From Candidatus Latescibacterota bacterium (GTDB taxonomy: Bacteria > Latescibacterota > UBA2968 > GCA-2709665): 64,000 nucleotides of DNA. The position numbers and the translations under genes are program-made. The stretch lies in assembly GCA_965203805.1 (NCBI GenBank), contig OZ241917.1, forward strand, positions 3,968,001 to 4,032,000, read 5' to 3'. Below the pieces are notes generated by a model. It searched no databases and was not told the DNA's origin. It saw only the letters and a list, made by a program, of their open reading frames with translations. This document shows positions 1-64,000 of this stretch, one piece after another (position 1 is the stretch's first letter; each line of letters starts with the position of its first letter).

Positions 1-2
1 TT

Positions 3-674
3 TCTCCGGGCAGGGCTTCGTATGTCCAGGGATCAGTTGAGGAAGCCGTTAAAGAGATGTCAATGGCCGTGTTCTCGCTTCCGGACGGGGACGTGCAGGA
101 TATGGAGATCGTCCATGACTCGGGGTATTTTGATGGAAGATTGCAGGTGGAAGAGCCTGGATTCTATCGGTTACAGATCCAATGCGAGCTGGAAGACGGC
201 GATGTTGTAATGCTGGAAGATCGCATGCTGAAGGTCGGCAACCCGAAGCAACTCGAGACGCCTGTTTTTGAGGTTGCACCGTTTCCAGGCAACGCGGCTT
301 CCGGCCGGCGGCTGGTGGAGATGGTGAATGAATTGCGCGTCAGGCGGGGGCGGATGAGATTGGAGTGGGCCGACGACCTAGCCGCCGCGGCGGCGTCCCA
401 TTTGGAGCATTTGCTGGCGTACGGATCGCTGTCGCACTGGTCGCCTACACTTGGAGACCTGGAAAGCCGCCTCGAACGGCAGGACATTTCGTTCGTGGTG
501 GCGCTCGAAAATCTGGCAACGGCGCCCTCACTGGAGGAAGCTCACTGGCAACTGACGTTAAGTGCCGAACACAGACGCAATATCCTGGATGACCGATTGA
601 CGCATATCGGAGTTGCAGCAGCACGGGAGTTGGGTCAAGTGTGGGTGGTGGAAATTTTCAAGAGTGACAAGTAA
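3..674 (+). CDS. CAP/SCP-domain protein (probably 5'-partial)
   Basis: The C-terminal CAP motifs are present (VNELR..RG...LEWADDLAAAAASH, LSH, ENLA, SAEHRRNIL, THIGV). The frame is open back to the window edge, so the true start may lie upstream of ATG 57. Confidence 0.8.
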   Translation, partial: SPGRASYVQGSVEEAVKEMSMAVFSLPDGDVQDMEIVHDSGYFDGRLQVEEPGFYRLQIQCELEDGDVVMLEDRMLKVGNPKQLETPVFEVAPFPGNAASGRRLVEMVNELRVRRGRMRLEWADDLAAAAASHLEHLLAYGSLSHWSPTLGDLESRLERQDISFVVALENLATAPSLEEAHWQLTLSAEHRRNILDDRLTHIGVAAARELGQVWVVEIFKSDK

Positions 675-777
675 CTGAGAAATCGTAAGGCAAATTGACC
701 GGCAGGCAAAGACCACTCACTTGTCCTTCCCGGTACAACTCCCCGGATTTGCCCGTCTGAGACGATTGGCTGCAACT

Positions 778-3003
778 ATGAGAGTTCGCTTTTCTATTCT
801 GGTCATTGGAATAGCGCTGTATAGCGGCGGTTTAGCATTCGCAGACGACAGTAGAACGGCCGACGAATGTTACCGGATTGCAATGGAGCAGCTCGGCCAC
901 GTGTCGGTCGAAGAGAGCGTCCGCGCATTAGAAGCCGTGCTGGTTCTGGATGGGAATTACGCTCCCGCGTACGGGGAAATCGCGAAGCTGTATATGTCCT
1001 TGAATACACCTCTGCATCGCCAAAGCGCAGAGAAGATGATTCGCAGGGCTATTCGCCTGGAACGCGAAAACGTTGCGTATCAGTTGCTGCTCGGCGATCT
1101 CATGTGGGCGCAAGGGTTTTTGTCGAACGCAAAACGACAATATGAAACCGTCTTAGCGCAGGAGCCCGGAAACGCACGAGCGGCGTTCGGCCTAGGTCAA
1201 TACTATTCGAAAGATTACATGAAGTATCGAAATATGATCGACGTGGAAGGCGAAGCCCTTCCGGTCGTATTGGAGTGGCGGCATTTCGCAAGCGAGTACC
1301 GTGAACGGGCAATCCGAAATCTCAGGCAGAGCATTCTACGCGACCCGGGGTTTAAAGATGCCTATTACCAGTTGGGCTTGGTTTATATGGAGGATATGAA
1401 ATCTGCCCCCGTCGCTGCGGGCAGAGCGCTGGTCAACGTCGCCAACTCATTATTAAAGGAGTACCCCGGGGACAAGGACGCATTGCTGTTCGTCGGTTTG
1501 GGCTATCATACCAGCGGATACCTGGATTATGCGCTAGGTTTTTACGTCCGGGCGCTTGATCGGATGGGCGTGGAGGAACGAATGATCATCGAATCGGTGG
1601 ATGTCGTCGCCGATGATGAAGAGCAGGCGCGTGTCTCGAACGCGGACTCGCTGATGAATAAGAAGGGCGCTCGGTGGGTGGAAAGTCCTGAGCGTGAACG
1701 ATTCTGGCTCAGACAGGATCCACTGTTGCTGACCCAGCACAACGAACGGCGAATGGAGCACTACCGGCGGGTGGCCTACGCCAATTTGCGGTTCAGCAAG
1801 CCGAGGAGGGGAATAGCGGGGTGTCAGACGGAAATGGGGAGGGTCTACGTCAAGTACGGAGACCCGCTCGGTCGGACGGTGACGCGCCCTGAGGTCGACC
1901 AGCGGGGACGAACCGTTCAGGCACACACCGAACTGTGGGCCTATGAGGGCTTTTCTTTTCGATTCAGGAACTGGAACGGGCTGGACGGGTGGCATTTTGA
2001 CGTGAGTTCTCTCGTATTTCCGTCCGGAGAATGGGTCCTCAAGCGCACGCCGCAGCGATATGTCGATCCCTATCGTCAGTTGAAATACAGCATGCCGTAT
2101 CAGATTGCGGCATTTCAAGATGCCGGCAAGATACGCCTGGAGGTCGCCTATGCCATTTCGAAAGAGAGATTGAAGATGTCAAACACGGGCGCCGTCGACC
2201 TGCAGGACGGGCTCTTCCTGTTTGACGGCGACTGGAAAGAGGTCTCACGGGCGGTGTATGCTACGCAGCGGCTTGAAGATGTTGGAGCACACAGTGTGAG
2301 GGGACGATACCTGCTTTCTAAGTCCACGCTGATCGTTGAACCGGGGTACTATAATCTCGTTGCTGAGGTTCAGGACCGCAGGACCCGGTCAATCGGGACG
2401 TTCAGGAAGACGTATTCGTTTAAAGCGCAAGAGACTTCGCCAGCAATGAGCGACTTGTTGTTGGCAACCAGCATTGAGATGGACGATCCATTTCCGACGC
2501 GGCGGCAGGACTTGAAGTTGGTGTTGAATCCACTACACACGTTCTATCGGACGGAATCGATATACATCTATTTCGAGATCTATGGTCTCACGCAGGATGA
2601 TTTCGGACGCACGAACTACGAGATTACGTACCAAATCGGCAGACCTGAAGAAAGCCAGGTTGCTCCCGAGAAATTCGAGTCCATTGGGCTGTCAACGCCG
2701 CCGGGAAATGTGAGTTTAATCCTTGGAACTGCCGCGTCGGATGCGATGGAGGAAATTCGGGTGAAATACACTCCATCCGAGCGAAACCGGGTAAACGAGG
2801 CGTTTCGCAACTACGAACCGGACAAAGGGGAAACCGCAGTTTCCGTTCGTTACGAAGGAGATCAGGAGAATGACTTCACCTACCTGGAAATCGACCTTCA
2901 GGAGATACCTGCAGGAGTCCATGCATTGACCGTAGAATTGAAGGATTTGAAAAGTCACGGACAGGGTGACGACCGTCACATGGTGTTCCGGGTGATCGAG
3001 TGA
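778..3003 (+). CDS. Secreted TPR + GWxTD-domain protein (type I, paralogue 1)
   Basis: Signal peptide MRVRFSILVIGIALYSGGLAFA, TPRs, then FWLRQDPLLLTQHNERRMEHYRRVAYANLRF..GCQTEMGRVYVKYGDP, and a C-terminal beta region (MSDLLLA, IYIYFEIYGL). Confidence 0.85.
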   Translation: MRVRFSILVIGIALYSGGLAFADDSRTADECYRIAMEQLGHVSVEESVRALEAVLVLDGNYAPAYGEIAKLYMSLNTPLHRQSAEKMIRRAIRLERENVAYQLLLGDLMWAQGFLSNAKRQYETVLAQEPGNARAAFGLGQYYSKDYMKYRNMIDVEGEALPVVLEWRHFASEYRERAIRNLRQSILRDPGFKDAYYQLGLVYMEDMKSAPVAAGRALVNVANSLLKEYPGDKDALLFVGLGYHTSGYLDYALGFYVRALDRMGVEERMIIESVDVVADDEEQARVSNADSLMNKKGARWVESPERERFWLRQDPLLLTQHNERRMEHYRRVAYANLRFSKPRRGIAGCQTEMGRVYVKYGDPLGRTVTRPEVDQRGRTVQAHTELWAYEGFSFRFRNWNGLDGWHFDVSSLVFPSGEWVLKRTPQRYVDPYRQLKYSMPYQIAAFQDAGKIRLEVAYAISKERLKMSNTGAVDLQDGLFLFDGDWKEVSRAVYATQRLEDVGAHSVRGRYLLSKSTLIVEPGYYNLVAEVQDRRTRSIGTFRKTYSFKAQETSPAMSDLLLATSIEMDDPFPTRRQDLKLVLNPLHTFYRTESIYIYFEIYGLTQDDFGRTNYEITYQIGRPEESQVAPEKFESIGLSTPPGNVSLILGTAASDAMEEIRVKYTPSERNRVNEAFRNYEPDKGETAVSVRYEGDQENDFTYLEIDLQEIPAGVHALTVELKDLKSHGQGDDRHMVFRVIE

Positions 3004-3177
3004 AATCTATTGTACGATTGCGTGTCACACTCAACTTCGACGGCCGAATTGTGTCTTGCCTCGCGTCTCTTGCGTGAGTCGCTCGAGACGTTCTAAATCT
3101 TGTCGTTACCGAACCGACGCAAACGGTGTCTTATTGGCTTTCAGTTACAACTCGACGCGACCTTGAGAACTTGTGCG

Positions 3178-5619
3178 ATGTCAGACCGACGTAGACACAA
3201 TACAAAGAGTAGCGGGACGCGCTTGGCTGCGATAGCCTGCGCAGTTGTGTGCGTCGGATTCTGTCTCGCGTCGCCGGTTGCCGCCAGCACGAAGCAGGCA
3301 GCCGAGAGGCTCTACGAGACGGCGCTAGAGCAGGTCGGTCGCGTCACCGTTGAGGAGAGCGTGAAGGCCTTCCGTAAGGTATTGAAGGCGGACCGGGACC
3401 ACGCGCCGGCCCATTATGAAATCGCGAAGCTGTATCTGTCCCTTGACACGCCCATGGATCGAGAAAGCGCAATGAAGGCGGTCAAAGAGGCCATTCTCCT
3501 GGATCGTGACAAGGTGAGTTATCGACTGTTGAAGGCGGATATCCTGTGGACGCAGGGATCCTGGTACAATGCGGTAAACGAGTACAAGAAAGTGCTGAAG
3601 TTCGATCCGAAAAACGCAAAGGCAGCCTACATGATCGGGCGCCATGGAATCAAGAACTTCATGAAATATAACGATAAGTTCATGATGAACGGGATATCGG
3701 GATTCAGCCGAAGAGAACATTCGCGAACCAGACACTCGTGGAGCTTTTTTGGCATTGAGGAGTTGGATGAAGCCGTCACGTACCTGAAGGCGTGTATCGA
3801 GGCGGATCCTCAGTTCAAAGATGCGTACTTTCAATTGGGGCTCGCCTGCTATGAAGCAAATCGGCCTGATGAATTGATACAGGTGGCAAACCTGCTGATA
3901 GAGCGCGTGCCTGAGGACAAGGATGCGCTGCTCTTCTGCGGACTCGGATACCAGGCTCTAGGCGACGAGACATCGGCGCATGAATTCTATATGCGAGCGC
4001 TTCAGAGAATGGCGCCGGCTGAGCGTGCGGTGATGGAATCGGTAGACGCCATTATGCCGGACGCGGAGCGTGCGAACCTGGACGACCTTCATCGTGAACG
4101 GGAGACGGTCGGAGGCACGCGTCAACCCTGGGTCGACAGTGTGGAACGAGTTCGATTCTGGCGGCGGCAGGACCCGCTGTATCTGACGGAATTCAATGAA
4201 CGCCGCATGGAACATTACGGCCGGGTCGCTTATGCGAATTTACGGTTCAGTCGACCCACAAAGGGCATTGAGGGCTGGCGGACGGATATGGGCAAAGCGT
4301 ATATCAAACTGGGACGATATCTGGACAGACGCGTGCGGCGCCCGACGATAACTTCCGTCATTCCGATAGACAGGCCCAGCGTCTTCGGCAGGTCTCTACC
4401 AGGAAAACGGATACCCTGGAGGCTGATGATGCAGCAAGAGACGTGGTTCTACGAGGGATTTCGGGTTGATTTTCAGTTATCGGACGGATTCCACGGCTTT
4501 TCTCCATCTCGTTTGCCAGACCGGACGCGGTACGTCGATCCTTACGGCCGGATGAAATACCGCGTGCCTCACCAGGTCGCGAGTTTCAGGAACGGAGACA
4601 GCCTCAGGGTGGAACTGGCGTATGCGCTGCCCAGATACAATGTGACCGTATCGGAATCGGACAGGAGCATTGCGCTCGAAAACGGCGTATTTCTGTTTGA
4701 CGAGCGTTGGGACGAGGTCTATCGGAAGCGGTCGGACCTTAAACTGAAGTGGCCCAGGTTGGCGCCCAGCCGATATCCCGCCGCGGACAGCCTGCGGAAT
4801 AATCATCTGGTTTTCCAGGTACTGTTCAGGCTGGCGCCGGGCACGTACCACCTGGTTGGCGAATTGAGGGACGCCGTGCGAGGATCCATCGGCACGTTCC
4901 GGCAGCACCGGGAATTCGAGGCGGTGGGGTCTTCGCTGGCGATGAGCGACCTGCTGCTGGCCGCACAGATCGATTCGAGAACGGCTTTTCCGGAAGAACG
5001 GAAGGACCTGGACATCGTGGCCAATCCGCTGCGGACCTACCATCGCTCGGAGCCTGCGTTTATCTACCTGGAAGTGTATAACCTGGAGCGGGACGAATTC
5101 GGTCGATCGGAGTACGAGATCGCCTATCGGATAGGACACACGGAGCAGAGAAGGATCGATCCGTACCTGTTCGTGGCGCAGCGGCTGCCCCAGGGCGGCA
5201 GACATTTGGAAGTGTCTCGTGTCTCGAGGACTCATGAGCCGGGTATGCGCCGTCCACCACGAATTTCGGAGGAAGAAGAAGAAGAACAGCGGCGCCAGGG
5301 TCTGCCCGTGGTGCAGCAAGAGGTCGTTCCGGACTATTTCGATGCGAAGAGGAAGGATGAGTTGACGTACCGGGCGAGATTCGTATTTCCCGAAGAGGAT
5401 AAGCTTGCCAGCCGGATCAAAAAGATGGGCCGGAGCAAAGAGGGTGTGGAGACCACGATCACGGCCCAGTATGTGGGCAACCGGGAGGATGACTTCACGT
5501 ATCTGCAGATTGACCTGAGTCACGTGCCTGCGGGTGTGCACCGTCTATCGGTGCGGGTCAGAGATATGCATACTGGCCAGGAAGCGTCGCGGGAGGCGTT
5601 GTTCCGGGTGATCGATTAG
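3178..5619 (+). CDS. Secreted TPR + GWxTD-domain protein (type I, paralogue 2)
   Basis: Hydrophobic signal, TPRs and FWRRQDPLYLTEFNERRMEHYGRVAYANLRF..GWRTDMGKAYIKLG. The start is uncertain (3100 or 3178). Confidence 0.87.
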   Translation: MSDRRRHNTKSSGTRLAAIACAVVCVGFCLASPVAASTKQAAERLYETALEQVGRVTVEESVKAFRKVLKADRDHAPAHYEIAKLYLSLDTPMDRESAMKAVKEAILLDRDKVSYRLLKADILWTQGSWYNAVNEYKKVLKFDPKNAKAAYMIGRHGIKNFMKYNDKFMMNGISGFSRREHSRTRHSWSFFGIEELDEAVTYLKACIEADPQFKDAYFQLGLACYEANRPDELIQVANLLIERVPEDKDALLFCGLGYQALGDETSAHEFYMRALQRMAPAERAVMESVDAIMPDAERANLDDLHRERETVGGTRQPWVDSVERVRFWRRQDPLYLTEFNERRMEHYGRVAYANLRFSRPTKGIEGWRTDMGKAYIKLGRYLDRRVRRPTITSVIPIDRPSVFGRSLPGKRIPWRLMMQQETWFYEGFRVDFQLSDGFHGFSPSRLPDRTRYVDPYGRMKYRVPHQVASFRNGDSLRVELAYALPRYNVTVSESDRSIALENGVFLFDERWDEVYRKRSDLKLKWPRLAPSRYPAADSLRNNHLVFQVLFRLAPGTYHLVGELRDAVRGSIGTFRQHREFEAVGSSLAMSDLLLAAQIDSRTAFPEERKDLDIVANPLRTYHRSEPAFIYLEVYNLERDEFGRSEYEIAYRIGHTEQRRIDPYLFVAQRLPQGGRHLEVSRVSRTHEPGMRRPPRISEEEEEEQRRQGLPVVQQEVVPDYFDAKRKDELTYRARFVFPEEDKLASRIKKMGRSKEGVETTITAQYVGNREDDFTYLQIDLSHVPAGVHRLSVRVRDMHTGQEASREALFRVID

Positions 5620-5672
5620 ACTGCCGCAAACGGCGGTTGAATTCACAGTCGTCATGCCGGAGGGGCAAAGCG

Positions 5673-8045
5673 ATGAGACACCTGGTGGTCCTGGTGCTGG
5701 TGATGCTGGCGGCCGGTGAAGTACGCGCCGGGGCGACGGATGCCAGGATAGATTCGCTTTATCGTGAGGCAATGGCGCGGGTTGGCGAAGTGTCGGCAGA
5801 GGTGAGTATAAAGGCATTTGAGGACGCACTGAAGCTGGACTGGGAATTCGCGCCCGCGCACTATCAGATCGCCAGGCTTTACATGGAAATGAACACGCCG
5901 CTCACGCGCCAGAGCGCCCGCAAGGCGCTGAAGCAGGCGATGCGGCTCGATCCTGAAAACACGGACTATCGTATGACGCTGGGCGAGTTGTTCAGCAGGC
6001 AGGGATTCTGGTGGCATGCCGTAAGGCACTATGAGAAATTGGCGGACACGGAGCCGGAGAACGCCGAGGCGTCGTACTGGGCCGGGTATTATGCAGCGCA
6101 GGATTATCTACGTTATATCGACAGGCAGGATCCCTTCATCTATGTCGACAAAAACCTGGGAAGGATGTTCTACTGGAAAAACTTCGCCCTGCAGGACCTC
6201 GAGCGGGCCAGGACGCATTTTCAGCAGAGCATTGATGCGGACCCCGGACTCCGAGGCCCGTATTACCAGCTTGGACTCCTGCATTATGAGACCGGGCAGC
6301 CGAAAGAGATGATCCTGGTCTTCAAGCGATTTCTGGAACAGGCGCCTGAGGACAAGGATGCGTTCATGTTCTGCGGTCTGGGGTACCAGATGCTGGGTGA
6401 CATGGACGCGGCGGACAGCTATTACACGCTTGCCCTGGAGCGGATGAGCAACGAAGAACGCGCCATGATCGAGGCGGTGGATATTCTTGCATCGGCGGAG
6501 GACCGGAAGCGCATGGCGGAGGCGATCGCGTATGCCGACAACGGCGGGGATGAATGGCCGGACGTCGCGCGCGACCGTTTCTGGCGCAGACATGATCCGC
6601 TGTTTTTAACGTCGTTCAACGAGCGGAAGATGGCGCATTTTGGCCGCGTGGCGTACGCCAACCTGAGGTACAGCCGGCCTTTCAGGGAAATCGCAGGATG
6701 GCGGACGGACACGGGCAAGACGTTCATCAAGTTTGGCCGTTATATCAAACGAGTTTCCACAGGCAGGGCGAAAACCTGGTTTTACGAGTCGTTCAGCATA
6801 TCGTTCAAAAGCAGCGACGGGATGGACGGATGGCGGTTCGGTCTCGGGAAAGCCGGCGGAGGGAGCATCGGCAGGCAACTGGCAGATGTCCGGGTAACGG
6901 ACGGTCGGGATATGTACAACGTCACACAATGGAGGGATGACCTGGGCGACTTTTATTCAGGTAAGAATCGAATGGTACTGCAGAACCGGCCTTCGCCGCC
7001 CTCCCGGCATGTGTTTCGCGATACGCCGCAGCGGTTCATCGACCCCTATCGCGACCGGAAATACCGCATACCCCGGCAGATCGCCGCCTTTCAGGAGCGC
7101 GACAGTGTTCGCGTGGAGTTCGCCTATGCCATTCCGAAGTCACGGGTGCGCGTGAACGAACCGGAGGGCCTTCTGGACCTGGAGGACGGGGTGTTTCTGT
7201 TCGACGAGCAGTGGGACGAGGTCTACCGGAAGACAATGGACGTCACCATGCATTGGCCTGAATACGACAACGCGCCTGAAACGAAGAGTGACAGCCTGCG
7301 GCGCAACCACATGGTGTCGTACCGGACGCTGAGGGTAGCCCCGCGGCGGCATCGTCTTGTTGTGGAGGTCCGGGACCGCGGATCCGGAACCATTGGGACC
7401 TTCCGCGAGTTGCGGACATTCGGATCGCACGATTCGTTGCTGGCGATGAGCGATCTGCTGCTGGCGTCCCGGATCCGGCCGAGAACCGCGTTCCCCGAAG
7501 GCCGCGACGATCTGCTTGTCACCGCCAACCCGCTTCACACCTTCGGCCGGTCCGAGCCCGTCTTCCTGTATCTCGAGATCTACAATCTCAAGAAAGACAG
7601 ATTCGGCCGGACAAAATATCGGATTTCCTATCGGCTGACCCGGCCGGACCGCGAAGAAATCCATCCCGAACGCTTCGCCGCCCTGGAGGCGCCGGGCGCC
7701 GCCGCCAGGGTGGAGGTTCAGACCATCATCGAGGAACCTGTAATTGCCAGCGAGGACGACCTCTGGCGGGATGGGATTCAAGAATCCGTGAGGTATCGTG
7801 TGAAGTACATCCTCCCGGAACGAAACCGAATCTCCGAGGAGATCGAGAATACCCCTCGTTCATTGGAAGGCACTGAGACGACGGTCACGGCGCGATACGA
7901 GGGAGATCGGACGGATGACTTCACCTTCCTGCAGATTGAATCGAACGATACTCCCGCCGGTTTCCACAAGCTGATCGTTGCCGTAAAGGATCTCTACACG
8001 GGGCAAATCGCGAAACGGCACGTCGTGTACCGGGTTGTGGAGTGA
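5673..8045 (+). CDS. Secreted TPR + GWxTD-domain protein (type I, paralogue 3)
   Basis: GGAGGG RBS, signal peptide MRHLVVLVLVMLAAGEVRA, TPRs and GWRTDTGKTFIKFG. Confidence 0.88.
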   Translation: MRHLVVLVLVMLAAGEVRAGATDARIDSLYREAMARVGEVSAEVSIKAFEDALKLDWEFAPAHYQIARLYMEMNTPLTRQSARKALKQAMRLDPENTDYRMTLGELFSRQGFWWHAVRHYEKLADTEPENAEASYWAGYYAAQDYLRYIDRQDPFIYVDKNLGRMFYWKNFALQDLERARTHFQQSIDADPGLRGPYYQLGLLHYETGQPKEMILVFKRFLEQAPEDKDAFMFCGLGYQMLGDMDAADSYYTLALERMSNEERAMIEAVDILASAEDRKRMAEAIAYADNGGDEWPDVARDRFWRRHDPLFLTSFNERKMAHFGRVAYANLRYSRPFREIAGWRTDTGKTFIKFGRYIKRVSTGRAKTWFYESFSISFKSSDGMDGWRFGLGKAGGGSIGRQLADVRVTDGRDMYNVTQWRDDLGDFYSGKNRMVLQNRPSPPSRHVFRDTPQRFIDPYRDRKYRIPRQIAAFQERDSVRVEFAYAIPKSRVRVNEPEGLLDLEDGVFLFDEQWDEVYRKTMDVTMHWPEYDNAPETKSDSLRRNHMVSYRTLRVAPRRHRLVVEVRDRGSGTIGTFRELRTFGSHDSLLAMSDLLLASRIRPRTAFPEGRDDLLVTANPLHTFGRSEPVFLYLEIYNLKKDRFGRTKYRISYRLTRPDREEIHPERFAALEAPGAAARVEVQTIIEEPVIASEDDLWRDGIQESVRYRVKYILPERNRISEEIENTPRSLEGTETTVTARYEGDRTDDFTFLQIESNDTPAGFHKLIVAVKDLYTGQIAKRHVVYRVVE

Positions 8046-8086
8046 AATATCCGGACTTAGCCTTAATTCGAAAGAAAACTACCGTT

Positions 8087-8225
8087 AAATTGGCCACAAA
8101 AAGCCCAAAGGGGATCGGTGCGAAACGGCGTGTGTCGTAACGCCGTGGCCCTGAACGAATTCCCATGTCTTTCGGCGACACGCACTGTAACAGAATAGCT
8201 GTTTTTGTGCCGCTTGTGGCAATTT
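8087..8225. repeat. MITE/REP-like element with imperfect terminal inverted repeats
   Basis: AAATTGGCCACAAAAAGCCCAAA at the left end and TTTTTGTGCCGCTTGTGGCAATTT at the right end; intergenic. Confidence 0.5.
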
Positions 8226-8367
8226 GCCTTGCATCGAAAAATCCAGCAAGCCGACACTGTGGAGAAGACTTCCGGAACGGGCCGAACGGTCGTCCGGAAG
8301 CCGCGGTGTCCGGGCTTTTTTTGAACCCATGGTTATACCATCAGATGTGAGAGAATGGGCGCATGAA

Positions 8368-9456
8368 ATGAAGAAGAGACACCTGGCTGCAATGGCGGTT
8401 TTCCTGTGTCTACATGCCTGTGGATCAGATTCGCCGACGCCCTCGGAGTCTGAAGGCGATCCCGGAGGTTTTGAAGCCGTGGGAAGAATGACAATATCGA
8501 GGTTCTGGCACGTTGCGGTGCAATTGAAGGACGGCCGGGTTCTCATCGCCGGTGGTACCGAAACGGATCGACCCGGTCATTCACAGGCGGATATGTATCA
8601 CGACAGCGCGGAACTGTTCGATCTTGAAAGCGGAACATCGTCGACAACCGGAAAGATGTCGCAGGCTCGCACGCAGGACACGGCAATCCTGTTGAATGAC
8701 GGTCGGGTCGCGATGATGCGTTCGGGCAATTATCCGGTGGAGATATTCGATCCGGGAACCGGGAAATTCACGGCCGCATCATCCATCCCGACGTTCGGCC
8801 CCGGCAACAACCTGACGCTCCTCCTCAATGGAGATGTTTTCGTATCGGACGGACAGGGCAACGCGGCCATTTTCAACCCGGACACGGGAGCGTTTTCGTC
8901 GATCAAAAGGATGATCGCTTCCCGCAGCGCCTACACGGCGACCTTGATGCGCGACGGGCGTGTTTTAATCGCAGGTGGAACAAATGGCGGCGATATGGTC
9001 AGGAGTTGTGAAATCTTCGATCCTTCGACCGGGGACTTTACACGTGCCGGCGATTTGAACAACGAGCGATGGCGGCACAAAGCGATGCTGCTGCAGGACG
9101 GAAGGGTGCTGATTATTGGCGGGCGCAGGGACGACGTCGCGTCGGACGACGTGCAGCATGTGACGTCAGCTGAATTTTTCGACCCTGCAAGGGAGACGTT
9201 CGCGCCGGCCGGCGACACGGGACTGCCATCCGTCGATGCCGCGTTTCTGTTGCCCACGGGCAAGGTGTTTGTATTGTCCGGCAGAGACGTGGCGATTTAT
9301 GATCCGGCGACAGGTACTGCCACACGCACCGGACACAGCATCGGTCAGGATCGGATCCTGTATACGGTTACGCCGCTCAGCGACGGCAGGATCATGGTTT
9401 CGGGCGGGATGAAGGATCTGGTTTCGACGGATGAAGTGCTGGTCTACAAGCCATAG
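8368..9456 (+). CDS. Kelch-repeat beta-propeller lipoprotein
   Basis: Lipobox LHA-C followed by GSDSPTPSE, and repeated H/Y-x-A-xxLxDGRVLIxGG...E(I/L)FDPxTGxF units. Confidence 0.88.
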   Translation: MKKRHLAAMAVFLCLHACGSDSPTPSESEGDPGGFEAVGRMTISRFWHVAVQLKDGRVLIAGGTETDRPGHSQADMYHDSAELFDLESGTSSTTGKMSQARTQDTAILLNDGRVAMMRSGNYPVEIFDPGTGKFTAASSIPTFGPGNNLTLLLNGDVFVSDGQGNAAIFNPDTGAFSSIKRMIASRSAYTATLMRDGRVLIAGGTNGGDMVRSCEIFDPSTGDFTRAGDLNNERWRHKAMLLQDGRVLIIGGRRDDVASDDVQHVTSAEFFDPARETFAPAGDTGLPSVDAAFLLPTGKVFVLSGRDVAIYDPATGTATRTGHSIGQDRILYTVTPLSDGRIMVSGGMKDLVSTDEVLVYKP

Positions 9457-9470
9457 CGGAAGGCCGGACG

Positions 9471-9503
9471 CCTGCCTGCGCAGCGTACTGCGCTGCAGGC
9501 AGG
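9471..9503. mobile_element. 33-bp palindromic micro-element CCTGCCTGC-loop-GCAGGCAGG
   Basis: Its reverse complement matches 36747-36779 at 32 of 33 nt. Removing it leaves the hairpin-like GGACGCCCACAAGGGGCGCCC. Confidence 0.7.
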
Positions 9504-9538
9504 CCCACAAGGGGCGCCCGGCTGGATGACGCGACGGG

Positions 9539-10312
9539 TCATGCCTGTTCCACCCTGGACTTGCGCCGGTACGTGCGCAGCTTCACATAGGCGGGACGGA
9601 TGATGAAACCCGTAATCGCCAGTGCCAGGACGGCGATGCTCAGCACGTCCACATAGATCCACTCACCCTCGGCGCCGAAGAGGGCTTTGCCGGTGTGCAG
9701 GTCCAGAACCAACTTGCTGAAGCTGACGACCTCGGGAAGGGGGACTTCCACCATGGTTGCGTTCACGGCCGTCAGCTCCGTCCACGTCGCGCCCAGGTCC
9801 GCGGTGACGAAGAGGCCGTTGCTGCCCTGTATGTGGACGATGCGACCATCTTCTGCAAAGGTTGCCGCTCCTCTGAAGTTGGAAATGCGCTTCCACTGCT
9901 CCGCCTCGAAGAGCCAGGTGCTTTCCCGCGTGCCGACCAGGATGCGCTCTCCCTGTTGGTCGATGTTGAAGATGTCCAGGCCCTCCAATTCCGGAACGCT
10001 GCGGTATTCGCTCCCACTCAGGTGAAGCAACCCTTTGCGCGTCCCGATGTACACCTCCTCATTGCCTGCAAGCAGGGCGCACTTGATCTGTCCCAGGCGA
10101 CTGGCGCTGGTCTGGTAGCCGGGAAACCACCGGCTGGGCACGCCCACGCTGCCCAGGCCCCAGCCGCTGAGATGCTCCAGCAGGATCGCGGTCACGCACA
10201 CGAGCACCGTGAAGACCAGTGCGAAGATGGAGGTCCAGGCATGCCAGCGGCGAACGCCTTTCTTGTAGCGTCCCTTCACTTGTCGGCGGCCCCGGGCCGT
10301 GCTCTCGTTCAT
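9539..10312 (-). CDS. PepSY-associated TM-helix protein
   Basis: RRWHAWTSIFALVFTVLVCVTAILLEH at the N-terminus and LDLHTG..YVDVLS..ITG at the C-terminus; GAGGAGG RBS; directly downstream of the TonB receptor. Confidence 0.85.
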   Translation of the reverse strand: MNESTARGRRQVKGRYKKGVRRWHAWTSIFALVFTVLVCVTAILLEHLSGWGLGSVGVPSRWFPGYQTSASRLGQIKCALLAGNEEVYIGTRKGLLHLSGSEYRSVPELEGLDIFNIDQQGERILVGTRESTWLFEAEQWKRISNFRGAATFAEDGRIVHIQGSNGLFVTADLGATWTELTAVNATMVEVPLPEVVSFSKLVLDLHTGKALFGAEGEWIYVDVLSIAVLALAITGFIIRPAYVKLRTYRRKSRVEQA

Positions 10313-10338
10313 CGCTTTTTCCTCCTCAAAGGACGCAT

Positions 10339-12645
10339 TCACAGGCTATAGCCGAGTGACAGCAGAAAGTTCCTGGGCGTTCCCGGCATGATCCGGTCAC
10401 GACGCCATGCGTTCTGGTAGTACCCCACATCGGTGAGGTTTTTGACGCTCAGATCCACTCTCAGGGTCTGCAGCCGGTAGGTGAGGGTGGCATCGACCCG
10501 CACGTAATCGTCAAGGAGGAAGTCATTGTTCAGATTGCCCTGGCGCTCTCCGGTATAGATCACGCCCAGTCCCACCGCCAGACCATTCGTATGGCGGTAG
10601 TTGCACCACAGACTGGCGCTGTGTTCGGGCGTATTGTCGAGATGGTTGTCCTCCCACGCGGGGCGGTCAGCATCCCTTTCGATGCGCGCGTCCACATACG
10701 CATAACTGGCGATAGCACGCAGTTGGGGGATCGGCTGCGCGGTCAGGTCGAGATCGAGGCCCCGGCTGCGCTGGCGCCCGATCTGAACGCGGTAAATGCG
10801 GTAGCGGGGATTGGTTTCGACTACGTTGGTGCGTGCCAGATCGTACAGCGCCAGCGTCGCGCTCAGGCGGTTGTCGGCGTCGGTCCACCGTCCTCCCACC
10901 TCCAATTGCGCCGCCAACTCGGGGTCGACCGGTACGACCATGTCTGGAGTTATCGGTGTGGTGTCGTCCTCCGGTTCATCGAGGATCTTCTCGCCCGACT
11001 TCGGCCTGAAAGAGCGGCTGTAGCTGGAGTAAAGGGAGAGACCACCACCGGGCTTGTAGACGACGCCCAAGCGCGGGCTCAAACTGCCGTCACTGCGGTC
11101 GTGGGTTCTGTAGGAACCGCGCTGGTTCGTACGTTCGTCGAAATCGACCCCGTCATAGCGCAAGCCCCCCAGCAGAACCCATTGGTCGCCGAGTTCCACC
11201 AGGTCTTGCAGGTACATGCCCCAACTGGTCTCTTCGCGCTCGCGGTTGCGGAAGAGGGCGAAATCCTGGGGAATGGTCAGTCCGTAGTACGGCTCCGGAT
11301 CGTAGATGTCGATCTTCAGCGCGTCGGCATCCTCCGCTTCCGGCGTGCCCTCTCGATGGACCCGATCGCCGAGCACTTCACGCTCTTTGTAGAAGGAGAG
11401 TGCCACGCCCAATAACAGCGTATGCCGAAGAGTACCCCCCTTCTGCTTGTAGCTCAGGTCGTGACGCATCGTGGTCTCGCGATAGAAGATCTCGTTGTCG
11501 TAAATGGCGCGATTGAGCAGGTTGGTGTCGCTGTCCGGATGTCCTGCGCCACCTGGCAGGCCAACGACACCGCCCCGCATGGCTTCAACCGACATTTGCT
11601 CGCGATCCCATGTGGTCTTGTAGTGGCTGAGGGCCGACGTGTGCGTCAGGCTACGAGTCCAGTTCCGGGTCGCGCGAACGGTGACCGCGCCGTTTCTCAT
11701 GGTTTCCTTGTTGTAGAGCGGATCTCCGTAGAAGCGATCGATGGGTACCGACGCAGGCTGATCCAGGATCGCGACGATGCCGGCATCGGCCGTTCTCTCG
11801 TCGCGCAACAACTCCAGATTCAGTTCCAGCGCTGTCGATTGAGACCAGCCCCAGTAGACGGAAGGGTTGACGTACCAGCGATCCTGCTCGACGAAATCGC
11901 GGAAACTCTCCGCTGTCAATCGGGAGCCGTACAGCCTGTAAAGCACTCTTCCCTCGTTGTCGAGCGGACCGGACGCCGAAAATCGGGGGCTGATGTGGCC
12001 ATAGCTGCCCGCGCTCAGGTGCAACTGGCGCGTGGAGGTTGTAGACGGTTGGGGGGTAATGGTGTTAATAATCCCCCCCGGCTCGATCGCGCCATAGAGG
12101 ATGGAGGCCGGGCCCTTGAGCACCTCCACCCGTTCGAGATTGCCCGGCTCAGCGGCAAACCGATTGTAGTACGGCACGCCATTGTGGTAGTAGTTACGCC
12201 TGGGATCCAACCGGAAGCCGCGAATGACGAAATCTTCGGAGACTGCCGAATTCGTACCGCGACTGAAAACGCCGCTCACATTCTTCAGGCCGTCCCAAAG
12301 GGTGGTGGCCAGCTGATCTTCGAGTACCTGTCTCTTGATCGTCAGAACGGATTGCGGTGTGTCTTCCAGCGGAATGGGAACCCCGAGAGCCGTGCCGCTG
12401 TGGGTGAAGGAATAGCCCGTATCGGGATCGGCGGAGACGACCAACTCAGGCAGGGTATACACCCTTGTTTCCTGCGAGGAATAGCCCGTGTCAGGTTCGG
12501 CGGAGACGACCGCGGCAGTCTCGACTGCTTCTTGCTCGGCCCAGGCGGGACTGAACAGGGGGCTGAGGATAACGGCCGAGAAAAGGGGAATGGCTCGAAC
12601 TCTTGAGGCGCTCAGCAACAACCAAAACTTCCGAAACGCTTGCAT
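10339..12645 (-). CDS. TonB-dependent siderophore/metal receptor
   Basis: Signal peptide, TonB-box-like LPELVVSA, plug motifs DTPQSV and NLERVEVLKGPASILYG..EPGG, C-terminal PGTPRNFLLSLGYSL. Confidence 0.95.
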   Translation of the reverse strand: MQAFRKFWLLLSASRVRAIPLFSAVILSPLFSPAWAEQEAVETAAVVSAEPDTGYSSQETRVYTLPELVVSADPDTGYSFTHSGTALGVPIPLEDTPQSVLTIKRQVLEDQLATTLWDGLKNVSGVFSRGTNSAVSEDFVIRGFRLDPRRNYYHNGVPYYNRFAAEPGNLERVEVLKGPASILYGAIEPGGIINTITPQPSTTSTRQLHLSAGSYGHISPRFSASGPLDNEGRVLYRLYGSRLTAESFRDFVEQDRWYVNPSVYWGWSQSTALELNLELLRDERTADAGIVAILDQPASVPIDRFYGDPLYNKETMRNGAVTVRATRNWTRSLTHTSALSHYKTTWDREQMSVEAMRGGVVGLPGGAGHPDSDTNLLNRAIYDNEIFYRETTMRHDLSYKQKGGTLRHTLLLGVALSFYKEREVLGDRVHREGTPEAEDADALKIDIYDPEPYYGLTIPQDFALFRNREREETSWGMYLQDLVELGDQWVLLGGLRYDGVDFDERTNQRGSYRTHDRSDGSLSPRLGVVYKPGGGLSLYSSYSRSFRPKSGEKILDEPEDDTTPITPDMVVPVDPELAAQLEVGGRWTDADNRLSATLALYDLARTNVVETNPRYRIYRVQIGRQRSRGLDLDLTAQPIPQLRAIASYAYVDARIERDADRPAWEDNHLDNTPEHSASLWCNYRHTNGLAVGLGVIYTGERQGNLNNDFLLDDYVRVDATLTYRLQTLRVDLSVKNLTDVGYYQNAWRRDRIMPGTPRNFLLSLGYSL

Positions 12646-12679
12646 TTCTCTTCCTGTCGTGTGCGCAAATGCGCGTGTG

Positions 12680-12707
12680 TATTGATAATGATTATTCATT
12701 ATCAATA
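12680..12707. promoter_or_regulatory. Fur-like operator 1 (TATTGATAATGA-ttat-TCATTATCAATA)
   Basis: Perfect 12-bp inverted repeat with a 4-bp spacer, about 35 bp upstream of the receptor start; resembles the Fur box GATAATGATAATCATTATC. Confidence 0.8.
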
Positions 12708-12847
12708 AGAAATGGAATTCACGATCACATCCGTACCTTTTTTCATGATCGAAGGTACAGGATCACAAAGACGAGCGGATGTTCGGTCTCTCGTGGCGGC
12801 CACCGGACATGACAGGAGCACAACCGCCGGAAAGCCCGCTTCTAAAC

Positions 12848-12880
12848 GATAATGATAATTCATTATCACTAAATAGGCAA
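12848..12880 (-). promoter_or_regulatory. Fur-like operator 2 (GATAATGA-taat-TCATTATC) overlapping a sigma70-type promoter
   Basis: Palindrome at 12848-12867; a minus-strand TTGCCT-17bp-TATCAT overlaps it. Confidence 0.7.
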
Positions 12881-12974
12881 GAAAAAATATCCGGGATACC
12901 GGTTGTGCGCAGCCTTTCGGGGTGAATCGATTCACATCTACCGCGCCTCGAACCTGGAGGCCGGTGGATCGGCA

Positions 12975-14000
12975 TTAGGCCGCCGGCCGGACCTCGAAGA
13001 TAACCACCTTGCCATCTCGCTGTCCAACTGCCAGCCTGCCCCCACGGCGCCACCGCAAGCAACTTGCGGATGATGAAAGCAGAAGCCCGCCAATGACCTT
13101 GTCGTGCTCGATGGGATCCCACACAAAGAGCCATCCATCCGCGTCTGCCGAGGCCAGCAACTTCCCATCGGGCTGAAAGACCAACTGAGTCAGCTTGCTG
13201 GAATGCGCGTCGTACTGGCGTGGTTTCCGGCCCGCCGGCCCTTTCCCGCTGCAATCCCACAGACAAACCGATTCGCCGCCGCCGGTTGCCAGCCATCGCC
13301 CGCTGGAATCCCAACTCAACTCGAGCACCTTGGTAGGGAAGCCCCACATCTGCGCGTCTTCGCCGGACTTCACATGCCAGAAATGGACCGTCGAATCTTG
13401 TTCGCCGGTTGCAATGTACTTCGCGTCGGGACTCCATGCCAGGACAAGGCTCGAACCTTTCCAGGTGTACTTCCGCGGCCGGCGCTGCCTGCCGGGAACA
13501 TGCAGGGTGATCCCGTTGTAAGCAGCCGCGGCGATCCCGGATCCGTCAGGATTCCATCCTACATCGGCGATTGTGCTTGCGTGTTCAGAAGACTCATAGA
13601 AAGGCTCGCGTTTGTCGTTCCAAACCTTGAGATGCCGGCCGGCAGCCGTTGCCAGAACATTGCGACGAGGATTGTAAACCGCCTTGCCGACCCACGGATC
13701 GCCCGCATGCAACTCGCTTAGAAGCTGCCCCGATTTCGCGTCCCAGCATTTCACCATCCCGTCGTGCCCGGTCGTGGCGAACTCCGTCCCGTCGGGACGC
13801 CAGGACAGCGAATTCGCGCCACCGGCATGTTGGCCAATGAGCCTGGGTTGTGCCGAATCGCCGTGGTCGTCGATCAGGGATACCGAACCTTCCACCGTCA
13901 CCGCGCCTAGCCTGGACGCATCGGGGGACCAGGCGATATCGATGATATAGTCGTCCAACGCGACACACCAGGACTCCGCGAGCAGTCCCTCGTTCAGCAT
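12975..14000 (-). CDS. WD40-repeat protein (no signal peptide)
   Basis: Repeated (S/A)WxPDG..LATxGxD..VxxWD units; starts 8 nt after the COG0523 stop. Alternative start at 14021. Confidence 0.9.
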   Translation of the reverse strand: MLNEGLLAESWCVALDDYIIDIAWSPDASRLGAVTVEGSVSLIDDHGDSAQPRLIGQHAGGANSLSWRPDGTEFATTGHDGMVKCWDAKSGQLLSELHAGDPWVGKAVYNPRRNVLATAAGRHLKVWNDKREPFYESSEHASTIADVGWNPDGSGIAAAAYNGITLHVPGRQRRPRKYTWKGSSLVLAWSPDAKYIATGEQDSTVHFWHVKSGEDAQMWGFPTKVLELSWDSSGRWLATGGGESVCLWDCSGKGPAGRKPRQYDAHSSKLTQLVFQPDGKLLASADADGWLFVWDPIEHDKVIGGLLLSSSASCLRWRRGGRLAVGQRDGKVVIFEVRPAA

Positions 14001-14008
14001 AGAATGAT

Positions 14009-15352
14009 CTACGTCAAGCATGCGCTGAACCCTGCATTGAGTGCCTCGCGATCCAGATTGCGACCGATAAAGATCAGCGAGTTGCTTCGCTCTCCCTCGC
14101 GCCACGGTCGATCCACACGACCATCGAACAGCATGTGAACGCCCTGGAACACGTACCGTTTCTCTTCGCCGCCAAACGCCAACACGCCTTTCATGCGGAA
14201 GATGTCCGGACCCTGGTTGGCAAGCAAATCTTGTAACCAGCCTTCGAACTTTCCGAGATCCAGATCGCCCGGCGTGTTGATTGCCACCGACGTCACCTCT
14301 TCGTCATGCTCGTGGTCCGGCTTGTATTCGCGCGTGAACAGAGCTTCGACGCGATCACCTTCTCCGTCGGTAACGAATGCTTCGAACTCATCAGGATGAT
14401 GCTCGGTGAATAGCGTGTACGCACCCGCCACCGGGACTCGCAAGACGTAAACCGGTTCGTCTCCTTCAAGATCGATTTGGCTCAACTGCTCACCCGGTTC
14501 GATCACCGCGCCGGATTGCAGGTCGATTTCATCGTCCGAGAAAACGAGCACCGCCTCTTCGACGGTGTCACGCATGGCCGACTCGGTCGCCGCCGAAGCG
14601 GAGCGAAAGTTCAATTTCATCGCTGGGTCCGGGCCCGGCTTCAGCACCAATCGATGGTCGCCCGCTGGAAGGTCGAACACACCACTCCATTCAAACGGAT
14701 ACTCGGGTTCCATGAATTTCGGATCGACGTCGAGAGCCCTATCCAGATCGAAACCACCGAGATTGAGCACCCTATCCATGTCGATCGCCGCGTCGCGGGT
14801 GCGAAAAATCCTGGCCGCCGCGTTCATCGAGTGAATTCGGGATTCCAGTTGGTCAAGCTCGGCGGATGAAACCAGATCGACTTTGTTCAGTAGAATCACA
14901 TCGGCGAACGCGATCTGCTCCCTCACTTCGTCGCTGTCGTCGATATGCAAGAGCACATGCTTGGAATCGACCAACGTAACGACGCCGTCCAGGCTCAGTG
15001 CCTCACGGAGCTCGTCATCCATGAAGAACGTTTGCGCGACCGGCCCCGGATCAGCCATCCCGGTCGTCTCGATCATGATGTGGTCAAACCTGTCCCGACG
15101 TTTCATCAAGTTGCCGAGGATGCGAATCAAGTCTCCCCGGACGGTGCAACAGATGCAGCCGTTGTTCATTTCGAAGATCTCTTCTTCAGCTCCGATCACC
15201 AGGTCGTTATCGACGCCGATCTCACCGAATTCGTTTTCGATCACGGCAATTCGTTTGCCGTGGTTTTCGGATAGAATTCGATTGAGCAAGGTGGTCTTGC
15301 CGGATCCCAGGAAACCGGTGAGCACGGTTACGGGAACAGTTTCTTCCGTCAT
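14009..15352 (-). CDS. COG0523/CobW-family G3E GTPase (metallochaperone)
   Basis: [28 protein letters not shown] and a CobW_C domain ([13 protein letters not shown]); GGAGG RBS. Confidence 0.95.
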
Positions 15353-15381
15353 TGCATCTTCCTCCTTTTGGTCTTGGATGA

Positions 15382-15756
15382 CTACGAACTGCATTTGCTG
15401 CATTGTCCATACAGCGTGATCTCGTGCCTTTCGACCTCGAAGCCCGGCGGCGCCAGCTTCTCGATCCCCCCCGGACACCCGCTGATATCGAACGCTTCCT
15501 CGCACTCACGACAGAGAAAATGGTGATGATGAGTCCTGTCGGTCAGCTCGTAACGCGCGTCGTTGACGCCCAGTTCCACGACCCGCACTTCACCGGCCTC
15601 TTGGAGGCGCCTGAGCTGCCGATAAACCGTCGCAATGCCCAGCGTCGGCACGATGCGGGATGCCAGGTCCAGGATTTCCCGGGGGCTGAGCGGGCCGGGG
15701 GCGTCGCGCACAACCCGCACTATGGCACTGCGTTGGCTGGTGCGTCTGTTGCTCAT
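15382..15756 (-). CDS. Fur-family transcriptional regulator (Zur-like)
   Basis: [39 protein letters not shown]; AGGAGG RBS. Confidence 0.92.
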
Positions 15757-15846
15757 GAGGATACCTCCTGACAGCGGCGGCCTGTCAGTCCGTTGAAAGA
15801 GTCCATCCGGTCTGCGTCCGGCCCTTGTGACCGAAATACGGCGTTG

Positions 15847-15879
15847 CCTTCCTGCGCCAGGCAACGCGCGGCAGGCAGG
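15847..15879. mobile_element. 33-bp palindromic micro-element, variant copy
   Basis: G|CCTTCCTGC-gccaggcaacgcgcg-GCAGGCAGG|C; same length, ends and G^C context as the 9471 and 36747 copies, different loop. Confidence 0.5.
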
Positions 15880-15932
15880 CGCTCCCTCCCCGAATCCAGG
15901 GATTCGCGCCGGTCGCCTGCAGAGCGGCTTCT

Positions 15933-16400
15933 TCAGCGGACTGCTATGGTGGGTGACTGTGACTGCCTGCAATCGGATTTCTCACAGGGTTCGGAAACAG
16001 CGAACCGTTCAAATCGGTGGCGATTCAGTTCAGCGGGCAGTTCGAGTAAAACATCCGCGTCACGCGAGGCGACGGCCCAATCCAGGAGCAACTCGTATTG
16101 CCACGGTTCCTGGATGCCGCCAAACCACTGCGTCCCCTGAGATGAGATCACACAAACGACATTGGCCAGATCGCACGGGCCTAGGCATCCGGAGATCGTC
16201 AGTTGCACCGACCTGGCGAGTCTCGCCTCTTTCCACTGTTTTTTGATCCAGTCGCGGGGGAACGGCTTGAACCCCTTGTCTGTACGACCGCAGCAACAGC
16301 CTTCGCAGAACACGATCTGACCAAGAACGCGGCTTCGTGCCGTAGCCAATGCTTCGTGTCTGCCGAGCGTTTCGTCGATGCGTTCAGTCTGAGCATTCAT
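15933..16400 (-). CDS. Cys-rich thioredoxin-like (2Fe-2S) ferredoxin-domain protein
   Basis: CEGCCCG near the N-terminus and SGCLGPCDLANV, as in thioredoxin-like ferredoxins. Confidence 0.7.
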   Translation of the reverse strand: MNAQTERIDETLGRHEALATARSRVLGQIVFCEGCCCGRTDKGFKPFPRDWIKKQWKEARLARSVQLTISGCLGPCDLANVVCVISSQGTQWFGGIQEPWQYELLLDWAVASRDADVLLELPAELNRHRFERFAVSEPCEKSDCRQSQSPTIAVR

Positions 16401-16462
16401 GTGCGTGCCTTCTTTGGCCGCTGGATACCGGACCGGTTTGACGGACTTCAGTTGGCCGGCCG

Positions 16463-17371
16463 TCAGTACGCCCGTTTTCCTGTGGCGAATTGCGATTGTT
16501 GGCCGAGCGCTTGAATCAGCGTTCCCAGATTGTGCTCGAACATCTTCTCGTAGCTGGTCGCGGGGCCGCCGCGTTCCGAGAGCGCGTCGGAGAACAGCCG
16601 GCCGGCGATCTGAATTCCGGTTTCGCGCGCGATCTGTTGAATCAGGGACGGGCTGGTGATGTTCTCAACGAACAGCGCGCCGGCGCCGACTTCCTTGAGG
16701 TGATCGATCAGCCTGGCGAGGTCCCGTGCCGACGGCTCGGCATCGGTGTCGATCCCGACCGGGGCCAGAAACGTGAGCCCATAGGCTGCCTCAAGGTACC
16801 CGAAGGCATCGTGGGCGGTCACGACTGTGCGCCGGTCGGCGGGCAGTTTCTTGAGTTGATCGAGCGCACGGTTGTGCAATTCCTCGAGTCCGGCAGTGTA
16901 GGCGCGGGCGTTGGCCTTGTAGACTTCCGCATTCTTCGGATCGATTTCCGCCATGCCGTCCGCAATATTGGCGACATACTTCATGCCGTTCGTGAGTGAA
17001 TTCCAGGCATGCGGGTCGATTTCGCCGTCAACCCTCAAAGGCGTTATGCCATCCGTCGCGACGAACACTCTGGCTTTGGTACCGGATGTTTCGATCAGGG
17101 TTTGCGACCAGGTCTCGAAGCCCAGACCGTTGACAAAGATCACCTCAGCGTTTGTCACTGCTTTGGCGTCGGCCGCGTTGGGCGTGTAAACGTGCGCATC
17201 CGCGTCCGGGCCGACAATGGTTGTCACCTCGGCCAAATCGCCGGTGGCCTGGCGCACCATATCTCCGAGGATGGAAAAGCTGGCGACAACCTTGATTTTG
17301 TCCTGGGCGGCCGCCGGGATCAAGGTCAAAACCAGGCCCGCCAGCAGCAGTGCCGGGAAGCGTCTTTGCAT
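16463..17371 (-). CDS. Zn/Mn ABC transporter substrate-binding protein (AztC-like, cluster A-I)
   Basis: Signal peptide, VVASFSILGD, DAHVY, DPHAW, HDAFGY, SDALS. Confidence 0.93.
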   Translation of the reverse strand: MQRRFPALLLAGLVLTLIPAAAQDKIKVVASFSILGDMVRQATGDLAEVTTIVGPDADAHVYTPNAADAKAVTNAEVIFVNGLGFETWSQTLIETSGTKARVFVATDGITPLRVDGEIDPHAWNSLTNGMKYVANIADGMAEIDPKNAEVYKANARAYTAGLEELHNRALDQLKKLPADRRTVVTAHDAFGYLEAAYGLTFLAPVGIDTDAEPSARDLARLIDHLKEVGAGALFVENITSPSLIQQIARETGIQIAGRLFSDALSERGGPATSYEKMFEHNLGTLIQALGQQSQFATGKRAY

Positions 17372-17412
17372 GGGTCTTTCCCTTGGTTTGAGTTCTGGTT
17401 GGTGGACAGGGG

Positions 17413-18261
17413 TTAGCGGCGGTACGGATTGAGGCGTGCGCCGACATGAAATCCTTGCGGTGCGAAGTTCAGGCTGAAGATGAAAAAGACCGCCGCAACC
17501 AGCACGATTGCGGGACCTGCCGGCACGTCCGGCAAATAGAACGACACGATCAGCCCGATCCAGCAGCTCAGCAGCGCGCACGTGAAGGTCACGATCAAAT
17601 AGCCGGTGATCGTCGAGACCCAGTAACGCGCCGCCGTCGCCGGCAGGATCATCAGCCCCACCGCCATCAGCGTGCCGAGCGCCTTGAAGGCCCCCAACAG
17701 ATTGAGCACGACCAGAAACATGAACCAGTGAGTCACGAGGCCCGGGCGCCTGGACTGGCTCTCATGGAAGACCGGATCGATTGTATTGATGATCAGCGGC
17801 CTGATGATCAGCGCGAAGCTCACCAGTGTGATTGTAGCCGTCGTCCCGATCAGAATGAGGGTTTCGTCGTCGATACCGAGGATCGAACCGAAGAGGAAAC
17901 TCTTCAGCGGCACCGCGGAGCCGGCGGCGGACAAGATGAAGATGCCGAGCGCAAGGGCGATCAGGTAGAGCGACGCCAGACTCGCATCCTCGCGGATGAT
18001 CGTCATACGGGCGAGCAGGCTGGTCAGCGCGGCGATGGTGATACCGGCGGCCAACCCGCCAACGATCATGGATCCCACCGACAGACCGGCGATCACGAAA
18101 GCGATGGCGATTCCCGGTACGATGGCGTGAGCCATCGCCTCGCCGGCGAGCGACAGGCGCCTGAGCACCAGGAATGCTCCGACCGGGGCGACGGAGAAAC
18201 TCAGCACCGTCGTCGCGGTCAGTGCCCGGACCATGAACGCGTAGTCGAGCCACTCAAACAT
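17413..18261 (-). CDS. Zn/Mn ABC transporter permease (AztB-like)
   Basis: FMVRAL..GAFLVLRRLSLAGEAMAHAIVPG, FLFGSIL, ILPATAAR; multi-TM. Confidence 0.93.
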   Translation of the reverse strand: MFEWLDYAFMVRALTATTVLSFSVAPVGAFLVLRRLSLAGEAMAHAIVPGIAIAFVIAGLSVGSMIVGGLAAGITIAALTSLLARMTIIREDASLASLYLIALALGIFILSAAGSAVPLKSFLFGSILGIDDETLILIGTTATITLVSFALIIRPLIINTIDPVFHESQSRRPGLVTHWFMFLVVLNLLGAFKALGTLMAVGLMILPATAARYWVSTITGYLIVTFTCALLSCWIGLIVSFYLPDVPAGPAIVLVAAVFFIFSLNFAPQGFHVGARLNPYRR

Positions 18262-19015
18262 CGTTTGCTTTCGATTGCAGGTACATGCCTTCGATCCAGG
18301 CGGCCTGGCTTTGCGACAGGTACCGGTAAGCGACCAGATTGTGGGGCGTAAGCGTTTCTTTCGGAGCACCGAAAAGCGCGCGGCCGTCTCCCAGGAGCAG
18401 CGCTGAGGTGCAATGTTGCAGAACGGCGGAAAGATCGTGCAGAACCAGGATGATCGTGCGTCCTTCCGCGGCCCAGCTGTCGATCAACGCCAGCAGAGCC
18501 GCTTCCGTTGACTGGTCGACCGCCGTAAACGGCTCATCCAACAGGATCAGCGGCGCATCCTGAACCATGGTCCGGGCAAATAGCGCCCGTTGCAACTGAC
18601 CCGCGGATAGTTTGTGCAAAGGCATGTCGGCGATCTCGGCTGTGCCCGTGCGCTCGAGCGCGCACCTGATCCGAGCCCGGCACTCACTATCGATGCGGCC
18701 GAGAAACCCCAGGTTGGGCCACGCGCCCATTGCCGCCACGTCGCGGGCCCGGATGGGAAAGCGGCTGTCGAACTCGGTTCTCTGGCCCAGATAGGCAATT
18801 GTCCGCGGCCGCCCGGTGGGCCAGTTGAGCGTGCCGGCAAGTGGCGGCAAGGCGCCCAACAGTGTTTTGATCAGGGTCGATTTTCCCGATCCGTTGTGAC
18901 CGACAACAGCGAGCACATCGCCGAGCGCAAGGTTGAACGCGACGTCTTCAGCGACGGTCTCGGTCCCATAGCCGAGCGCGAGTCCGGTTGCCGAAAGGAG
19001 GTTTGGGTTCGCCAT
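18254..19015 (-). CDS. Zn/Mn ABC transporter ATP-binding protein (AztA-like)
   Basis: Walker A GHNGSGKST, signature LSAGQLQR, Walker B LLDEP, LHD. Confidence 0.95.
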   Translation of the reverse strand: MANPNLLSATGLALGYGTETVAEDVAFNLALGDVLAVVGHNGSGKSTLIKTLLGALPPLAGTLNWPTGRPRTIAYLGQRTEFDSRFPIRARDVAAMGAWPNLGFLGRIDSECRARIRCALERTGTAEIADMPLHKLSAGQLQRALFARTMVQDAPLILLDEPFTAVDQSTEAALLALIDSWAAEGRTIILVLHDLSAVLQHCTSALLLGDGRALFGAPKETLTPHNLVAYRYLSQSQAAWIEGMYLQSKANDV

Positions 19016-19030
19016 CGGCTCTTGTCGGAC

Positions 19031-19162
19031 TTAAATGCCGAGGGTTGCGGCGATGATGGCCCAAAGTCCCGCGCAGGCAACGCTGACTGCAATTAGATGA
19101 TGGAGCGTACTGGCAGCTGTAAGATCAAATGCCGCCAGGCTTTGAGACAGTAAGTCTTGCAA
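19031..19162 (-). CDS. Small 43-aa membrane protein leading the azt-like operon (not in the ORF track)
   Basis: AAGGAGAG RBS and TTG start; MQDLLSQSLAAFDLTAASTLHHLIAVSVACAGLWAIIAATLGI; one C-terminal TM helix; stop 15 nt before the ATPase start. Confidence 0.6.
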   Translation of the reverse strand: MQDLLSQSLAAFDLTAASTLHHLIAVSVACAGLWAIIAATLGI

Positions 19163-19259
19163 GTTCGTAATTCTCTCCTTCGGGTACGCCCGACCGGTGA
19201 TGGGTTTCAAAATGCCTGGCAGGTCTTCCGGCTCACGGTTGACCTGGACTCGACCTCAA

Positions 19260-19288
19260 ATAATACTGCATTATCATTAAGAAGTCAA
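19260..19288 (-). promoter_or_regulatory. sigma70-type promoter with overlapping Fur/Zur-like palindrome
   Basis: Minus strand TTGACT (19283-19288), 17 bp, TATTAT (19260-19265); ATAAT-actgc-ATTAT overlaps the -10 element. Confidence 0.65.
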
Positions 19289-19289
19289 T

Positions 19290-19468
19290 TCATCCTGAGG
19301 AGGCCGCTTTGCCTGCCAGCGCATCATTGGCAGGCGGGCCGACGAAGGATCTACTGCGGCATGGGACCGTCCCCGCGCGAATTGCCGGTGTCGATACCTG
19401 AGAGGCGGCACGTCCGTCCATTCGTAGAACGGAAGTGACGGTTGATTCTTCGCTGCGCTCAGAAAGAC
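19290..19468. repeat. MITE/REP-like element, family B (TCATCCTGAG..GAAGGATCT / GATTCTTCGCTGCGCTCAGAATGAC ends)
   Basis: The right-end motif recurs at 32479-32504, 35373-35398 and 48461-48486; the left-end motif recurs near 32665 and 48541. Confidence 0.7.
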
Positions 19469-19602
19469 CTGCTGGCGGCTAACTATTCGGGAAAAGCTTG
19501 CACTGGAAGAAAAAATCGCATAACATGCTGGATCGGAACGGGGTACGGCGAAGAACGGTAGTGCAAAGAACGCGACCTCCCGATCAGCATAAGGATGATG
19601 TT

Positions 19603-22600
19603 ATGGTACCAGTACTTGAATCTGCGCGCGTGAAATTTTGGCGTCCGGCCCTGTTTTCGGCCGTGATCATCGCCGCGTCCTGCCCCCTGGGGGGACTCGG
19701 CGCGGAAGTTCGTCAAACCGTGATATCGGCCTCCGGCAGGGGGCAAACCGCGTGGGCGGTCGGGCTGGAAACGGGTTCGTCCGCCATTACTGAGATCTGG
19801 GTCGAAACCCGTGGAAGCCAGCCTCGCCACCTCGGTACCTTTCCCGGCCCGCCAGGGCGACTGGAGTGGGTTGCGCACGGGGAACGTCTTCGCTTTCAGG
19901 AGACTGCCTTAAAGGTCCCCCTGCATACGCTTACCGTGCTCCCGAACAGGTCCTTGCCGCTGGTCGCATCGGGCGTCTGGGAGATCTCCGTTCTGGACGG
20001 ATCGATCGCGCGTTCGAAAACAGACTTCGAGGCGGAACCGGTAACGCCGCCGGTCGTGGCGACCCGAAACGCGCCGCGCCCGAGTCCGGCTGCCAAGGCC
20101 GTGCTGTGGGGCGTTGCGACGGCATTCAACGCCTCGGCCCTGGCCTACACCACCGTGCACCGCTGGGAATTCCGATCGGCGGTAAAGCGTTACCGGAAAG
20201 CCTCCCGGGCGTGGGCGGCCCTGCCTCCCAGATTTAAAAAGTACGGGCTCTACGAAGAGCCGGTGCTGTCCTACGCGGAGGCGCTGGCCGCAACCGCCAG
20301 GAAGGCCGGGGCAAGGCGCGGCGCCCGCTGGGTCTGCGAGGACCATCTGACCGTCATTGGCGACGCCCTCTCTGCATACGAGAAGGCTCATGAAGACCAG
20401 CGGCCGACCGACCTGGCGGCCCTAAAGGCGTGGATCGAAACCCATACGCTCACACCGGCGGACTCGACCGTTCTGAAGACGCTGTTTCGCTCGGCGAAAG
20501 ACCCTGAAAAAAGGCCGCCGGATCAGCTACACGCACGGATACCGCCCGGAAGCCGGGGACGGCGAAGCCGTTGTCACCAGTTTCTTCCACGACGGTTACC
20601 TGGTTGAAGCCGTCCGCAGCAGCACGGGATATCGCACCGTCGACCGGCGCGTGGGCAAGGCGCAGATCGACTCCCTCCTCTACCTCGGCACTGAACTCAC
20701 CCCGCATGAGCCGCTGCGGGCGATCTCCACCCTTGAAATCCTGGCCGGCGTGGCTCAGGATTACGCCCGCGGGCACAGCGGGCTCGGGTTCGCCTATCTG
20801 GAGGCGGAGAAGCTGGAGCGCGCCGTCAAATCCTTCGAACGCGCGATCGAATGCGACCACACGCTGGCCGAGGCCTACTTCGGCCTGGGTCTCACCTTCC
20901 GCAAATGGCCCAGGGGAAATTACGACGCCATCCGCTATTTCCAGAAAGCCCTCCAGTACGACCGGCACCACGTGGAAGCAAGGTTCAATATTGCCGATAT
21001 CCGGTACAAACTGGACGAACACGACGTACGGCGGGAAGTCAAAAAAGTACTGGCAATTGACCCCCGCTACGCGCCCGCCTATCTGCTGATGGGGAAATGG
21101 GTGGAGGAATTCGAGAAAAACTACGAGAAAGCCGCGCTCTACTATGCGAAGTATATGGGCTTGCGGCCCGGCGACCCGGAGGGGCGCAAGCGGCTGGGAT
21201 CAATCTACCTGAGAACGAAGGACTACGGCCGCATCCTGGAAGTCCTGGAGGATTACGCCATAGAGAATCCGGACGACGACCAGGTGCTGCCCATCCTGGC
21301 CCAGGCCTGCATGAAACTGGGGGCCTATGACAGGGCCGCCGCCTTCTTCAGAGACTTTCTCGAAGGGGCCGATGCGGCCGAGAAGGGGCACTACCACGAT
21401 ATCCGGCTGGTGGCGCCCAAGGAGACGCTGGCGGCCTTCGAACAGACGCCGCCGGAAGAACGATGGGACTTTGTGAGGAAGTTCTGGGCGGACCAGGACC
21501 CGGACCTGACCACGGCCGCCAACGAGCGCCTCCTGGAGCACTACCGGCGGGTGTCGTTCGCCATGCAGAATTTCTCCGAAGGCAGGCGGCCCTGGGACCA
21601 GCGCGGCGAAGTCTACATCCGCTTCGGTGAACCCGATCACCGCTCCACTTCCAAAGAGTTGAACTTCCAGCAATCCATGGCGGTTCAGCGGGTCAAGGAA
21701 CGCCTTTCCAGGACGCTCTACGGGGCTGCGCGCCCGCCGCGCCGTGGAATCGGCCTTCGCGGCGCCAGTTCAACGTTCGTCGGTCCGGTTTATCCCGTGC
21801 GCAGCCAGGGCGGCAGGGGTCCGGGGGGGTCCTACAGACCGGTCACGGCGACGTACGACGGCTCGATGGTCCCGTGGGAAACGTGGACGTACGTCGACGT
21901 GGGCAGCGGCATCGAGATTACCTTCACCGACGAGTTCAGCAACGGAAACTACAACTATGCGCCTGAACCGCTGGATGCCGGGATTCCCGCCCGCCGGCTG
22001 GCCATGTTTACCCGCTACAGCCCCCGCAATATCTACCGCATGGCCGCCGCGGCGCAGCCGAACTACTTCGTGCGGCCGAAAAACACGCTACCGATGGAAT
22101 TCTATTTCAACTCGGCTGACTTCAGGAGTGAAACGGATTTCCGGACCGCGCTGGAAGTCTACGTGGGGATACCGCGGCACCAGGGGCACTATATGATCGA
22201 TGACGACCGGACGGAAATATTGGTCGACCGGACCGTGGCGCTGCGAAATCCGGCAACCGGAGCGGTCTACCGCAGCGAGGACAAGGTACAATTCGCGGCC
22301 GAGGGGGACGTGACCGCGGAACGCAGCGCGTTCGTGCCGGACCTCGCGCGGCTGGACGTGCCCCCCGGGCGTTACAGGATGGAAGTGAAGATAAAGGATA
22401 ATCTGTCCGTTCAGCACGGGCGGTACCGTCAGGACATTGAAATCGAGTCCTATGAACGGCACAGCCTCCAGGTGAGCGACCTGGAACTGGCGTGGCGGAT
22501 ATCCAACCGCAAGGACGAGGATAAATTCAACAAAGGCACACTGTGGGTCATTCCGATGCCGACGCGGACCTACAGGGTAGGACAGAATGTATTCGTCTAC

Positions 22601-22909
22601 TACGAAATCTATAACCTGACGAAGGACGATTTCGGGCAGACGAACTACCAGGTATCCTATACCGTCACGAAGAAGGGCGGCTTCAGCCCCCTGGGTATCA
22701 TTAGCAGCCTTATAAGGTGGAAGAAGGGCAAGCGTGAAGAGCTGGAAGTGACGTACGAGATGGTGGGCGAGGATAACATGGAAGTCGAATACGTGGAACT
22801 CGAGCTGGAGAACCGCCCTGCGGGCAAGTATTTCCTGAACGTCACCGTCATCGATATGAATAGCGGTGAGTTGGCCCAGAAGCAGGCCAGTTTCATCCTC
22901 GCGCAGTAG
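19603..22909 (+). pseudogene. Large TPR + GWxTD protein (type II), split by a +1 frameshift near the A6 run at 20507-20512
   Basis: ORFs 19498-20607 and 20651-22909 align end to end with paralogue 23185-26922. Deleting one A gives DPEKGRRISYTHGYRPEAGDGEAVVTSFFHDG, which is collinear with the paralogue's SDYLYKHQGLPGAPALACFWHRG. This could be a sequencing error. Confidence 0.8.
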
Positions 22910-22990
22910 GATCAGGATTAGAGACCGAAAACAGGATCAGGATTTGCAGGATTAGAGGATTAAGCAGGATTAGAGAACAAAATCAGGATC
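22908..22990. repeat. Short AGGAT(T/C)-unit intergenic repeat
   Basis: aggatcaggattagag..caggatcaggatttgcaggattagaggattaagcaggattagag..caggatc. Confidence 0.55.
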
Positions 22991-23184
22991 GAAATCGAGC
23001 AGGAAAAGGCCAGGAGCAGGGCCGATGCTCACGATTCCGGTCCATAGAGATAAATCCGAATCCCTGCAGACCTCGCGTCGTCACTCCGGCTATTCAGATT
23101 CCGTGTTTCATTAACCTCAATTCGAAAAAAGAAACACGTTTTACGTTCGTGATCCGATTTGCCGACGCTTCGGGAGATTTCGTG

Positions 23185-26100
23185 ATGCATTGGATGAAGA
23201 TCCTACTCATAGGCGCGGGTGGCGCCCTGATCATGCCGGGAGAAGCCGCGTCGGCGTCTGGCGGGGTCCCCACCGCGAGTACGGCGGATGGCGGGCACGT
23301 CGCCTATGCTGTCCGGCGGGGCGACGGGTCGATTTCGATATCGGAAATATGGGTTGCCTCGCAACAGGACAACGGAGCCAGGAAGATCGCGGCCTATCCC
23401 GGAGAACCCGGCGGTCTCTGTTTCCATCCGGACGGAAGCGCGCTGATCTATCTCGAGCGAAGCCTGCGGCGGGAAGCGTGGGGGTCGTACTTCTACGGCG
23501 GGCAGTCGCTTCCGATAACGAGAAACAGAATCCGGAAGTTGAGTCTGGACGGCGCGAGACAGGAAACGTGGCCGCTCCCGGGCGACTTTCAACCCCTCGA
23601 ATTCGCGCCTTCTCCCGATGGACGGTCGTTGGCGATTGTCGGGTATCGGGGGAATCCGTTCGAGCGTACCGGCCACGGGCTTTGGGTCGCGGACGATCAC
23701 GGCGGCGTCAGGCCCCTGTTCGAGGGAAACGCCGCGGGCCCGTTGAACTGGTCGCCTGACGGGACGGCGGTATTTTTCCGCATGGCGGATGGCTCGGGAT
23801 CGATCCGTGTTGACATCGCCAGCGGAGAGAACTTTCGATCTGATCCGCCCAACCATATACCAAAAAGAGGTTATCCGGATCGCGAGGCCGTTTTCCGGCC
23901 GAATCCGGGTGCGGTTCCGGGTGGGGACGACGCGATCGATTCCGCCCTGGGGGTGATCGGCACCGGACTGGACCTGTTTATTCGCGGCAGAAATGCGCTC
24001 CACAGAGGAAACGAAGCCAGCGCGGAAAAACGGTTCCAGCAGGCCAGGAGTGCATTCAAGAAGCTCTTTGATCGGGCGCCGAAGTACGGGATGTCCAGGA
24101 AGGGCTGGGCAAGGTATATCGAAGTCTGCGAAGACTGGATCGATGCAGACAGCAACACGGCGCACAGACGCAACTGCCAGGAGCGCCTGGCGGGGATGCT
24201 CCGGTTGATGGTGGCGTTCGAGCGCGACCGGAACGGGGACGAACCGGAGGACCTTGCCGAATTGCATCAGTGGGCGACGCGGAAAATCGTTGCAGAGTCG
24301 CCGGCCGGAAAGGAACGGGATGACAGGAAGGCGATCCTTGGCGTGCTGTTCTCCTGTCCGTCAAACCGGAACTATACATTTCTCAGCGATTACCTGTATA
24401 AGCATCAAGGGTTGCCCGGCGCGCCGGCCCTGGCCTGTTTCTGGCACCGCGGCGAACAGGTCGCCGGCATGGCCGGACGCGATGGCGTTCACACGGAGAT
24501 TTCACGCATACCCGAAACACGGGTCGACAGCCTGGCATCCAGCGGGCGCCGCGCCATGGCCGCGAATGAGCTGGACCGGGCGCGCCTGATCTACCGGAAC
24601 GTCGCGCGTCAACGGCCGAGAGAACCGGACGCATATGTCCACCTGGGTCACATTCTCCTTGACTTGAAACGATTCGAGGAATCGAAAGACGCGTTTCACC
24701 GCGCCATGACCCTGGGTAGCAAAGCGCTTGCCCACCACGGCCTGGGAATGCTCTACGCCACGTGGCCGATGCAGCGCCATTTCGCGATTCACCACTTTAC
24801 AGAGGCGCTGGTCAGGGACCGGGACTTTGTGGACGCGCGATTTCGGATGGCCAAAGTCCGTTATGAGATGAAACAGCGTGACGCGGAGCTGGAGCTGAAA
24901 CGGGTCTTGAAGATGGACCCCGGCCACGCGGACGCTTATCTGATGATTGCAGACTACTATCTGAATCTGTCGTGGGAATTCGAAAAGGCCGTTGTCTGGT
25001 ATACGAAGTACCTCGCGCTTCGTCCGGAAGACGCCGACGCGCAGCGAAGGCTGGGGGTTGCATACCTGAAGGTCAGAGAGTATTCGAAGATTATGGACCA
25101 CCTGCTGGACTTCGTGAGAAAGTACCCCGAAGCCATCGAGTTGATGCCCATTGTCGCCGTTTCCGCCATGGAACAGGAAGAGCCGGCAATGGCAATGGCG
25201 TTCTTCGAAGACTACATTGACAAACTTGCGCCGGATGAAAGACGATTGTACGAAGATATATCGCTGGTTGCCTCCGGCGAGGAACTCAGGACGTGCAACG
25301 AGGCACTGGGCGCCCACCGTGAGACCTGTCTGCAGCGATTCTGGAATGGAAAGGACCCGGACCTGTCCACGGCCGTGAACGAGCGGCTGCTGGAACACTA
25401 CCGAAGGGTCTGGCACGCGCTGACGGAATTCTCGGAAGGCAGGCGCCCGTGGGACGCCAGGGGTGACGTCTACGTCCGATTCGGAGAACCCGATCACCGG
25501 TCCAGGTCGGACGAACCCAACTTCAAGCAGAGCCTGAAAGTACAGCGGGTCAAGGAGCGGCTCGCGTTCAATATCTACAAAGGCGATGTCCGCGCGCACA
25601 CGTTCGTCGGCCCTGTATATCCCGTTCGCAGCCTCAAACAGTTGGATGGCGCCTGGTATGAACTGAAAGAATTCACAATCGAGAACGCAGATCCATCGGC
25701 GTGTGAGATTGCCGGCATGACGAACGAAGGTACGGAGGCGGCCGACGCCGACCTTAATCAAGATGGAGGAAGCGAGTCTTTTTTCGTCAATGACGATTCC
25801 TTGAAGATCGGTATCCTGCCCCTTGACGAAAGCCTGGGATTCGGCGACTATCACCCGGTTACGACCGACGAAGATCGCAGCACCGTGCCCTGGGAGACCT
25901 GGATCTATACCGACGCCGGCGGCGGCATTGAAATCACTTTTACCGACGAAATTGGTTCCGGCGCGTACGATTACGCGCCCATGCCGCCGAACCAGGGAGA
26001 TATATCCATAGGCGAAACCGCTGCGCTGAGCAGGCACGCGCCCCATTCGGTCTACAGGCGTGCGGCTCGGGCCACACCCGATTTCTATGCACCGAAACAT

Positions 26101-26922
26101 GAGACGCCGCCCCTCGATTTCCACTACTCGCTGGCCGACTTCAAGGGCGAGGACGATAACAGCCTTCTCGAAATCTACTACGGCGTCCCCGTCGTCCCGG
26201 CGCATTACGTTGCGGCGGAGGATGTCACTCGGCAGGTCCTGACGCACCATGCGGCGCTCATTTCGTCGTCGCAGGATACCGTGTACAGGGAGACGGATGA
26301 AATGACCTACGAAGCCGCCGGAAACCGGGCCGAAGAAGGCCTGCTGGTACCGGACGTCCTGAAGGTGGACCTGCCGCCCGGCGCCTATCGTCTGGAGGTG
26401 AAGTCTCAGGACCGCCTGAGAGGAAAAATGGGCATCTATCAGCAGCAGGTTGTCGTGGAACCATATGGCGAAGATCGCCTTCAGATCAGCGACCTGGAGC
26501 TGGCCTGGCGGGTTGGCGCGGAAGATGCGGAGAGCAAGTTTACGAAGGGATCCCTGAACGTTGTCCCAATGCCGTCCCGAACGTACCGGAAGGGGCAGAG
26601 CGTGTTCGTCTACTACGAGATCTACAACCTGGAGAAAGACGAATTCGGACAGACCGGCTACAACGTCTCCTACACCTTTGCGTCGAAAGACACACCCGGG
26701 CAGGCGGGAAACATCTCACGCCTGTTCCGTTGGGGAACCGGCAAACGCGAGGAACTGGCGGTCACGTACGAACAGCAGGGTGAGGCCGCCCGCGAGAACG
26801 AATACGTCGAACTCGCACTGGATGAACAGGTCCCGGGGCGATATTCGCTGAAAGTGTCGATTAACGACAAGAACAGCGGCGAATCGGCGGAGAAAGAGGC
26901 GACGTTCGTCATCTCGCGATAG
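23185..26922 (+). CDS. Large secreted protein: TolB-like propeller segment + TPR + GWxTD domain (type II)
   Basis: Signal peptide, HPDG/SPDG repeats, many TPRs, FWNGKDPDLSTAVNERLLEHYRRV..RPWDARGDVYVRFGEPD, C-terminal ISDLELAW and VFVYYEIYNL. Confidence 0.88.
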   Translation: MHWMKILLIGAGGALIMPGEAASASGGVPTASTADGGHVAYAVRRGDGSISISEIWVASQQDNGARKIAAYPGEPGGLCFHPDGSALIYLERSLRREAWGSYFYGGQSLPITRNRIRKLSLDGARQETWPLPGDFQPLEFAPSPDGRSLAIVGYRGNPFERTGHGLWVADDHGGVRPLFEGNAAGPLNWSPDGTAVFFRMADGSGSIRVDIASGENFRSDPPNHIPKRGYPDREAVFRPNPGAVPGGDDAIDSALGVIGTGLDLFIRGRNALHRGNEASAEKRFQQARSAFKKLFDRAPKYGMSRKGWARYIEVCEDWIDADSNTAHRRNCQERLAGMLRLMVAFERDRNGDEPEDLAELHQWATRKIVAESPAGKERDDRKAILGVLFSCPSNRNYTFLSDYLYKHQGLPGAPALACFWHRGEQVAGMAGRDGVHTEISRIPETRVDSLASSGRRAMAANELDRARLIYRNVARQRPREPDAYVHLGHILLDLKRFEESKDAFHRAMTLGSKALAHHGLGMLYATWPMQRHFAIHHFTEALVRDRDFVDARFRMAKVRYEMKQRDAELELKRVLKMDPGHADAYLMIADYYLNLSWEFEKAVVWYTKYLALRPEDADAQRRLGVAYLKVREYSKIMDHLLDFVRKYPEAIELMPIVAVSAMEQEEPAMAMAFFEDYIDKLAPDERRLYEDISLVASGEELRTCNEALGAHRETCLQRFWNGKDPDLSTAVNERLLEHYRRVWHALTEFSEGRRPWDARGDVYVRFGEPDHRSRSDEPNFKQSLKVQRVKERLAFNIYKGDVRAHTFVGPVYPVRSLKQLDGAWYELKEFTIENADPSACEIAGMTNEGTEAADADLNQDGGSESFFVNDDSLKIGILPLDESLGFGDYHPVTTDEDRSTVPWETWIYTDAGGGIEITFTDEIGSGAYDYAPMPPNQGDISIGETAALSRHAPHSVYRRAARATPDFYAPKHETPPLDFHYSLADFKGEDDNSLLEIYYGVPVVPAHYVAAEDVTRQVLTHHAALISSSQDTVYRETDEMTYEAAGNRAEEGLLVPDVLKVDLPPGAYRLEVKSQDRLRGKMGIYQQQVVVEPYGEDRLQISDLELAWRVGAEDAESKFTKGSLNVVPMPSRTYRKGQSVFVYYEIYNLEKDEFGQTGYNVSYTFASKDTPGQAGNISRLFRWGTGKREELAVTYEQQGEAARENEYVELALDEQVPGRYSLKVSINDKNSGESAEKEATFVISR

Positions 26923-26950
26923 GTTCCGCGAAGCGAGGGAAGGACACCGA

Positions 26951-28033
26951 ATGTCCGGAAAAACGGGTTCCGCGCTGCTTGTTATCTCGTTCTTTATGGG
27001 CTGCGGCAATCCCGTGCCCACGTCTCCGGAAGCGACGAGCGATCTGCAGGGCTTTGACGTCGCCGGAAGAATGACGGAGCGGCGCTTCTGGCACGCGGCG
27101 GTCCTGTTGCAGGACGGCAAGGTACTCATCACGGGCGGCGCCGCAACGGACAGTCCGGGTAATGTCCCTTCGTCGCTGTTTCGCGCCAGCACGGAAGTTT
27201 TCGATCCTGTGACGGGAACTTCGAGCAGAAGGGGCGACATGTCCCGGGCTCGCGCACTCGACATGGGAATGCTGCTGCCGGACGGCCGTGTCCTGATCGC
27301 AGGCGCTGCTCAGGCCCCTCCGGAAATCTACGATCCGCAAACCGGTCGAGTCACACCCGAGCCGTATGAACCCGCCTTCGCGATCATCTCGTCGATGACG
27401 TTGCTCGCCAATGGTAAGATCCTCACCTATTACTCGCTGGGCGTCGCCACATTCGATCCCGCCACCGGGGGGTTCGCGGCGCTACCGGGTACGGTCCGCA
27501 TTCGAAGGGGCCACACGGCGACCCGGTTGCCGGACGGGCGCGTACTCATCGCCGGCGGCAGCAATGCCTCGGGTATGGTGAAGGAGTCCGAAATCTACGA
27601 CCCTTTGTCCAATACGCTTACGCGCACAGGCGACTTGAGATACGAACGTCGAGAACACAGAGCGATTCTTCTGGGGGACGGCAGCGTGTTGGTCATTGGC
27701 GGGACCACCGACGACGAGGGATCTGAAGTGTCGGTTACGGCCGCCGAGCGGTACGATCCTGCAACGGGGATGTTTTCATCGGAAGGGGATCCGGGACTCG
27801 AGCTGATTCACGCGGCCGCGTTACTGCGATCGGGCGACGTGTTTATCATTGGAGAAAGCGGCGAGGTCATTCTCTACGATCCCGCTACCGGCGCGTTCGG
27901 CCCGACCGGAGACAGCATCGGCGAGAATCGCGCGTTTTACACGACAACGCTGCTTCCCGACGGCCGCGTGCTGATTGCCGGCGGATTGAAGGACTTCGAG
28001 GCCACGGATCAGGTTCTGATTTACAGACCCTAG
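26951..28033 (+). CDS. Kelch-repeat beta-propeller lipoprotein
   Basis: Lipobox FMG-C, Kelch units; collinear with 8368-9456 (GF(D/E)xxGRMTxxRFWH ... VLxYxP); 28 bp after the GWxTD gene. Confidence 0.88.
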   Translation: MSGKTGSALLVISFFMGCGNPVPTSPEATSDLQGFDVAGRMTERRFWHAAVLLQDGKVLITGGAATDSPGNVPSSLFRASTEVFDPVTGTSSRRGDMSRARALDMGMLLPDGRVLIAGAAQAPPEIYDPQTGRVTPEPYEPAFAIISSMTLLANGKILTYYSLGVATFDPATGGFAALPGTVRIRRGHTATRLPDGRVLIAGGSNASGMVKESEIYDPLSNTLTRTGDLRYERREHRAILLGDGSVLVIGGTTDDEGSEVSVTAAERYDPATGMFSSEGDPGLELIHAAALLRSGDVFIIGESGEVILYDPATGAFGPTGDSIGENRAFYTTTLLPDGRVLIAGGLKDFEATDQVLIYRP

Positions 28034-28045
28034 CGTCGAAAACCG

Positions 28046-28206
28046 GTGAGACGCAAGACGGTAGATGACATCCTCGCCCGATTGGCTCTACCCTTATGCC
28101 TCCGGCGCAAATTGAAGCCGGACGCGGCGGACAATCTCTCCCCTCTTACATCTCCCCGTTCTTCAGGCACTCATCTCCCGTCTCCCCTCTACCCTCTCAC
28201 CGCTTT
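28046..28206. repeat. Dispersed repeat family C (GTGAGACGCAAGACGGTAGATGACATCC / TCTCCCGTCT..CTCTCACCGC)
   Basis: About 90 bp recur inverted near 48770-48861; related units occur at 44187-44405 and 48108-48245. Confidence 0.65.
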
Positions 28207-28664
28207 TGAGGGGCCGGGGGGAGAGGTCTGCGCCCCCTCTGGTAATGCCACATCCAGGCGCTGAAGTCGACAGACTCGGTTATCGGTTAAAGCTGAAGGC
28301 CGATTGCGAACGGCAGTCCTCATCACTAAGGTGTCAATCGGTCTCACAAATGATATCCTGACCGGAGGACTCCCAGAGCAGAGCGCGCGGTTCCGTCCAG
28401 CTACTCAGATCGATTTTCTACTGTGGCTGTCAGGGCAGAAAAGTGTGTGTATCCTGTGAGTGGATTCGCGCTGTGCCTGTGGCAGGCCCCGCGCCCAGCG
28501 GCGACTTTTGGTTCCTTTTGGTCGCTTCAAAAGGAACCCGCCGGAGGCAGGGAATTTGGGGAAAAGGGGATTTTGAATCTGATTCTGGATTTTTGATTCA
28601 AGCCAAATGCTGACGTGAACGGATTGGGTTCTTGATTCGAGCTCGCTGTCCCCAGAGTTGATCG

Positions 28665-30257
28665 ATGGCATATACACGACATGCCCCGATAGCCATTCCG
28701 TTAAGTATCTGTCTCTGCACTTTTTTTCCTATTGCCTTCGGGTGGATTGTCGGCCCTGTGGCGTCTGAAGGGAAACCCCCGGCCGTCCCGTTCGACGGGC
28801 CGACAAGCACTGATTGGTACGCAGTTTTCGTAAAGTGGGATCAAGCGTACGGGGACAATTATCTGGACGGACGCGACGGGGGATCGTTCGCCTGGGGTCC
28901 TTCGGCCTACGTACAGAGGATGTACCTGAATCTCTTTCGGGCATTCAATGAGAGGGTCTGGCTGGACAAGCTGGCAGGGCAGATCGACCGCATTCTGGCG
29001 TCCGGGTCGGACGTGCCGCCGTACGAAGTCTACGATCCTCGATACGCGGACGGTTACCGGGGCTGGGGACAGAACCGCTACCGCCAGTACAAGCCCGAAT
29101 ATACCGAATGGCTCTCTGACGACGGGTTGATCGTCAGCCCCATCCTGGCATTCGTGGAGCTCGTCCGGGACGATCCGTACCTGCACGCGGCCTATAAGGC
29201 CAAAGCGGATGACTACCTCCGCATTGTCGAAGCGGACGTGATCGCGAAATGGTACGCCAACTGGGCGCCGGATCGCGGGTGGACGAAAGAGGACAGCAGC
29301 CGCTACCGCGAAGACGCGGGATACCACGTGTACGAATGGTCCGGATGGAAACGCCAGCCGCTGAATATGTACCTGTCGTTTACGGATGCGCTGATAACGC
29401 TCCGTCGACTTTCAGAATCGCCTTATTACAAACCTTACAAGGAGGCGTTTGTACCGTTCTACGCTGAACAGAGCGAGCAGATGATGCGGCACTTTCGCCG
29501 CCAACTGTCGTACGATACGGAAACCGACGCCTATACGTGGAAATACGGTCCTGAAAGCCACTGGCCCGACATGATGGAGGACGTCGGGCATGCCTTTATC
29601 GACATTCAGGCGGCGCTTCAGGGGGTGCAAAGCGGGCTGAGTTTCACCCGGACAGATCTTGCGAGAATGGCCAATACGTTTGTACGCCGTGTCTGGAACG
29701 GAAGCCTGGACGAGCCGGCATTCAAATATTACATCGGCGGCCCACCGGATAAGCTCGACGCGGAACGCGGATTCAGGGGGTGGGGCTTTCTCTACCTGGC
29801 CGGGTACGACTACCGGATCTGGGAATCGATGGCCGCGTACTTCGAAGAGCAGGTTTCAATGCACGGCGCACCGTCGCATATTGCGGCAACGGCCGCGATG
29901 CTTGCCATATCCGCGCAGGCGCACGACCGATGGGCCCCCGGCGCTCCACTTCACGTCGAAATCATTCGTAGCGGACAGGACATGCGGATTTCGTGGCGCC
30001 GTCCGGAAGCCGACGCCGACGGCACCGCGCTTACCGGACTGCAAGGATATTTCGTGTACCGGGCATCGGGGCCGGAAGGACCCTTCGACGCTCTGAACGA
30101 GGTTCCCCTGGCCGCAACGCAATACGTGGATCGCGGCGCGTTATCCGGACCTTATTTCTATCGGATCACCGCCGTGGACTACCGGCGCCCTTCGAACGAG
30201 GGTCCGCCGTCCGAGGTCGTGACGACGTCGAACAGTCGTCCCTGTCCAGGGCCCTGA
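28665..30257 (+). CDS. Putative secreted protein: helical domain + C-terminal fibronectin type III domain
   Basis: Hydrophobic N-terminus; FN3 pattern PGAP..ISW..LQGYFVYRA..QYVD..YFYRITAVD..NEGPPS. Confidence 0.7.
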   Translation: MAYTRHAPIAIPLSICLCTFFPIAFGWIVGPVASEGKPPAVPFDGPTSTDWYAVFVKWDQAYGDNYLDGRDGGSFAWGPSAYVQRMYLNLFRAFNERVWLDKLAGQIDRILASGSDVPPYEVYDPRYADGYRGWGQNRYRQYKPEYTEWLSDDGLIVSPILAFVELVRDDPYLHAAYKAKADDYLRIVEADVIAKWYANWAPDRGWTKEDSSRYREDAGYHVYEWSGWKRQPLNMYLSFTDALITLRRLSESPYYKPYKEAFVPFYAEQSEQMMRHFRRQLSYDTETDAYTWKYGPESHWPDMMEDVGHAFIDIQAALQGVQSGLSFTRTDLARMANTFVRRVWNGSLDEPAFKYYIGGPPDKLDAERGFRGWGFLYLAGYDYRIWESMAAYFEEQVSMHGAPSHIAATAAMLAISAQAHDRWAPGAPLHVEIIRSGQDMRISWRRPEADADGTALTGLQGYFVYRASGPEGPFDALNEVPLAATQYVDRGALSGPYFYRITAVDYRRPSNEGPPSEVVTTSNSRPCPGP

Positions 30258-30515
30258 AACCCGTCTGCGAAACTGGCGGTCGGTCCGGGCGGGGGCCGCC
30301 GCCGACAACGATTGCGAGATCGATAAATTATCTTATATTTGCATATTCATTTCCTGTTTCGGCAATATTAATTGTGATTTCGGATAAACTCACATCGCGA
30401 ACAGCCAGTTTGCGGCACGGAAAATTCAACTCGCGGTTTACGGTTTCCAGGCTATTTGAGAAGAAACCAGCATACCTACCGTCACGGTTCGACAGCCTTC
30501 GGAGGGAGCAAGGAA

Positions 30516-31172
30516 ATGGAAAAGCGGGTGTCACCGGTGTTGAAAATGGTTCGCCACACCGTACCGGATGAGGACTTCAAGGACAAATCGGATGGGTATT
30601 CCTCAGACTATGGCGTGTCACGGTCCTTGACCGCGCTGCGTTGTTCTCACGATGTCACGCAGGCTGAACTTGCGGAACGGGCGGGCTGCACGCAGAGCAA
30701 GATCTCGAGAATCGAGAACAGCCCGAACGATCGGCTTAAATTGGAAGCCCTGGCGATGTACGCACGCGCTTTCAACATGCGAGTCTCCTTTGACTTCGAG
30801 CGGGAATTGCCCGCGGCGGACGCCATCGGAGGCCTGGCGCGCCAGATCCGGACCAGCCTCGACGACGTGGACGAGACGACCCGGAACGACGGGGCCGCCG
30901 AGCGGGGTGCGGAACGGACTTACGAAGAATTCCTGTTCCAAATGCTGGACCTGTTTATGGAGAAGCTGGAGGCGCTCCGGTCGCGCCGCAACGGATCCGC
31001 GGAATCAGGGGTGGCGACGAGGGCGGAAAACGGAAGGCCGAACGATACGTTAGCTCGGAGCGAAACGCCAAGCCGTGAAAGACGGCAGAACGGCACTGCA
31101 GGAATCAGGATATGCACGCCAATCGACGCAAGCGAAAAGAACGGCAGGACCGAATCCCAACCCGAGCAGTGA
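30516..31172 (+). CDS. XRE-family HTH protein
   Basis: LTALRCSHDVTQAELAERAGCTQSKISRIEN; GGAG/AAGGA RBS. Confidence 0.82.
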   Translation: MEKRVSPVLKMVRHTVPDEDFKDKSDGYSSDYGVSRSLTALRCSHDVTQAELAERAGCTQSKISRIENSPNDRLKLEALAMYARAFNMRVSFDFERELPAADAIGGLARQIRTSLDDVDETTRNDGAAERGAERTYEEFLFQMLDLFMEKLEALRSRRNGSAESGVATRAENGRPNDTLARSETPSRERRQNGTAGIRICTPIDASEKNGRTESQPEQ

Positions 31173-31188
31173 AGAAGCCGGTTTGAAG

Positions 31189-31212
31189 GTGGGGCGGACA
31201 TTCCTGTCTGCC
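31189..31212 (+). repeat. REP family A: GTGGGGC(G/A)GACATTCCTGTCTGCC hairpin
   Basis: Further copies at 34009-34032, 35253-35276, 35478-35501 and 48341-48364, and an interrupted copy at 36741-36793; all in the same orientation. Confidence 0.85.
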
Positions 31213-31273
31213 CGCTTCGCCAGGCGCCTCTCGTAGAAGACTCACGGAAAGACAGTAGAAATGGAGGAAGAAG

Positions 31274-32395
31274 ATGACAGCCCGAATCGCAATAGCATTG
31301 TTGGGGATCTCAAGCTTCTGGGCTTGCGGGAGCGACTCGGTGACGGCACCGGAGCCGCCGGCCCATGAAAGGGGTCTCCACGAGGTTGGCGCGATGACCC
31401 GGCCGCGCTTTGAGCACGCAGCGACGTTATTACAAAGTGGAAAGGTCCTGATCGCCGGGGGCAACGCGGAAATACCTCCTTCTGAACCTGGAGTACCTTT
31501 CAGGTCCAGCGGTCTTGTCAGCGCGGAGATCTTCGATCCTGAAACCGGGGTCTCAACACCAACGGGAGACCTGACCGCAAGTCGATGGGACGACCACGGC
31601 ATATTGCTTCCCGAAGGACGGGTCCTGATGATATCCAGATTTCTTAGACTCCCCATTGAGATGTACGACCCCCACTCCGGTAGATTCGATTCCGCAGCAA
31701 ACGCGCCGTGGTCAAATGGAACGAGTACTGCCACGCTGTTGCCCAACGGAGAGGTCCTTTTAATCGGAGGGTCATCCGCGGGTCGCGCACGTGTCCTCGA
31801 TCCCGCTTCAGGCACACTTTCCGACACATTCAGGATGGACCATCCCGGATATGGCCATACGGCCACTTTGCTGAAGGACGGCCGCGTGCTGATCGTTGGA
31901 GGAGCCCGCAGGGGAGTCGAGTTGACGGGACGGAATCTGATCTACGATCCCTCATCCGAAGCCTTTTCAAGAGCAGGCGACCTGCAGTTCGACCGCGCGC
32001 ACCACAAGGCGGTGCTCCTTCAGGACGGCAGGGTGCTGATCGTCGGCGGCCACGTCGGAGACGGGCCTCGCGTACAGACGGCCGAGATCTACGATCCCGA
32101 AACAGACACCTTCTCGCCCGCCGGAACTTCCGCAGTGCATCCGTTGGCCGCCCTGCTGCTGCCGTCCGGCAGGGTATTTTTCATTCATTCAGACAACGGT
32201 AATATCTCCCTTTATAATCCGGATACTCAAGTATTTTCGCCGCCTACAGGGTATAGTCTAGGTCCGTGGCGAAACGGGGCGACGGTAACGCTCCTCGATG
32301 ACGGCCGCGTGCTTATCGCCGGCGGATTGAAGACGGCGGATGACAGTCATTCTCATGAGTCGATTTCGGATAAGATTTTCATCTTCACGCCCTGA
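31274..32395 (+). CDS. Kelch-repeat lipoprotein, array copy 1
   Basis: FWA-C-GSDSVTAPE; Kelch units; ends IFIFTP. Confidence 0.9.
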   Translation: MTARIAIALLGISSFWACGSDSVTAPEPPAHERGLHEVGAMTRPRFEHAATLLQSGKVLIAGGNAEIPPSEPGVPFRSSGLVSAEIFDPETGVSTPTGDLTASRWDDHGILLPEGRVLMISRFLRLPIEMYDPHSGRFDSAANAPWSNGTSTATLLPNGEVLLIGGSSAGRARVLDPASGTLSDTFRMDHPGYGHTATLLKDGRVLIVGGARRGVELTGRNLIYDPSSEAFSRAGDLQFDRAHHKAVLLQDGRVLIVGGHVGDGPRVQTAEIYDPETDTFSPAGTSAVHPLAALLLPSGRVFFIHSDNGNISLYNPDTQVFSPPTGYSLGPWRNGATVTLLDDGRVLIAGGLKTADDSHSHESISDKIFIFTP

Positions 32396-32822
32396 GTGTA
32401 CCGTGAGGCTTGGGAAGCGTCCGCGCAAATGTGATTACTCTGTTTCAGCGTTCGCGTTGGGAGAATCGAGAAGACGGGAGATTCTTCGCTGCGCTCAGAA
32501 TGACGGGTCTTGCAATAACCATTGACGAAAAGTACCGGTCAGATCTTCGCTCCGCTCTGAATGACAGGCTGGCCGATCGTCAAATACGATGCTTCCCGCT
32601 GTCATACAGAGGAGGCCTGCGAGCGACGTCCGCGAAACGCTTCCGTCACAAGTTCGCCGAGATTGTCATCCAGAGGACGCTCCGCAGGCCGACGAAGGAT
32701 CTGCTGCAGCATGGGAAATGGCTTGAGCGTCTGACGCTCGGTTCGAACTGAAATGCAGCACAGCCGATTCCCTTCTCGTGTTGTGGGAGAATGTCAGTTC
32801 ACTCGCAGTCGTGGAGGCAAAC

Positions 32823-33962
32823 ATGATGAATGCCAGGTTCTGTTTTGCACTGTTAATCATCTCGAGGTTCTGGGCTTGCGGAGGCGATTCGGTCACGACG
32901 CCGGAGCAGCCAGCTCTTGAACGGGGTCTCCACGAGGTCGGCAATCTGAGCCAGCCCCGGTACGGGCATGCCGCGACGTTACTGAACGATGGAAAGGTCC
33001 TGATCGCGGGCGGCCTCGAAGAAATGCCTGTCGTACTCGAGGGGCCGCCTCCCCCGGATACCCCCATTCCCCAGCCGAAGCGTCTCATCAGCGCGGAAAT
33101 ATTCGACCCTGAGACCGGGATCTCAACGCCAACGGGAAACATGGCCGCCAGTCGCAGCGAGGACCACGGAATATTGCTTCCCGAAGGTCGGGTCCTGATC
33201 ATACCCGGAAATCCCAATCTCCCCATTGAGAGGTACGATGCTCATTCCGGCAGATTCAACCCTGTGGCAGTTTTGCCTGGGAGAGTTGGGATTCTGACTG
33301 CCACTTTGCTTCTCGACGGAAAGGTCTTCTTGACCAGCACGCTATACGCGGGTGTGTTCGACCCAACTACAGGCCCATTCTCCCCCCTATTCAGGATGGA
33401 ACCTTCCCGAATTGGCCACACGGCCACTTTGTTGAAGGACGGCAGGGTGTTGATCGTTGGAGGACAGAATGTTGGAGGGGACGCAGGGTTGCTGGGTCGG
33501 AATCTGATCTATGATCCCTCGACCGAAGCCCTTTCGGAAGCAGGCAACTTGCAGTTCGACCGCAGGAATCATAAGGCGGTGCTACTGGAGGACGGGAGGG
33601 TCCTGATCATAGGCGGCGGCGCCGCCGGCAGAGGGCCATTCGTGCAGACGGCAGAGATCTACGACCCGGAAGCCAATACCTTTTCACCGGCCGGCGTCTC
33701 AACGATCGATCCGAGCGCCGCCCTGCTGTTGCCGTCCGGCAACGTGTTTCTTATCCGCTCGTACAACGGCGATATCGTACTGTATGATCCCGTCACGCAC
33801 GCATTTTCCAATACAGGATACAGCATCAGCCCGCGCAGGTCTTTCGCTACGGCCACGCTCCTTGAAGACGGCCGCGTCGTCATCGCCGGCGGAATCAAGT
33901 GGACGGATGATAATCACGATTGGGAGTCGATTACGGATCAGATTTTCATTTTCACCCCGTGA
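32823..33962 (+). CDS. Kelch-repeat lipoprotein, array copy 2
   Basis: GGAGG RBS; FWA-C-GGDSVTTPE; Kelch units. Confidence 0.9.
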   Translation: MMNARFCFALLIISRFWACGGDSVTTPEQPALERGLHEVGNLSQPRYGHAATLLNDGKVLIAGGLEEMPVVLEGPPPPDTPIPQPKRLISAEIFDPETGISTPTGNMAASRSEDHGILLPEGRVLIIPGNPNLPIERYDAHSGRFNPVAVLPGRVGILTATLLLDGKVFLTSTLYAGVFDPTTGPFSPLFRMEPSRIGHTATLLKDGRVLIVGGQNVGGDAGLLGRNLIYDPSTEALSEAGNLQFDRRNHKAVLLEDGRVLIIGGGAAGRGPFVQTAEIYDPEANTFSPAGVSTIDPSAALLLPSGNVFLIRSYNGDIVLYDPVTHAFSNTGYSISPRRSFATATLLEDGRVVIAGGIKWTDDNHDWESITDQIFIFTP

Positions 33963-34093
33963 GACACACAGGAGTCACTACTGCCAATAGAAAGAAGCCG
34001 GTTTGAAGGTGGGGCGGACATTCCTGTCTGCCGCTATGCCAGCCCTGTCGGGTAGATGTCGCACCCTCAGTCCCTCGACGTGGAGTTTAGAAG

Positions 34094-35206
34094 ATGATCA
34101 CCAGAGTCTTGTTTGCGCTGTTAATCGTCCTGGCTTTCTGGGCTTGCGGGAGCGACTCAGTGACCACGCCGGAGCAGCCGGACCGTGAGAGGGGACTCCG
34201 CGAGGTCGGTACGATGAACCAGCCGCGCTATAGGCACGGCGCAACGCTACTACAAAGTGGCAAAGTCCTGATTTCCGGGGGAAACGCGGCGCTTCCTCCT
34301 GCCGGAGGCGGTGTTTTGGAGTTCGATGGTATCGTCAGCGCGGAGATTTTCGATCCTGAAACCGGTACCTCAACGCCAACGGGAGACCTGAGCGCCAGTC
34401 GCGAAGAAGAACACGGTGTGTTGCTTCCCGACGGCCGGATCCTGATCATAACCCGGATTGGCAGTTTCTCTATTGAGGTGTACGATCCACACTCCGGAAG
34501 ATTCGACGAAGTGGCTGACTTGCCCTGGAAAGTCGGGACTGAAACCGCCACCCTGTTGCCCAACGGAGATGTCTTTTTAACCAGCTTCATACGTGCCGGT
34601 GTCTTCGACCCCACCAAGGGGACGTTTTCCGCCACATTCAGGATGTATCCTACCCGGTATGGCCATACGGCGACTTTGTTGAAGGACGGCCGGGTGCTGA
34701 TCGTTGGAGGGAGTATTTTCGGAGGGGAATGGTTGCTGGGACAGAATCTTATCTATGATCCCTCGACCGAAGCGTTTTCAGATGCAGGCAACCTGCAGTT
34801 CGACCGCAGGAACCATGAGGCCGTGCTTCTTCAGGACGGCCGGGTTCTCATCGTCGGCGGTTACACCGGAAATCTTGATCGCGTACAGACGGCCGAGATC
34901 TATGACCCCGAAACCAACACCTTCTCTGCCGCCGGAACTTCCGCAATGAATCCAATGGCCACCCTTTTATTGCCGTCCGGCAGGGTATTTTTCATCCACT
35001 ATGACAACGGCAATATCTCCTTATATAACCCGGATACTCGAGTATTTTCGCCGCCTACAGGGCACAGTATAGGGCCGTGGCGATCCGGTGCGACCGTGAC
35101 GCTTCTCGATGACGGCCGCGTCATTATCGCCGGCGGATTGAAGTGGTCGGACGACGAACATTTTTGGGAGTCGATTACGGATCAGATTTTTATTTACACG
35201 CCTTGA
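34094..35206 (+). CDS. Kelch-repeat lipoprotein, array copy 3
   Basis: FWA-C-GSDSVTTPE; Kelch units. Confidence 0.9.
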   Translation: MITRVLFALLIVLAFWACGSDSVTTPEQPDRERGLREVGTMNQPRYRHGATLLQSGKVLISGGNAALPPAGGGVLEFDGIVSAEIFDPETGTSTPTGDLSASREEEHGVLLPDGRILIITRIGSFSIEVYDPHSGRFDEVADLPWKVGTETATLLPNGDVFLTSFIRAGVFDPTKGTFSATFRMYPTRYGHTATLLKDGRVLIVGGSIFGGEWLLGQNLIYDPSTEAFSDAGNLQFDRRNHEAVLLQDGRVLIVGGYTGNLDRVQTAEIYDPETNTFSAAGTSAMNPMATLLLPSGRVFFIHYDNGNISLYNPDTRVFSPPTGHSIGPWRSGATVTLLDDGRVIIAGGLKWSDDEHFWESITDQIFIYTP

Positions 35207-35537
35207 GAGGCGCCAGAATCATTACTGTCAATTGGAAGAAGGCCGTGTGAAGGTGGGGCAGACATTCCTGTCTGCCCGTATCGACAGCGTTCTGAGCGTG
35301 CCTTTATACGTGCGAAGCGTCCGCGCAAATGTGTTTACTTTGTTTCACCGTCAGGACAATCGAACAGACGGGAGATTCTTCGCTGCGCTCAGAATGACAT
35401 GCTATGCAATAGGCATCGTTGAGGTGTATTCATCATGCGTTGGCCCGGACTTTCATGCTGAGAAAGCCGGTGCAAGGGTGGGGCAGACATTCCTGTCTGC
35501 CCGCATCGCCAGCGTTCTGTCGAAAAGGAGACGCAAC

Positions 35538-36686
35538 ATGACCACCAGAATTGGACTCGCGCTATTGGTTGCCTCGAGCTTTTGGGCATGTGGAGGGGAT
35601 TCGGTGACAACGCCGGAGCAGCCGGTCCTTGAACGAGGTCTCAAAGAGGTCGGGAATATGGTCCAACCTCGGTATTGGCACACCGCGACGCTATTGCCGA
35701 ACGGCAAGGTCCTGATCGCAGGCGGCCTGGGGGAGCCACCTGCAGAAGTCCGGGACCCATCTCAGGGCGGCGCAGTCATTTATCGGGCGTCGGGTCTTCT
35801 CGCCAGCGCGGAGATATTCGATCCGCAGACCGGGACGTCAACGCCAACGGGGGACATGACCGTCAGACGATACGCAGACAGCGGAATATTGCTTCCCGAC
35901 GGTCGTGTCCTGATTATGCCTCGTGATGGTCATTTCCCGGTTGAGATCTACGATCCTGCTTCGGGCACGTTCGCCGCCGTGTCAGACGTACCGGCGGGTG
36001 CAACCGTCGAGACGGCAACTCTGCTGCCCAGTGGAGAGGTTTTTCTGACTAACCTGGACCACACGGGTGTCTTCGACCCGGACGCTCGCGCATTTCACTC
36101 CATCTTCAAGAGGGAGGAGATTCGACGGCTACATACAGCGACGCTGTTGAAGGACGGCCGTGTGCTGATCGTCGGGGGATCGCGTGGCGGACTTGAAGAC
36201 GGGCTGGTTGGACGGAACGTCATTTACGATCCGTCGTCCAGGAGAGTCTCCGAAGCCGGTAATCTGCAGGTCGACCGCATCAACCATAAGGCGGTGCTGC
36301 TTCAGGACGGCAGGGTCCTGATCGTTGGCGGCACCGCGGGTAAGGGGCCGTTCGTGCAGACGGCTGAGATGTATGACCCTGAAACCAACACGTTTTCGCC
36401 GGCCGGCGTTTCAAACATCGATCCCCTTGCCGCGGCGTTGCTGCCCTCCGGCACGGTGTTGCTCGTCCACTCCCACAACGGTGATATCGTAATGTATAAC
36501 CCCGCCACACATGCATTTTCTCCAACAGGACACAACATAGGATGGCGGTCATTGCCTACGGTCACGATGCTTGAGGACGGACGCGCCATGGTTGCAGGCG
36601 GCTGGGAAAGCGAGGGCTATTCAACGCATGGTCTTCCATCGAATATTGGGGTGATTACGGATAAGATCCTGATCTTCACGCCTTGA
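35538..36686 (+). CDS. Kelch-repeat lipoprotein, array copy 4
   Basis: AAGGAG RBS; FWA-C-GGDSVTTPE. The upstream ORF extension from 35232 only reads through repeats. Confidence 0.9.
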   Translation: MTTRIGLALLVASSFWACGGDSVTTPEQPVLERGLKEVGNMVQPRYWHTATLLPNGKVLIAGGLGEPPAEVRDPSQGGAVIYRASGLLASAEIFDPQTGTSTPTGDMTVRRYADSGILLPDGRVLIMPRDGHFPVEIYDPASGTFAAVSDVPAGATVETATLLPSGEVFLTNLDHTGVFDPDARAFHSIFKREEIRRLHTATLLKDGRVLIVGGSRGGLEDGLVGRNVIYDPSSRRVSEAGNLQVDRINHKAVLLQDGRVLIVGGTAGKGPFVQTAEMYDPETNTFSPAGVSNIDPLAAALLPSGTVLLVHSHNGDIVMYNPATHAFSPTGHNIGWRSLPTVTMLEDGRAMVAGGWESEGYSTHGLPSNIGVITDKILIFTP

Positions 36687-36746
36687 GCGCTCACGTCACA
36701 AGTACGCCCGACAGATCATGCTGAGGAAGTCGGAGTGAAGGTGGGG

Positions 36747-36779
36747 CCTGCCTGCAGCGCAGTTCGCTGCGCAGGCAGG
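36747..36779. mobile_element. 33-bp palindromic micro-element inserted in a REP-A copy
   Basis: GAAGGTGGGG|CCTGCCTGCAGCGCAGTTCGCTGCGCAGGCAGG|CGGACATTCCTGTC; the empty site GAAGGTGGGGCGGACATTCCTGTC is present at 31185 and 34005. Confidence 0.8.
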
Positions 36780-36817
36780 CGGACATTCCTGTCAAACGAA
36801 CTGAAAGGTACAGTGAA

Positions 36818-37354
36818 ATGAAACTGAGCGTCGGATGGAAATCCTGGGTGTTTATGGGCGTCGCCGTGGTTCTGGCGGGTGCTGCGCTGGGTCAGATTCT
36901 CGTCGAAGAGCCTGAGAAGGCGAACGCGCTGCCCGTGGGCCCGGCCGCGTCCGACTTCACGCTGGATGGTCTGGACGGATCGGTCGTCCGGCTGTCCGAC
37001 AATGACGGACGCGTAGTCCTGATCAATTTCTGGGCGACGTGGTGCATGCCGTGCCTGTACGAATTGCCGCATATCCAGACGTTGTACGACCGTTACCGCG
37101 AGAAGGGCCTGACCGTACTTGCCGTCAGCACGGACTTCGACCGGGCGCGCGTGGGTCCGTTCATTCAGGAATACGGCTACACCTTCCCGGTCCTGTTCGC
37201 CGATCCGGGCATCCAGGCCGACTACGCCGTCCGCAGCATTCCAACCACCTTTCTGGTTGACAGAAAGGGTCGCCTCAGGTTCATGCAAACGGGTTACGGG
37301 CCCGATACCGAAACGGAACTGAATTGGGCCCTGGCACAACTAATGGGACGGTAG
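36818..37354 (+). CDS. TlpA/ResA-family thiol-disulfide oxidoreductase
   Basis: N-terminal TM helix; VVLINFWATWCMPC; IPTTFLVDRKG. Confidence 0.92.
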   Translation: MKLSVGWKSWVFMGVAVVLAGAALGQILVEEPEKANALPVGPAASDFTLDGLDGSVVRLSDNDGRVVLINFWATWCMPCLYELPHIQTLYDRYREKGLTVLAVSTDFDRARVGPFIQEYGYTFPVLFADPGIQADYAVRSIPTTFLVDRKGRLRFMQTGYGPDTETELNWALAQLMGR

Positions 37355-37499
37355 GGGTCGCCGGGGTTGATTGCGGTCAGGGTAATCGGTACCGGATGAG
37401 GGAATTCTTATCCGGGGACAACGGGGTTGGGTGAGAGGTAGGAACCTGCTTTCGTTTCGGTTTTTCGGGGCTCGTCGGAAGCCAACCGGAGGGCGTGGT

Positions 37500-37874
37500 T
37501 CAGGTCCAGGAATGCATGGCGACCCGGTTGCCTTCGCAATCTTCGAAGTGGGCAAAGAAACCGTGTTCGCCGATACCGGTTTTTGGAATCAGCGCCTTTC
37601 CGCCGTTTGACTCGATCTTTTCCAGGATCCCGTCGATGTCGGTCACAGAAAAGTAGACCAGGGCGCCTTCGTGGGACGGTTTGTATCCTTCGGACTTGAT
37701 CAGCGTTCCGGCGGCTCCGGGTCCCTCGGTCATCGGAAACCAGGCCAACTCCGTGTCACCCATCCTGCTCGTAGCGAGTTCGAGACCCAACACGGTCTCG
37801 TAGAATCGCCGGGCCCTTTCCAGCTCGCGCACCGGGATTTCGAACCAGCCGACGGGATTCCTTTCATCCGCCAT
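37500..37874 (-). CDS. VOC/glyoxalase-family protein
   Basis: VGWFEIPV..RARRFYETVLG..ALVYF..HFEDCEGNRV; AAGGAG RBS. Confidence 0.92.
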   Translation of the reverse strand: MADERNPVGWFEIPVRELERARRFYETVLGLELATSRMGDTELAWFPMTEGPGAAGTLIKSEGYKPSHEGALVYFSVTDIDGILEKIESNGGKALIPKTGIGEHGFFAHFEDCEGNRVAMHSWT

Positions 37875-37888
37875 ACTATTCTCCTTAA

Positions 37889-38032
37889 GTCTCTTCCGCT
37901 ACCGCTCGGGTGTAAGCAGGGCGTTCCCAAGTCTCGATCGAACCCGGGTTCACAAAGAGCAAGGGTTGCGGAAGCGGCGTGCGCCCGGATTCGAGTCTCC
38001 CGAGCGGGTTCAGATAGCGGGGATGCAGAGAC
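37889..38032. other. Long intergenic fold-back structure, candidate ncRNA, leader or MITE
   Basis: Nested stems GTCTCT/AGAGAC, CCGCTA/TAGCGG, CCGCTCGGG/CCCGAGCGG and TCGAACCCGGG/CCCGGATTCGA. Confidence 0.45.
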
Positions 38033-38087
38033 CGGAGTCGCATCGCGTCGGTCGATCAACCAATCGAGGGGCGCACACCGAACGGAG

Positions 38088-38789
38088 CTAGGGCGCGGGT
38101 GTGGCCGGCGGAAGAATAATCGCCACGGCGTCCGCGGTGTCTTCGACGCGATCGAACAGGTCTACCGCCTGCCGCCGGTTCAACTGGAAGTCGATGGTTA
38201 CCGACTCCGTGGGCAGGAACGCGCCTTGCGCAAAGACCGTTACGCGTTTGTCGTTTACGGGATTCCAGATTTCTACGACCCTGCCGTCGAACTCGCCTCC
38301 GAAGGCGACGTACGCCACATTGGTACGCGGTCTGTTTCCGCTGGGAACGCCCACGCTGACCTTTTTGCCCAGATACTGAAACGGCGGTTGTAATCCACGC
38401 GCCCTGCCGCGAAGGTCGGCGATCAACGGATTCTCGGCAATTGCGGCTTCTAGGCGCGCCTTTCGCTCTTCAATGGTCTCGCTGCCGCCCTCCGGCGCAG
38501 CAGGCATTGCTTCTGCCAGGCGCCCTGCTATTGCGCTGTTCCGGTAGTGATAGACGTCCTTTGCAGTCAACCATCCCAGCGTCGCGTCTCTTGCGAAGTC
38601 CTTGCTCCAGATCGAGTCCAGGACGGCGTCGTGCGCCACCATCTTGTCTTCGATCCGCATTTGAATGGCATTCTCGGCATCGTAGTTGATGGTGATATCG
38701 ACGGGGGCGATATACGCGATGTACGCCAGGTACGCGCACCCCGCCGCCAATACGACTTCAATGATTGTTCGGATATGTGAACTCGACAT
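38088..38789 (-). CDS. Hypothetical membrane-anchored protein
   Basis: GGAGGG RBS, N-terminal TM helix, possible degenerate RlpA-like double-psi barrel at the C-terminus. Confidence 0.7.
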   Translation of the reverse strand: MSSSHIRTIIEVVLAAGCAYLAYIAYIAPVDITINYDAENAIQMRIEDKMVAHDAVLDSIWSKDFARDATLGWLTAKDVYHYRNSAIAGRLAEAMPAAPEGGSETIEERKARLEAAIAENPLIADLRGRARGLQPPFQYLGKKVSVGVPSGNRPRTNVAYVAFGGEFDGRVVEIWNPVNDKRVTVFAQGAFLPTESVTIDFQLNRRQAVDLFDRVEDTADAVAIILPPATPAP

Positions 38790-38979
38790 CTTTTCCCTCC
38801 CGTTTCTTACGGTGTGGCGTCAGTTGAGACGACCGTGGTTTTGACGCCCGCGGACAGGGTCCCGCAACAAGCGCCAGGAGCAAAAGTACTCGATCGCTTC
38901 AGCGCTCCTTTCTCCGACGGATACCCGTCAGTCTGTTTGAAACACGATTGTCCGCCGGTGTCTTCGATCTTTGACGTGT

Positions 38980-39840
38980 CTATTTTCTTCCGGTATACGC
39001 CCGTCCCAGCCTCGCCACAGCCTCACCGCCTCCGGAGACGATCATCACACCCTCGTCAATGATCTCCGTGACGTTTTCCGGGTTCGCGCCGTTCAGGAAG
39101 AACAGACCGGCATCCCGGCAGGCCGCCATCACACGAGCCCGGGCAGCTGCCATTTCAGTCGGATAGGGCGGATCGTGCCGATCGGCGTGCCCAAGCGACA
39201 TACCCATATCGCCGGGACCCCACTCGCCGAAGGCGAGTCCCTGCACCTTCGCCGTGGCCTCCGCGCTTGCCAACGCGCGTTTGTTCTCGATCTTCACGCC
39301 GAGCATCAACTCTCCGTCCGGGCTCAGCGGCCACGGGTCGGCCTTTTTCAGATATTCGGCTGCGGTCACGCCCCAGATCTGTGCAGCCCACCCCTGTCCG
39401 CCGGCCCCCCGCCGGCCGTCGCCATGTCCCGCGGCAGGCGTCCGGAACGGATACCTGCAACTTTCCACGAACGCCCGGACGCCCTCAGGGTCGTCTGCAT
39501 GACACAGCAGGATACCATGCACGCCGCGGGCCAGCGCCTGCTTGAACATCCAGGCATTGGCGCGAACAACCGCTTCACTCGACCCCTCGACCGGCAGGTC
39601 CACGATGACGGCCGGCGTCCGGTGACCGCTGGCCGTGGGACCGCCGTCCACCAGGCCTCTCATGAAATCGCCCAGGCCCCGCATATCGAATGCGCCGTGC
39701 TCGATGCTGACGTTGATATAGTCGGCCCACGTCGCGGCCATTTCCACACCGGATTCGTACGTTAGCTCGGAGACGCCGACATAGTAGATCGGCTGCCCCC
39801 GTTCCAGCAACTCAATCGCTTTATTGATCCGGTTCGGCAT
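38980..39840 (-). CDS. HpcH/HpaI aldolase/citrate lyase-family protein
   Basis: SIEHGAFD, LARGVHGILL, LGVKIE, EWGPGDMGMSLG. Confidence 0.88.
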   Translation of the reverse strand: MPNRINKAIELLERGQPIYYVGVSELTYESGVEMAATWADYINVSIEHGAFDMRGLGDFMRGLVDGGPTASGHRTPAVIVDLPVEGSSEAVVRANAWMFKQALARGVHGILLCHADDPEGVRAFVESCRYPFRTPAAGHGDGRRGAGGQGWAAQIWGVTAAEYLKKADPWPLSPDGELMLGVKIENKRALASAEATAKVQGLAFGEWGPGDMGMSLGHADRHDPPYPTEMAAARARVMAACRDAGLFFLNGANPENVTEIIDEGVMIVSGGGEAVARLGRAYTGRK

Positions 39841-40137
39841 GTGGCATTTATCCTGCGAATAAGGAAGGCTCAACTTGCGTCATTAACATAAAGCCGCCGC
39901 CACGAAAAATCAATCGTTCCCCGGGTTGCCCCGCAAGGGTCCGGGATGGTCTGGCAGGCATCCGCCATACCCCCGTCCGGCCATCCCGAGGACTGTGCGC
40001 GACAGCCGGGAACATTCTTGACGGCGAAATGCAGGGCTTGTATCTTGGCAATTCCACGTGCGTCGCACCGGGAGACCGGCAAGCCGGCCGTCGAGAGGCT
40101 TGAACAACACGAAAAAAACAATCGGAAGGGTGAAGTC

Positions 40138-41151
40138 ATGCCAGGCGTAGCCATCCAGGGCGCGGGAAACGTCGCCACCGAACATATCAGGGCTTATCTG
40201 AACAATCCGCACACCCGGCTGGTGGCCATCGGGAGCCGTACGCTGGAGAGCGCACGGAAAAAAGCGGTAGAACTGGGCGTTGAGTGCGACCTGTACGATA
40301 ACTACGACAGGCTTCTCGAGCATCCGGACGTCGACGTCGTTTCCATCTGTACGCCGCCCGATCGCCACGCCGGAGAAGCCATTGCCGCCGCCCGCGCCGG
40401 CAAACACCTGCTGATTGAAAAACCGGTGGCCACGAATCACGAAGAACTGAATGCGATGCACCGGGCCGTGACAAGCGCGGGCGTCAAGACAGTTGTCGGT
40501 TTCGTCCTTCGATGGAACCCGCTGATCGTCTCCATCAAGCGGGCCATCGAGAAGGGCTGGGTCGGCGATCCTCTTCTCGTTCAGGCCGACTACTGGCACG
40601 GCCCCACCAACGCCCGCCCCGAGAAATTCAGCCGGACAGGATGGAAACCGTTCGTGAACGGGGCTATCGTGCACGGCGGCTGCCATGCCCTCGACGCCGC
40701 ACGATACATACTGGACAATGACACGGTCACCCGGGTGACCGGCGTTTCCCCACGCCATCGAACGCATGGAGAGGACTACCGTTCCACGACGGTCGCAACG
40801 GTTGAATTCGCGGGGGGCGCCGCCGGAAAGTTCTCGGGTTCCACGGCTTTCTTCATGCCGTACGTCTTCAACGTCGAGGTGTTCGGAACGGAGGGCGTGA
40901 TCCGCAACAACCAGTTCTACACCCGACAGCTGTCCGGCCAGGACGCGTTCGGGAGTTTTCCCACGGTCATGCCCGACAGCGGCGCCGTTGCCCACCATCC
41001 CTTCCAGGAAATGATCGACCACCTCGTCGAATGCATCCTGAACGACGTGGAATCGCACGACAATCTGGCCGTTGCCGTCAACACCCACGCCGCATGTTTT
41101 GCCGCGGAGGAATCGGCCGCAAACGGTTCCATGCCGATAGAGATAGAGTAG
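40138..41151 (+). CDS. Gfo/Idh/MocA-family oxidoreductase
   Basis: GAGNVA, DVVSICTP..H, GKHLLIEKP, GGCHALD. Confidence 0.93.
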   Translation: MPGVAIQGAGNVATEHIRAYLNNPHTRLVAIGSRTLESARKKAVELGVECDLYDNYDRLLEHPDVDVVSICTPPDRHAGEAIAAARAGKHLLIEKPVATNHEELNAMHRAVTSAGVKTVVGFVLRWNPLIVSIKRAIEKGWVGDPLLVQADYWHGPTNARPEKFSRTGWKPFVNGAIVHGGCHALDAARYILDNDTVTRVTGVSPRHRTHGEDYRSTTVATVEFAGGAAGKFSGSTAFFMPYVFNVEVFGTEGVIRNNQFYTRQLSGQDAFGSFPTVMPDSGAVAHHPFQEMIDHLVECILNDVESHDNLAVAVNTHAACFAAEESAANGSMPIEIE

Positions 41152-41252
41152 GCGAGGGAACAAAGAGACGAGAGAACGAGACGACGAAGGGACGAGGGAG
41201 CGAAGGGACGAGAGAACGAGAAGACGAAGGATCGAGGGGACGAGAGAACGAG
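41152..41252 (+). repeat. Degenerate purine-rich 8-mer tandem repeat (ACGAG/ACGAA core)
   Basis: About a dozen units such as acgagaga, acgagacg, acgaaggg and acgaggga fill the intergenic gap. Confidence 0.7.
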
Positions 41253-41260
41253 GAGCTTCG

Positions 41261-42259
41261 ATGCCGGGAGGCCCCATAAAGGTCGCGCTGGCCGGTTGCG
41301 GCGGATTGGGCCGGGCCCACGCCAGAAACGTGGAAGCGCTGGAAGGTGCGCACCTTGTCGCCGTCTGCGACGTCGTATCGGAATCCGCCGCGCAGCTTGC
41401 CGCGCAACTTCCTTCCGGCCCGACGCCTTACGCGGACCACCGCGCCATGCTGGCCGCCGAGAGACCGGACGCCGTGCTGGTGGTTACGCCCAATCACACG
41501 CACAGCCGCATCAGTACGGATGCCGCGCTGGCGGGCGCCCACGTCTTCTGCGAAAAGCCGATGGCGCTGACCGTTGAAGACTGCGAAGCGATGATACGCG
41601 CAGCGCAACAGTCAGACGTATTTCTCATGATAGGCTATGTTCGCCGGTTTCAGGCCGCGTATCAGGAGCTCAAGCGCAGGGTGGACCGGGGAGACGCGGG
41701 GGAAATCACCCTCGCGCATGCGGTGCGTATGGGAACCGGCGCGCCGGGCGGTGTGGGAGGATGGCAGACCCGAAAGGGAACGTACGGCGGTATGTTTTCC
41801 ATGTACAGCCACGAACTCGACCAGCTCGCCTGGCTGGCCGGTGAAATCCGCGCCGTAAATGCCGTCATGAAGTACGGAGATGACCCGGAAAACGAAGTCG
41901 AAGAAAGCATCTTTATCGGCATTGAGTTCGCATCGGGCGCGGTCGGCTCCTTAAGCAGCAGCCGCGTCTACCCGGTCAACAGCTACGAACTCGGCGTGGC
42001 CGGAACGGCCGGCGCGCTCAAGCTCAACGACGCGGGCGGCCCTGTCCTGTTCGCCCGGCACGGCGACAGATCCACGGCCATAGAGGCGCCCCGGAACAAC
42101 GGCCTGATGGACGAAATCGCTCATTTTGTCGGATGTATTCAAAGGGGCGAAGCGCCCCGGTCGGACGGCAGGGATGGAAGGCGCGTTGTCGCGGTTGCCG
42201 CCGCAGCTCACGAATCCGCCAGGACCGGCAAGCGGGTCGAGGTTCCGATGATGACGTGA
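41261..42259 (+). CDS. Gfo/Idh/MocA-family oxidoreductase
   Basis: GCGGLG, VVTPNHTH, HVFCEKP, SHELD. Confidence 0.93.
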   Translation: MPGGPIKVALAGCGGLGRAHARNVEALEGAHLVAVCDVVSESAAQLAAQLPSGPTPYADHRAMLAAERPDAVLVVTPNHTHSRISTDAALAGAHVFCEKPMALTVEDCEAMIRAAQQSDVFLMIGYVRRFQAAYQELKRRVDRGDAGEITLAHAVRMGTGAPGGVGGWQTRKGTYGGMFSMYSHELDQLAWLAGEIRAVNAVMKYGDDPENEVEESIFIGIEFASGAVGSLSSSRVYPVNSYELGVAGTAGALKLNDAGGPVLFARHGDRSTAIEAPRNNGLMDEIAHFVGCIQRGEAPRSDGRDGRRVVAVAAAAHESARTGKRVEVPMMT

Positions 42260-42285
42260 GAACGCGCCGTGATTCGGGTGCCCGT

Positions 42286-44013
42286 TCATTCCTCCGCAGG
42301 GCGCATGTCCTCCAGAACAAGCTGCACCTGCGTCCGGCCGTTCCAGGTGTTGGCCTCCAGGGCGCAGGCCACGTCCACGCGATCGCCCCGTTGAAGCCGA
42401 CCCGCCAATTCGCCCTGCCCCCACCAGACCGCGTCGCATATCCGCCGGCCCGTTCGCGCTGCGCCGTCCACGGACGTTTCGGTGTTCAGGTTCATTTTGA
42501 GGTGCGCCCCTTTCCCGACCGCAATGGCGCGATCGATCGTACAGTTCCGCACCATAAACAGCGGCGCTTCGTTTCCCGCGCCGAACGGCGAAAGGGCAGA
42601 CAGCGCCGAGACCGTATCCAGCGAGATCTCATCGGACCGCAGCGCCGCATCCAGTTCCAGCCGGGTTCTCAGGTCCTCATCCGAGATCCGCTCCGCCGCA
42701 TCGGCCTCCATTCTGGCCTTGAAAGCGTCGAAATTTTCGAGGTTGCCCGTAAAGCCGGCCGCAGCGGCATGCCCGCCGTACTCGGCCAGCAGGTCCGCGC
42801 AGCGAAAAATCGCCTCCGCCATATTGTAACCCGCCACCGATCTCGCCGAACCCGTAAAACTGCCGTCACCGCGAACCTCGGTACAGGCAATGCAGGGCCT
42901 GCTGTACCGCTCCGCCAGGCGCCCCGCGATCAACCCCACCACACCCAGGTGCCATTTGTCGCCTTTCGCAACCAGAATACGGTGGGCGTCAAGCGACATG
43001 GATTCCACCTGCTCCACGGCCTGTTTGACGCCCTCGAGCTCGAGTTCCCGCCGGCTTCGGTTGAGCCCGTTCAACCGTTCCGCCAATCGGGCCGCCTCGC
43101 CTGGCACGGAGGTTCGCAACAGGTCCAGCGCCAGGTCCGCGGAGGCCAGCCGACCGGCGCTGTTGATGCGCGGACCCAGGAAAAATCCGATCGCCGTCGT
43201 GTCCACAGGCCGGGTATCGGCGCCGGCGACGGCCTTCAGGGCCTGAAGCCCCGGGCGCTGCGTACGATCCAGAATCTGCATACCCCTGCGGGTCAGCAAC
43301 CGGTTCTCACCCAACATTGGCGCGATGTCCGCCACCGTTCCCAGGGCAACCAGGTCCAACAGCGAATTCAGATAACCCCTGCGCTCCGTTGCATCGATCA
43401 GCGAATCCGAAAGGGCCTGCACGGCCTTGAACGCCACGCCGACGGCCGCGAGCCCCTTGAACGCGTAGCCGCAATCCGGGCGATTGGGATTGACCACCGC
43501 GTAGGCGTCGGGCAGGCGTCCCGGGGGCTGGTGATGATCGGTGACCAGCACGTTGATGCCGGCCGCGTTTGCCGCGTCGACCGCCTCGAACGAGGAAATG
43601 CCGTTGTCCGCCGTCACGATCAGACGCGCGCCCGCTTCGATCGCCCGCTCAACGCCGGGCGGTTTCATCCCGTATCCGTCCCGGTGGCGGTCCGGCAGAA
43701 TGGACGCGACGTCCGCTCCCGCCCGCTCCAGAAAGTCCATCAGTACCGCCGTGCTCGTCACCCCGTCCACGTCGTAATCGCCGAACACGACGATTCGCTC
43801 GCCCGCGCGAACCGCTTTCACAATGCGGTCCGTCAGGCGGTCCATGTCTTTCATGGTAAACGGGTCCTGAAGTACTCCGGGAGAATCGGCGATATCGTCC
43901 GTCGTCAGTCCGCGGTTGGACAGCACCACGTCCACGAGCGGCTCGGCCGGCCCCCCCGATTCGGTGTCGGAGTCCCTTTTGTGCCTCAGCGTCCAGATCG
44001 GGTATTTCTGCAT
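42286..44013 (-). CDS. recJ: Single-stranded-DNA-specific exonuclease RecJ
   Basis: GDYDVDG, DGYG, TADNG, TDHH, LGTVAD, GPRINSAGRL, GSARS, GGHAAAAG. Confidence 0.97.
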   Translation of the reverse strand: MQKYPIWTLRHKRDSDTESGGPAEPLVDVVLSNRGLTTDDIADSPGVLQDPFTMKDMDRLTDRIVKAVRAGERIVVFGDYDVDGVTSTAVLMDFLERAGADVASILPDRHRDGYGMKPPGVERAIEAGARLIVTADNGISSFEAVDAANAAGINVLVTDHHQPPGRLPDAYAVVNPNRPDCGYAFKGLAAVGVAFKAVQALSDSLIDATERRGYLNSLLDLVALGTVADIAPMLGENRLLTRRGMQILDRTQRPGLQALKAVAGADTRPVDTTAIGFFLGPRINSAGRLASADLALDLLRTSVPGEAARLAERLNGLNRSRRELELEGVKQAVEQVESMSLDAHRILVAKGDKWHLGVVGLIAGRLAERYSRPCIACTEVRGDGSFTGSARSVAGYNMAEAIFRCADLLAEYGGHAAAAGFTGNLENFDAFKARMEADAAERISDEDLRTRLELDAALRSDEISLDTVSALSALSPFGAGNEAPLFMVRNCTIDRAIAVGKGAHLKMNLNTETSVDGAARTGRRICDAVWWGQGELAGRLQRGDRVDVACALEANTWNGRTQVQLVLEDMRPAEE

Positions 44014-44186
44014 CGGTACCTCAAGAAGGAATTGGATTCCCTGTGGGAGCCTGGATGCCCCCTGGGAGCGTCGGTAAATATATCATGAGTTTTCGGGTCG
44101 GGCAAAAGACATGTGGCTATCAGCCGTTAGCTTGAACCAAAATCAAAATTCAACTTCAACGTCCACATCTCCCCAAATTCCCGAAA

Positions 44187-44405
44187 GGCGGGGAGACGTA
44201 AGACGTGAGACGTGAGATGACATCAGTGCCTGAAAAGCGGGGAGACGCAAGACGTGAGACGTGAGATTATATGATTGCCTGTTCGGTATCATCTCTTGCC
44301 GCAGGCATAACGATAAAACCAATCGGGCAAGGACGTCATCTACCGTCTCACCTCTACCCTCTCACCGCCTTCATCTACCGTCTAACGTCTCCCGTCTTAC
44401 CGCCT
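44187..44405. repeat. Repeat family C cluster (GTGAGAC heptamers, inverted arrangement)
   Basis: ggcggggagacgtaagacgtgagacgtgagat occurs twice, followed by inverted units catctaccgtctcacc..accgcc. Confidence 0.6.
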
Positions 44406-44553
44406 TTTGAAAAGGACAGGGGAATGGTGGACGTAACGGGTTTGGGTGAGTCTCTTACTCGGAAATTTATTTGTTGGCGCATCGGGCGAATGCCGTATAT
44501 TCCTCTTTGGATACCCGACCTGAATTCAACCCGAAATCCATACGGTTCACGGT

Positions 44554-44925
44554 TTGCCCAGAATCCTGCTCGCGGAAGACGGCCCCACCGCCATGACTCT
44601 CGCCGGCGGACTGTTCGACCACCGAGACGTCGAACTGGACGTGGTCACAGACGGTCGCAGCGCTCTGGAGACCCTGGCGGCGAATCCAAAGGGGTACGCA
44701 CTCGTCATTCTCGCATACGATCTACCGGAAATCAGCGGGGTTGATTGTATTCGTTTCATTCGCAAGATGTTTGCCCGTCTGCCCGTGCTGGTTCTCCTGG
44801 ACACTCCGGATCAGGCGCGCGTGAACGAGCTTGCGGAACTCGGTATCTCACGCGGCCATATCCTCGAAAAGCCGGCGACCCCCGAGTCCCTGGCCGTCCG
44901 GGTTGGAAATTTGATCAGCCTCTGA
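44554..44925 (+). CDS. Stand-alone CheY-like receiver protein, atypical (phosphoacceptor Asp absent)
   Basis: RILLAED, DGRSALE, LVILAYDLPEISG, LEKP; TTG start. Confidence 0.75.
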   Translation: MPRILLAEDGPTAMTLAGGLFDHRDVELDVVTDGRSALETLAANPKGYALVILAYDLPEISGVDCIRFIRKMFARLPVLVLLDTPDQARVNELAELGISRGHILEKPATPESLAVRVGNLISL

Positions 44926-45012
44926 AGCGCGGACGTTTTTTGAAACAAAATGCAACCTTGAGAATCATATATTCACTAAAACGCTTCTCCCCGCAAGGAC
45001 AAAGGAGAGTTC

Positions 45013-45408
45013 ATGTCGCGGCACTTTGAAACCGTAAAAGCCTATCTTCAGGACCTTGAACTGGTCATTGAAGAAGAAGATTCAGATGAGGAACTGGTGG
45101 TTGTTTCCGACGAAGACCGCGGGATCCACCAGCTCATTGTGGACTGCGAAGATCCCATCCTCATTCTGGAACAGGCCATCATGCCTATCCCCAACAACCC
45201 CGGCGATCTCTACAGGCGGCTGCTGGAGATAAACCGGACGCTCATCCACGGCGCTTTCGCGCTGGACGAGGAGACAGGAACCATTCTGTTCCGCGACACC
45301 CTTCGCCTGGATACGCTGGACAGGGCGGAAATCGAGGGCGCCGTCAACGCCCTGGGCTTTGCACTGGGCGAAAACGCCGAAGAACTGTTGAGTTACAGCA
45401 GGCAATAG
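45013..45408 (+). CDS. YbjN/CesT-like (type III chaperone fold) protein
   Basis: AAGGAG RBS; LIVDCEDPILILEQ..LLEINRTLIHGAFALDE..ILFRDTL; upstream of a pspA homologue. Confidence 0.8.
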   Translation: MSRHFETVKAYLQDLELVIEEEDSDEELVVVSDEDRGIHQLIVDCEDPILILEQAIMPIPNNPGDLYRRLLEINRTLIHGAFALDEETGTILFRDTLRLDTLDRAEIEGAVNALGFALGENAEELLSYSRQ

Positions 45409-45495
45409 TCAAAGCAGGGGTCGGAACCCCGGAAATCGAGCCGTTGCGTGTCCCGACCTCCAGACATCGAATCCCGCATCAAATAGGAGCATGCC

Positions 45496-46197
45496 ATGGG
45501 CGTCTTTCAACGCATCTTTCGCGTGGGCCAGGCCGAAGTACACGCTGCCATCGACAAACTCGAAGATCCGATCCGCCTGACGGAACAGGGCATCCGGGAT
45601 CTCAAGAAAGATCTGAGCAACGCCATGACCAGCCTCGCCGAGGTCAAGGGACAGGGTATCCGGCTGCGCAAACAGGCATCCGACAGCAAGAAGGCGGCGG
45701 CGGACTACGAACGGAAAGCCATGGCGCTGCTTCAGAGGGCCCAGAAGAACGACATCGACCCCGCAGAAGCAGACCGATTGGCCGGTGAAGCGCTGGCGCG
45801 CAAGGAGGAAAACGTGAGCCGGGCGGCCACCTTGAGCCAGAACGCCCAACAGCAGGAGGAAATGGCCGCGCAGTTGCAGACCCAGGTGGACAAGCTCAAA
45901 TCTTCCATTGCCGGTTACGAAAACGACCTGGTAACGCTGCGCGCCCGGGCCCGGACGGCCGCGGCAACCAAGAAAATCAACAAGCAACTCGCGAAGGTGG
46001 ACTCTAACGGTACGATCGCCATGCTCGAACGCATGAAGGAGCGGGTGGAAGAAGACGAGTCCCTGTCGCAGGCCTACGGCGAAGTGGCGGACGCCTCCAA
46101 GAGCGTGGACGAGGAGATCGACGCCGCGCTCCAGGAGAAGAGTCCCGGCGCGGACAAGCTGGCCGAACTCAAGAACAAGATGGGAATTCAAGCGTAA
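45496..46197 (+). CDS. PspA/IM30-family protein
   Basis: MGVFQRIF..IDKLEDPIRLTEQGIRDLKKDL, long coiled coil, LAELKNKMG. Confidence 0.95.
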   Translation: MGVFQRIFRVGQAEVHAAIDKLEDPIRLTEQGIRDLKKDLSNAMTSLAEVKGQGIRLRKQASDSKKAAADYERKAMALLQRAQKNDIDPAEADRLAGEALARKEENVSRAATLSQNAQQQEEMAAQLQTQVDKLKSSIAGYENDLVTLRARARTAAATKKINKQLAKVDSNGTIAMLERMKERVEEDESLSQAYGEVADASKSVDEEIDAALQEKSPGADKLAELKNKMGIQA

Positions 46198-46245
46198 AGT
46201 CGCCGCCTGGAATTACGGTTCCCGGTGGCGGCCGGAGGCGTTTTC

Positions 46246-46779
46246 GTGAACTGGAATCCCTTCAGGAAAAAGACTGATGAAGTCGACCCCGTGGTCGACT
46301 TCTCACTGTCTGATCTCAAGCCCGGTTACGTGGTCGACTATGACCTGAAAACCTGGAAGGTCACGGCGAAGAACCATTACGATTTCGATGGAGACCGCGT
46401 GGACGAATGGGAGTTGACCTGCGCCGATGACGTCATGTACCTTGAACGTGAGGAGGATGACGGCCTCAGCTGGACCGTTTCACGCAAGATCCCGATCTCC
46501 AGGGTCGACGGCGACCCGAGATCCCACATCGTGGAACACGAAGACCCGCCCGAAGAAATAACCTGCGACGGGGTCGCCTACTATGCGGAATCTTCCGATG
46601 CGGGTGAATTCTACAAGGACGGCGAAGGAACGCCGCGGGAACTGATTACCTGGGAATACCTGGACGATTCCGAGCGGAAGACGCTGACGATCGAACAGTG
46701 GGGCGAGGACGACTTCGAAGCCTCGGTCGGCGAAATCGTCGAAGAATACCAGTTCACCGATATTCTGCCAACCGGGTAG
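46246..46779 (+). CDS. DUF4178-domain protein
   Basis: LKPGYVVDYDLKTWKV..EW..PPEEITCDG..WEY..LTIEQW..EASVG; GGAGG RBS; PspA neighbourhood. Confidence 0.8.
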   Translation: MNWNPFRKKTDEVDPVVDFSLSDLKPGYVVDYDLKTWKVTAKNHYDFDGDRVDEWELTCADDVMYLEREEDDGLSWTVSRKIPISRVDGDPRSHIVEHEDPPEEITCDGVAYYAESSDAGEFYKDGEGTPRELITWEYLDDSERKTLTIEQWGEDDFEASVGEIVEEYQFTDILPTG

Positions 46780-46889
46780 ACGATACCGAGAATCAAGTGG
46801 GGACTTGTCTGCAGCGGCAGGCTGGCAGGGAGAACACCGGTTGGGACCGGCATCTGCCCGTCGCTGACACTTTACGAGGAATTCCGGAG

Positions 46890-47306
46890 ATGAAGCGAAC
46901 TGCCACACTCTACCTCACTAACATTGCAGACGGCATCGGGGCGCTTAGCGCGACGGTTTGCGCATTGCACTGTATCGCCCTTCCGGCCATTCTGATTGTC
47001 GGGACCGCTCTTCCGACCGTTTTTCTTGACGATGAGTCCTTTCACCGCGCGATGTTGTGGTTGGTCGTGCCTTCCGCTGTATTGGCGCTTGGGCTTGGCT
47101 GCTGGCGACATAAGGACCGATGGGCACTGCTGTTAGGTGCAATTGGCCTCACGGGCATGGTTCTGTCAGGCGTGGCATTACACGGTTTGGTCGGAGAATT
47201 CGGCGAAGTCGTTGTGACCCTGGTGTCCGCCTCCATTCTCATTGCCGCTCACGTTCGCAATTTCAAGCTATGTCGTTCCGAGTCGTGTCGTCATGACGCG
47301 ACCTGA
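46890..47306 (+). CDS. MerC-domain membrane protein
   Basis: DGIGALSATVCALHCIALP..ESFH..RH..AHVRNFKLC; four TM helices. Confidence 0.85.
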   Translation: MKRTATLYLTNIADGIGALSATVCALHCIALPAILIVGTALPTVFLDDESFHRAMLWLVVPSAVLALGLGCWRHKDRWALLLGAIGLTGMVLSGVALHGLVGEFGEVVVTLVSASILIAAHVRNFKLCRSESCRHDAT

Positions 47307-47421
47307 GCGGCTGACTGTAAATTTGCATTTCAATTGTGCAAAATCCCCGACTAAAACGGGCCGAACGACGGTTGTCGTCCGGCCTGTTCTTGTTACCCGT
47401 TGTCCCGTTTAGAAGCGCTTC

Positions 47422-48093
47422 TCAGGCCAGGAACCGTAACTCGCTTTCCTCGCCGGCTCGAATCCTGGCGCAGTGGTCCTCGAGGTTCAGCATCTCGATG
47501 AGACTCACGCCATTTTTCATTTCAGCAAGCAGCCGCGCCTCCTTCCTCTGCACCTTTTCCGCAATTGGAATGACTTCCGCAATCTCTTCGTCAGCAGCGA
47601 CAATCAACCCGTCGTCGTCTCCGAAGACGATCTCGCCTGGATGAACGCGCACGCCGCCGCACGTAACGGGAACCTGCGACTCGAATAGCCTGTCCGTGGC
47701 GCCGGCAACCGGAGTGACCGACCGCGCGAAGTAGGGAACGCCCAGCCGGCGGATCGCGGCCGTGTCCCTGCACGGTCCGTCGTTGACGATCCCGGCCAGC
47801 CCTTTTCGCTTCGCCTCAGTCGGAAACAATTCCCCGGTCAGCGCCTTCGTGCTCCCCTGGGAGTCGATCACCAGCACTTCGCCTGGCGAGGCATCGCGAA
47901 GGGCCGCGATCACGGTCAGAAAGTCATCGCGGCAGGTGACCGTATGCGCGCGTCCGATCAGCTTCAGGCCGGGCGTGATCGGCCGGACAGCGGGATCGAT
48001 GGCCCTGACCGGCTTGTCGAGCGCTTTATACCCATCGCAGACGCACGCCGTGTCCAGCCGGGAAAGGCGACGTTTGATCTCGTCGAAATCCAT
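47422..48093 (-). CDS. RraA/HMG-aldolase-family protein
   Basis: TACVCD, IGRAHTV, GEVLVID..ALTGE, DGPCRD, VHPGEIVFGDDDG. Confidence 0.9.
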   Translation of the reverse strand: MDFDEIKRRLSRLDTACVCDGYKALDKPVRAIDPAVRPITPGLKLIGRAHTVTCRDDFLTVIAALRDASPGEVLVIDSQGSTKALTGELFPTEAKRKGLAGIVNDGPCRDTAAIRRLGVPYFARSVTPVAGATDRLFESQVPVTCGGVRVHPGEIVFGDDDGLIVAADEEIAEVIPIAEKVQRKEARLLAEMKNGVSLIEMLNLEDHCARIRAGEESELRFLA

Positions 48094-48104
48094 TGGATGA
48101 ATCC

Positions 48105-48962
48105 TTAAAGGCGGTGAGACGTGAGAAGGTAGACGGGAGATTACAACACCGCGATCCCCGGTCAGCGGTATGGCCACGCGATATCAATTCGTGGAGTTGC
48201 GACCTCACTTAAAGGCGGTGAGACGTGAGTGGGTAGACGGGAGATTATTCGCTCCGCGCAGAATAATATGGGTTGCAATAGTGATTAGCGAGATGTTTCG
48301 GTCATGCCTGCGCCAACACTGTGACGACGCCGTCTTGAGGGTGGGGCGGACATTCCTGTCTGCCGCCACGATGTCATGCTGAGGCGGCGCGAGGGAAACC
48401 ATGCCTCCGCGCATACGGGCCGGTGAAGTCTTCCGCTGCACGTCGAGCGGAGAAGACGGGAGATTCTTCGCTGCGCTCAGAATGACACGTTTAGCGATAA
48501 CCATTGAGGAAGTGTATCAATCACACCGTCGCCCAAAACTGTCATCCTGAGGAAGCCGCCCTGCCTGCCAGCGGTTTATTGGCATGCAGGCTGACGAAGG
48601 ATCTACTGCGGCATCGCTTGATACCCGAGCGTCATTTGTCATTCGCCGCGACCTGACAGGCGGCACGTATGCACGCACACGGTCAGGCTGAGGCGGCCGC
48701 CAGGGAAACCAGGCCTCTGCGCATATGGGCCGGTGAAGTCTTCCGTTGCTCGTCAAACCGAGACGTGAGCGATTGTCTGCACTGTGCGGTTTCATTTCTT
48801 GCCAGAGGCACAAAGGAAGAACCAATTGGGCAAGGATGTCATCTACCGTCTTGCGTCTCACGTCTCCCCGGTTTTATTGCCCTGTGAGGTCTCAATTCCG
48901 GCCGGAGGCATTGAGAAAGAGCATATCGGGCAAGGATTTCCTCTACCGTCTCCCCTCTCTTC
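48105..48962. repeat. Cluster of REP/MITE-like repeats (families A, B, C and an ~80-bp direct repeat)
   Basis: REP-A at 48341, family B at 48461 and 48541, family C at 48108, 48210 and 48770; direct repeat 48373-48452 vs 48682-48762. Confidence 0.75.
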
Positions 48963-48965
48963 GAT

Positions 48966-50570
48966 TTACCATCCCCACTCACCTTCGCGGTAATAGCTAT
49001 CCACCACCGGCGCCAGTTCCGTATTCACTGCCAGTTCTTCGACGCCATCGAACATGCCCTTCCAGAAGTGCAGCATGCCCAACATCGCCTCTCGGTTCAG
49101 GAAGACGGTCTCGACGTCCGAAAAGCGCAGCGCCAATGCCCTGCGTTTCAGGTCCGCTTCCGAAATCACCTCTTCCTTCATGCCCAGGTGCCACCCCCAA
49201 TCCCCCATGGTCGGAATCGCATTGTGGTAGGGCAACACACGGAAGCCCGACGCCTTCATGGTCCGGTACACGCAAAGAAACGCCCGTCTGGCGTGGAGCG
49301 GGCTGGAACTCTGCGTCACGAGAACCCCGTGTTGCGACAGATGCCGCCTGCACGCCGTATAGAACTCCTTCGAATACAGTCGGGCGAGGTCCGGCCCCTT
49401 GGGGTCCGGCAGATCGACGAGAATGACATCATAAATCCTATCGTCGTCTGCCAGAAACCGCCCTGCGTCACGGGTCGCTATCGTCACGCGATCATCGGTA
49501 AACGCGCCGTCATTCGCATCGACAAATACGGGATGGGTCCGCGCCAGCCGGATCATTTCGGGATCCAGGTCCACCAGCGTCACCCGTTTCACATCGCCGT
49601 ATTTCAATACTTCCCGGAGCGCCAGTCCATCCCCTCCACCCAGAATCAGCACCCGTTCCCTGGATGCCGCCAGTCCCATTGCCGGGTGTACGAGGGGCTC
49701 GTGGTACCGTTCCTCGTCGTACGTGCTGAATTGCATGCCGCCGTTCAGGTACAACCAATGGTACCCCTTCCACTGCGTCACCACGATCCGCTGGTACGGG
49801 GTCTGTGCCTCGTAGATCACGCGGTCCCGGTAACGGCTCTGCTCTCCGTATTGAACGATGGGCTTCATGTACACGCCCAGGGCAATCAGTCCGGCCGCGG
49901 TGAGCCAGAATGCGGCGATCAGCGCTTTGCGCCGTACCAGCAGGGCCCGATATTGCCACAACAGCGCGGATGCAACCGCGAAATTGACCGCCCCAAGCGC
50001 GATCGGCGTATACGTCAATCCCAGCTTCGGCAACGCGAAAAACGCAAACAGCAGCCCCCCCGCGAGCGCGCCGAAATAGTCCTTCTCCAAGACAGAGGCG
50101 ATATTGGTTCGCAGCACCTCGTACGCGTCGTTCATGCGCGTGACAAGGGGAATCTCCAGTCCGATCAGAAGTCCGATCGCTGCCGCATAGGCATAAATAA
50201 TGGCGCTCGTCCCCTCGACGAACGCCGTACCCCAATAGGCCGCTGCGGCAGACGTTGCACACAGCACCGACAGGATAAATTCAACCGCGATAAACCGGTC
50301 CAGCAACCGCTCGGTGAGATATCGGCTCAGCCGGCTTCCGAGCCCCATCGTAAAAAACATCAACGACATCACCAGCGTCCACTGCAATGTCGTGTTTCCA
50401 AGCAGATAGCTGGCCAGCGTCGAGAGCACGAACTCCGCGACGATTCCGGCCAGCCCCGTCGCGAACAGACACGCCTTCAACAGCCGGCCGCTTCCGGTTC
50501 CTCCCGGTGTTACGGTCGGGGCGGCTCCTCCGGCACCACGGCCTTCCGGGACGCTGTCTTTTACCGACAT
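48966..50570 (-). CDS. speE: Membrane-bound polyamine aminopropyltransferase (spermidine synthase-like)
   Basis: Multi-TM N-terminus; TPYQRI, DEERYHEPLVHP, ILGGGDGLALRE, VDLD, VDLPDP. Confidence 0.92.
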   Translation of the reverse strand: MSVKDSVPEGRGAGGAAPTVTPGGTGSGRLLKACLFATGLAGIVAEFVLSTLASYLLGNTTLQWTLVMSLMFFTMGLGSRLSRYLTERLLDRFIAVEFILSVLCATSAAAAYWGTAFVEGTSAIIYAYAAAIGLLIGLEIPLVTRMNDAYEVLRTNIASVLEKDYFGALAGGLLFAFFALPKLGLTYTPIALGAVNFAVASALLWQYRALLVRRKALIAAFWLTAAGLIALGVYMKPIVQYGEQSRYRDRVIYEAQTPYQRIVVTQWKGYHWLYLNGGMQFSTYDEERYHEPLVHPAMGLAASRERVLILGGGDGLALREVLKYGDVKRVTLVDLDPEMIRLARTHPVFVDANDGAFTDDRVTIATRDAGRFLADDDRIYDVILVDLPDPKGPDLARLYSKEFYTACRRHLSQHGVLVTQSSSPLHARRAFLCVYRTMKASGFRVLPYHNAIPTMGDWGWHLGMKEEVISEADLKRRALALRFSDVETVFLNREAMLGMLHFWKGMFDGVEELAVNTELAPVVDSYYREGEWGW

Positions 50571-50598
50571 ACCCGTTTCTTCTGTCCGGGACAGAACA

Positions 50599-51399
50599 TC
50601 AGACGGCTTTACACGTCAATCCGCCATCCACGACGAGTTCGGCGCCCGTGACGTATTTCGCCTCGTCCGAAGCCAGGTACAGGGCCGCGTAGGCCACGTC
50701 CCAGGCATCGCCCATCCTGCCCATCGGACACTGACTGTCGCGAATCTCGATCATCCTCTCGACGTCGCCTTCCGCGTAAAACTCGGCCAGAGACTTCGCT
50801 ACCATCGGCGTATTCATGAATCCCGGCAATATGGCATTGGCGCGGATGTTTTTCTTCGCGTACTGCATGGCGATACTCTGGGTCAGCTGATTCACACCAC
50901 CCTTGGTCGCGCTGTAGGAAACATAGGGCACGCCCAGCCAGCGGATGGAGGTGATCGACGAAATATTCACGATCGCTCCTCCCCCCTGGCGTTCCATGTG
51001 CGGAAGCACATGCTTGCATGTCAGGAACATGCTCTTGAGATTCACGTCAACCACGCGGTCCCAGGTTTCCTCGCTGAGTTCGGCGCACCCGCCCACCTGG
51101 AGAATACCGACGTTATTGTGCAGAATATCGATTCGGTCGTACGTGTCAATGCATCCGGCGACCAGCGTATCGACGTCTTCCGACCTCGATACGTCCGCCG
51201 TGTGAGCCGTACAGTTCCCTCCCTCACCCGCGATAATGTCGCGGGTCTCCGCCGCCGCGTCCGGATTGATATCCACGGCGAATACGCGGGCGCCTTCCCT
51301 CGCGAAGAGAACGGCCGCCGCCTTGCCGTTACCCCATCCGGGTCCGACCGAACCGGCCCCCGTCACGATCGCGACCTTATTTTGGAGACGATTTCCCAC
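50599..51399 (-). CDS. Short-chain dehydrogenase/reductase
   Basis: VTGAGSVGPGWGNG, NNVG, NISS, YSATK, VDGG. Confidence 0.95.
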   Translation of the reverse strand: MGNRLQNKVAIVTGAGSVGPGWGNGKAAAVLFAREGARVFAVDINPDAAAETRDIIAGEGGNCTAHTADVSRSEDVDTLVAGCIDTYDRIDILHNNVGILQVGGCAELSEETWDRVVDVNLKSMFLTCKHVLPHMERQGGGAIVNISSITSIRWLGVPYVSYSATKGGVNQLTQSIAMQYAKKNIRANAILPGFMNTPMVAKSLAEFYAEGDVERMIEIRDSQCPMGRMGDAWDVAYAALYLASDEAKYVTGAELVVDGGLTCKAV

Positions 51400-51411
51400 T
51401 CTTGCCGTTTC

Positions 51412-52257
51412 CTACAGAGCCCACACGATCAGCAGCGACGCGCCCACGTATGAAAACGCTTCGATGAATCCGGCGCCCAGGTGCGGCTTTTCGGGATCTG
51501 AAATCTCAGCCGACAGATTCAGGCCCGGCAACAGGATCTTGTCCGTGGCAACACGCACCAGCAGCAGCAGGACCAGTCCGATGACCACCTCGAGCGCGAA
51601 TCCCTGCAGGCTCGTCGTCCACGAAATAAAGTCTCCCGCAACCGCATGCCGCACGACAATGCCGATGCCCACCAACGCGCCGGCGAACGCCACACCTGCC
51701 GCCGCGTTGTCCCGTTCGATTTCCTTATGCAGGTCGTACGGCGTCGCCCAGTTGTAGACGATGCCGGCCAATACCAGAGCCGCCTGCCCCAGCACCCAGA
51801 ACGCGAGCGTTGTGCCCAGACCGCCCAGTTCGCCGGAAACGGCGCCGAAAATCACCAGACCGGTGGCGATGTACGAGGCGCATACCACGGCGCCGGTCCC
51901 CGAATTCTGATCCCTGATAATTTCGTCGCGAATGGAGAACTGGTGCAGGATCAACCGGTCGTTGATGATCCGGGACAGGTTCATCAGCACGATCGACAAC
52001 GGGCCGTAAATGAGTACGTCGATCAGGTCGAGCTCAAGTCCATGTGACGGTCCCGAAATCACCCCTCCGATGGCCATCACCAGTCCGAAAAAGTACCCCA
52101 TGATCGCGACGGAAAGCGCCGTATTGTCCTTCTCGACAAGCTCCTCTTTCACCCGGTAGCTCGGCGTGGTCCAGTCGTATACCAGCTTTCCGATCCAGAA
52201 CAGCAGGTAAGCGCAGACAAGGTAAATCCCCGATTCCATCAAGTTGTCCAACGTCAT
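51412..52257 (-). CDS. DUF350 (YjfL-like) membrane protein, tandem domains
   Basis: Repeated TPxY..EE/KE(L/I)..DNxA motifs followed by TM helices; overlaps the upstream stop (ATGA). Confidence 0.85.
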   Translation of the reverse strand: MTLDNLMESGIYLVCAYLLFWIGKLVYDWTTPSYRVKEELVEKDNTALSVAIMGYFFGLVMAIGGVISGPSHGLELDLIDVLIYGPLSIVLMNLSRIINDRLILHQFSIRDEIIRDQNSGTGAVVCASYIATGLVIFGAVSGELGGLGTTLAFWVLGQAALVLAGIVYNWATPYDLHKEIERDNAAAGVAFAGALVGIGIVVRHAVAGDFISWTTSLQGFALEVVIGLVLLLLVRVATDKILLPGLNLSAEISDPEKPHLGAGFIEAFSYVGASLLIVWAL

Positions 52258-52940
52258 TTTCCAAACCTCCCTCTGCTGCGGCTGCCAAAGCCCGATCTGT
52301 TGCGACCGGACCGGTCCCGGACCCTCTGGGAAAAGGACCGCTGCCTGTTTGCAATCGCCTGTTGCCGGCGCTTGTAAAACCCCGGCCTTTGTCTCTTCGT
52401 GACCGACCCTTCGGTACCGTACTCGCGGTTGCGACCATAGTACGGCCGCCGGCGGTCGCGGCTGTTGCGATAGTCGTCATAGTCGTTCCGGTAAATCTGC
52501 CGCCCGTAGCCTCCGCCCATCAAGTCCCGCATCAATGCGTACTGTCCGTAGAACACCCAGAAACTCCCGCCGCCGCCCCAATGTCCGTAATTCGGGTTTC
52601 CAACGTAGTGGTATCCGGCAGGATGAGGCGTGTCGTTCACGCCCTGGTCCGACTTGGCCACAATGGCCATGCCAAGAAACGGGAGATACTTCCGATAGAC
52701 CTCGTACGGCACCTCGATCCAATCCGTCGTGCGCCGCCGTTCACCCTGGACTACCGTGTACTTATGGTAGTAGTCCGTAGAGAAGGTCCCGGCCTCCCTC
52801 ATGTCTTCCAGTATAATCATATACTCGGGCGCGTTCGCCAGGCTCTTCCGCATTTCCTGGACGGGGTCCCGTGCGCTGCACCCGGCAACCCAGAGCGTGA
52901 CGAATGCAATTACCGGCCATCGAAACTGTCGCATAAGCAT
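52254..52940 (-). CDS. Lipoprotein with Gly/Arg/Ser-rich C-terminal tail
   Basis: Lipobox VAG-C; PAGYHYVGNPNYGHW..SFWVFYGQYA; ends SRSRGRFGK; AAGGAG RBS. Confidence 0.8.
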   Translation of the reverse strand: MLMRQFRWPVIAFVTLWVAGCSARDPVQEMRKSLANAPEYMIILEDMREAGTFSTDYYHKYTVVQGERRRTTDWIEVPYEVYRKYLPFLGMAIVAKSDQGVNDTPHPAGYHYVGNPNYGHWGGGGSFWVFYGQYALMRDLMGGGYGRQIYRNDYDDYRNSRDRRRPYYGRNREYGTEGSVTKRQRPGFYKRRQQAIANRQRSFSQRVRDRSGRNRSGFGSRSRGRFGK

Positions 52941-53082
52941 CTCCTTCGGTCAACAAAGAAGCAGACCCGGGGAAACCGTCCTCACACACGGAAGCGGACA
53001 GGAAGCGATACGAGGCGTTCCGTCACGCGGTCGGGATACACCCGGCGTGAGAGGCGCACTTCGCGATTGCGCCTCCGGTACA

Positions 53083-53146
53083 AAGATAGCCCGGCCCGAA
53101 CGGCATGTCAAGGTGCTTGCCCGTAGACCGGAGGGCTTGGTATATT
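53083..53146. promoter_or_regulatory. Back-to-back sigma70-type promoters
   Basis: Minus strand: TTGACA (53106-53111), 17 bp, TATCTT (53083-53088). Plus strand: TTGCCC (53117-53122), 18 bp, TATATT (53141-53146) with a TG extension. Confidence 0.55.
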
Positions 53147-53188
53147 GTGCAGCGAACATCGTCAATTTACCAGGAAGGAACCCCGCGC

Positions 53189-56100
53189 ATGGGTTTTGCA
53201 GTCGATACCTCGCCGCCGCCGGACCGCCATCCCCCGATCACACCGGCCGACGGTTCCGTCGCGATCCAGAATCCCCCGGCCCTGATCTGGCGCGCTGACG
53301 ACAGGGCCGCCACGTACATCGTGGAAATCTGCAGAAATTCCGGCTTTCGGGGTGAGATTATCCGCAGCGCGGGCATCGACATGCCGTTCCACAACCCGTC
53401 GAACGAACTCGACAGCGGCGCCTGGTACTGGCGTTACTTCGCGATCACGTCCGGGGGCGAGCAATCCCGACCCGGTCCTGTCCGGAGCTTTGAGATCACG
53501 TCCGAATCCGTCCCGCTTCCCGTACCCCCGACGGAGCGCATCTTCGACGAGATGCCGGACCACCCCCGCATCTTTGTGACCCCGGACACCCTGGAGGAGT
53601 TCCGCGCGCGAAGGCACGGACCGGCGCGTGAGGCCTGGCGTCACCTCAAACACCGGGCCGATGCCCTGATTCAGAGCCAACCGCCCCGACTGAGCCTGCA
53701 ATCCGTGCCGCGAAACCTCGGCGAACGACGCGGACAGGTCTTTCATTTGAAGGATGGCCGCGTAACATTTCCGGCAAACTACCAGGTTGCCGAACTCAAG
53801 AGAGGCGCGGACCACGCCAATGCACTCTCCTTTGCGTATCTGATCTCCGGCCACGAAGCGTACGCCGCGGCAGCGAGACGCTGGTTGGCTTTTCTTTCGC
53901 ACTTCCGCGTTGACATCCACCTCGAGGACCGCGGGCAGCACGACACGGTCGTTTACTGCTACGAGTTCGGCCTGAAGGGGACGGCTCTCGCCTACGATCG
54001 GTTGTACCCCCTGCTTGAATCAGAGGAACGCGCACTTGTTCTGGCGCACATCGAGTTCCATTGCGAAGCCGCTTACCGGTGGCTCAGAGACGGGCTTCAG
54101 ATTCACCTGAATTATCAGAATTCTCACGGTCAGCAGTGCATGCATGCGCTGCTGACCACGGTTCTGGCCATTGCGACCGAATCCGCCAGGACCCGGGAGT
54201 GGGCCGACTATCTTATCCGCCAGTACGTCAACCGGATCGCGTGGGGAAGCGTCGACGGCGGGTATACCGAAGGCCAGAAATACGGCCACAAGATTCAATT
54301 CATCCTGGAAGCCCTCGCCGCCCTCAGGTCCTCAACGGGTCTGGACGTCTTCCGCGAACCCCGATGGCGGAATTCCGGCGCATTCTGGTTGTACTGCATG
54401 TCCCTCAATTACTGGTGGAACCACTGGGGTGACTGCTATTCCCTGATCGACCCCAATTTCGGCAGCGACGCCGATACGTACGTTTCCGCCTTTCTATCCG
54501 CGATGACCGGGGATCCCACGGTCAAGTGGTGGAGCGATACCCGGGTCTGCAACCCGGTCCATCTCCCGCTCCAGTATCTCGCCGACAGCGGCGTTTCGTC
54601 CCGCCCACCCGTGGATATCGCGCAGGCCCGCCTGTTTCCCGACGTCGGGCAACTCGCCGCGTTCGACCGGTTCTATGACCAGGGAAGCGCCCGCATCTTC
54701 TTCAGAAGCAGTCCATGGGGAGATCACAGCCACGCCCACCAGGACCAGAACGGCTTCGTCCTCCACGCCGGGGGCGAGATCCTCTGCTGCGATGCGGGCT
54801 ACTACACCTATTCCGGCGATACCTACCATTCCCGGTGGAGCCGGACCACACAGGCGCACAATTCAATCCTCGTCGATGGCGAGAGTCAGCGCCGGGGCAT
54901 TGCCCACAAGGGAAAGATAACGGCCTTTTTCAACACGCCCGATGCCTGTGTCTTCACGGGAGACGCCTCTGGCGCGTATGGGGAACTGCTGCAAAAGTTC
55001 CAACGCCACGTCCTCTTCATCAGGCCCGACGTTTTTGTCGTCTGTGACGATCTCGAGGCTTCCGAACCCCGTGAATACGCCTGGACGCTCAACACCTTCG
55101 AACGGGCGGAAATAGACGAGAGCGGTCGATGCATGACCGTCAGGCAGCGGGACCAGCGCCTCCTGGTCCGTCACCTGGCGGGCGGCCCCCTGAAGTACAC
55201 GCAGGACAACGACCGTCCGTTTCCGTTGAAAACCCGGGACTGGTGCCGTTTTACCGAAGCCTTTCCCCAGCAATGGAACATCCGGGTGACCACTGAGAGA
55301 AGCCCGACCGCGCGGATCATCTCGGTGCTGCATACGTACACGAAAACGGGAGGGCCGGGAGTCGACGACATCCGACCCGTGGAAGCAGCCGGTGGAGGAG
55401 GTGTCGGCTTTCGTTCCGGTAACGCGACCGAATGCGTCCTGTACCGGAACGGAAGTCGCGGCGCGATTGAAGGCGCGGGTATTCGGTCGGACGCCCGGAT
55501 CGTCAACGTCCGTCGTCGCGGAGACCGGCTCCAGCGCTGGCTGCTTCATGGCGGAAAACGGCTCAGTCTGGAAGGCAAAGACCTCCTGGTGGCCGATGCG
55601 GCATGCGATGCCGCCGCGAGTTACAACCTGCGAAGCGCCCGTGCGCAGGTCCAGGTCAGGCGCCGGGAAGCCGTGCGCCTCGCCATCCACCTCCCCGATG
55701 CGCCGCGCGCCGTGGTCGCGTCGACGCCGGATCGGCCCGGAAGCGCGAAGTCGATCGATTTCACATGGCGCGAAGGTAAGGTCGAAGTTGAACTGAACAA
55801 CGCGGGCGAATCCGTGCTGTGGATTGACCCGGTCAAGGACCTCACGGTCTCTCCGCGTTCGCTCCGGATGAAGCTGAACGACGGCGCCGGCGAAGCGTCA
55901 CTGAGGCTGGAGGCCGCTGTCGCGGACAACGGCGACATCATCGCCTTTGCCGAGATCAGTCCGCGGGAGCCGGGTATCTATGAACTCGTCTCGGAAGACA
56001 CGGAGTTGCTCGTCCAGGACCGGTGGGACCCGGACTTGAGCGCGCGAGGGAATGGCCGTGTCACGGCCTGTCTGAGAGAGGGAGCGGAAATATTCGTCCG

Positions 56101-56611
56101 CTACCCGCCCGGCCTGCGACCGCATCTCCGGGCATCCCTGGTTGAGAGCCACAAAGGGCAGCTCGTCAACCTGCTCTGCAACGGCGGCTTCGAAGCCGGC
56201 ATCGTGGATTACCCGCCCCGTTACTGGAACGTGCAGCATCCCCGAACACACGATCCCGGCTGGCCGGCGTGGAGTACGGAGGATGCGGCGGACGGAAGCG
56301 CATGTTTGAAGTTCACGAGGCCCGGGGATCCCATTTCGCTCAAGAGCCGCCCCATGCGTCTGCGGACGCCGGGTCGCTATCACCTGCGGTTCAAGGCCCG
56401 GGGTTCCGCCACCCATGCGCAGGTTTCCGTGTCGGGTCAGCAGGGAACGCATCTCGTGGTTCCGGTCCGCCCCTGCGAGGCGTGGACGGAGTACCGGGCG
56501 GAACTGGACGTACAACAGGGCTATACAACCGTGTCCGTCTCGTTCAATAGGGGAGGAGAACCGGGCCAGGTCGTGTGGGTGGACGACATGGTATTCGGGT
56601 ATATCGCATAG
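53189..56611 (+). CDS. DUF4962 + heparinase II/III-like polysaccharide lyase with C-terminal CBM4/9-like domain
   Basis: QNPPALIW..WYWRY, HPRIFVT, DGGYTEG..Y, HSHAHQDQNGF, AHNSILVDG; C-terminal NLLCNGGFE..VWVDD. Confidence 0.82.
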   Translation: MGFAVDTSPPPDRHPPITPADGSVAIQNPPALIWRADDRAATYIVEICRNSGFRGEIIRSAGIDMPFHNPSNELDSGAWYWRYFAITSGGEQSRPGPVRSFEITSESVPLPVPPTERIFDEMPDHPRIFVTPDTLEEFRARRHGPAREAWRHLKHRADALIQSQPPRLSLQSVPRNLGERRGQVFHLKDGRVTFPANYQVAELKRGADHANALSFAYLISGHEAYAAAARRWLAFLSHFRVDIHLEDRGQHDTVVYCYEFGLKGTALAYDRLYPLLESEERALVLAHIEFHCEAAYRWLRDGLQIHLNYQNSHGQQCMHALLTTVLAIATESARTREWADYLIRQYVNRIAWGSVDGGYTEGQKYGHKIQFILEALAALRSSTGLDVFREPRWRNSGAFWLYCMSLNYWWNHWGDCYSLIDPNFGSDADTYVSAFLSAMTGDPTVKWWSDTRVCNPVHLPLQYLADSGVSSRPPVDIAQARLFPDVGQLAAFDRFYDQGSARIFFRSSPWGDHSHAHQDQNGFVLHAGGEILCCDAGYYTYSGDTYHSRWSRTTQAHNSILVDGESQRRGIAHKGKITAFFNTPDACVFTGDASGAYGELLQKFQRHVLFIRPDVFVVCDDLEASEPREYAWTLNTFERAEIDESGRCMTVRQRDQRLLVRHLAGGPLKYTQDNDRPFPLKTRDWCRFTEAFPQQWNIRVTTERSPTARIISVLHTYTKTGGPGVDDIRPVEAAGGGGVGFRSGNATECVLYRNGSRGAIEGAGIRSDARIVNVRRRGDRLQRWLLHGGKRLSLEGKDLLVADAACDAAASYNLRSARAQVQVRRREAVRLAIHLPDAPRAVVASTPDRPGSAKSIDFTWREGKVEVELNNAGESVLWIDPVKDLTVSPRSLRMKLNDGAGEASLRLEAAVADNGDIIAFAEISPREPGIYELVSEDTELLVQDRWDPDLSARGNGRVTACLREGAEIFVRYPPGLRPHLRASLVESHKGQLVNLLCNGGFEAGIVDYPPRYWNVQHPRTHDPGWPAWSTEDAADGSACLKFTRPGDPISLKSRPMRLRTPGRYHLRFKARGSATHAQVSVSGQQGTHLVVPVRPCEAWTEYRAELDVQQGYTTVSVSFNRGGEPGQVVWVDDMVFGYIA

Positions 56612-56682
56612 CGGCCGGCGCAAGGCCGTGAGCTCCTGTCCGGAATGGGACGGACGCAAGACATCATGCCGGGAGGTAGAGA

Positions 56683-57432
56683 ATGAGCCCGCGAGTACTT
56701 TTCGAAATCTGCGTCGGTTCCCCGCAAGGCGCAATTGCGGCGCAGGGGGGCGGCGCACATCGCGTTGAACTGTGCGATAATCTGATGGAAGGCGGCGCCA
56801 CGCCCAGCGCGGGCGCCATTCAGGTTGCCCGCAGGCATTTGGACATAGGTCTCAACGTGATCGTACGGCCGAGAGGAGGCGATTTCTGCTATTCAGACGT
56901 GGAGTTCGAAACGATGGTGCGGGACGTCGAGGCGGCCGCCGAGTCAGGCGCGGACGGGATTGTGATCGGCCTTCTGAATCCGGACGGATCGGTCGACGTG
57001 GAGCGCACCGGCGCCCTCATCGAGCGTATCCGCCCGCTTCCCGTAACGTTCCACCGCGCGTTCGACATGACCGCCGACCCATACCGGGCGCTGGAGGACC
57101 TGGTTTCCCTCGGCGTGGACCGGGTACTCACTTCGGGGCAGGAAATTTCGGCGCTGGAAGGGGTCGATCTGATCGCGGAACTGATTGAAGGGGCAGCCGG
57201 CCGGATCGTGGTTATGCCGGGGGGCGGAATCACGGAACGCAACGTTGCCAGGGTCGCGGCGGGCACCGGCGCCCGTGAAATCCACGTTGCGGCCGGGAGC
57301 AGCGTAGCCAGCCGGATGACGTTCCGCAACCCCAACGCCTTTATGGGCGGCGAGTTGCGCCCCCCTGAATTCTCGCATTCACTCACGGACTCCAACCGCG
57401 TCAGGGCCTTTATGGACGCCGTGAACGGATGA
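56683..57432 (+). CDS. cutC: CutC-family protein
   Basis: FEICV, RVELC..EGGATPS, VIVRPRGGDF, VTFHRAFD, RVLTSG, MPGGG. Confidence 0.95.
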   Translation: MSPRVLFEICVGSPQGAIAAQGGGAHRVELCDNLMEGGATPSAGAIQVARRHLDIGLNVIVRPRGGDFCYSDVEFETMVRDVEAAAESGADGIVIGLLNPDGSVDVERTGALIERIRPLPVTFHRAFDMTADPYRALEDLVSLGVDRVLTSGQEISALEGVDLIAELIEGAAGRIVVMPGGGITERNVARVAAGTGAREIHVAAGSSVASRMTFRNPNAFMGGELRPPEFSHSLTDSNRVRAFMDAVNG

Positions 57433-57519
57433 CAGGGTCCGTCATTCGCGTGATTCCACCAGGTCCGGTTTCCATATATAATCGTCTGCCAACCAATATA
57501 CCATCGAGGAGACCTCACT

Positions 57520-58146
57520 ATGCGCATCATCGCCATCGGCTGTGAATACACCGGAAAGACAACCCTTTTCGACGCCCTCATGCAATGGGGGCGCGACCGG
57601 GGCATCGTCCATCACCTGGACGATCACTTCAGCATTCCGGACTGCCAGATGCTCAAGACCGAAGTCGACCAGCGGATCATGCTGGGTCTGCCCGAAGCGA
57701 TCAAGGAACGCTACCAGCGCTTCCAGCTTGCCTACCACGTCCGGCTGATCAACAAGTACGAACATATTCTGCTGGGTGGGTTTCACATAGAGGAGTACAT
57801 CTACGGCCCCCGGTACTATTACCCTGCTGTCGGCCGGCTCTCGGAAACGCCGAGGGCCTGGGAAGCCGAAATGCCGAAGGACACGATTCTGGTCCATCTG
57901 AAAGCCCGGGCCGACGTCGTTGAGAGACGCATGGAGGAAGACCGCCATACCTATCACATCGTCCCGAAGGAGGACGTCGAGGAGATTCTTGACGAATTCC
58001 AGGCGGAATACGGCGCCTGCTGGATCATGCGCAAATTCGAAATCGACACGTCCGACATGACGCCTCACGACCTTCTCCAGGCCTTTCTGGACGGGTCCGC
58101 CCCCTTTCTCAACGAGCGGGATGCGCTCACGCGGATGAACACGTAA
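57520..58146 (+). CDS. P-loop NMP-kinase-like protein of unknown substrate
   Basis: N-terminal IIAIGCEYTGKTT; LVHLKA..VVERR; IDTS; GAGG RBS. Confidence 0.7.
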   Translation: MRIIAIGCEYTGKTTLFDALMQWGRDRGIVHHLDDHFSIPDCQMLKTEVDQRIMLGLPEAIKERYQRFQLAYHVRLINKYEHILLGGFHIEEYIYGPRYYYPAVGRLSETPRAWEAEMPKDTILVHLKARADVVERRMEEDRHTYHIVPKEDVEEILDEFQAEYGACWIMRKFEIDTSDMTPHDLLQAFLDGSAPFLNERDALTRMNT

Positions 58147-58198
58147 GCGGGAAGCGGCATCATCATGGAAAAGGCCACTTTATAACGAAGAGGATTCA

Positions 58199-59041
58199 AT
58201 GTTACCCGATCTGCAGAACCGCGAGGACCGCCGCGGCATCGACATCGATCAGGTGGGCGTCTCCAACGTGCGCTTTCCCCTGACGCTACCCCTTCGCGCC
58301 GGAGGAGAATTCAATACAGTTGCGAATCTGTCAATGACGGTGAGTCTTCCGCATTATCTTAAGGGCACTCATATGTCCAGGTTCATGATCGCCCTTAACG
58401 AGCGCAACCATCAGTTCAGACCCGACACGGTTCACGTGGTGCTGGAGGCGCTTCTCGGGCTGCTTGATGCGGAAGAAGCCTTCATCGAGATGGAGTTTCC
58501 TATCTTCTTGACGCGCCGGGCTCCAGTGACCGGTAAACCGGGCATGATGGACTACAACTGTGTTTTCCGCGGCATGATGTCAAGAATCGGCACCTTCGAC
58601 AAGATCGTCGGGGTTAAGGTGAACGTGACGACACTCTGCCCATGCAGCAAGGAAATCAGCGAATACGGCGCCCACAACCAGCGCTCCGAAATCGCAATCG
58701 ATGTTCGTCCCGCTCGCGACGAGTTTATCTGGTTCGAAGACCTGATCGATATCGCAGAGAAGAACGCTTCGTGCAGACTCTATCCCGTCCTGAAGCGGCC
58801 GGACGAAAAGGCGGTGACCGAACGGGCGTATGACAATCCGCGATTTGTCGAAGATATGGTCAGGGAAATCGGGATGGACCTGTTTGAACTTCTCGATGCG
58901 GAAAGGCTCCTCTGGTTCGACATTGCCAGCCGAAATGACGAAAGCATACACAACCACGACGCCTTCGCCAGGATTGAACGCGGGGTACGCGGTCCTCTCC
59001 TGAGTCCAAGGGAAGGGGTTGAGGTCGCAACCACTTCGTAA
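58199..59041 (+). CDS. folE2: GTP cyclohydrolase IB (FolE2)
   Basis: PDLQ, IDQVGV, KGTHMSRF, TLCPCSKEIS, AHNQRS, LKRPDEK, NPRFVED, ESIHNHDA. Confidence 0.96.
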   Translation: MLPDLQNREDRRGIDIDQVGVSNVRFPLTLPLRAGGEFNTVANLSMTVSLPHYLKGTHMSRFMIALNERNHQFRPDTVHVVLEALLGLLDAEEAFIEMEFPIFLTRRAPVTGKPGMMDYNCVFRGMMSRIGTFDKIVGVKVNVTTLCPCSKEISEYGAHNQRSEIAIDVRPARDEFIWFEDLIDIAEKNASCRLYPVLKRPDEKAVTERAYDNPRFVEDMVREIGMDLFELLDAERLLWFDIASRNDESIHNHDAFARIERGVRGPLLSPREGVEVATTS

Positions 59042-59366
59042 CAGGACACTGGCCTCACGAAATGTATCTGCAAGGGTCCTGGCGATTGAATGCAGCCGGA
59101 ACGCAGTGTGACACGAATCTACTGGCGCTGCATTTGAGACTTCCCGCATTCCTTGACACTGCATGGGGGTTTGCGTAATTTTGACGATAGCGCGATCTGT
59201 ATTGTTTGCGCTGGTGGGTTGGGCTCCGAGTGTCCAATCCTGAAGTACGAGATTTGCATGCCTTTGGGCATCGCTTGGTCGTTCGCCATTGGCTTTAATT
59301 GCTATTGATGTTGGTGCTAAAAAAGGCGCATGTCGTATATTCCTCGCAACCGGAGGAGGCCGAAAG

Positions 59367-59591
59367 ATGAACAATCGCATTGTCATTGACCCTGCCATTC
59401 GTCATGGCAAACCGGTGATCAAGGGAACGAGAGTACCTGTGCATCGGGTAATCGGGAGTCTCGCGGGCGGGTCTGATCCCGGCGAGGTCTGTGAGGAATA
59501 TGCTATTTCAGACGAAGACCTGAGAGCGGCGCTTGCCTATGCCGAGGAGTTGATCGAGCACGAAGAGACACATTCTCTACCACGGTCCTGA
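59367..59591 (+). CDS. DUF433-family antitoxin
   Basis: RIVIDPAIRHGKPVIKGTRVPV..EEY..EDLRAALAYA; GGAGG RBS. Confidence 0.92.
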   Translation: MNNRIVIDPAIRHGKPVIKGTRVPVHRVIGSLAGGSDPGEVCEEYAISDEDLRAALAYAEELIEHEETHSLPRS

Positions 59592-59596
59592 TCGAC

Positions 59597-59959
59597 GTGC
59601 GATTTGTTGTTGACGCGGATCTTCCGCGATCTGTTTCTCAAGTGATTGCCGAGTACGGTCACGAAGCAGTGGATGTGCGTGATATTGGCATGATGAGCGC
59701 GAGCGATGACGAGATCGTCCAATACGCACGCAATGAGAGACTTTGCTTGTTGAGTGCCGATCTTGGGTTTGCCGACGTTCGCCGCTATCTTCCGTCGAAG
59801 TATCACGGCATCGTGGTCATGCGATTGCCTCGGCACGCGACGTCGTCATTCATTGAGCGCCTTTTATCTTCTTTCCTTGGTCAATTGGATACCTTCCCTG
59901 AACTTCGTGGGAAGTTAGCGATTGTAGATTCGGGGCGAGTACGGATTCGCGCCAGATAA
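59597..59959 (+). CDS. DUF5615 / VapC45-like PIN-domain toxin
   Basis: MRFVVDADLP, GHEAVDV, SDDEI..A, SADLGF, GIVVMR; follows the DUF433 gene. Confidence 0.88.
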   Translation: MRFVVDADLPRSVSQVIAEYGHEAVDVRDIGMMSASDDEIVQYARNERLCLLSADLGFADVRRYLPSKYHGIVVMRLPRHATSSFIERLLSSFLGQLDTFPELRGKLAIVDSGRVRIRAR

Positions 59960-60307
59960 GTCCATTCAAGCGATGTTCCTCGCCTACCTCAATTGCAAAC
60001 CCATGTTAAGCTGCTTACGCACATTGGATCTCGGAAACTTGATATTGGTGCGAAAAAATGGCGAAAACATCTATCCTGACTAATTCATGAAACTGGTCGG
60101 GACAGTGTTTTTGTAAGTAGAAAGTGTTCTGTAGAAGGGAAAGCATTAGAATGAGGTGTTGCTGACGCGATGATGAGTGATTTTTGGTGTGTCGGCAGCA
60201 TCGAGGGTTGTCGAGTTTGATAAGTTGTGGTTGGCAAGGACACACGGCTGCCTTGGTCTTACCTGTTGGCTATGGGAAAGGGATGGCGGGGCCTGCGTGA
60301 AACGGCG

Positions 60308-61690
60308 TTATGGAACTGCCTTTGCCAAATTGCATAGGATGGTGCCATAGAGGTGTTTCAAGGGAAATGAGGTTGGCAAATGGAGTTTGATTTTGGTTTT
60401 GAGTTCGGACACTCTTCCTGCGACTTTGAGGATGCGATTCTGAATGGTATTAAACTGCGCGTGCGTCCATTGTGTGGCGCGGAGTCCTTTTTCGGTAAGG
60501 GTCTGCATCAAGACATAAGCGGCACTATGCAGTAAGAGACGGAAGTGATTGGCTTGGAAGGTGTGGCAGGAGGTACGATCGGAATGGAGGAAGGTTTTGT
60601 GATTCTTGATGAAGTTTTCCATCCTGCCTGCCTGGCCGGCAGACAGGCCGCGCGTACAATAGACGTTTTTGTAGATGTATGAGGGCTGGCTACTTTTCAG
60701 GTTGGTGACGACAAAGCGTGTATTGGCTTGTCCGGACGCGGTGATTTCAGCTTTGTAGATGATGCGTCTTGGCAGGGCCCAGGTATCTGCCTGGTAAGCG
60801 AAACTGGTAAATAACTGCACGGGCTGACGGGTTTCCCGATACCGGGCCTTTGCCTGCTCGATCAACGCGTGTCCTCGTTGCGCAAGCCTGGCATTGCCCG
60901 TTTGTCCCAGCACGAAATACACCTCTTGCGCGTCGCAAAAGTCGTGGACCTCAGGACAGGAAAAGTGGCCATCGCCACGCAGAATGATACGCACGTCCGG
61001 CCATGCCTCACGAAGCATTTTCACCAGGCGCTTGAGAATGCTGACAATCTGTCTGCCGGACGCACGGGCACCCGGACGCAGCAGCGTCGTGATCAGTCTT
61101 CCTGTCTGGCCTTCATAAATGTGCAAGGGGCAGTAACAGCGTTCACCATAATAGCCATTGAACATCGCCAACTGTTGACAGCCGTGAACCTCGTCATCGG
61201 TGTCATCGATATCCAGAACAACCCCTTTGGGAGACCCATCGTAGGACGCGATAAATCCGTCCACAAGCGCCTCGGCAATACGATATAAGTCCCTGCGACG
61301 AATGCCGTTTTCCAATCGACTCATCGTGGGTTGGCTGGCCAACGGCGCCCCGGATATCGGCAACCGATCACAGGCCGCCTTGAACGCGGGGTCAAAGCGC
61401 AACAAATCGCAATCGTTCGCATCCTCATACGCGCACGCGATCTGAAACACACGCTGGCTGATCAGATCCGACATCGTATGATCCACATAACTGGGATGCC
61501 GACGGTCCGGTAACGCCTCGACGATACGAGACAGAATGCCGATCCTGGACTCCACCTCGCGAAGCAGCATCGACCCCATATCGCTGGTGAGCACACCGCC
61601 ATCGAAAACCGCTTCCACCTGCTTGCCAGAAACACTTGCGAAAGGAACTGACAGTTGACTATCTTGAGCTTCCACGGTAGTTTCCTCCAA
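60308..61690 (-). CDS. IS1380-family DDE transposase carrying a 7-aa in-frame insertion
   Basis: FDGGVLTSD, AYEDAND, LASQPTMSRLEN, LDIDDT, LRPG, RGDGHF, YCTRG[LSAGQAG]RMENFIK, ANHFRL. Confidence 0.95.
   Translation of the reverse strand: MEETTVEAQDSQLSVPFASVSGKQVEAVFDGGVLTSDMGSMLLREVESRIGILSRIVEALPDRRHPSYVDHTMSDLISQRVFQIACAYEDANDCDLLRFDPAFKAACDRLPISGAPLASQPTMSRLENGIRRRDLYRIAEALVDGFIASYDGSPKGVVLDIDDTDDEVHGCQQLAMFNGYYGERCYCPLHIYEGQTGRLITTLLRPGARASGRQIVSILKRLVKMLREAWPDVRIILRGDGHFSCPEVHDFCDAQEVYFVLGQTGNARLAQRGHALIEQAKARYRETRQPVQLFTSFAYQADTWALPRRIIYKAEITASGQANTRFVVTNLKSSQPSYIYKNVYCTRGLSAGQAGRMENFIKNHKTFLHSDRTSCHTFQANHFRLLLHSAAYVLMQTLTEKGLRATQWTHAQFNTIQNRILKVAGRVSELKTKIKLHLPTSFPLKHLYGTILCNLAKAVP
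60627..60647. mobile_element. 21-bp palindromic micro-element inside the transposase gene
   Basis: G|CCTGCCTG-gccgg-CAGACAGG|C; adds LSAGQAG to the protein. Confidence 0.75.
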
Positions 61691-62068
61691 GTTTATTGTT
61701 GTATGGTTATCTGCCTAACCATAATATAATACAATAACTTGGGTAAGGAAACTACCTTTTTTATGAATAATTGGGGCTATATCGAAAGAAATCCTTGAGG
61801 AAGTTCACAAGTTGGATGCGCCAAAACAGGAACGCGTGCTGGAATTCGCACGTTCGTTGGCGAATGAGCAACCGCCAGGTCTACCGGGGAAACACCTGCT
61901 AAGGTTTGCTGGAATAATCGACCGGGATGACCTGAGGGAAATAGCCCGCGCAATTGAAAATGGTTGCGAACGAGTGGGCCATAGTGAACGACATATGAGA
62001 TAGATCCCATAATTCTCACAAGTTCGCAAAACTGAAATACTCGTTTGTAGCATAGAAAGGAATCGCCT

Positions 62069-63364
62069 GTGGATCTGAGACGCCAGCCCCCGCGCCGCCC
62101 GTCAAACGCCTCCATTGCCGGTGTCGTCAACCTCGCGCGAATGGCGGACAAGGCCCGCGCGTACAACCGGCGGACGCTGGGCGAATTTCTGTACGGCGAC
62201 GATTCGGGCCTGGACAAGATCCTGCTGGATTTTCTGGGCGTCTCACACGACGGGTTTGCCGATGCAGCGGGACGATATGGCGACTCGGATCTGGGTCTAT
62301 GGATACGGGAGGCTTCCGATCGGACGGACGATGAAATCGATGCGTTCAACCGGCATCACCTCCAGCGCGAACCCGACGACGATGCCGGCAGACAGCGCCT
62401 TAGAGACCGGATCGAACAGTTCGCGCCCGGGCGCACGGATATCGTGACTGTATTCCAGTCCATCGAGCTGGACGACTGGGCGAACTTCCGGGAGATCGAT
62501 CTGGGGCAAAGGGCGCCGAGGTCACCCTACGTGCGGGACGTCGCTGGCGTCTTCGGCCTGGCCCGGATGGCGGATAAGGCCCGCGCGGACAAGGGCGGTC
62601 GGCTGGGCGAGTATATCTACAACTGCCCCATCGACCAGGCGATTACGGACGTTCTCGGATTTTCGGCGGAGGATTTCAAGGAAGCCGCGTACCTGAATCC
62701 GAATGACCTGGAACTCGGGGACTGGGTCCGGGAACATATCAGCGCACACTCCGGTGAGATTTCCGAATTCAACCATCGCATTTCCGGAAAGGGCCCGGAG
62801 AACATCAAGGAATGCGAGATCTTCAAGGCCGCGCTCGCGAACGCCGCTCCGGACCGTACCGACATTACCACGTGGTTCGACCTGCTCGACGTGGATGACG
62901 AGGCATCGTTCGGCGTTGTGGATCTGACGCGCCACCCCCCGAGAAGTCCTTATGACGCGTCCGTGGGCGGGTACTTCGGCCTGGCCCGGATGATCGACAA
63001 AGGCAGGGCGGCCATCCACGGGTTGCTGGGGGATTACAAGTACGCGGAAGCGTCCGGCCTGGACAGGATGGTCGCGGAATTCATCGGGTTTTCCATGGGC
63101 GACTTTACCGATGCCATCAGGGCGGGCCGCACCGACGAGGAGATATCCGCCTGGATCGACGAATACTATCGCAAATCCGGCGCAGAAATCGGCAATTTCA
63201 ATCGCAATGCAGGTACGATCGAACCCTGGAATGAGAAACGTCGGTCCTGGTTCCGGGGAATAATTGCGGATCTGGATCCGTCCCGCACGGATGTTACGAC
63301 CTATCTGGCCCTCATCGTACTGGACGATACCGTCAACTTTGCCCGCGTCAAGACGGGGGTTTGA
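62069..63364 (+). CDS. Protein with three tandem DUF5069-like domains
   Basis: Three units of DLxxxxPRxP..GxxxLARMxDKxRA...LG(E/D)xxY....D...RTD(I/V)xT....DD; AAGGA RBS; GTG start. Confidence 0.8.
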   Translation: MDLRRQPPRRPSNASIAGVVNLARMADKARAYNRRTLGEFLYGDDSGLDKILLDFLGVSHDGFADAAGRYGDSDLGLWIREASDRTDDEIDAFNRHHLQREPDDDAGRQRLRDRIEQFAPGRTDIVTVFQSIELDDWANFREIDLGQRAPRSPYVRDVAGVFGLARMADKARADKGGRLGEYIYNCPIDQAITDVLGFSAEDFKEAAYLNPNDLELGDWVREHISAHSGEISEFNHRISGKGPENIKECEIFKAALANAAPDRTDITTWFDLLDVDDEASFGVVDLTRHPPRSPYDASVGGYFGLARMIDKGRAAIHGLLGDYKYAEASGLDRMVAEFIGFSMGDFTDAIRAGRTDEEISAWIDEYYRKSGAEIGNFNRNAGTIEPWNEKRRSWFRGIIADLDPSRTDVTTYLALIVLDDTVNFARVKTGV

Positions 63365-63424
63365 ATCCGGACCATCCATGGACGTTCCGTTTTCTGAATG
63401 AAAAACGCGAGAAGGAGAATCAGT

Positions 63425-64000
63425 ATGCCCAACCAGGAAGTCGCGGTGGCCAGATTCACCCGAAAGGAATTCCGGGAAGCCCTGGACGCCGGAAAGTTCG
63501 GAACCGCCATCATTCCAACGGGGAGCAATGAACAGCACCTCGAGCACCTGGCCATGGAATACGATATCCGCGCGGCGACCTACGTGGCCACCGAAGCCGC
63601 CAGAAGGCTCTACCCAAATGTTGTCGTGAACGTCCCTATGGCGGTCGGCATCTCCGAACATCACATGATCCATAAGGGAACCGTCACCGCCAAACCCGGC
63701 AGCTGGCTGGCAGTACTCTTCGACGCGGTGGAGAGCCTGGTGCGCCACGGGATCAATAACGTGCTGATTCTCAACGGACACGGGGGCAACGAAGCCCCGA
63801 TGATGGGCATCCTCCGGCAGTGGCAACTGTTCTTTCAGCTCACCGCCCCGGAAGCCAATGTACAGTTTCATTCCTACTGGAACCTGAGCCGTGAAATTGC
63901 CGAGCAGCACTGTACGAGCCGGGTGCCCGGCCACGCGGGCGAATACGAAACCGCCATGGCGATGGTCATCTGCCCGGAGAACATCCGGCACGATGCCATG
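63425..64000 (+). CDS. Creatininase/creatinine amidohydrolase-family protein (3'-partial, not in the ORF track)
   Basis: GAAGGAG RBS; own translation gives IIPTGSNEQHLEHL..D, GISEHH, NGHGGN, HAGEYET. Confidence 0.88.
   Translation, partial: MPNQEVAVARFTRKEFREALDAGKFGTAIIPTGSNEQHLEHLAMEYDIRAATYVATEAARRLYPNVVVNVPMAVGISEHHMIHKGTVTAKPGSWLAVLFDAVESLVRHGINNVLILNGHGGNEAPMMGILRQWQLFFQLTAPEANVQFHSYWNLSREIAEQHCTSRVPGHAGEYETAMAMVICPENIRHDAM

Follow-up and report, generated by a model that had tools for sequence, protein, structure and literature searches.

A family of 19- to 36-base mobile DNA hairpins with more than 200 copies in one bacterial genome

Results

The window (the whole stretch of DNA analysed here, 64,000 bases) corresponds to C1:3968001-4032000 of genome G000, a single contig of 5.87 Mb with 59% GC; its DNA was also found in sponge, coral, and marine metagenomes. 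Four copies of a short hairpin are spread over it. The first (33 bases; 9471-9503, forward strand) lies in the intergenic space separating a Kelch-repeat gene from a PepSY-TM gene, and the second (33 bases; 15847-15879, forward strand) sits in a multi-copy intergenic repeat. The third (33 bases; 36747-36779, reverse strand) lies inside the repeat REP-A; its reverse complement is identical to the 9471 copy at 32 of 33 positions, which bears out the resemblance in opposite orientation described in the initial annotation. The fourth (21 bases; 60627-60647, forward strand) lies at RG^RM in the transposase gene of an IS1380-family element (60072-61779, reverse strand; ORF 60308-61690, DDE_Tnp_1_4). 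It lengthens the protein by seven residues in frame, as expected from the earlier proposal that such inserts add short peptides to proteins. This IS1380-family element is a target and not the mover. The copies at 9471, 36747, and 60627 match the strict pattern, for which no match was expected in the window (100 shuffles). The copy at 15847, originally counted with them, is present as well, with an arm mismatch at 15850 that places it outside the strict pattern.

Intact, empty REP-A was said to occur in the window, and five copies were found there (31186-31212, forward strand, and further copies at 34006, 35250, 35475, and 48338), with 39 in the genome. Three looser relatives had also been proposed. 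Two of them are degenerate old copies: one at 19308-19338 (reverse strand; ends uncertain, 27 or 31 bases) in a REP-like host repeat, the other at 48560-48590 (reverse strand) in the same host repeat family. Of the 17 copies of this host repeat found, 16 carry the diverged element, and one (window position ∼32667) has a short spacer in its place; the two relatives probably represent one old insertion, copied along with the host repeat. The third, at 46804-46825, was rejected as a member: the ortholog in G001 has its left half, and the right half stems from a different, unrelated 42-base indel.

Genome-wide, the hairpins of 19 to 36 bases constitute a genuine and mobile family with more than 200 copies. 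When innermost copies were removed iteratively in three rounds of excision (232, then 30, then 5), 267 elements in 90 sequence variants were obtained, a count that still includes a few single-copy long variants that are probably chance matches. The reversed pattern matched once, compared with 232 matches of the true pattern. Thirty-five elements became visible only once inner copies had been excised; hosts were other copies of the element itself, REP-like repeats, and IS genes. Lengths were not restricted to the 21 or 33 bases initially described, as forms from 19 to 36 bases occur; the main classes comprise 33 (n = 104), 31 (51), 30 (31), 27 (17), 36 (14), 19 (12), 37 (10), and 21 bases (9).

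In each family, a variable core is enclosed by two arms of 8 bases, and on inspection most longer cores can be resolved into a bulge of 2 bases and an inner stem. When positions 5 and −5 were left free, position 9 paired with −5 in Watson-Crick fashion in 206 of 224 copies. Among these, T9 is combined with A−5 in 49 copies (15 variants), where a plain palindrome would have a mismatch and a wobble, and this T/A form recurs in foreign genomes with many cores, matches from a scan whose pattern demanded it being set aside; the pair is broken in six copies of one variant, 60627 included. As judged from sequence, the covariation suggests, as its simplest reading, a 5′ tag of 4 bases in front of a unit whose inverted ends span 5 bp; the T9/A−5 combination could also go back to a single inherited event. 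All families catalogued carry CCTG as the tag. Weak support for the tag-plus-stem reading comes from three 27-base families that empty alleles validate and whose right end has 5 bases only; two of them precede the same four host bases, and the third is one base off a full arm. Slippage that removed one 4-base unit from symmetric copies could equally have produced these asymmetric families. On the tag-plus-stem reading, the 31- and 37-base classes would be 27-base elements with host or deletion remnants attached.

Mobility is evident from several kinds of comparison. Blunt removal of the element restored a 22-base sequence present elsewhere in the genome in 96 of 267 cases, and each competing junction model with any match accounted for one to seven cases. 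The exact empty site of the 15847 copy (15 + 15 bases) is present 11 times in the genome and that of the 36747 copy (10 + 10 bases) six times; for 9471 there is no exact empty copy within its own genome (8 + 8 bases). Of the eight full-length IS1380 paralogues, four carry no insert and the window copy has one, with two or four inserts in others; the RG^RM site is empty in four of the eight, in line with the empty site reconstructed earlier. One IS1380 copy has lost the DNA separating two inserts.

The element at 9471 is also polymorphic between strains. A contig of 2508 bases from run X4 (19 differences over ∼1790 aligned bases, ∼99% identity) skips exactly the 33 bases of the element; run X4 comes from a study distinct from that of the best-matching runs, and three other runs had no listed contig spanning the site. 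Skips of 33 bases at 15845-15879 were observed in runs X4, X6, and X8, with short sides that may belong to other host-repeat copies, and were left out of the polymorphism count. Around 36747, the whole region differs from the window in five congeners. Copy number ranged from 0 to 268 in fourteen congeners, and genomes 92-96% identical at the window's neighbouring gene had 0, 2, 22, and 268 copies; numbers are high in G000 and G001 and near zero in their close relatives G009 and G014. Exact empty alleles, the differences between IS1380 paralogues, presence/absence between strains, and the spread of copy numbers among congeners thus establish that the family is mobile. With nesting added, the original notion of a tiny, non-autonomous mobile element holds, as does its expectation of many genomic copies. 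A family that does not move (terminators, REPs, or termini of a known IS) would agree with the hairpin shape and the mostly intergenic position; this is refuted, to near certainty, by the exact empty alleles, nesting, and strain polymorphism. Copies within genes in both orientations, the lack of an Rfam match in the window, and the absence of paired arms as termini at the ends of one representative each of 28 clusters of multi-copy long repeats also speak against it.

The family is not limited to this genome. A GTDB scan returned at least 120 loci carrying the pattern, some long single matches among them likely being due to chance; 80 titled loci included Patescibacteria, Bacteroidota (cultured Flavobacteriaceae included), Omnitrophota, Planctomycetota, Lentisphaeria, Desulfobacterota, Nitrospirota, Ignavibacteria, and Latescibacterota. 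A 20-base form made up 78 of the 130 foreign matches listed, 46 of these being one perfect palindrome; in 33 of 35 such foreign genomes, BLAST matched a stretch holding this form, with up to 77 candidates. One locus (L046) carries a near-identical 33-base form, on the basis of which the host of the window is probably a Latescibacterota; several foreign copies lie within tRNA-like sequence, and the matches listed also include metagenome and viral contigs. Carrier genomes are as small as 0.6 Mb, and the cultured Gaetbulibacter aestuarii JCM 17455 has at least 26 candidate places; Winogradskyella and Aquimarina strains are further cultured carriers.

Junctions of the type G^C predominate in G000 (153/267), and the flanks had been taken for a GGC/GCC duplication. 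As the element begins with C and ends with G, insertions at G^C sites can be written in this way. However, blunt removal also restored empty alleles at G^T (7/19), A^C (3/9), and A^T (4/8), which exposes the apparent duplication as an illusion of G^C sites. Insertion is therefore blunt, without target duplication, at a purine^pyrimidine step; a target duplication of one to four bases was ruled out by comparing the empty-allele junctions. The same data bear on conservative recombination over a 2-base GC core (IS110/bridge-like or by a tyrosine recombinase), for which the duplication would be the core. The 153 junctions writable as a GC duplication and one IS110-family gene in G000 are in its favour, yet it is highly improbable and largely refuted by the A^T, A^C, and G^T targets, which keep both bases and leave hybrid junctions, where a 2-base stagger would be expected to leave whole cores. 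Nor did core and flanks covary in 37 independent site classes (p 0.07, 0.43), and the same comparison gave no signal for target choice by complementarity to the element core.

Copies were oriented by their internal asymmetry, which was possible for 131 of the 166 copies of 27-36 bases. Once oriented, all 37 site classes in G000 (100%) have a pyrimidine at +1, and 81% have G at −1. At foreign sites, the 24- to 36-base forms (n = 88) were preceded by a purine in 87% and followed by a pyrimidine in 81%; for the 20-base form (n = 64), the values were 87% and only 51%. Among the matches listed, A^T was the commonest junction abroad (26/130). The target preference thus comprises approximately two bases only. 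A preference for strongly folded targets was not borne out: in intergenic repeats the means were −10.1 versus −8.3 kcal/mol (n = 40), a small, nominal difference, and insertion sites in these repeats were not enriched in the paired state. No replichore strand bias was seen (60/131 copies, 9/15 singletons), the GC skew being noisy and the copies hitch-hiking, and orientation relative to transcription was unbiased (9 sense, 11 antisense).

Placement is highly uneven. Repeated DNA, 5.2% of the excised genome, houses 200 of the 231 outermost copies, or 55 of 76 when counted by independent site class. Per Mb, intergenic repeats hold 976 copies, unique non-coding DNA 19, and unique genes 1.6, with non-coding DNA overestimated because the gene prediction covers 76% of the genome. 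Outside predicted genes lie 188 of the outermost copies; the 43 inside, in both orientations, include 30 in transposase-family genes with Pfam support, where an identical flanking peptide served to assign paralogues, and five in IS-like genes without it. The remaining eight include copies in IMS, Polysacc_synt, IGPS, and ADH genes; seven of the eight are multiples of three in length, two lie near predicted starts, and three are probably chance matches. All 13 frameshifting copies of 19 or 20 bases within predicted genes of G000 are in IS genes. In viral contigs L294 and L295, in-frame copies lie within open frames.

The initial annotation held that lengths in multiples of three preserve reading frames. 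This applies to 183 of the 267 elements here and was not confirmed as a rule of the family, as the prevalence of the 20-base form among the foreign matches listed illustrates. Because frameshifting 19- and 20-base forms exist, and those within genes are confined to IS genes, frame preservation is best read as a selective filter, with no support for an intrinsic property. Purifying selection, together with hitch-hiking on REP-like repeats and IS, likely explains the surviving positions and the 3n lengths in host genes. The placement data are compatible both with targeting of repeats and with survival and hitch-hiking.

The presumption that the mover is not encoded in the window was supported, as none of the 32 ORFs scanned was a candidate. 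At 68 foreign loci (133 ORFs), there was no shared neighbour gene; most neighbours were housekeeping genes, GIY-YIG occurred at three loci, and no HUH motif was found in ORFs of the foreign loci examined. A co-occurring or flanked RAYT/Y1 or GIY-YIG gene had been suggested, and neither tracked copy number. Among 41 relatives, 27 have Y1_Tnp, irrespective of how many copies they carry: G007, with 135 copies, had no match, and G017 and G038, with 32 and 75 matches, had two copies and one. In foreign carriers, the Y1 family was detected in 27 of 35, a proportion without a matched non-carrier control; the eight without a match, all judged from incomplete genomes, include G043 with ∼25 copies. The element flanked the Y1 gene on both sides at none of 20 Y1 loci in carriers, a small sample. 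Five closely inspected Y1 loci with flanking repeats had palindromes of other kinds, and both Y1 loci of G000 bear other repeats, into which the element has inserted. GIY-YIG was rejected because its presence across genomes is unrelated to copy number, and a Rep_trans-like IS transposase was rejected as well (8/33 genomes; not found in G007, G011, G013, G016, and G024). Y2_Tnp had no match in G000, its control likewise having no match anywhere. No autonomous partner was seen among the unpaired arms listed or the long repeats.

Reverse transcriptase (RVT_1) does not follow copy number either. An RNA-mediated route, in which a small structured RNA is reverse-transcribed and then inserted, would suit the stable hairpin, the foreign copies in tRNA-like sequence, and the one reverse transcriptase in G000. 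With no such match in the high-copy genomes G007, G015, G024, G043, G046, G049, and G063, and with orientation unbiased relative to transcription, it appears quite improbable.

Discussion

That the family, inserting whole and blunt at R^Y, is mobilised in trans, in single-stranded form, by a putative nick-and-join enzyme of the HUH/Y1 type is, in our estimate, as probable as its opposite. Such an enzyme is favoured because the traits seen here are those that HUH chemistry produces (PMC6006769, PMC8266576): hybrid junctions that are blunt, dependence on a hairpin, and a target of two bases; confidence is kept at this midpoint because a strand bias and a partner are missing. In this proposal, the element would consist of a variable hairpin enclosed by a 5-bp stem and preceded by a 4-base tag at its 5′ end. 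If its ends were joined, the tag would become a 4-base loop closing the stem, resulting in a closed dumbbell minicircle, which the enzyme would open at the G^C junction and then insert at an R^Y step. Single-stranded circles are used by IS200/605 elements (PMC6006769). Alternatively, the tag may act as a guide like the tetranucleotide of REPs, in which the 5′ tetranucleotide guides cleavage and the bulge is required (PMC8266576). Both the minicircle and the guide are readings that we infer.

The mover may instead be a host enzyme acting in replication, in repair, or as a topoisomerase, or belong to an entirely new enzyme class, with, for example, a hairpin oligonucleotide being captured at single-stranded gaps. 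No candidate mobile enzyme follows copy number, the foreign loci adjoin mostly housekeeping genes, carriers include 0.6-Mb genomes, and no strand bias was seen, all of which would fit. However, a range of 0 to 268 copies within one genus is more readily explained by a trans-acting gene of patchy occurrence than by a universal host function, and fixed ends and a target rule maintained across phyla imply specific recognition; we consider this explanation possible, if on the unlikely side. A more far-reaching statement, unlikely but not remote, would be that these are the smallest known mobile DNAs, distributed across phyla: closed single-stranded dumbbells of 19-36 bases that enter nearly any R^Y step without a scar, by an enzyme class or host activity new to transposition.

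The way in which repeats shorter than 40 bases (SDRs, REPs, RPEs) spread has long been a matter of debate. The present family makes the question directly testable, since its ends are exact, its target rule covers two bases, one of its base pairs covaries, it is polymorphic between strains, and it has cultured carriers. If the proposal is true, an enzyme that scarlessly pastes a 20- to 30-base hairpin with a free core would represent a new editing chemistry. For their hosts, the elements disrupt or lengthen transposase genes, provide proteins with extra peptides, and can bound deletions.

Among known systems, MITEs moved by DDE transposons differ from the hairpin family, which has no target-site duplication and whose ends are not common to the long-repeat IS (28 clusters). 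Intrinsic terminators differ as well, as the hairpins occur in sense and antisense (9 and 11) and also inside genes. Rickettsia palindromic elements (RPEs) are over 100 bases long and are not known outside their genus; they are likewise palindromic in-frame inserts adding peptides, yet several-fold longer. With IS200/IS605, the family shares the absence of target duplication, recognition of a hairpin, and a short target rule. It differs in having no fixed 4- to 5-base 5′ target, with only a purine at −1 and a pyrimidine at +1 being preferred, in its far smaller size, and in that an autonomous partner was not found. An apparent further difference is that no strand bias was seen, given a noisy skew and hitch-hiking copies. 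IS91 and Helitron are HUH transposons without target duplication, and the A^T target of Helitron is also R^Y.

REPs and REPINs of RAYT systems are tagged, bulged hairpins of 20-40 bases with high copy number, some in ORFs, and with GTAG or CGTC tags (PMC3733652, PMC8266576, PMC3116915); RPEs are mentioned in one of these sources (PMC3733652). The present family resembles them as a short, bulged, mostly extragenic hairpin of high copy number. In contrast, the GTAG/GTGG and CGTC feet are absent, the tag being CCTG, which has no occurrence in the main text of PMC3733652; no Y1 gene flanked by the repeat was found (20 loci); and the element is mobile as one unit whose ends are exact, REP-like repeats being its targets. 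The "double-foot" REPs of TnpA-Y1 subclass 2.4, described with a GT[AG]G foot and with repeats flanking their own tnpA, come closer in architecture: they share a 5′ tetranucleotide and its 3′ reverse complement around a hairpin, and in-frame insertions into genes (Quentin et al, 2018; PMC6006769). They differ from the hairpins in the CCTG tag of the latter, in units down to 19 bases, and in that no flanked Y1 gene was found.

No published description of the hairpin family was found in a search of main texts, largely outside subscription journals. In behaviour, the closest relatives appear to be SDR1-8 of Nostocaceae, reportedly described by Elhai and colleagues in 2008 as structured repeats of 21-27 bases that lie in other repeats and in themselves and are apparently mobile. 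They are said to be confined to a cyanobacterial subgroup and have no known mobilising enzyme. By description, both are structured units of ∼20-30 bases, nested, and precisely inserted; in contrast to SDRs, the hairpin family spans many phyla and viral contigs. SDRs have been characterised as about 20 bp long and possibly mobile (PMC2884548), and those of Nostocaceae are cited in the REP literature (PMC3116915). Set apart from REPs by its tag and by the lack of a flanked Y1 gene at the 20 loci, and from MITEs by insertion without duplication, the family behaves like SDRs and shares the architecture of a double-foot REP.

Elements within insertion sequences

An IS1380 copy of the host genome (G000:C1:1368430-1370072) lacked the ∼115 bases that had formerly lain between two inserted elements, and a single hybrid element was left at the deletion. 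Thus, the arms of the element can bound deletions. Inserts were also shared by all copies of another IS: each of the five copies in G000 of a 1.3-kb DDE_Tnp_1 element (for example, C1:2630960-2632278) carried the identical three inserts, one of which is frameshifting, and none of the five was empty. Because all five contain the same frameshifting insert, this IS apparently multiplied once it had already been inactivated.

Several inserts (window 60627 and G000 positions 1309613, 1663562, and 4551729) are located only a few codons from motifs that resemble the catalytic DDE motifs of transposases; this closeness may be due to chance. A 33-base element was also found in frame in the gene for a 523-residue IS protein (G000:C1:2954924-2956528), which is present as a single copy in G000 and has close relatives occurring ∼ten times each in the related genomes G001 and G008.

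Foreign copies in tRNA-like sequence

At seven loci of foreign genomes (L001, L012, L044, L050, L051, L084, and L095), the matching element copy lay within tRNA-like sequence, which is often adjoined by an intact tRNA gene. At L012, two such tRNA-like fragments are interleaved with two GIY-YIG ORFs of 97 residues each.

Gene clusters, repeats, and strain rearrangement in the window

Paralogous TPR/GWxTD-domain and Kelch-repeat genes are clustered at window positions 721-9456 and 20651-36686, where several families of REP-like repeats separate them. In contigs from two sequencing runs (X6 and X8), DNA rich in repeats around position 19416 was joined directly to 9525; therefore, the intervening 9.9-kb block, which contains TonB receptor, cobW, ZnuA, and ABC genes, is arranged differently in these other strains. 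The intergenic stretch 41153-41264 is a tandem repeat that is rich in purines and has a period of 8 bases. At 46820-46861, a 42-base segment with an inner hairpin, distinct from the element, is single-copy in G000 and missing from the G001 ortholog.

RAYT-like genes and their own repeats

A large-gene cluster of G000 contains two RAYT-like modules (C1:4533749-4534117 and C1:4547970-4548200), which are accompanied by repeats of their own. One of the modules is located inside a 1252-residue open frame, to which long open frames in the related genomes G008, G011, and G016 are similar. At three loci of Patescibacteria (L408, L411, and L412), the same short palindrome flanks a Y1 (RAYT-like) gene on both sides, with a third copy within the open frame. 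This palindrome arrangement has also been described for subclass 2.4 (PMC6006769).
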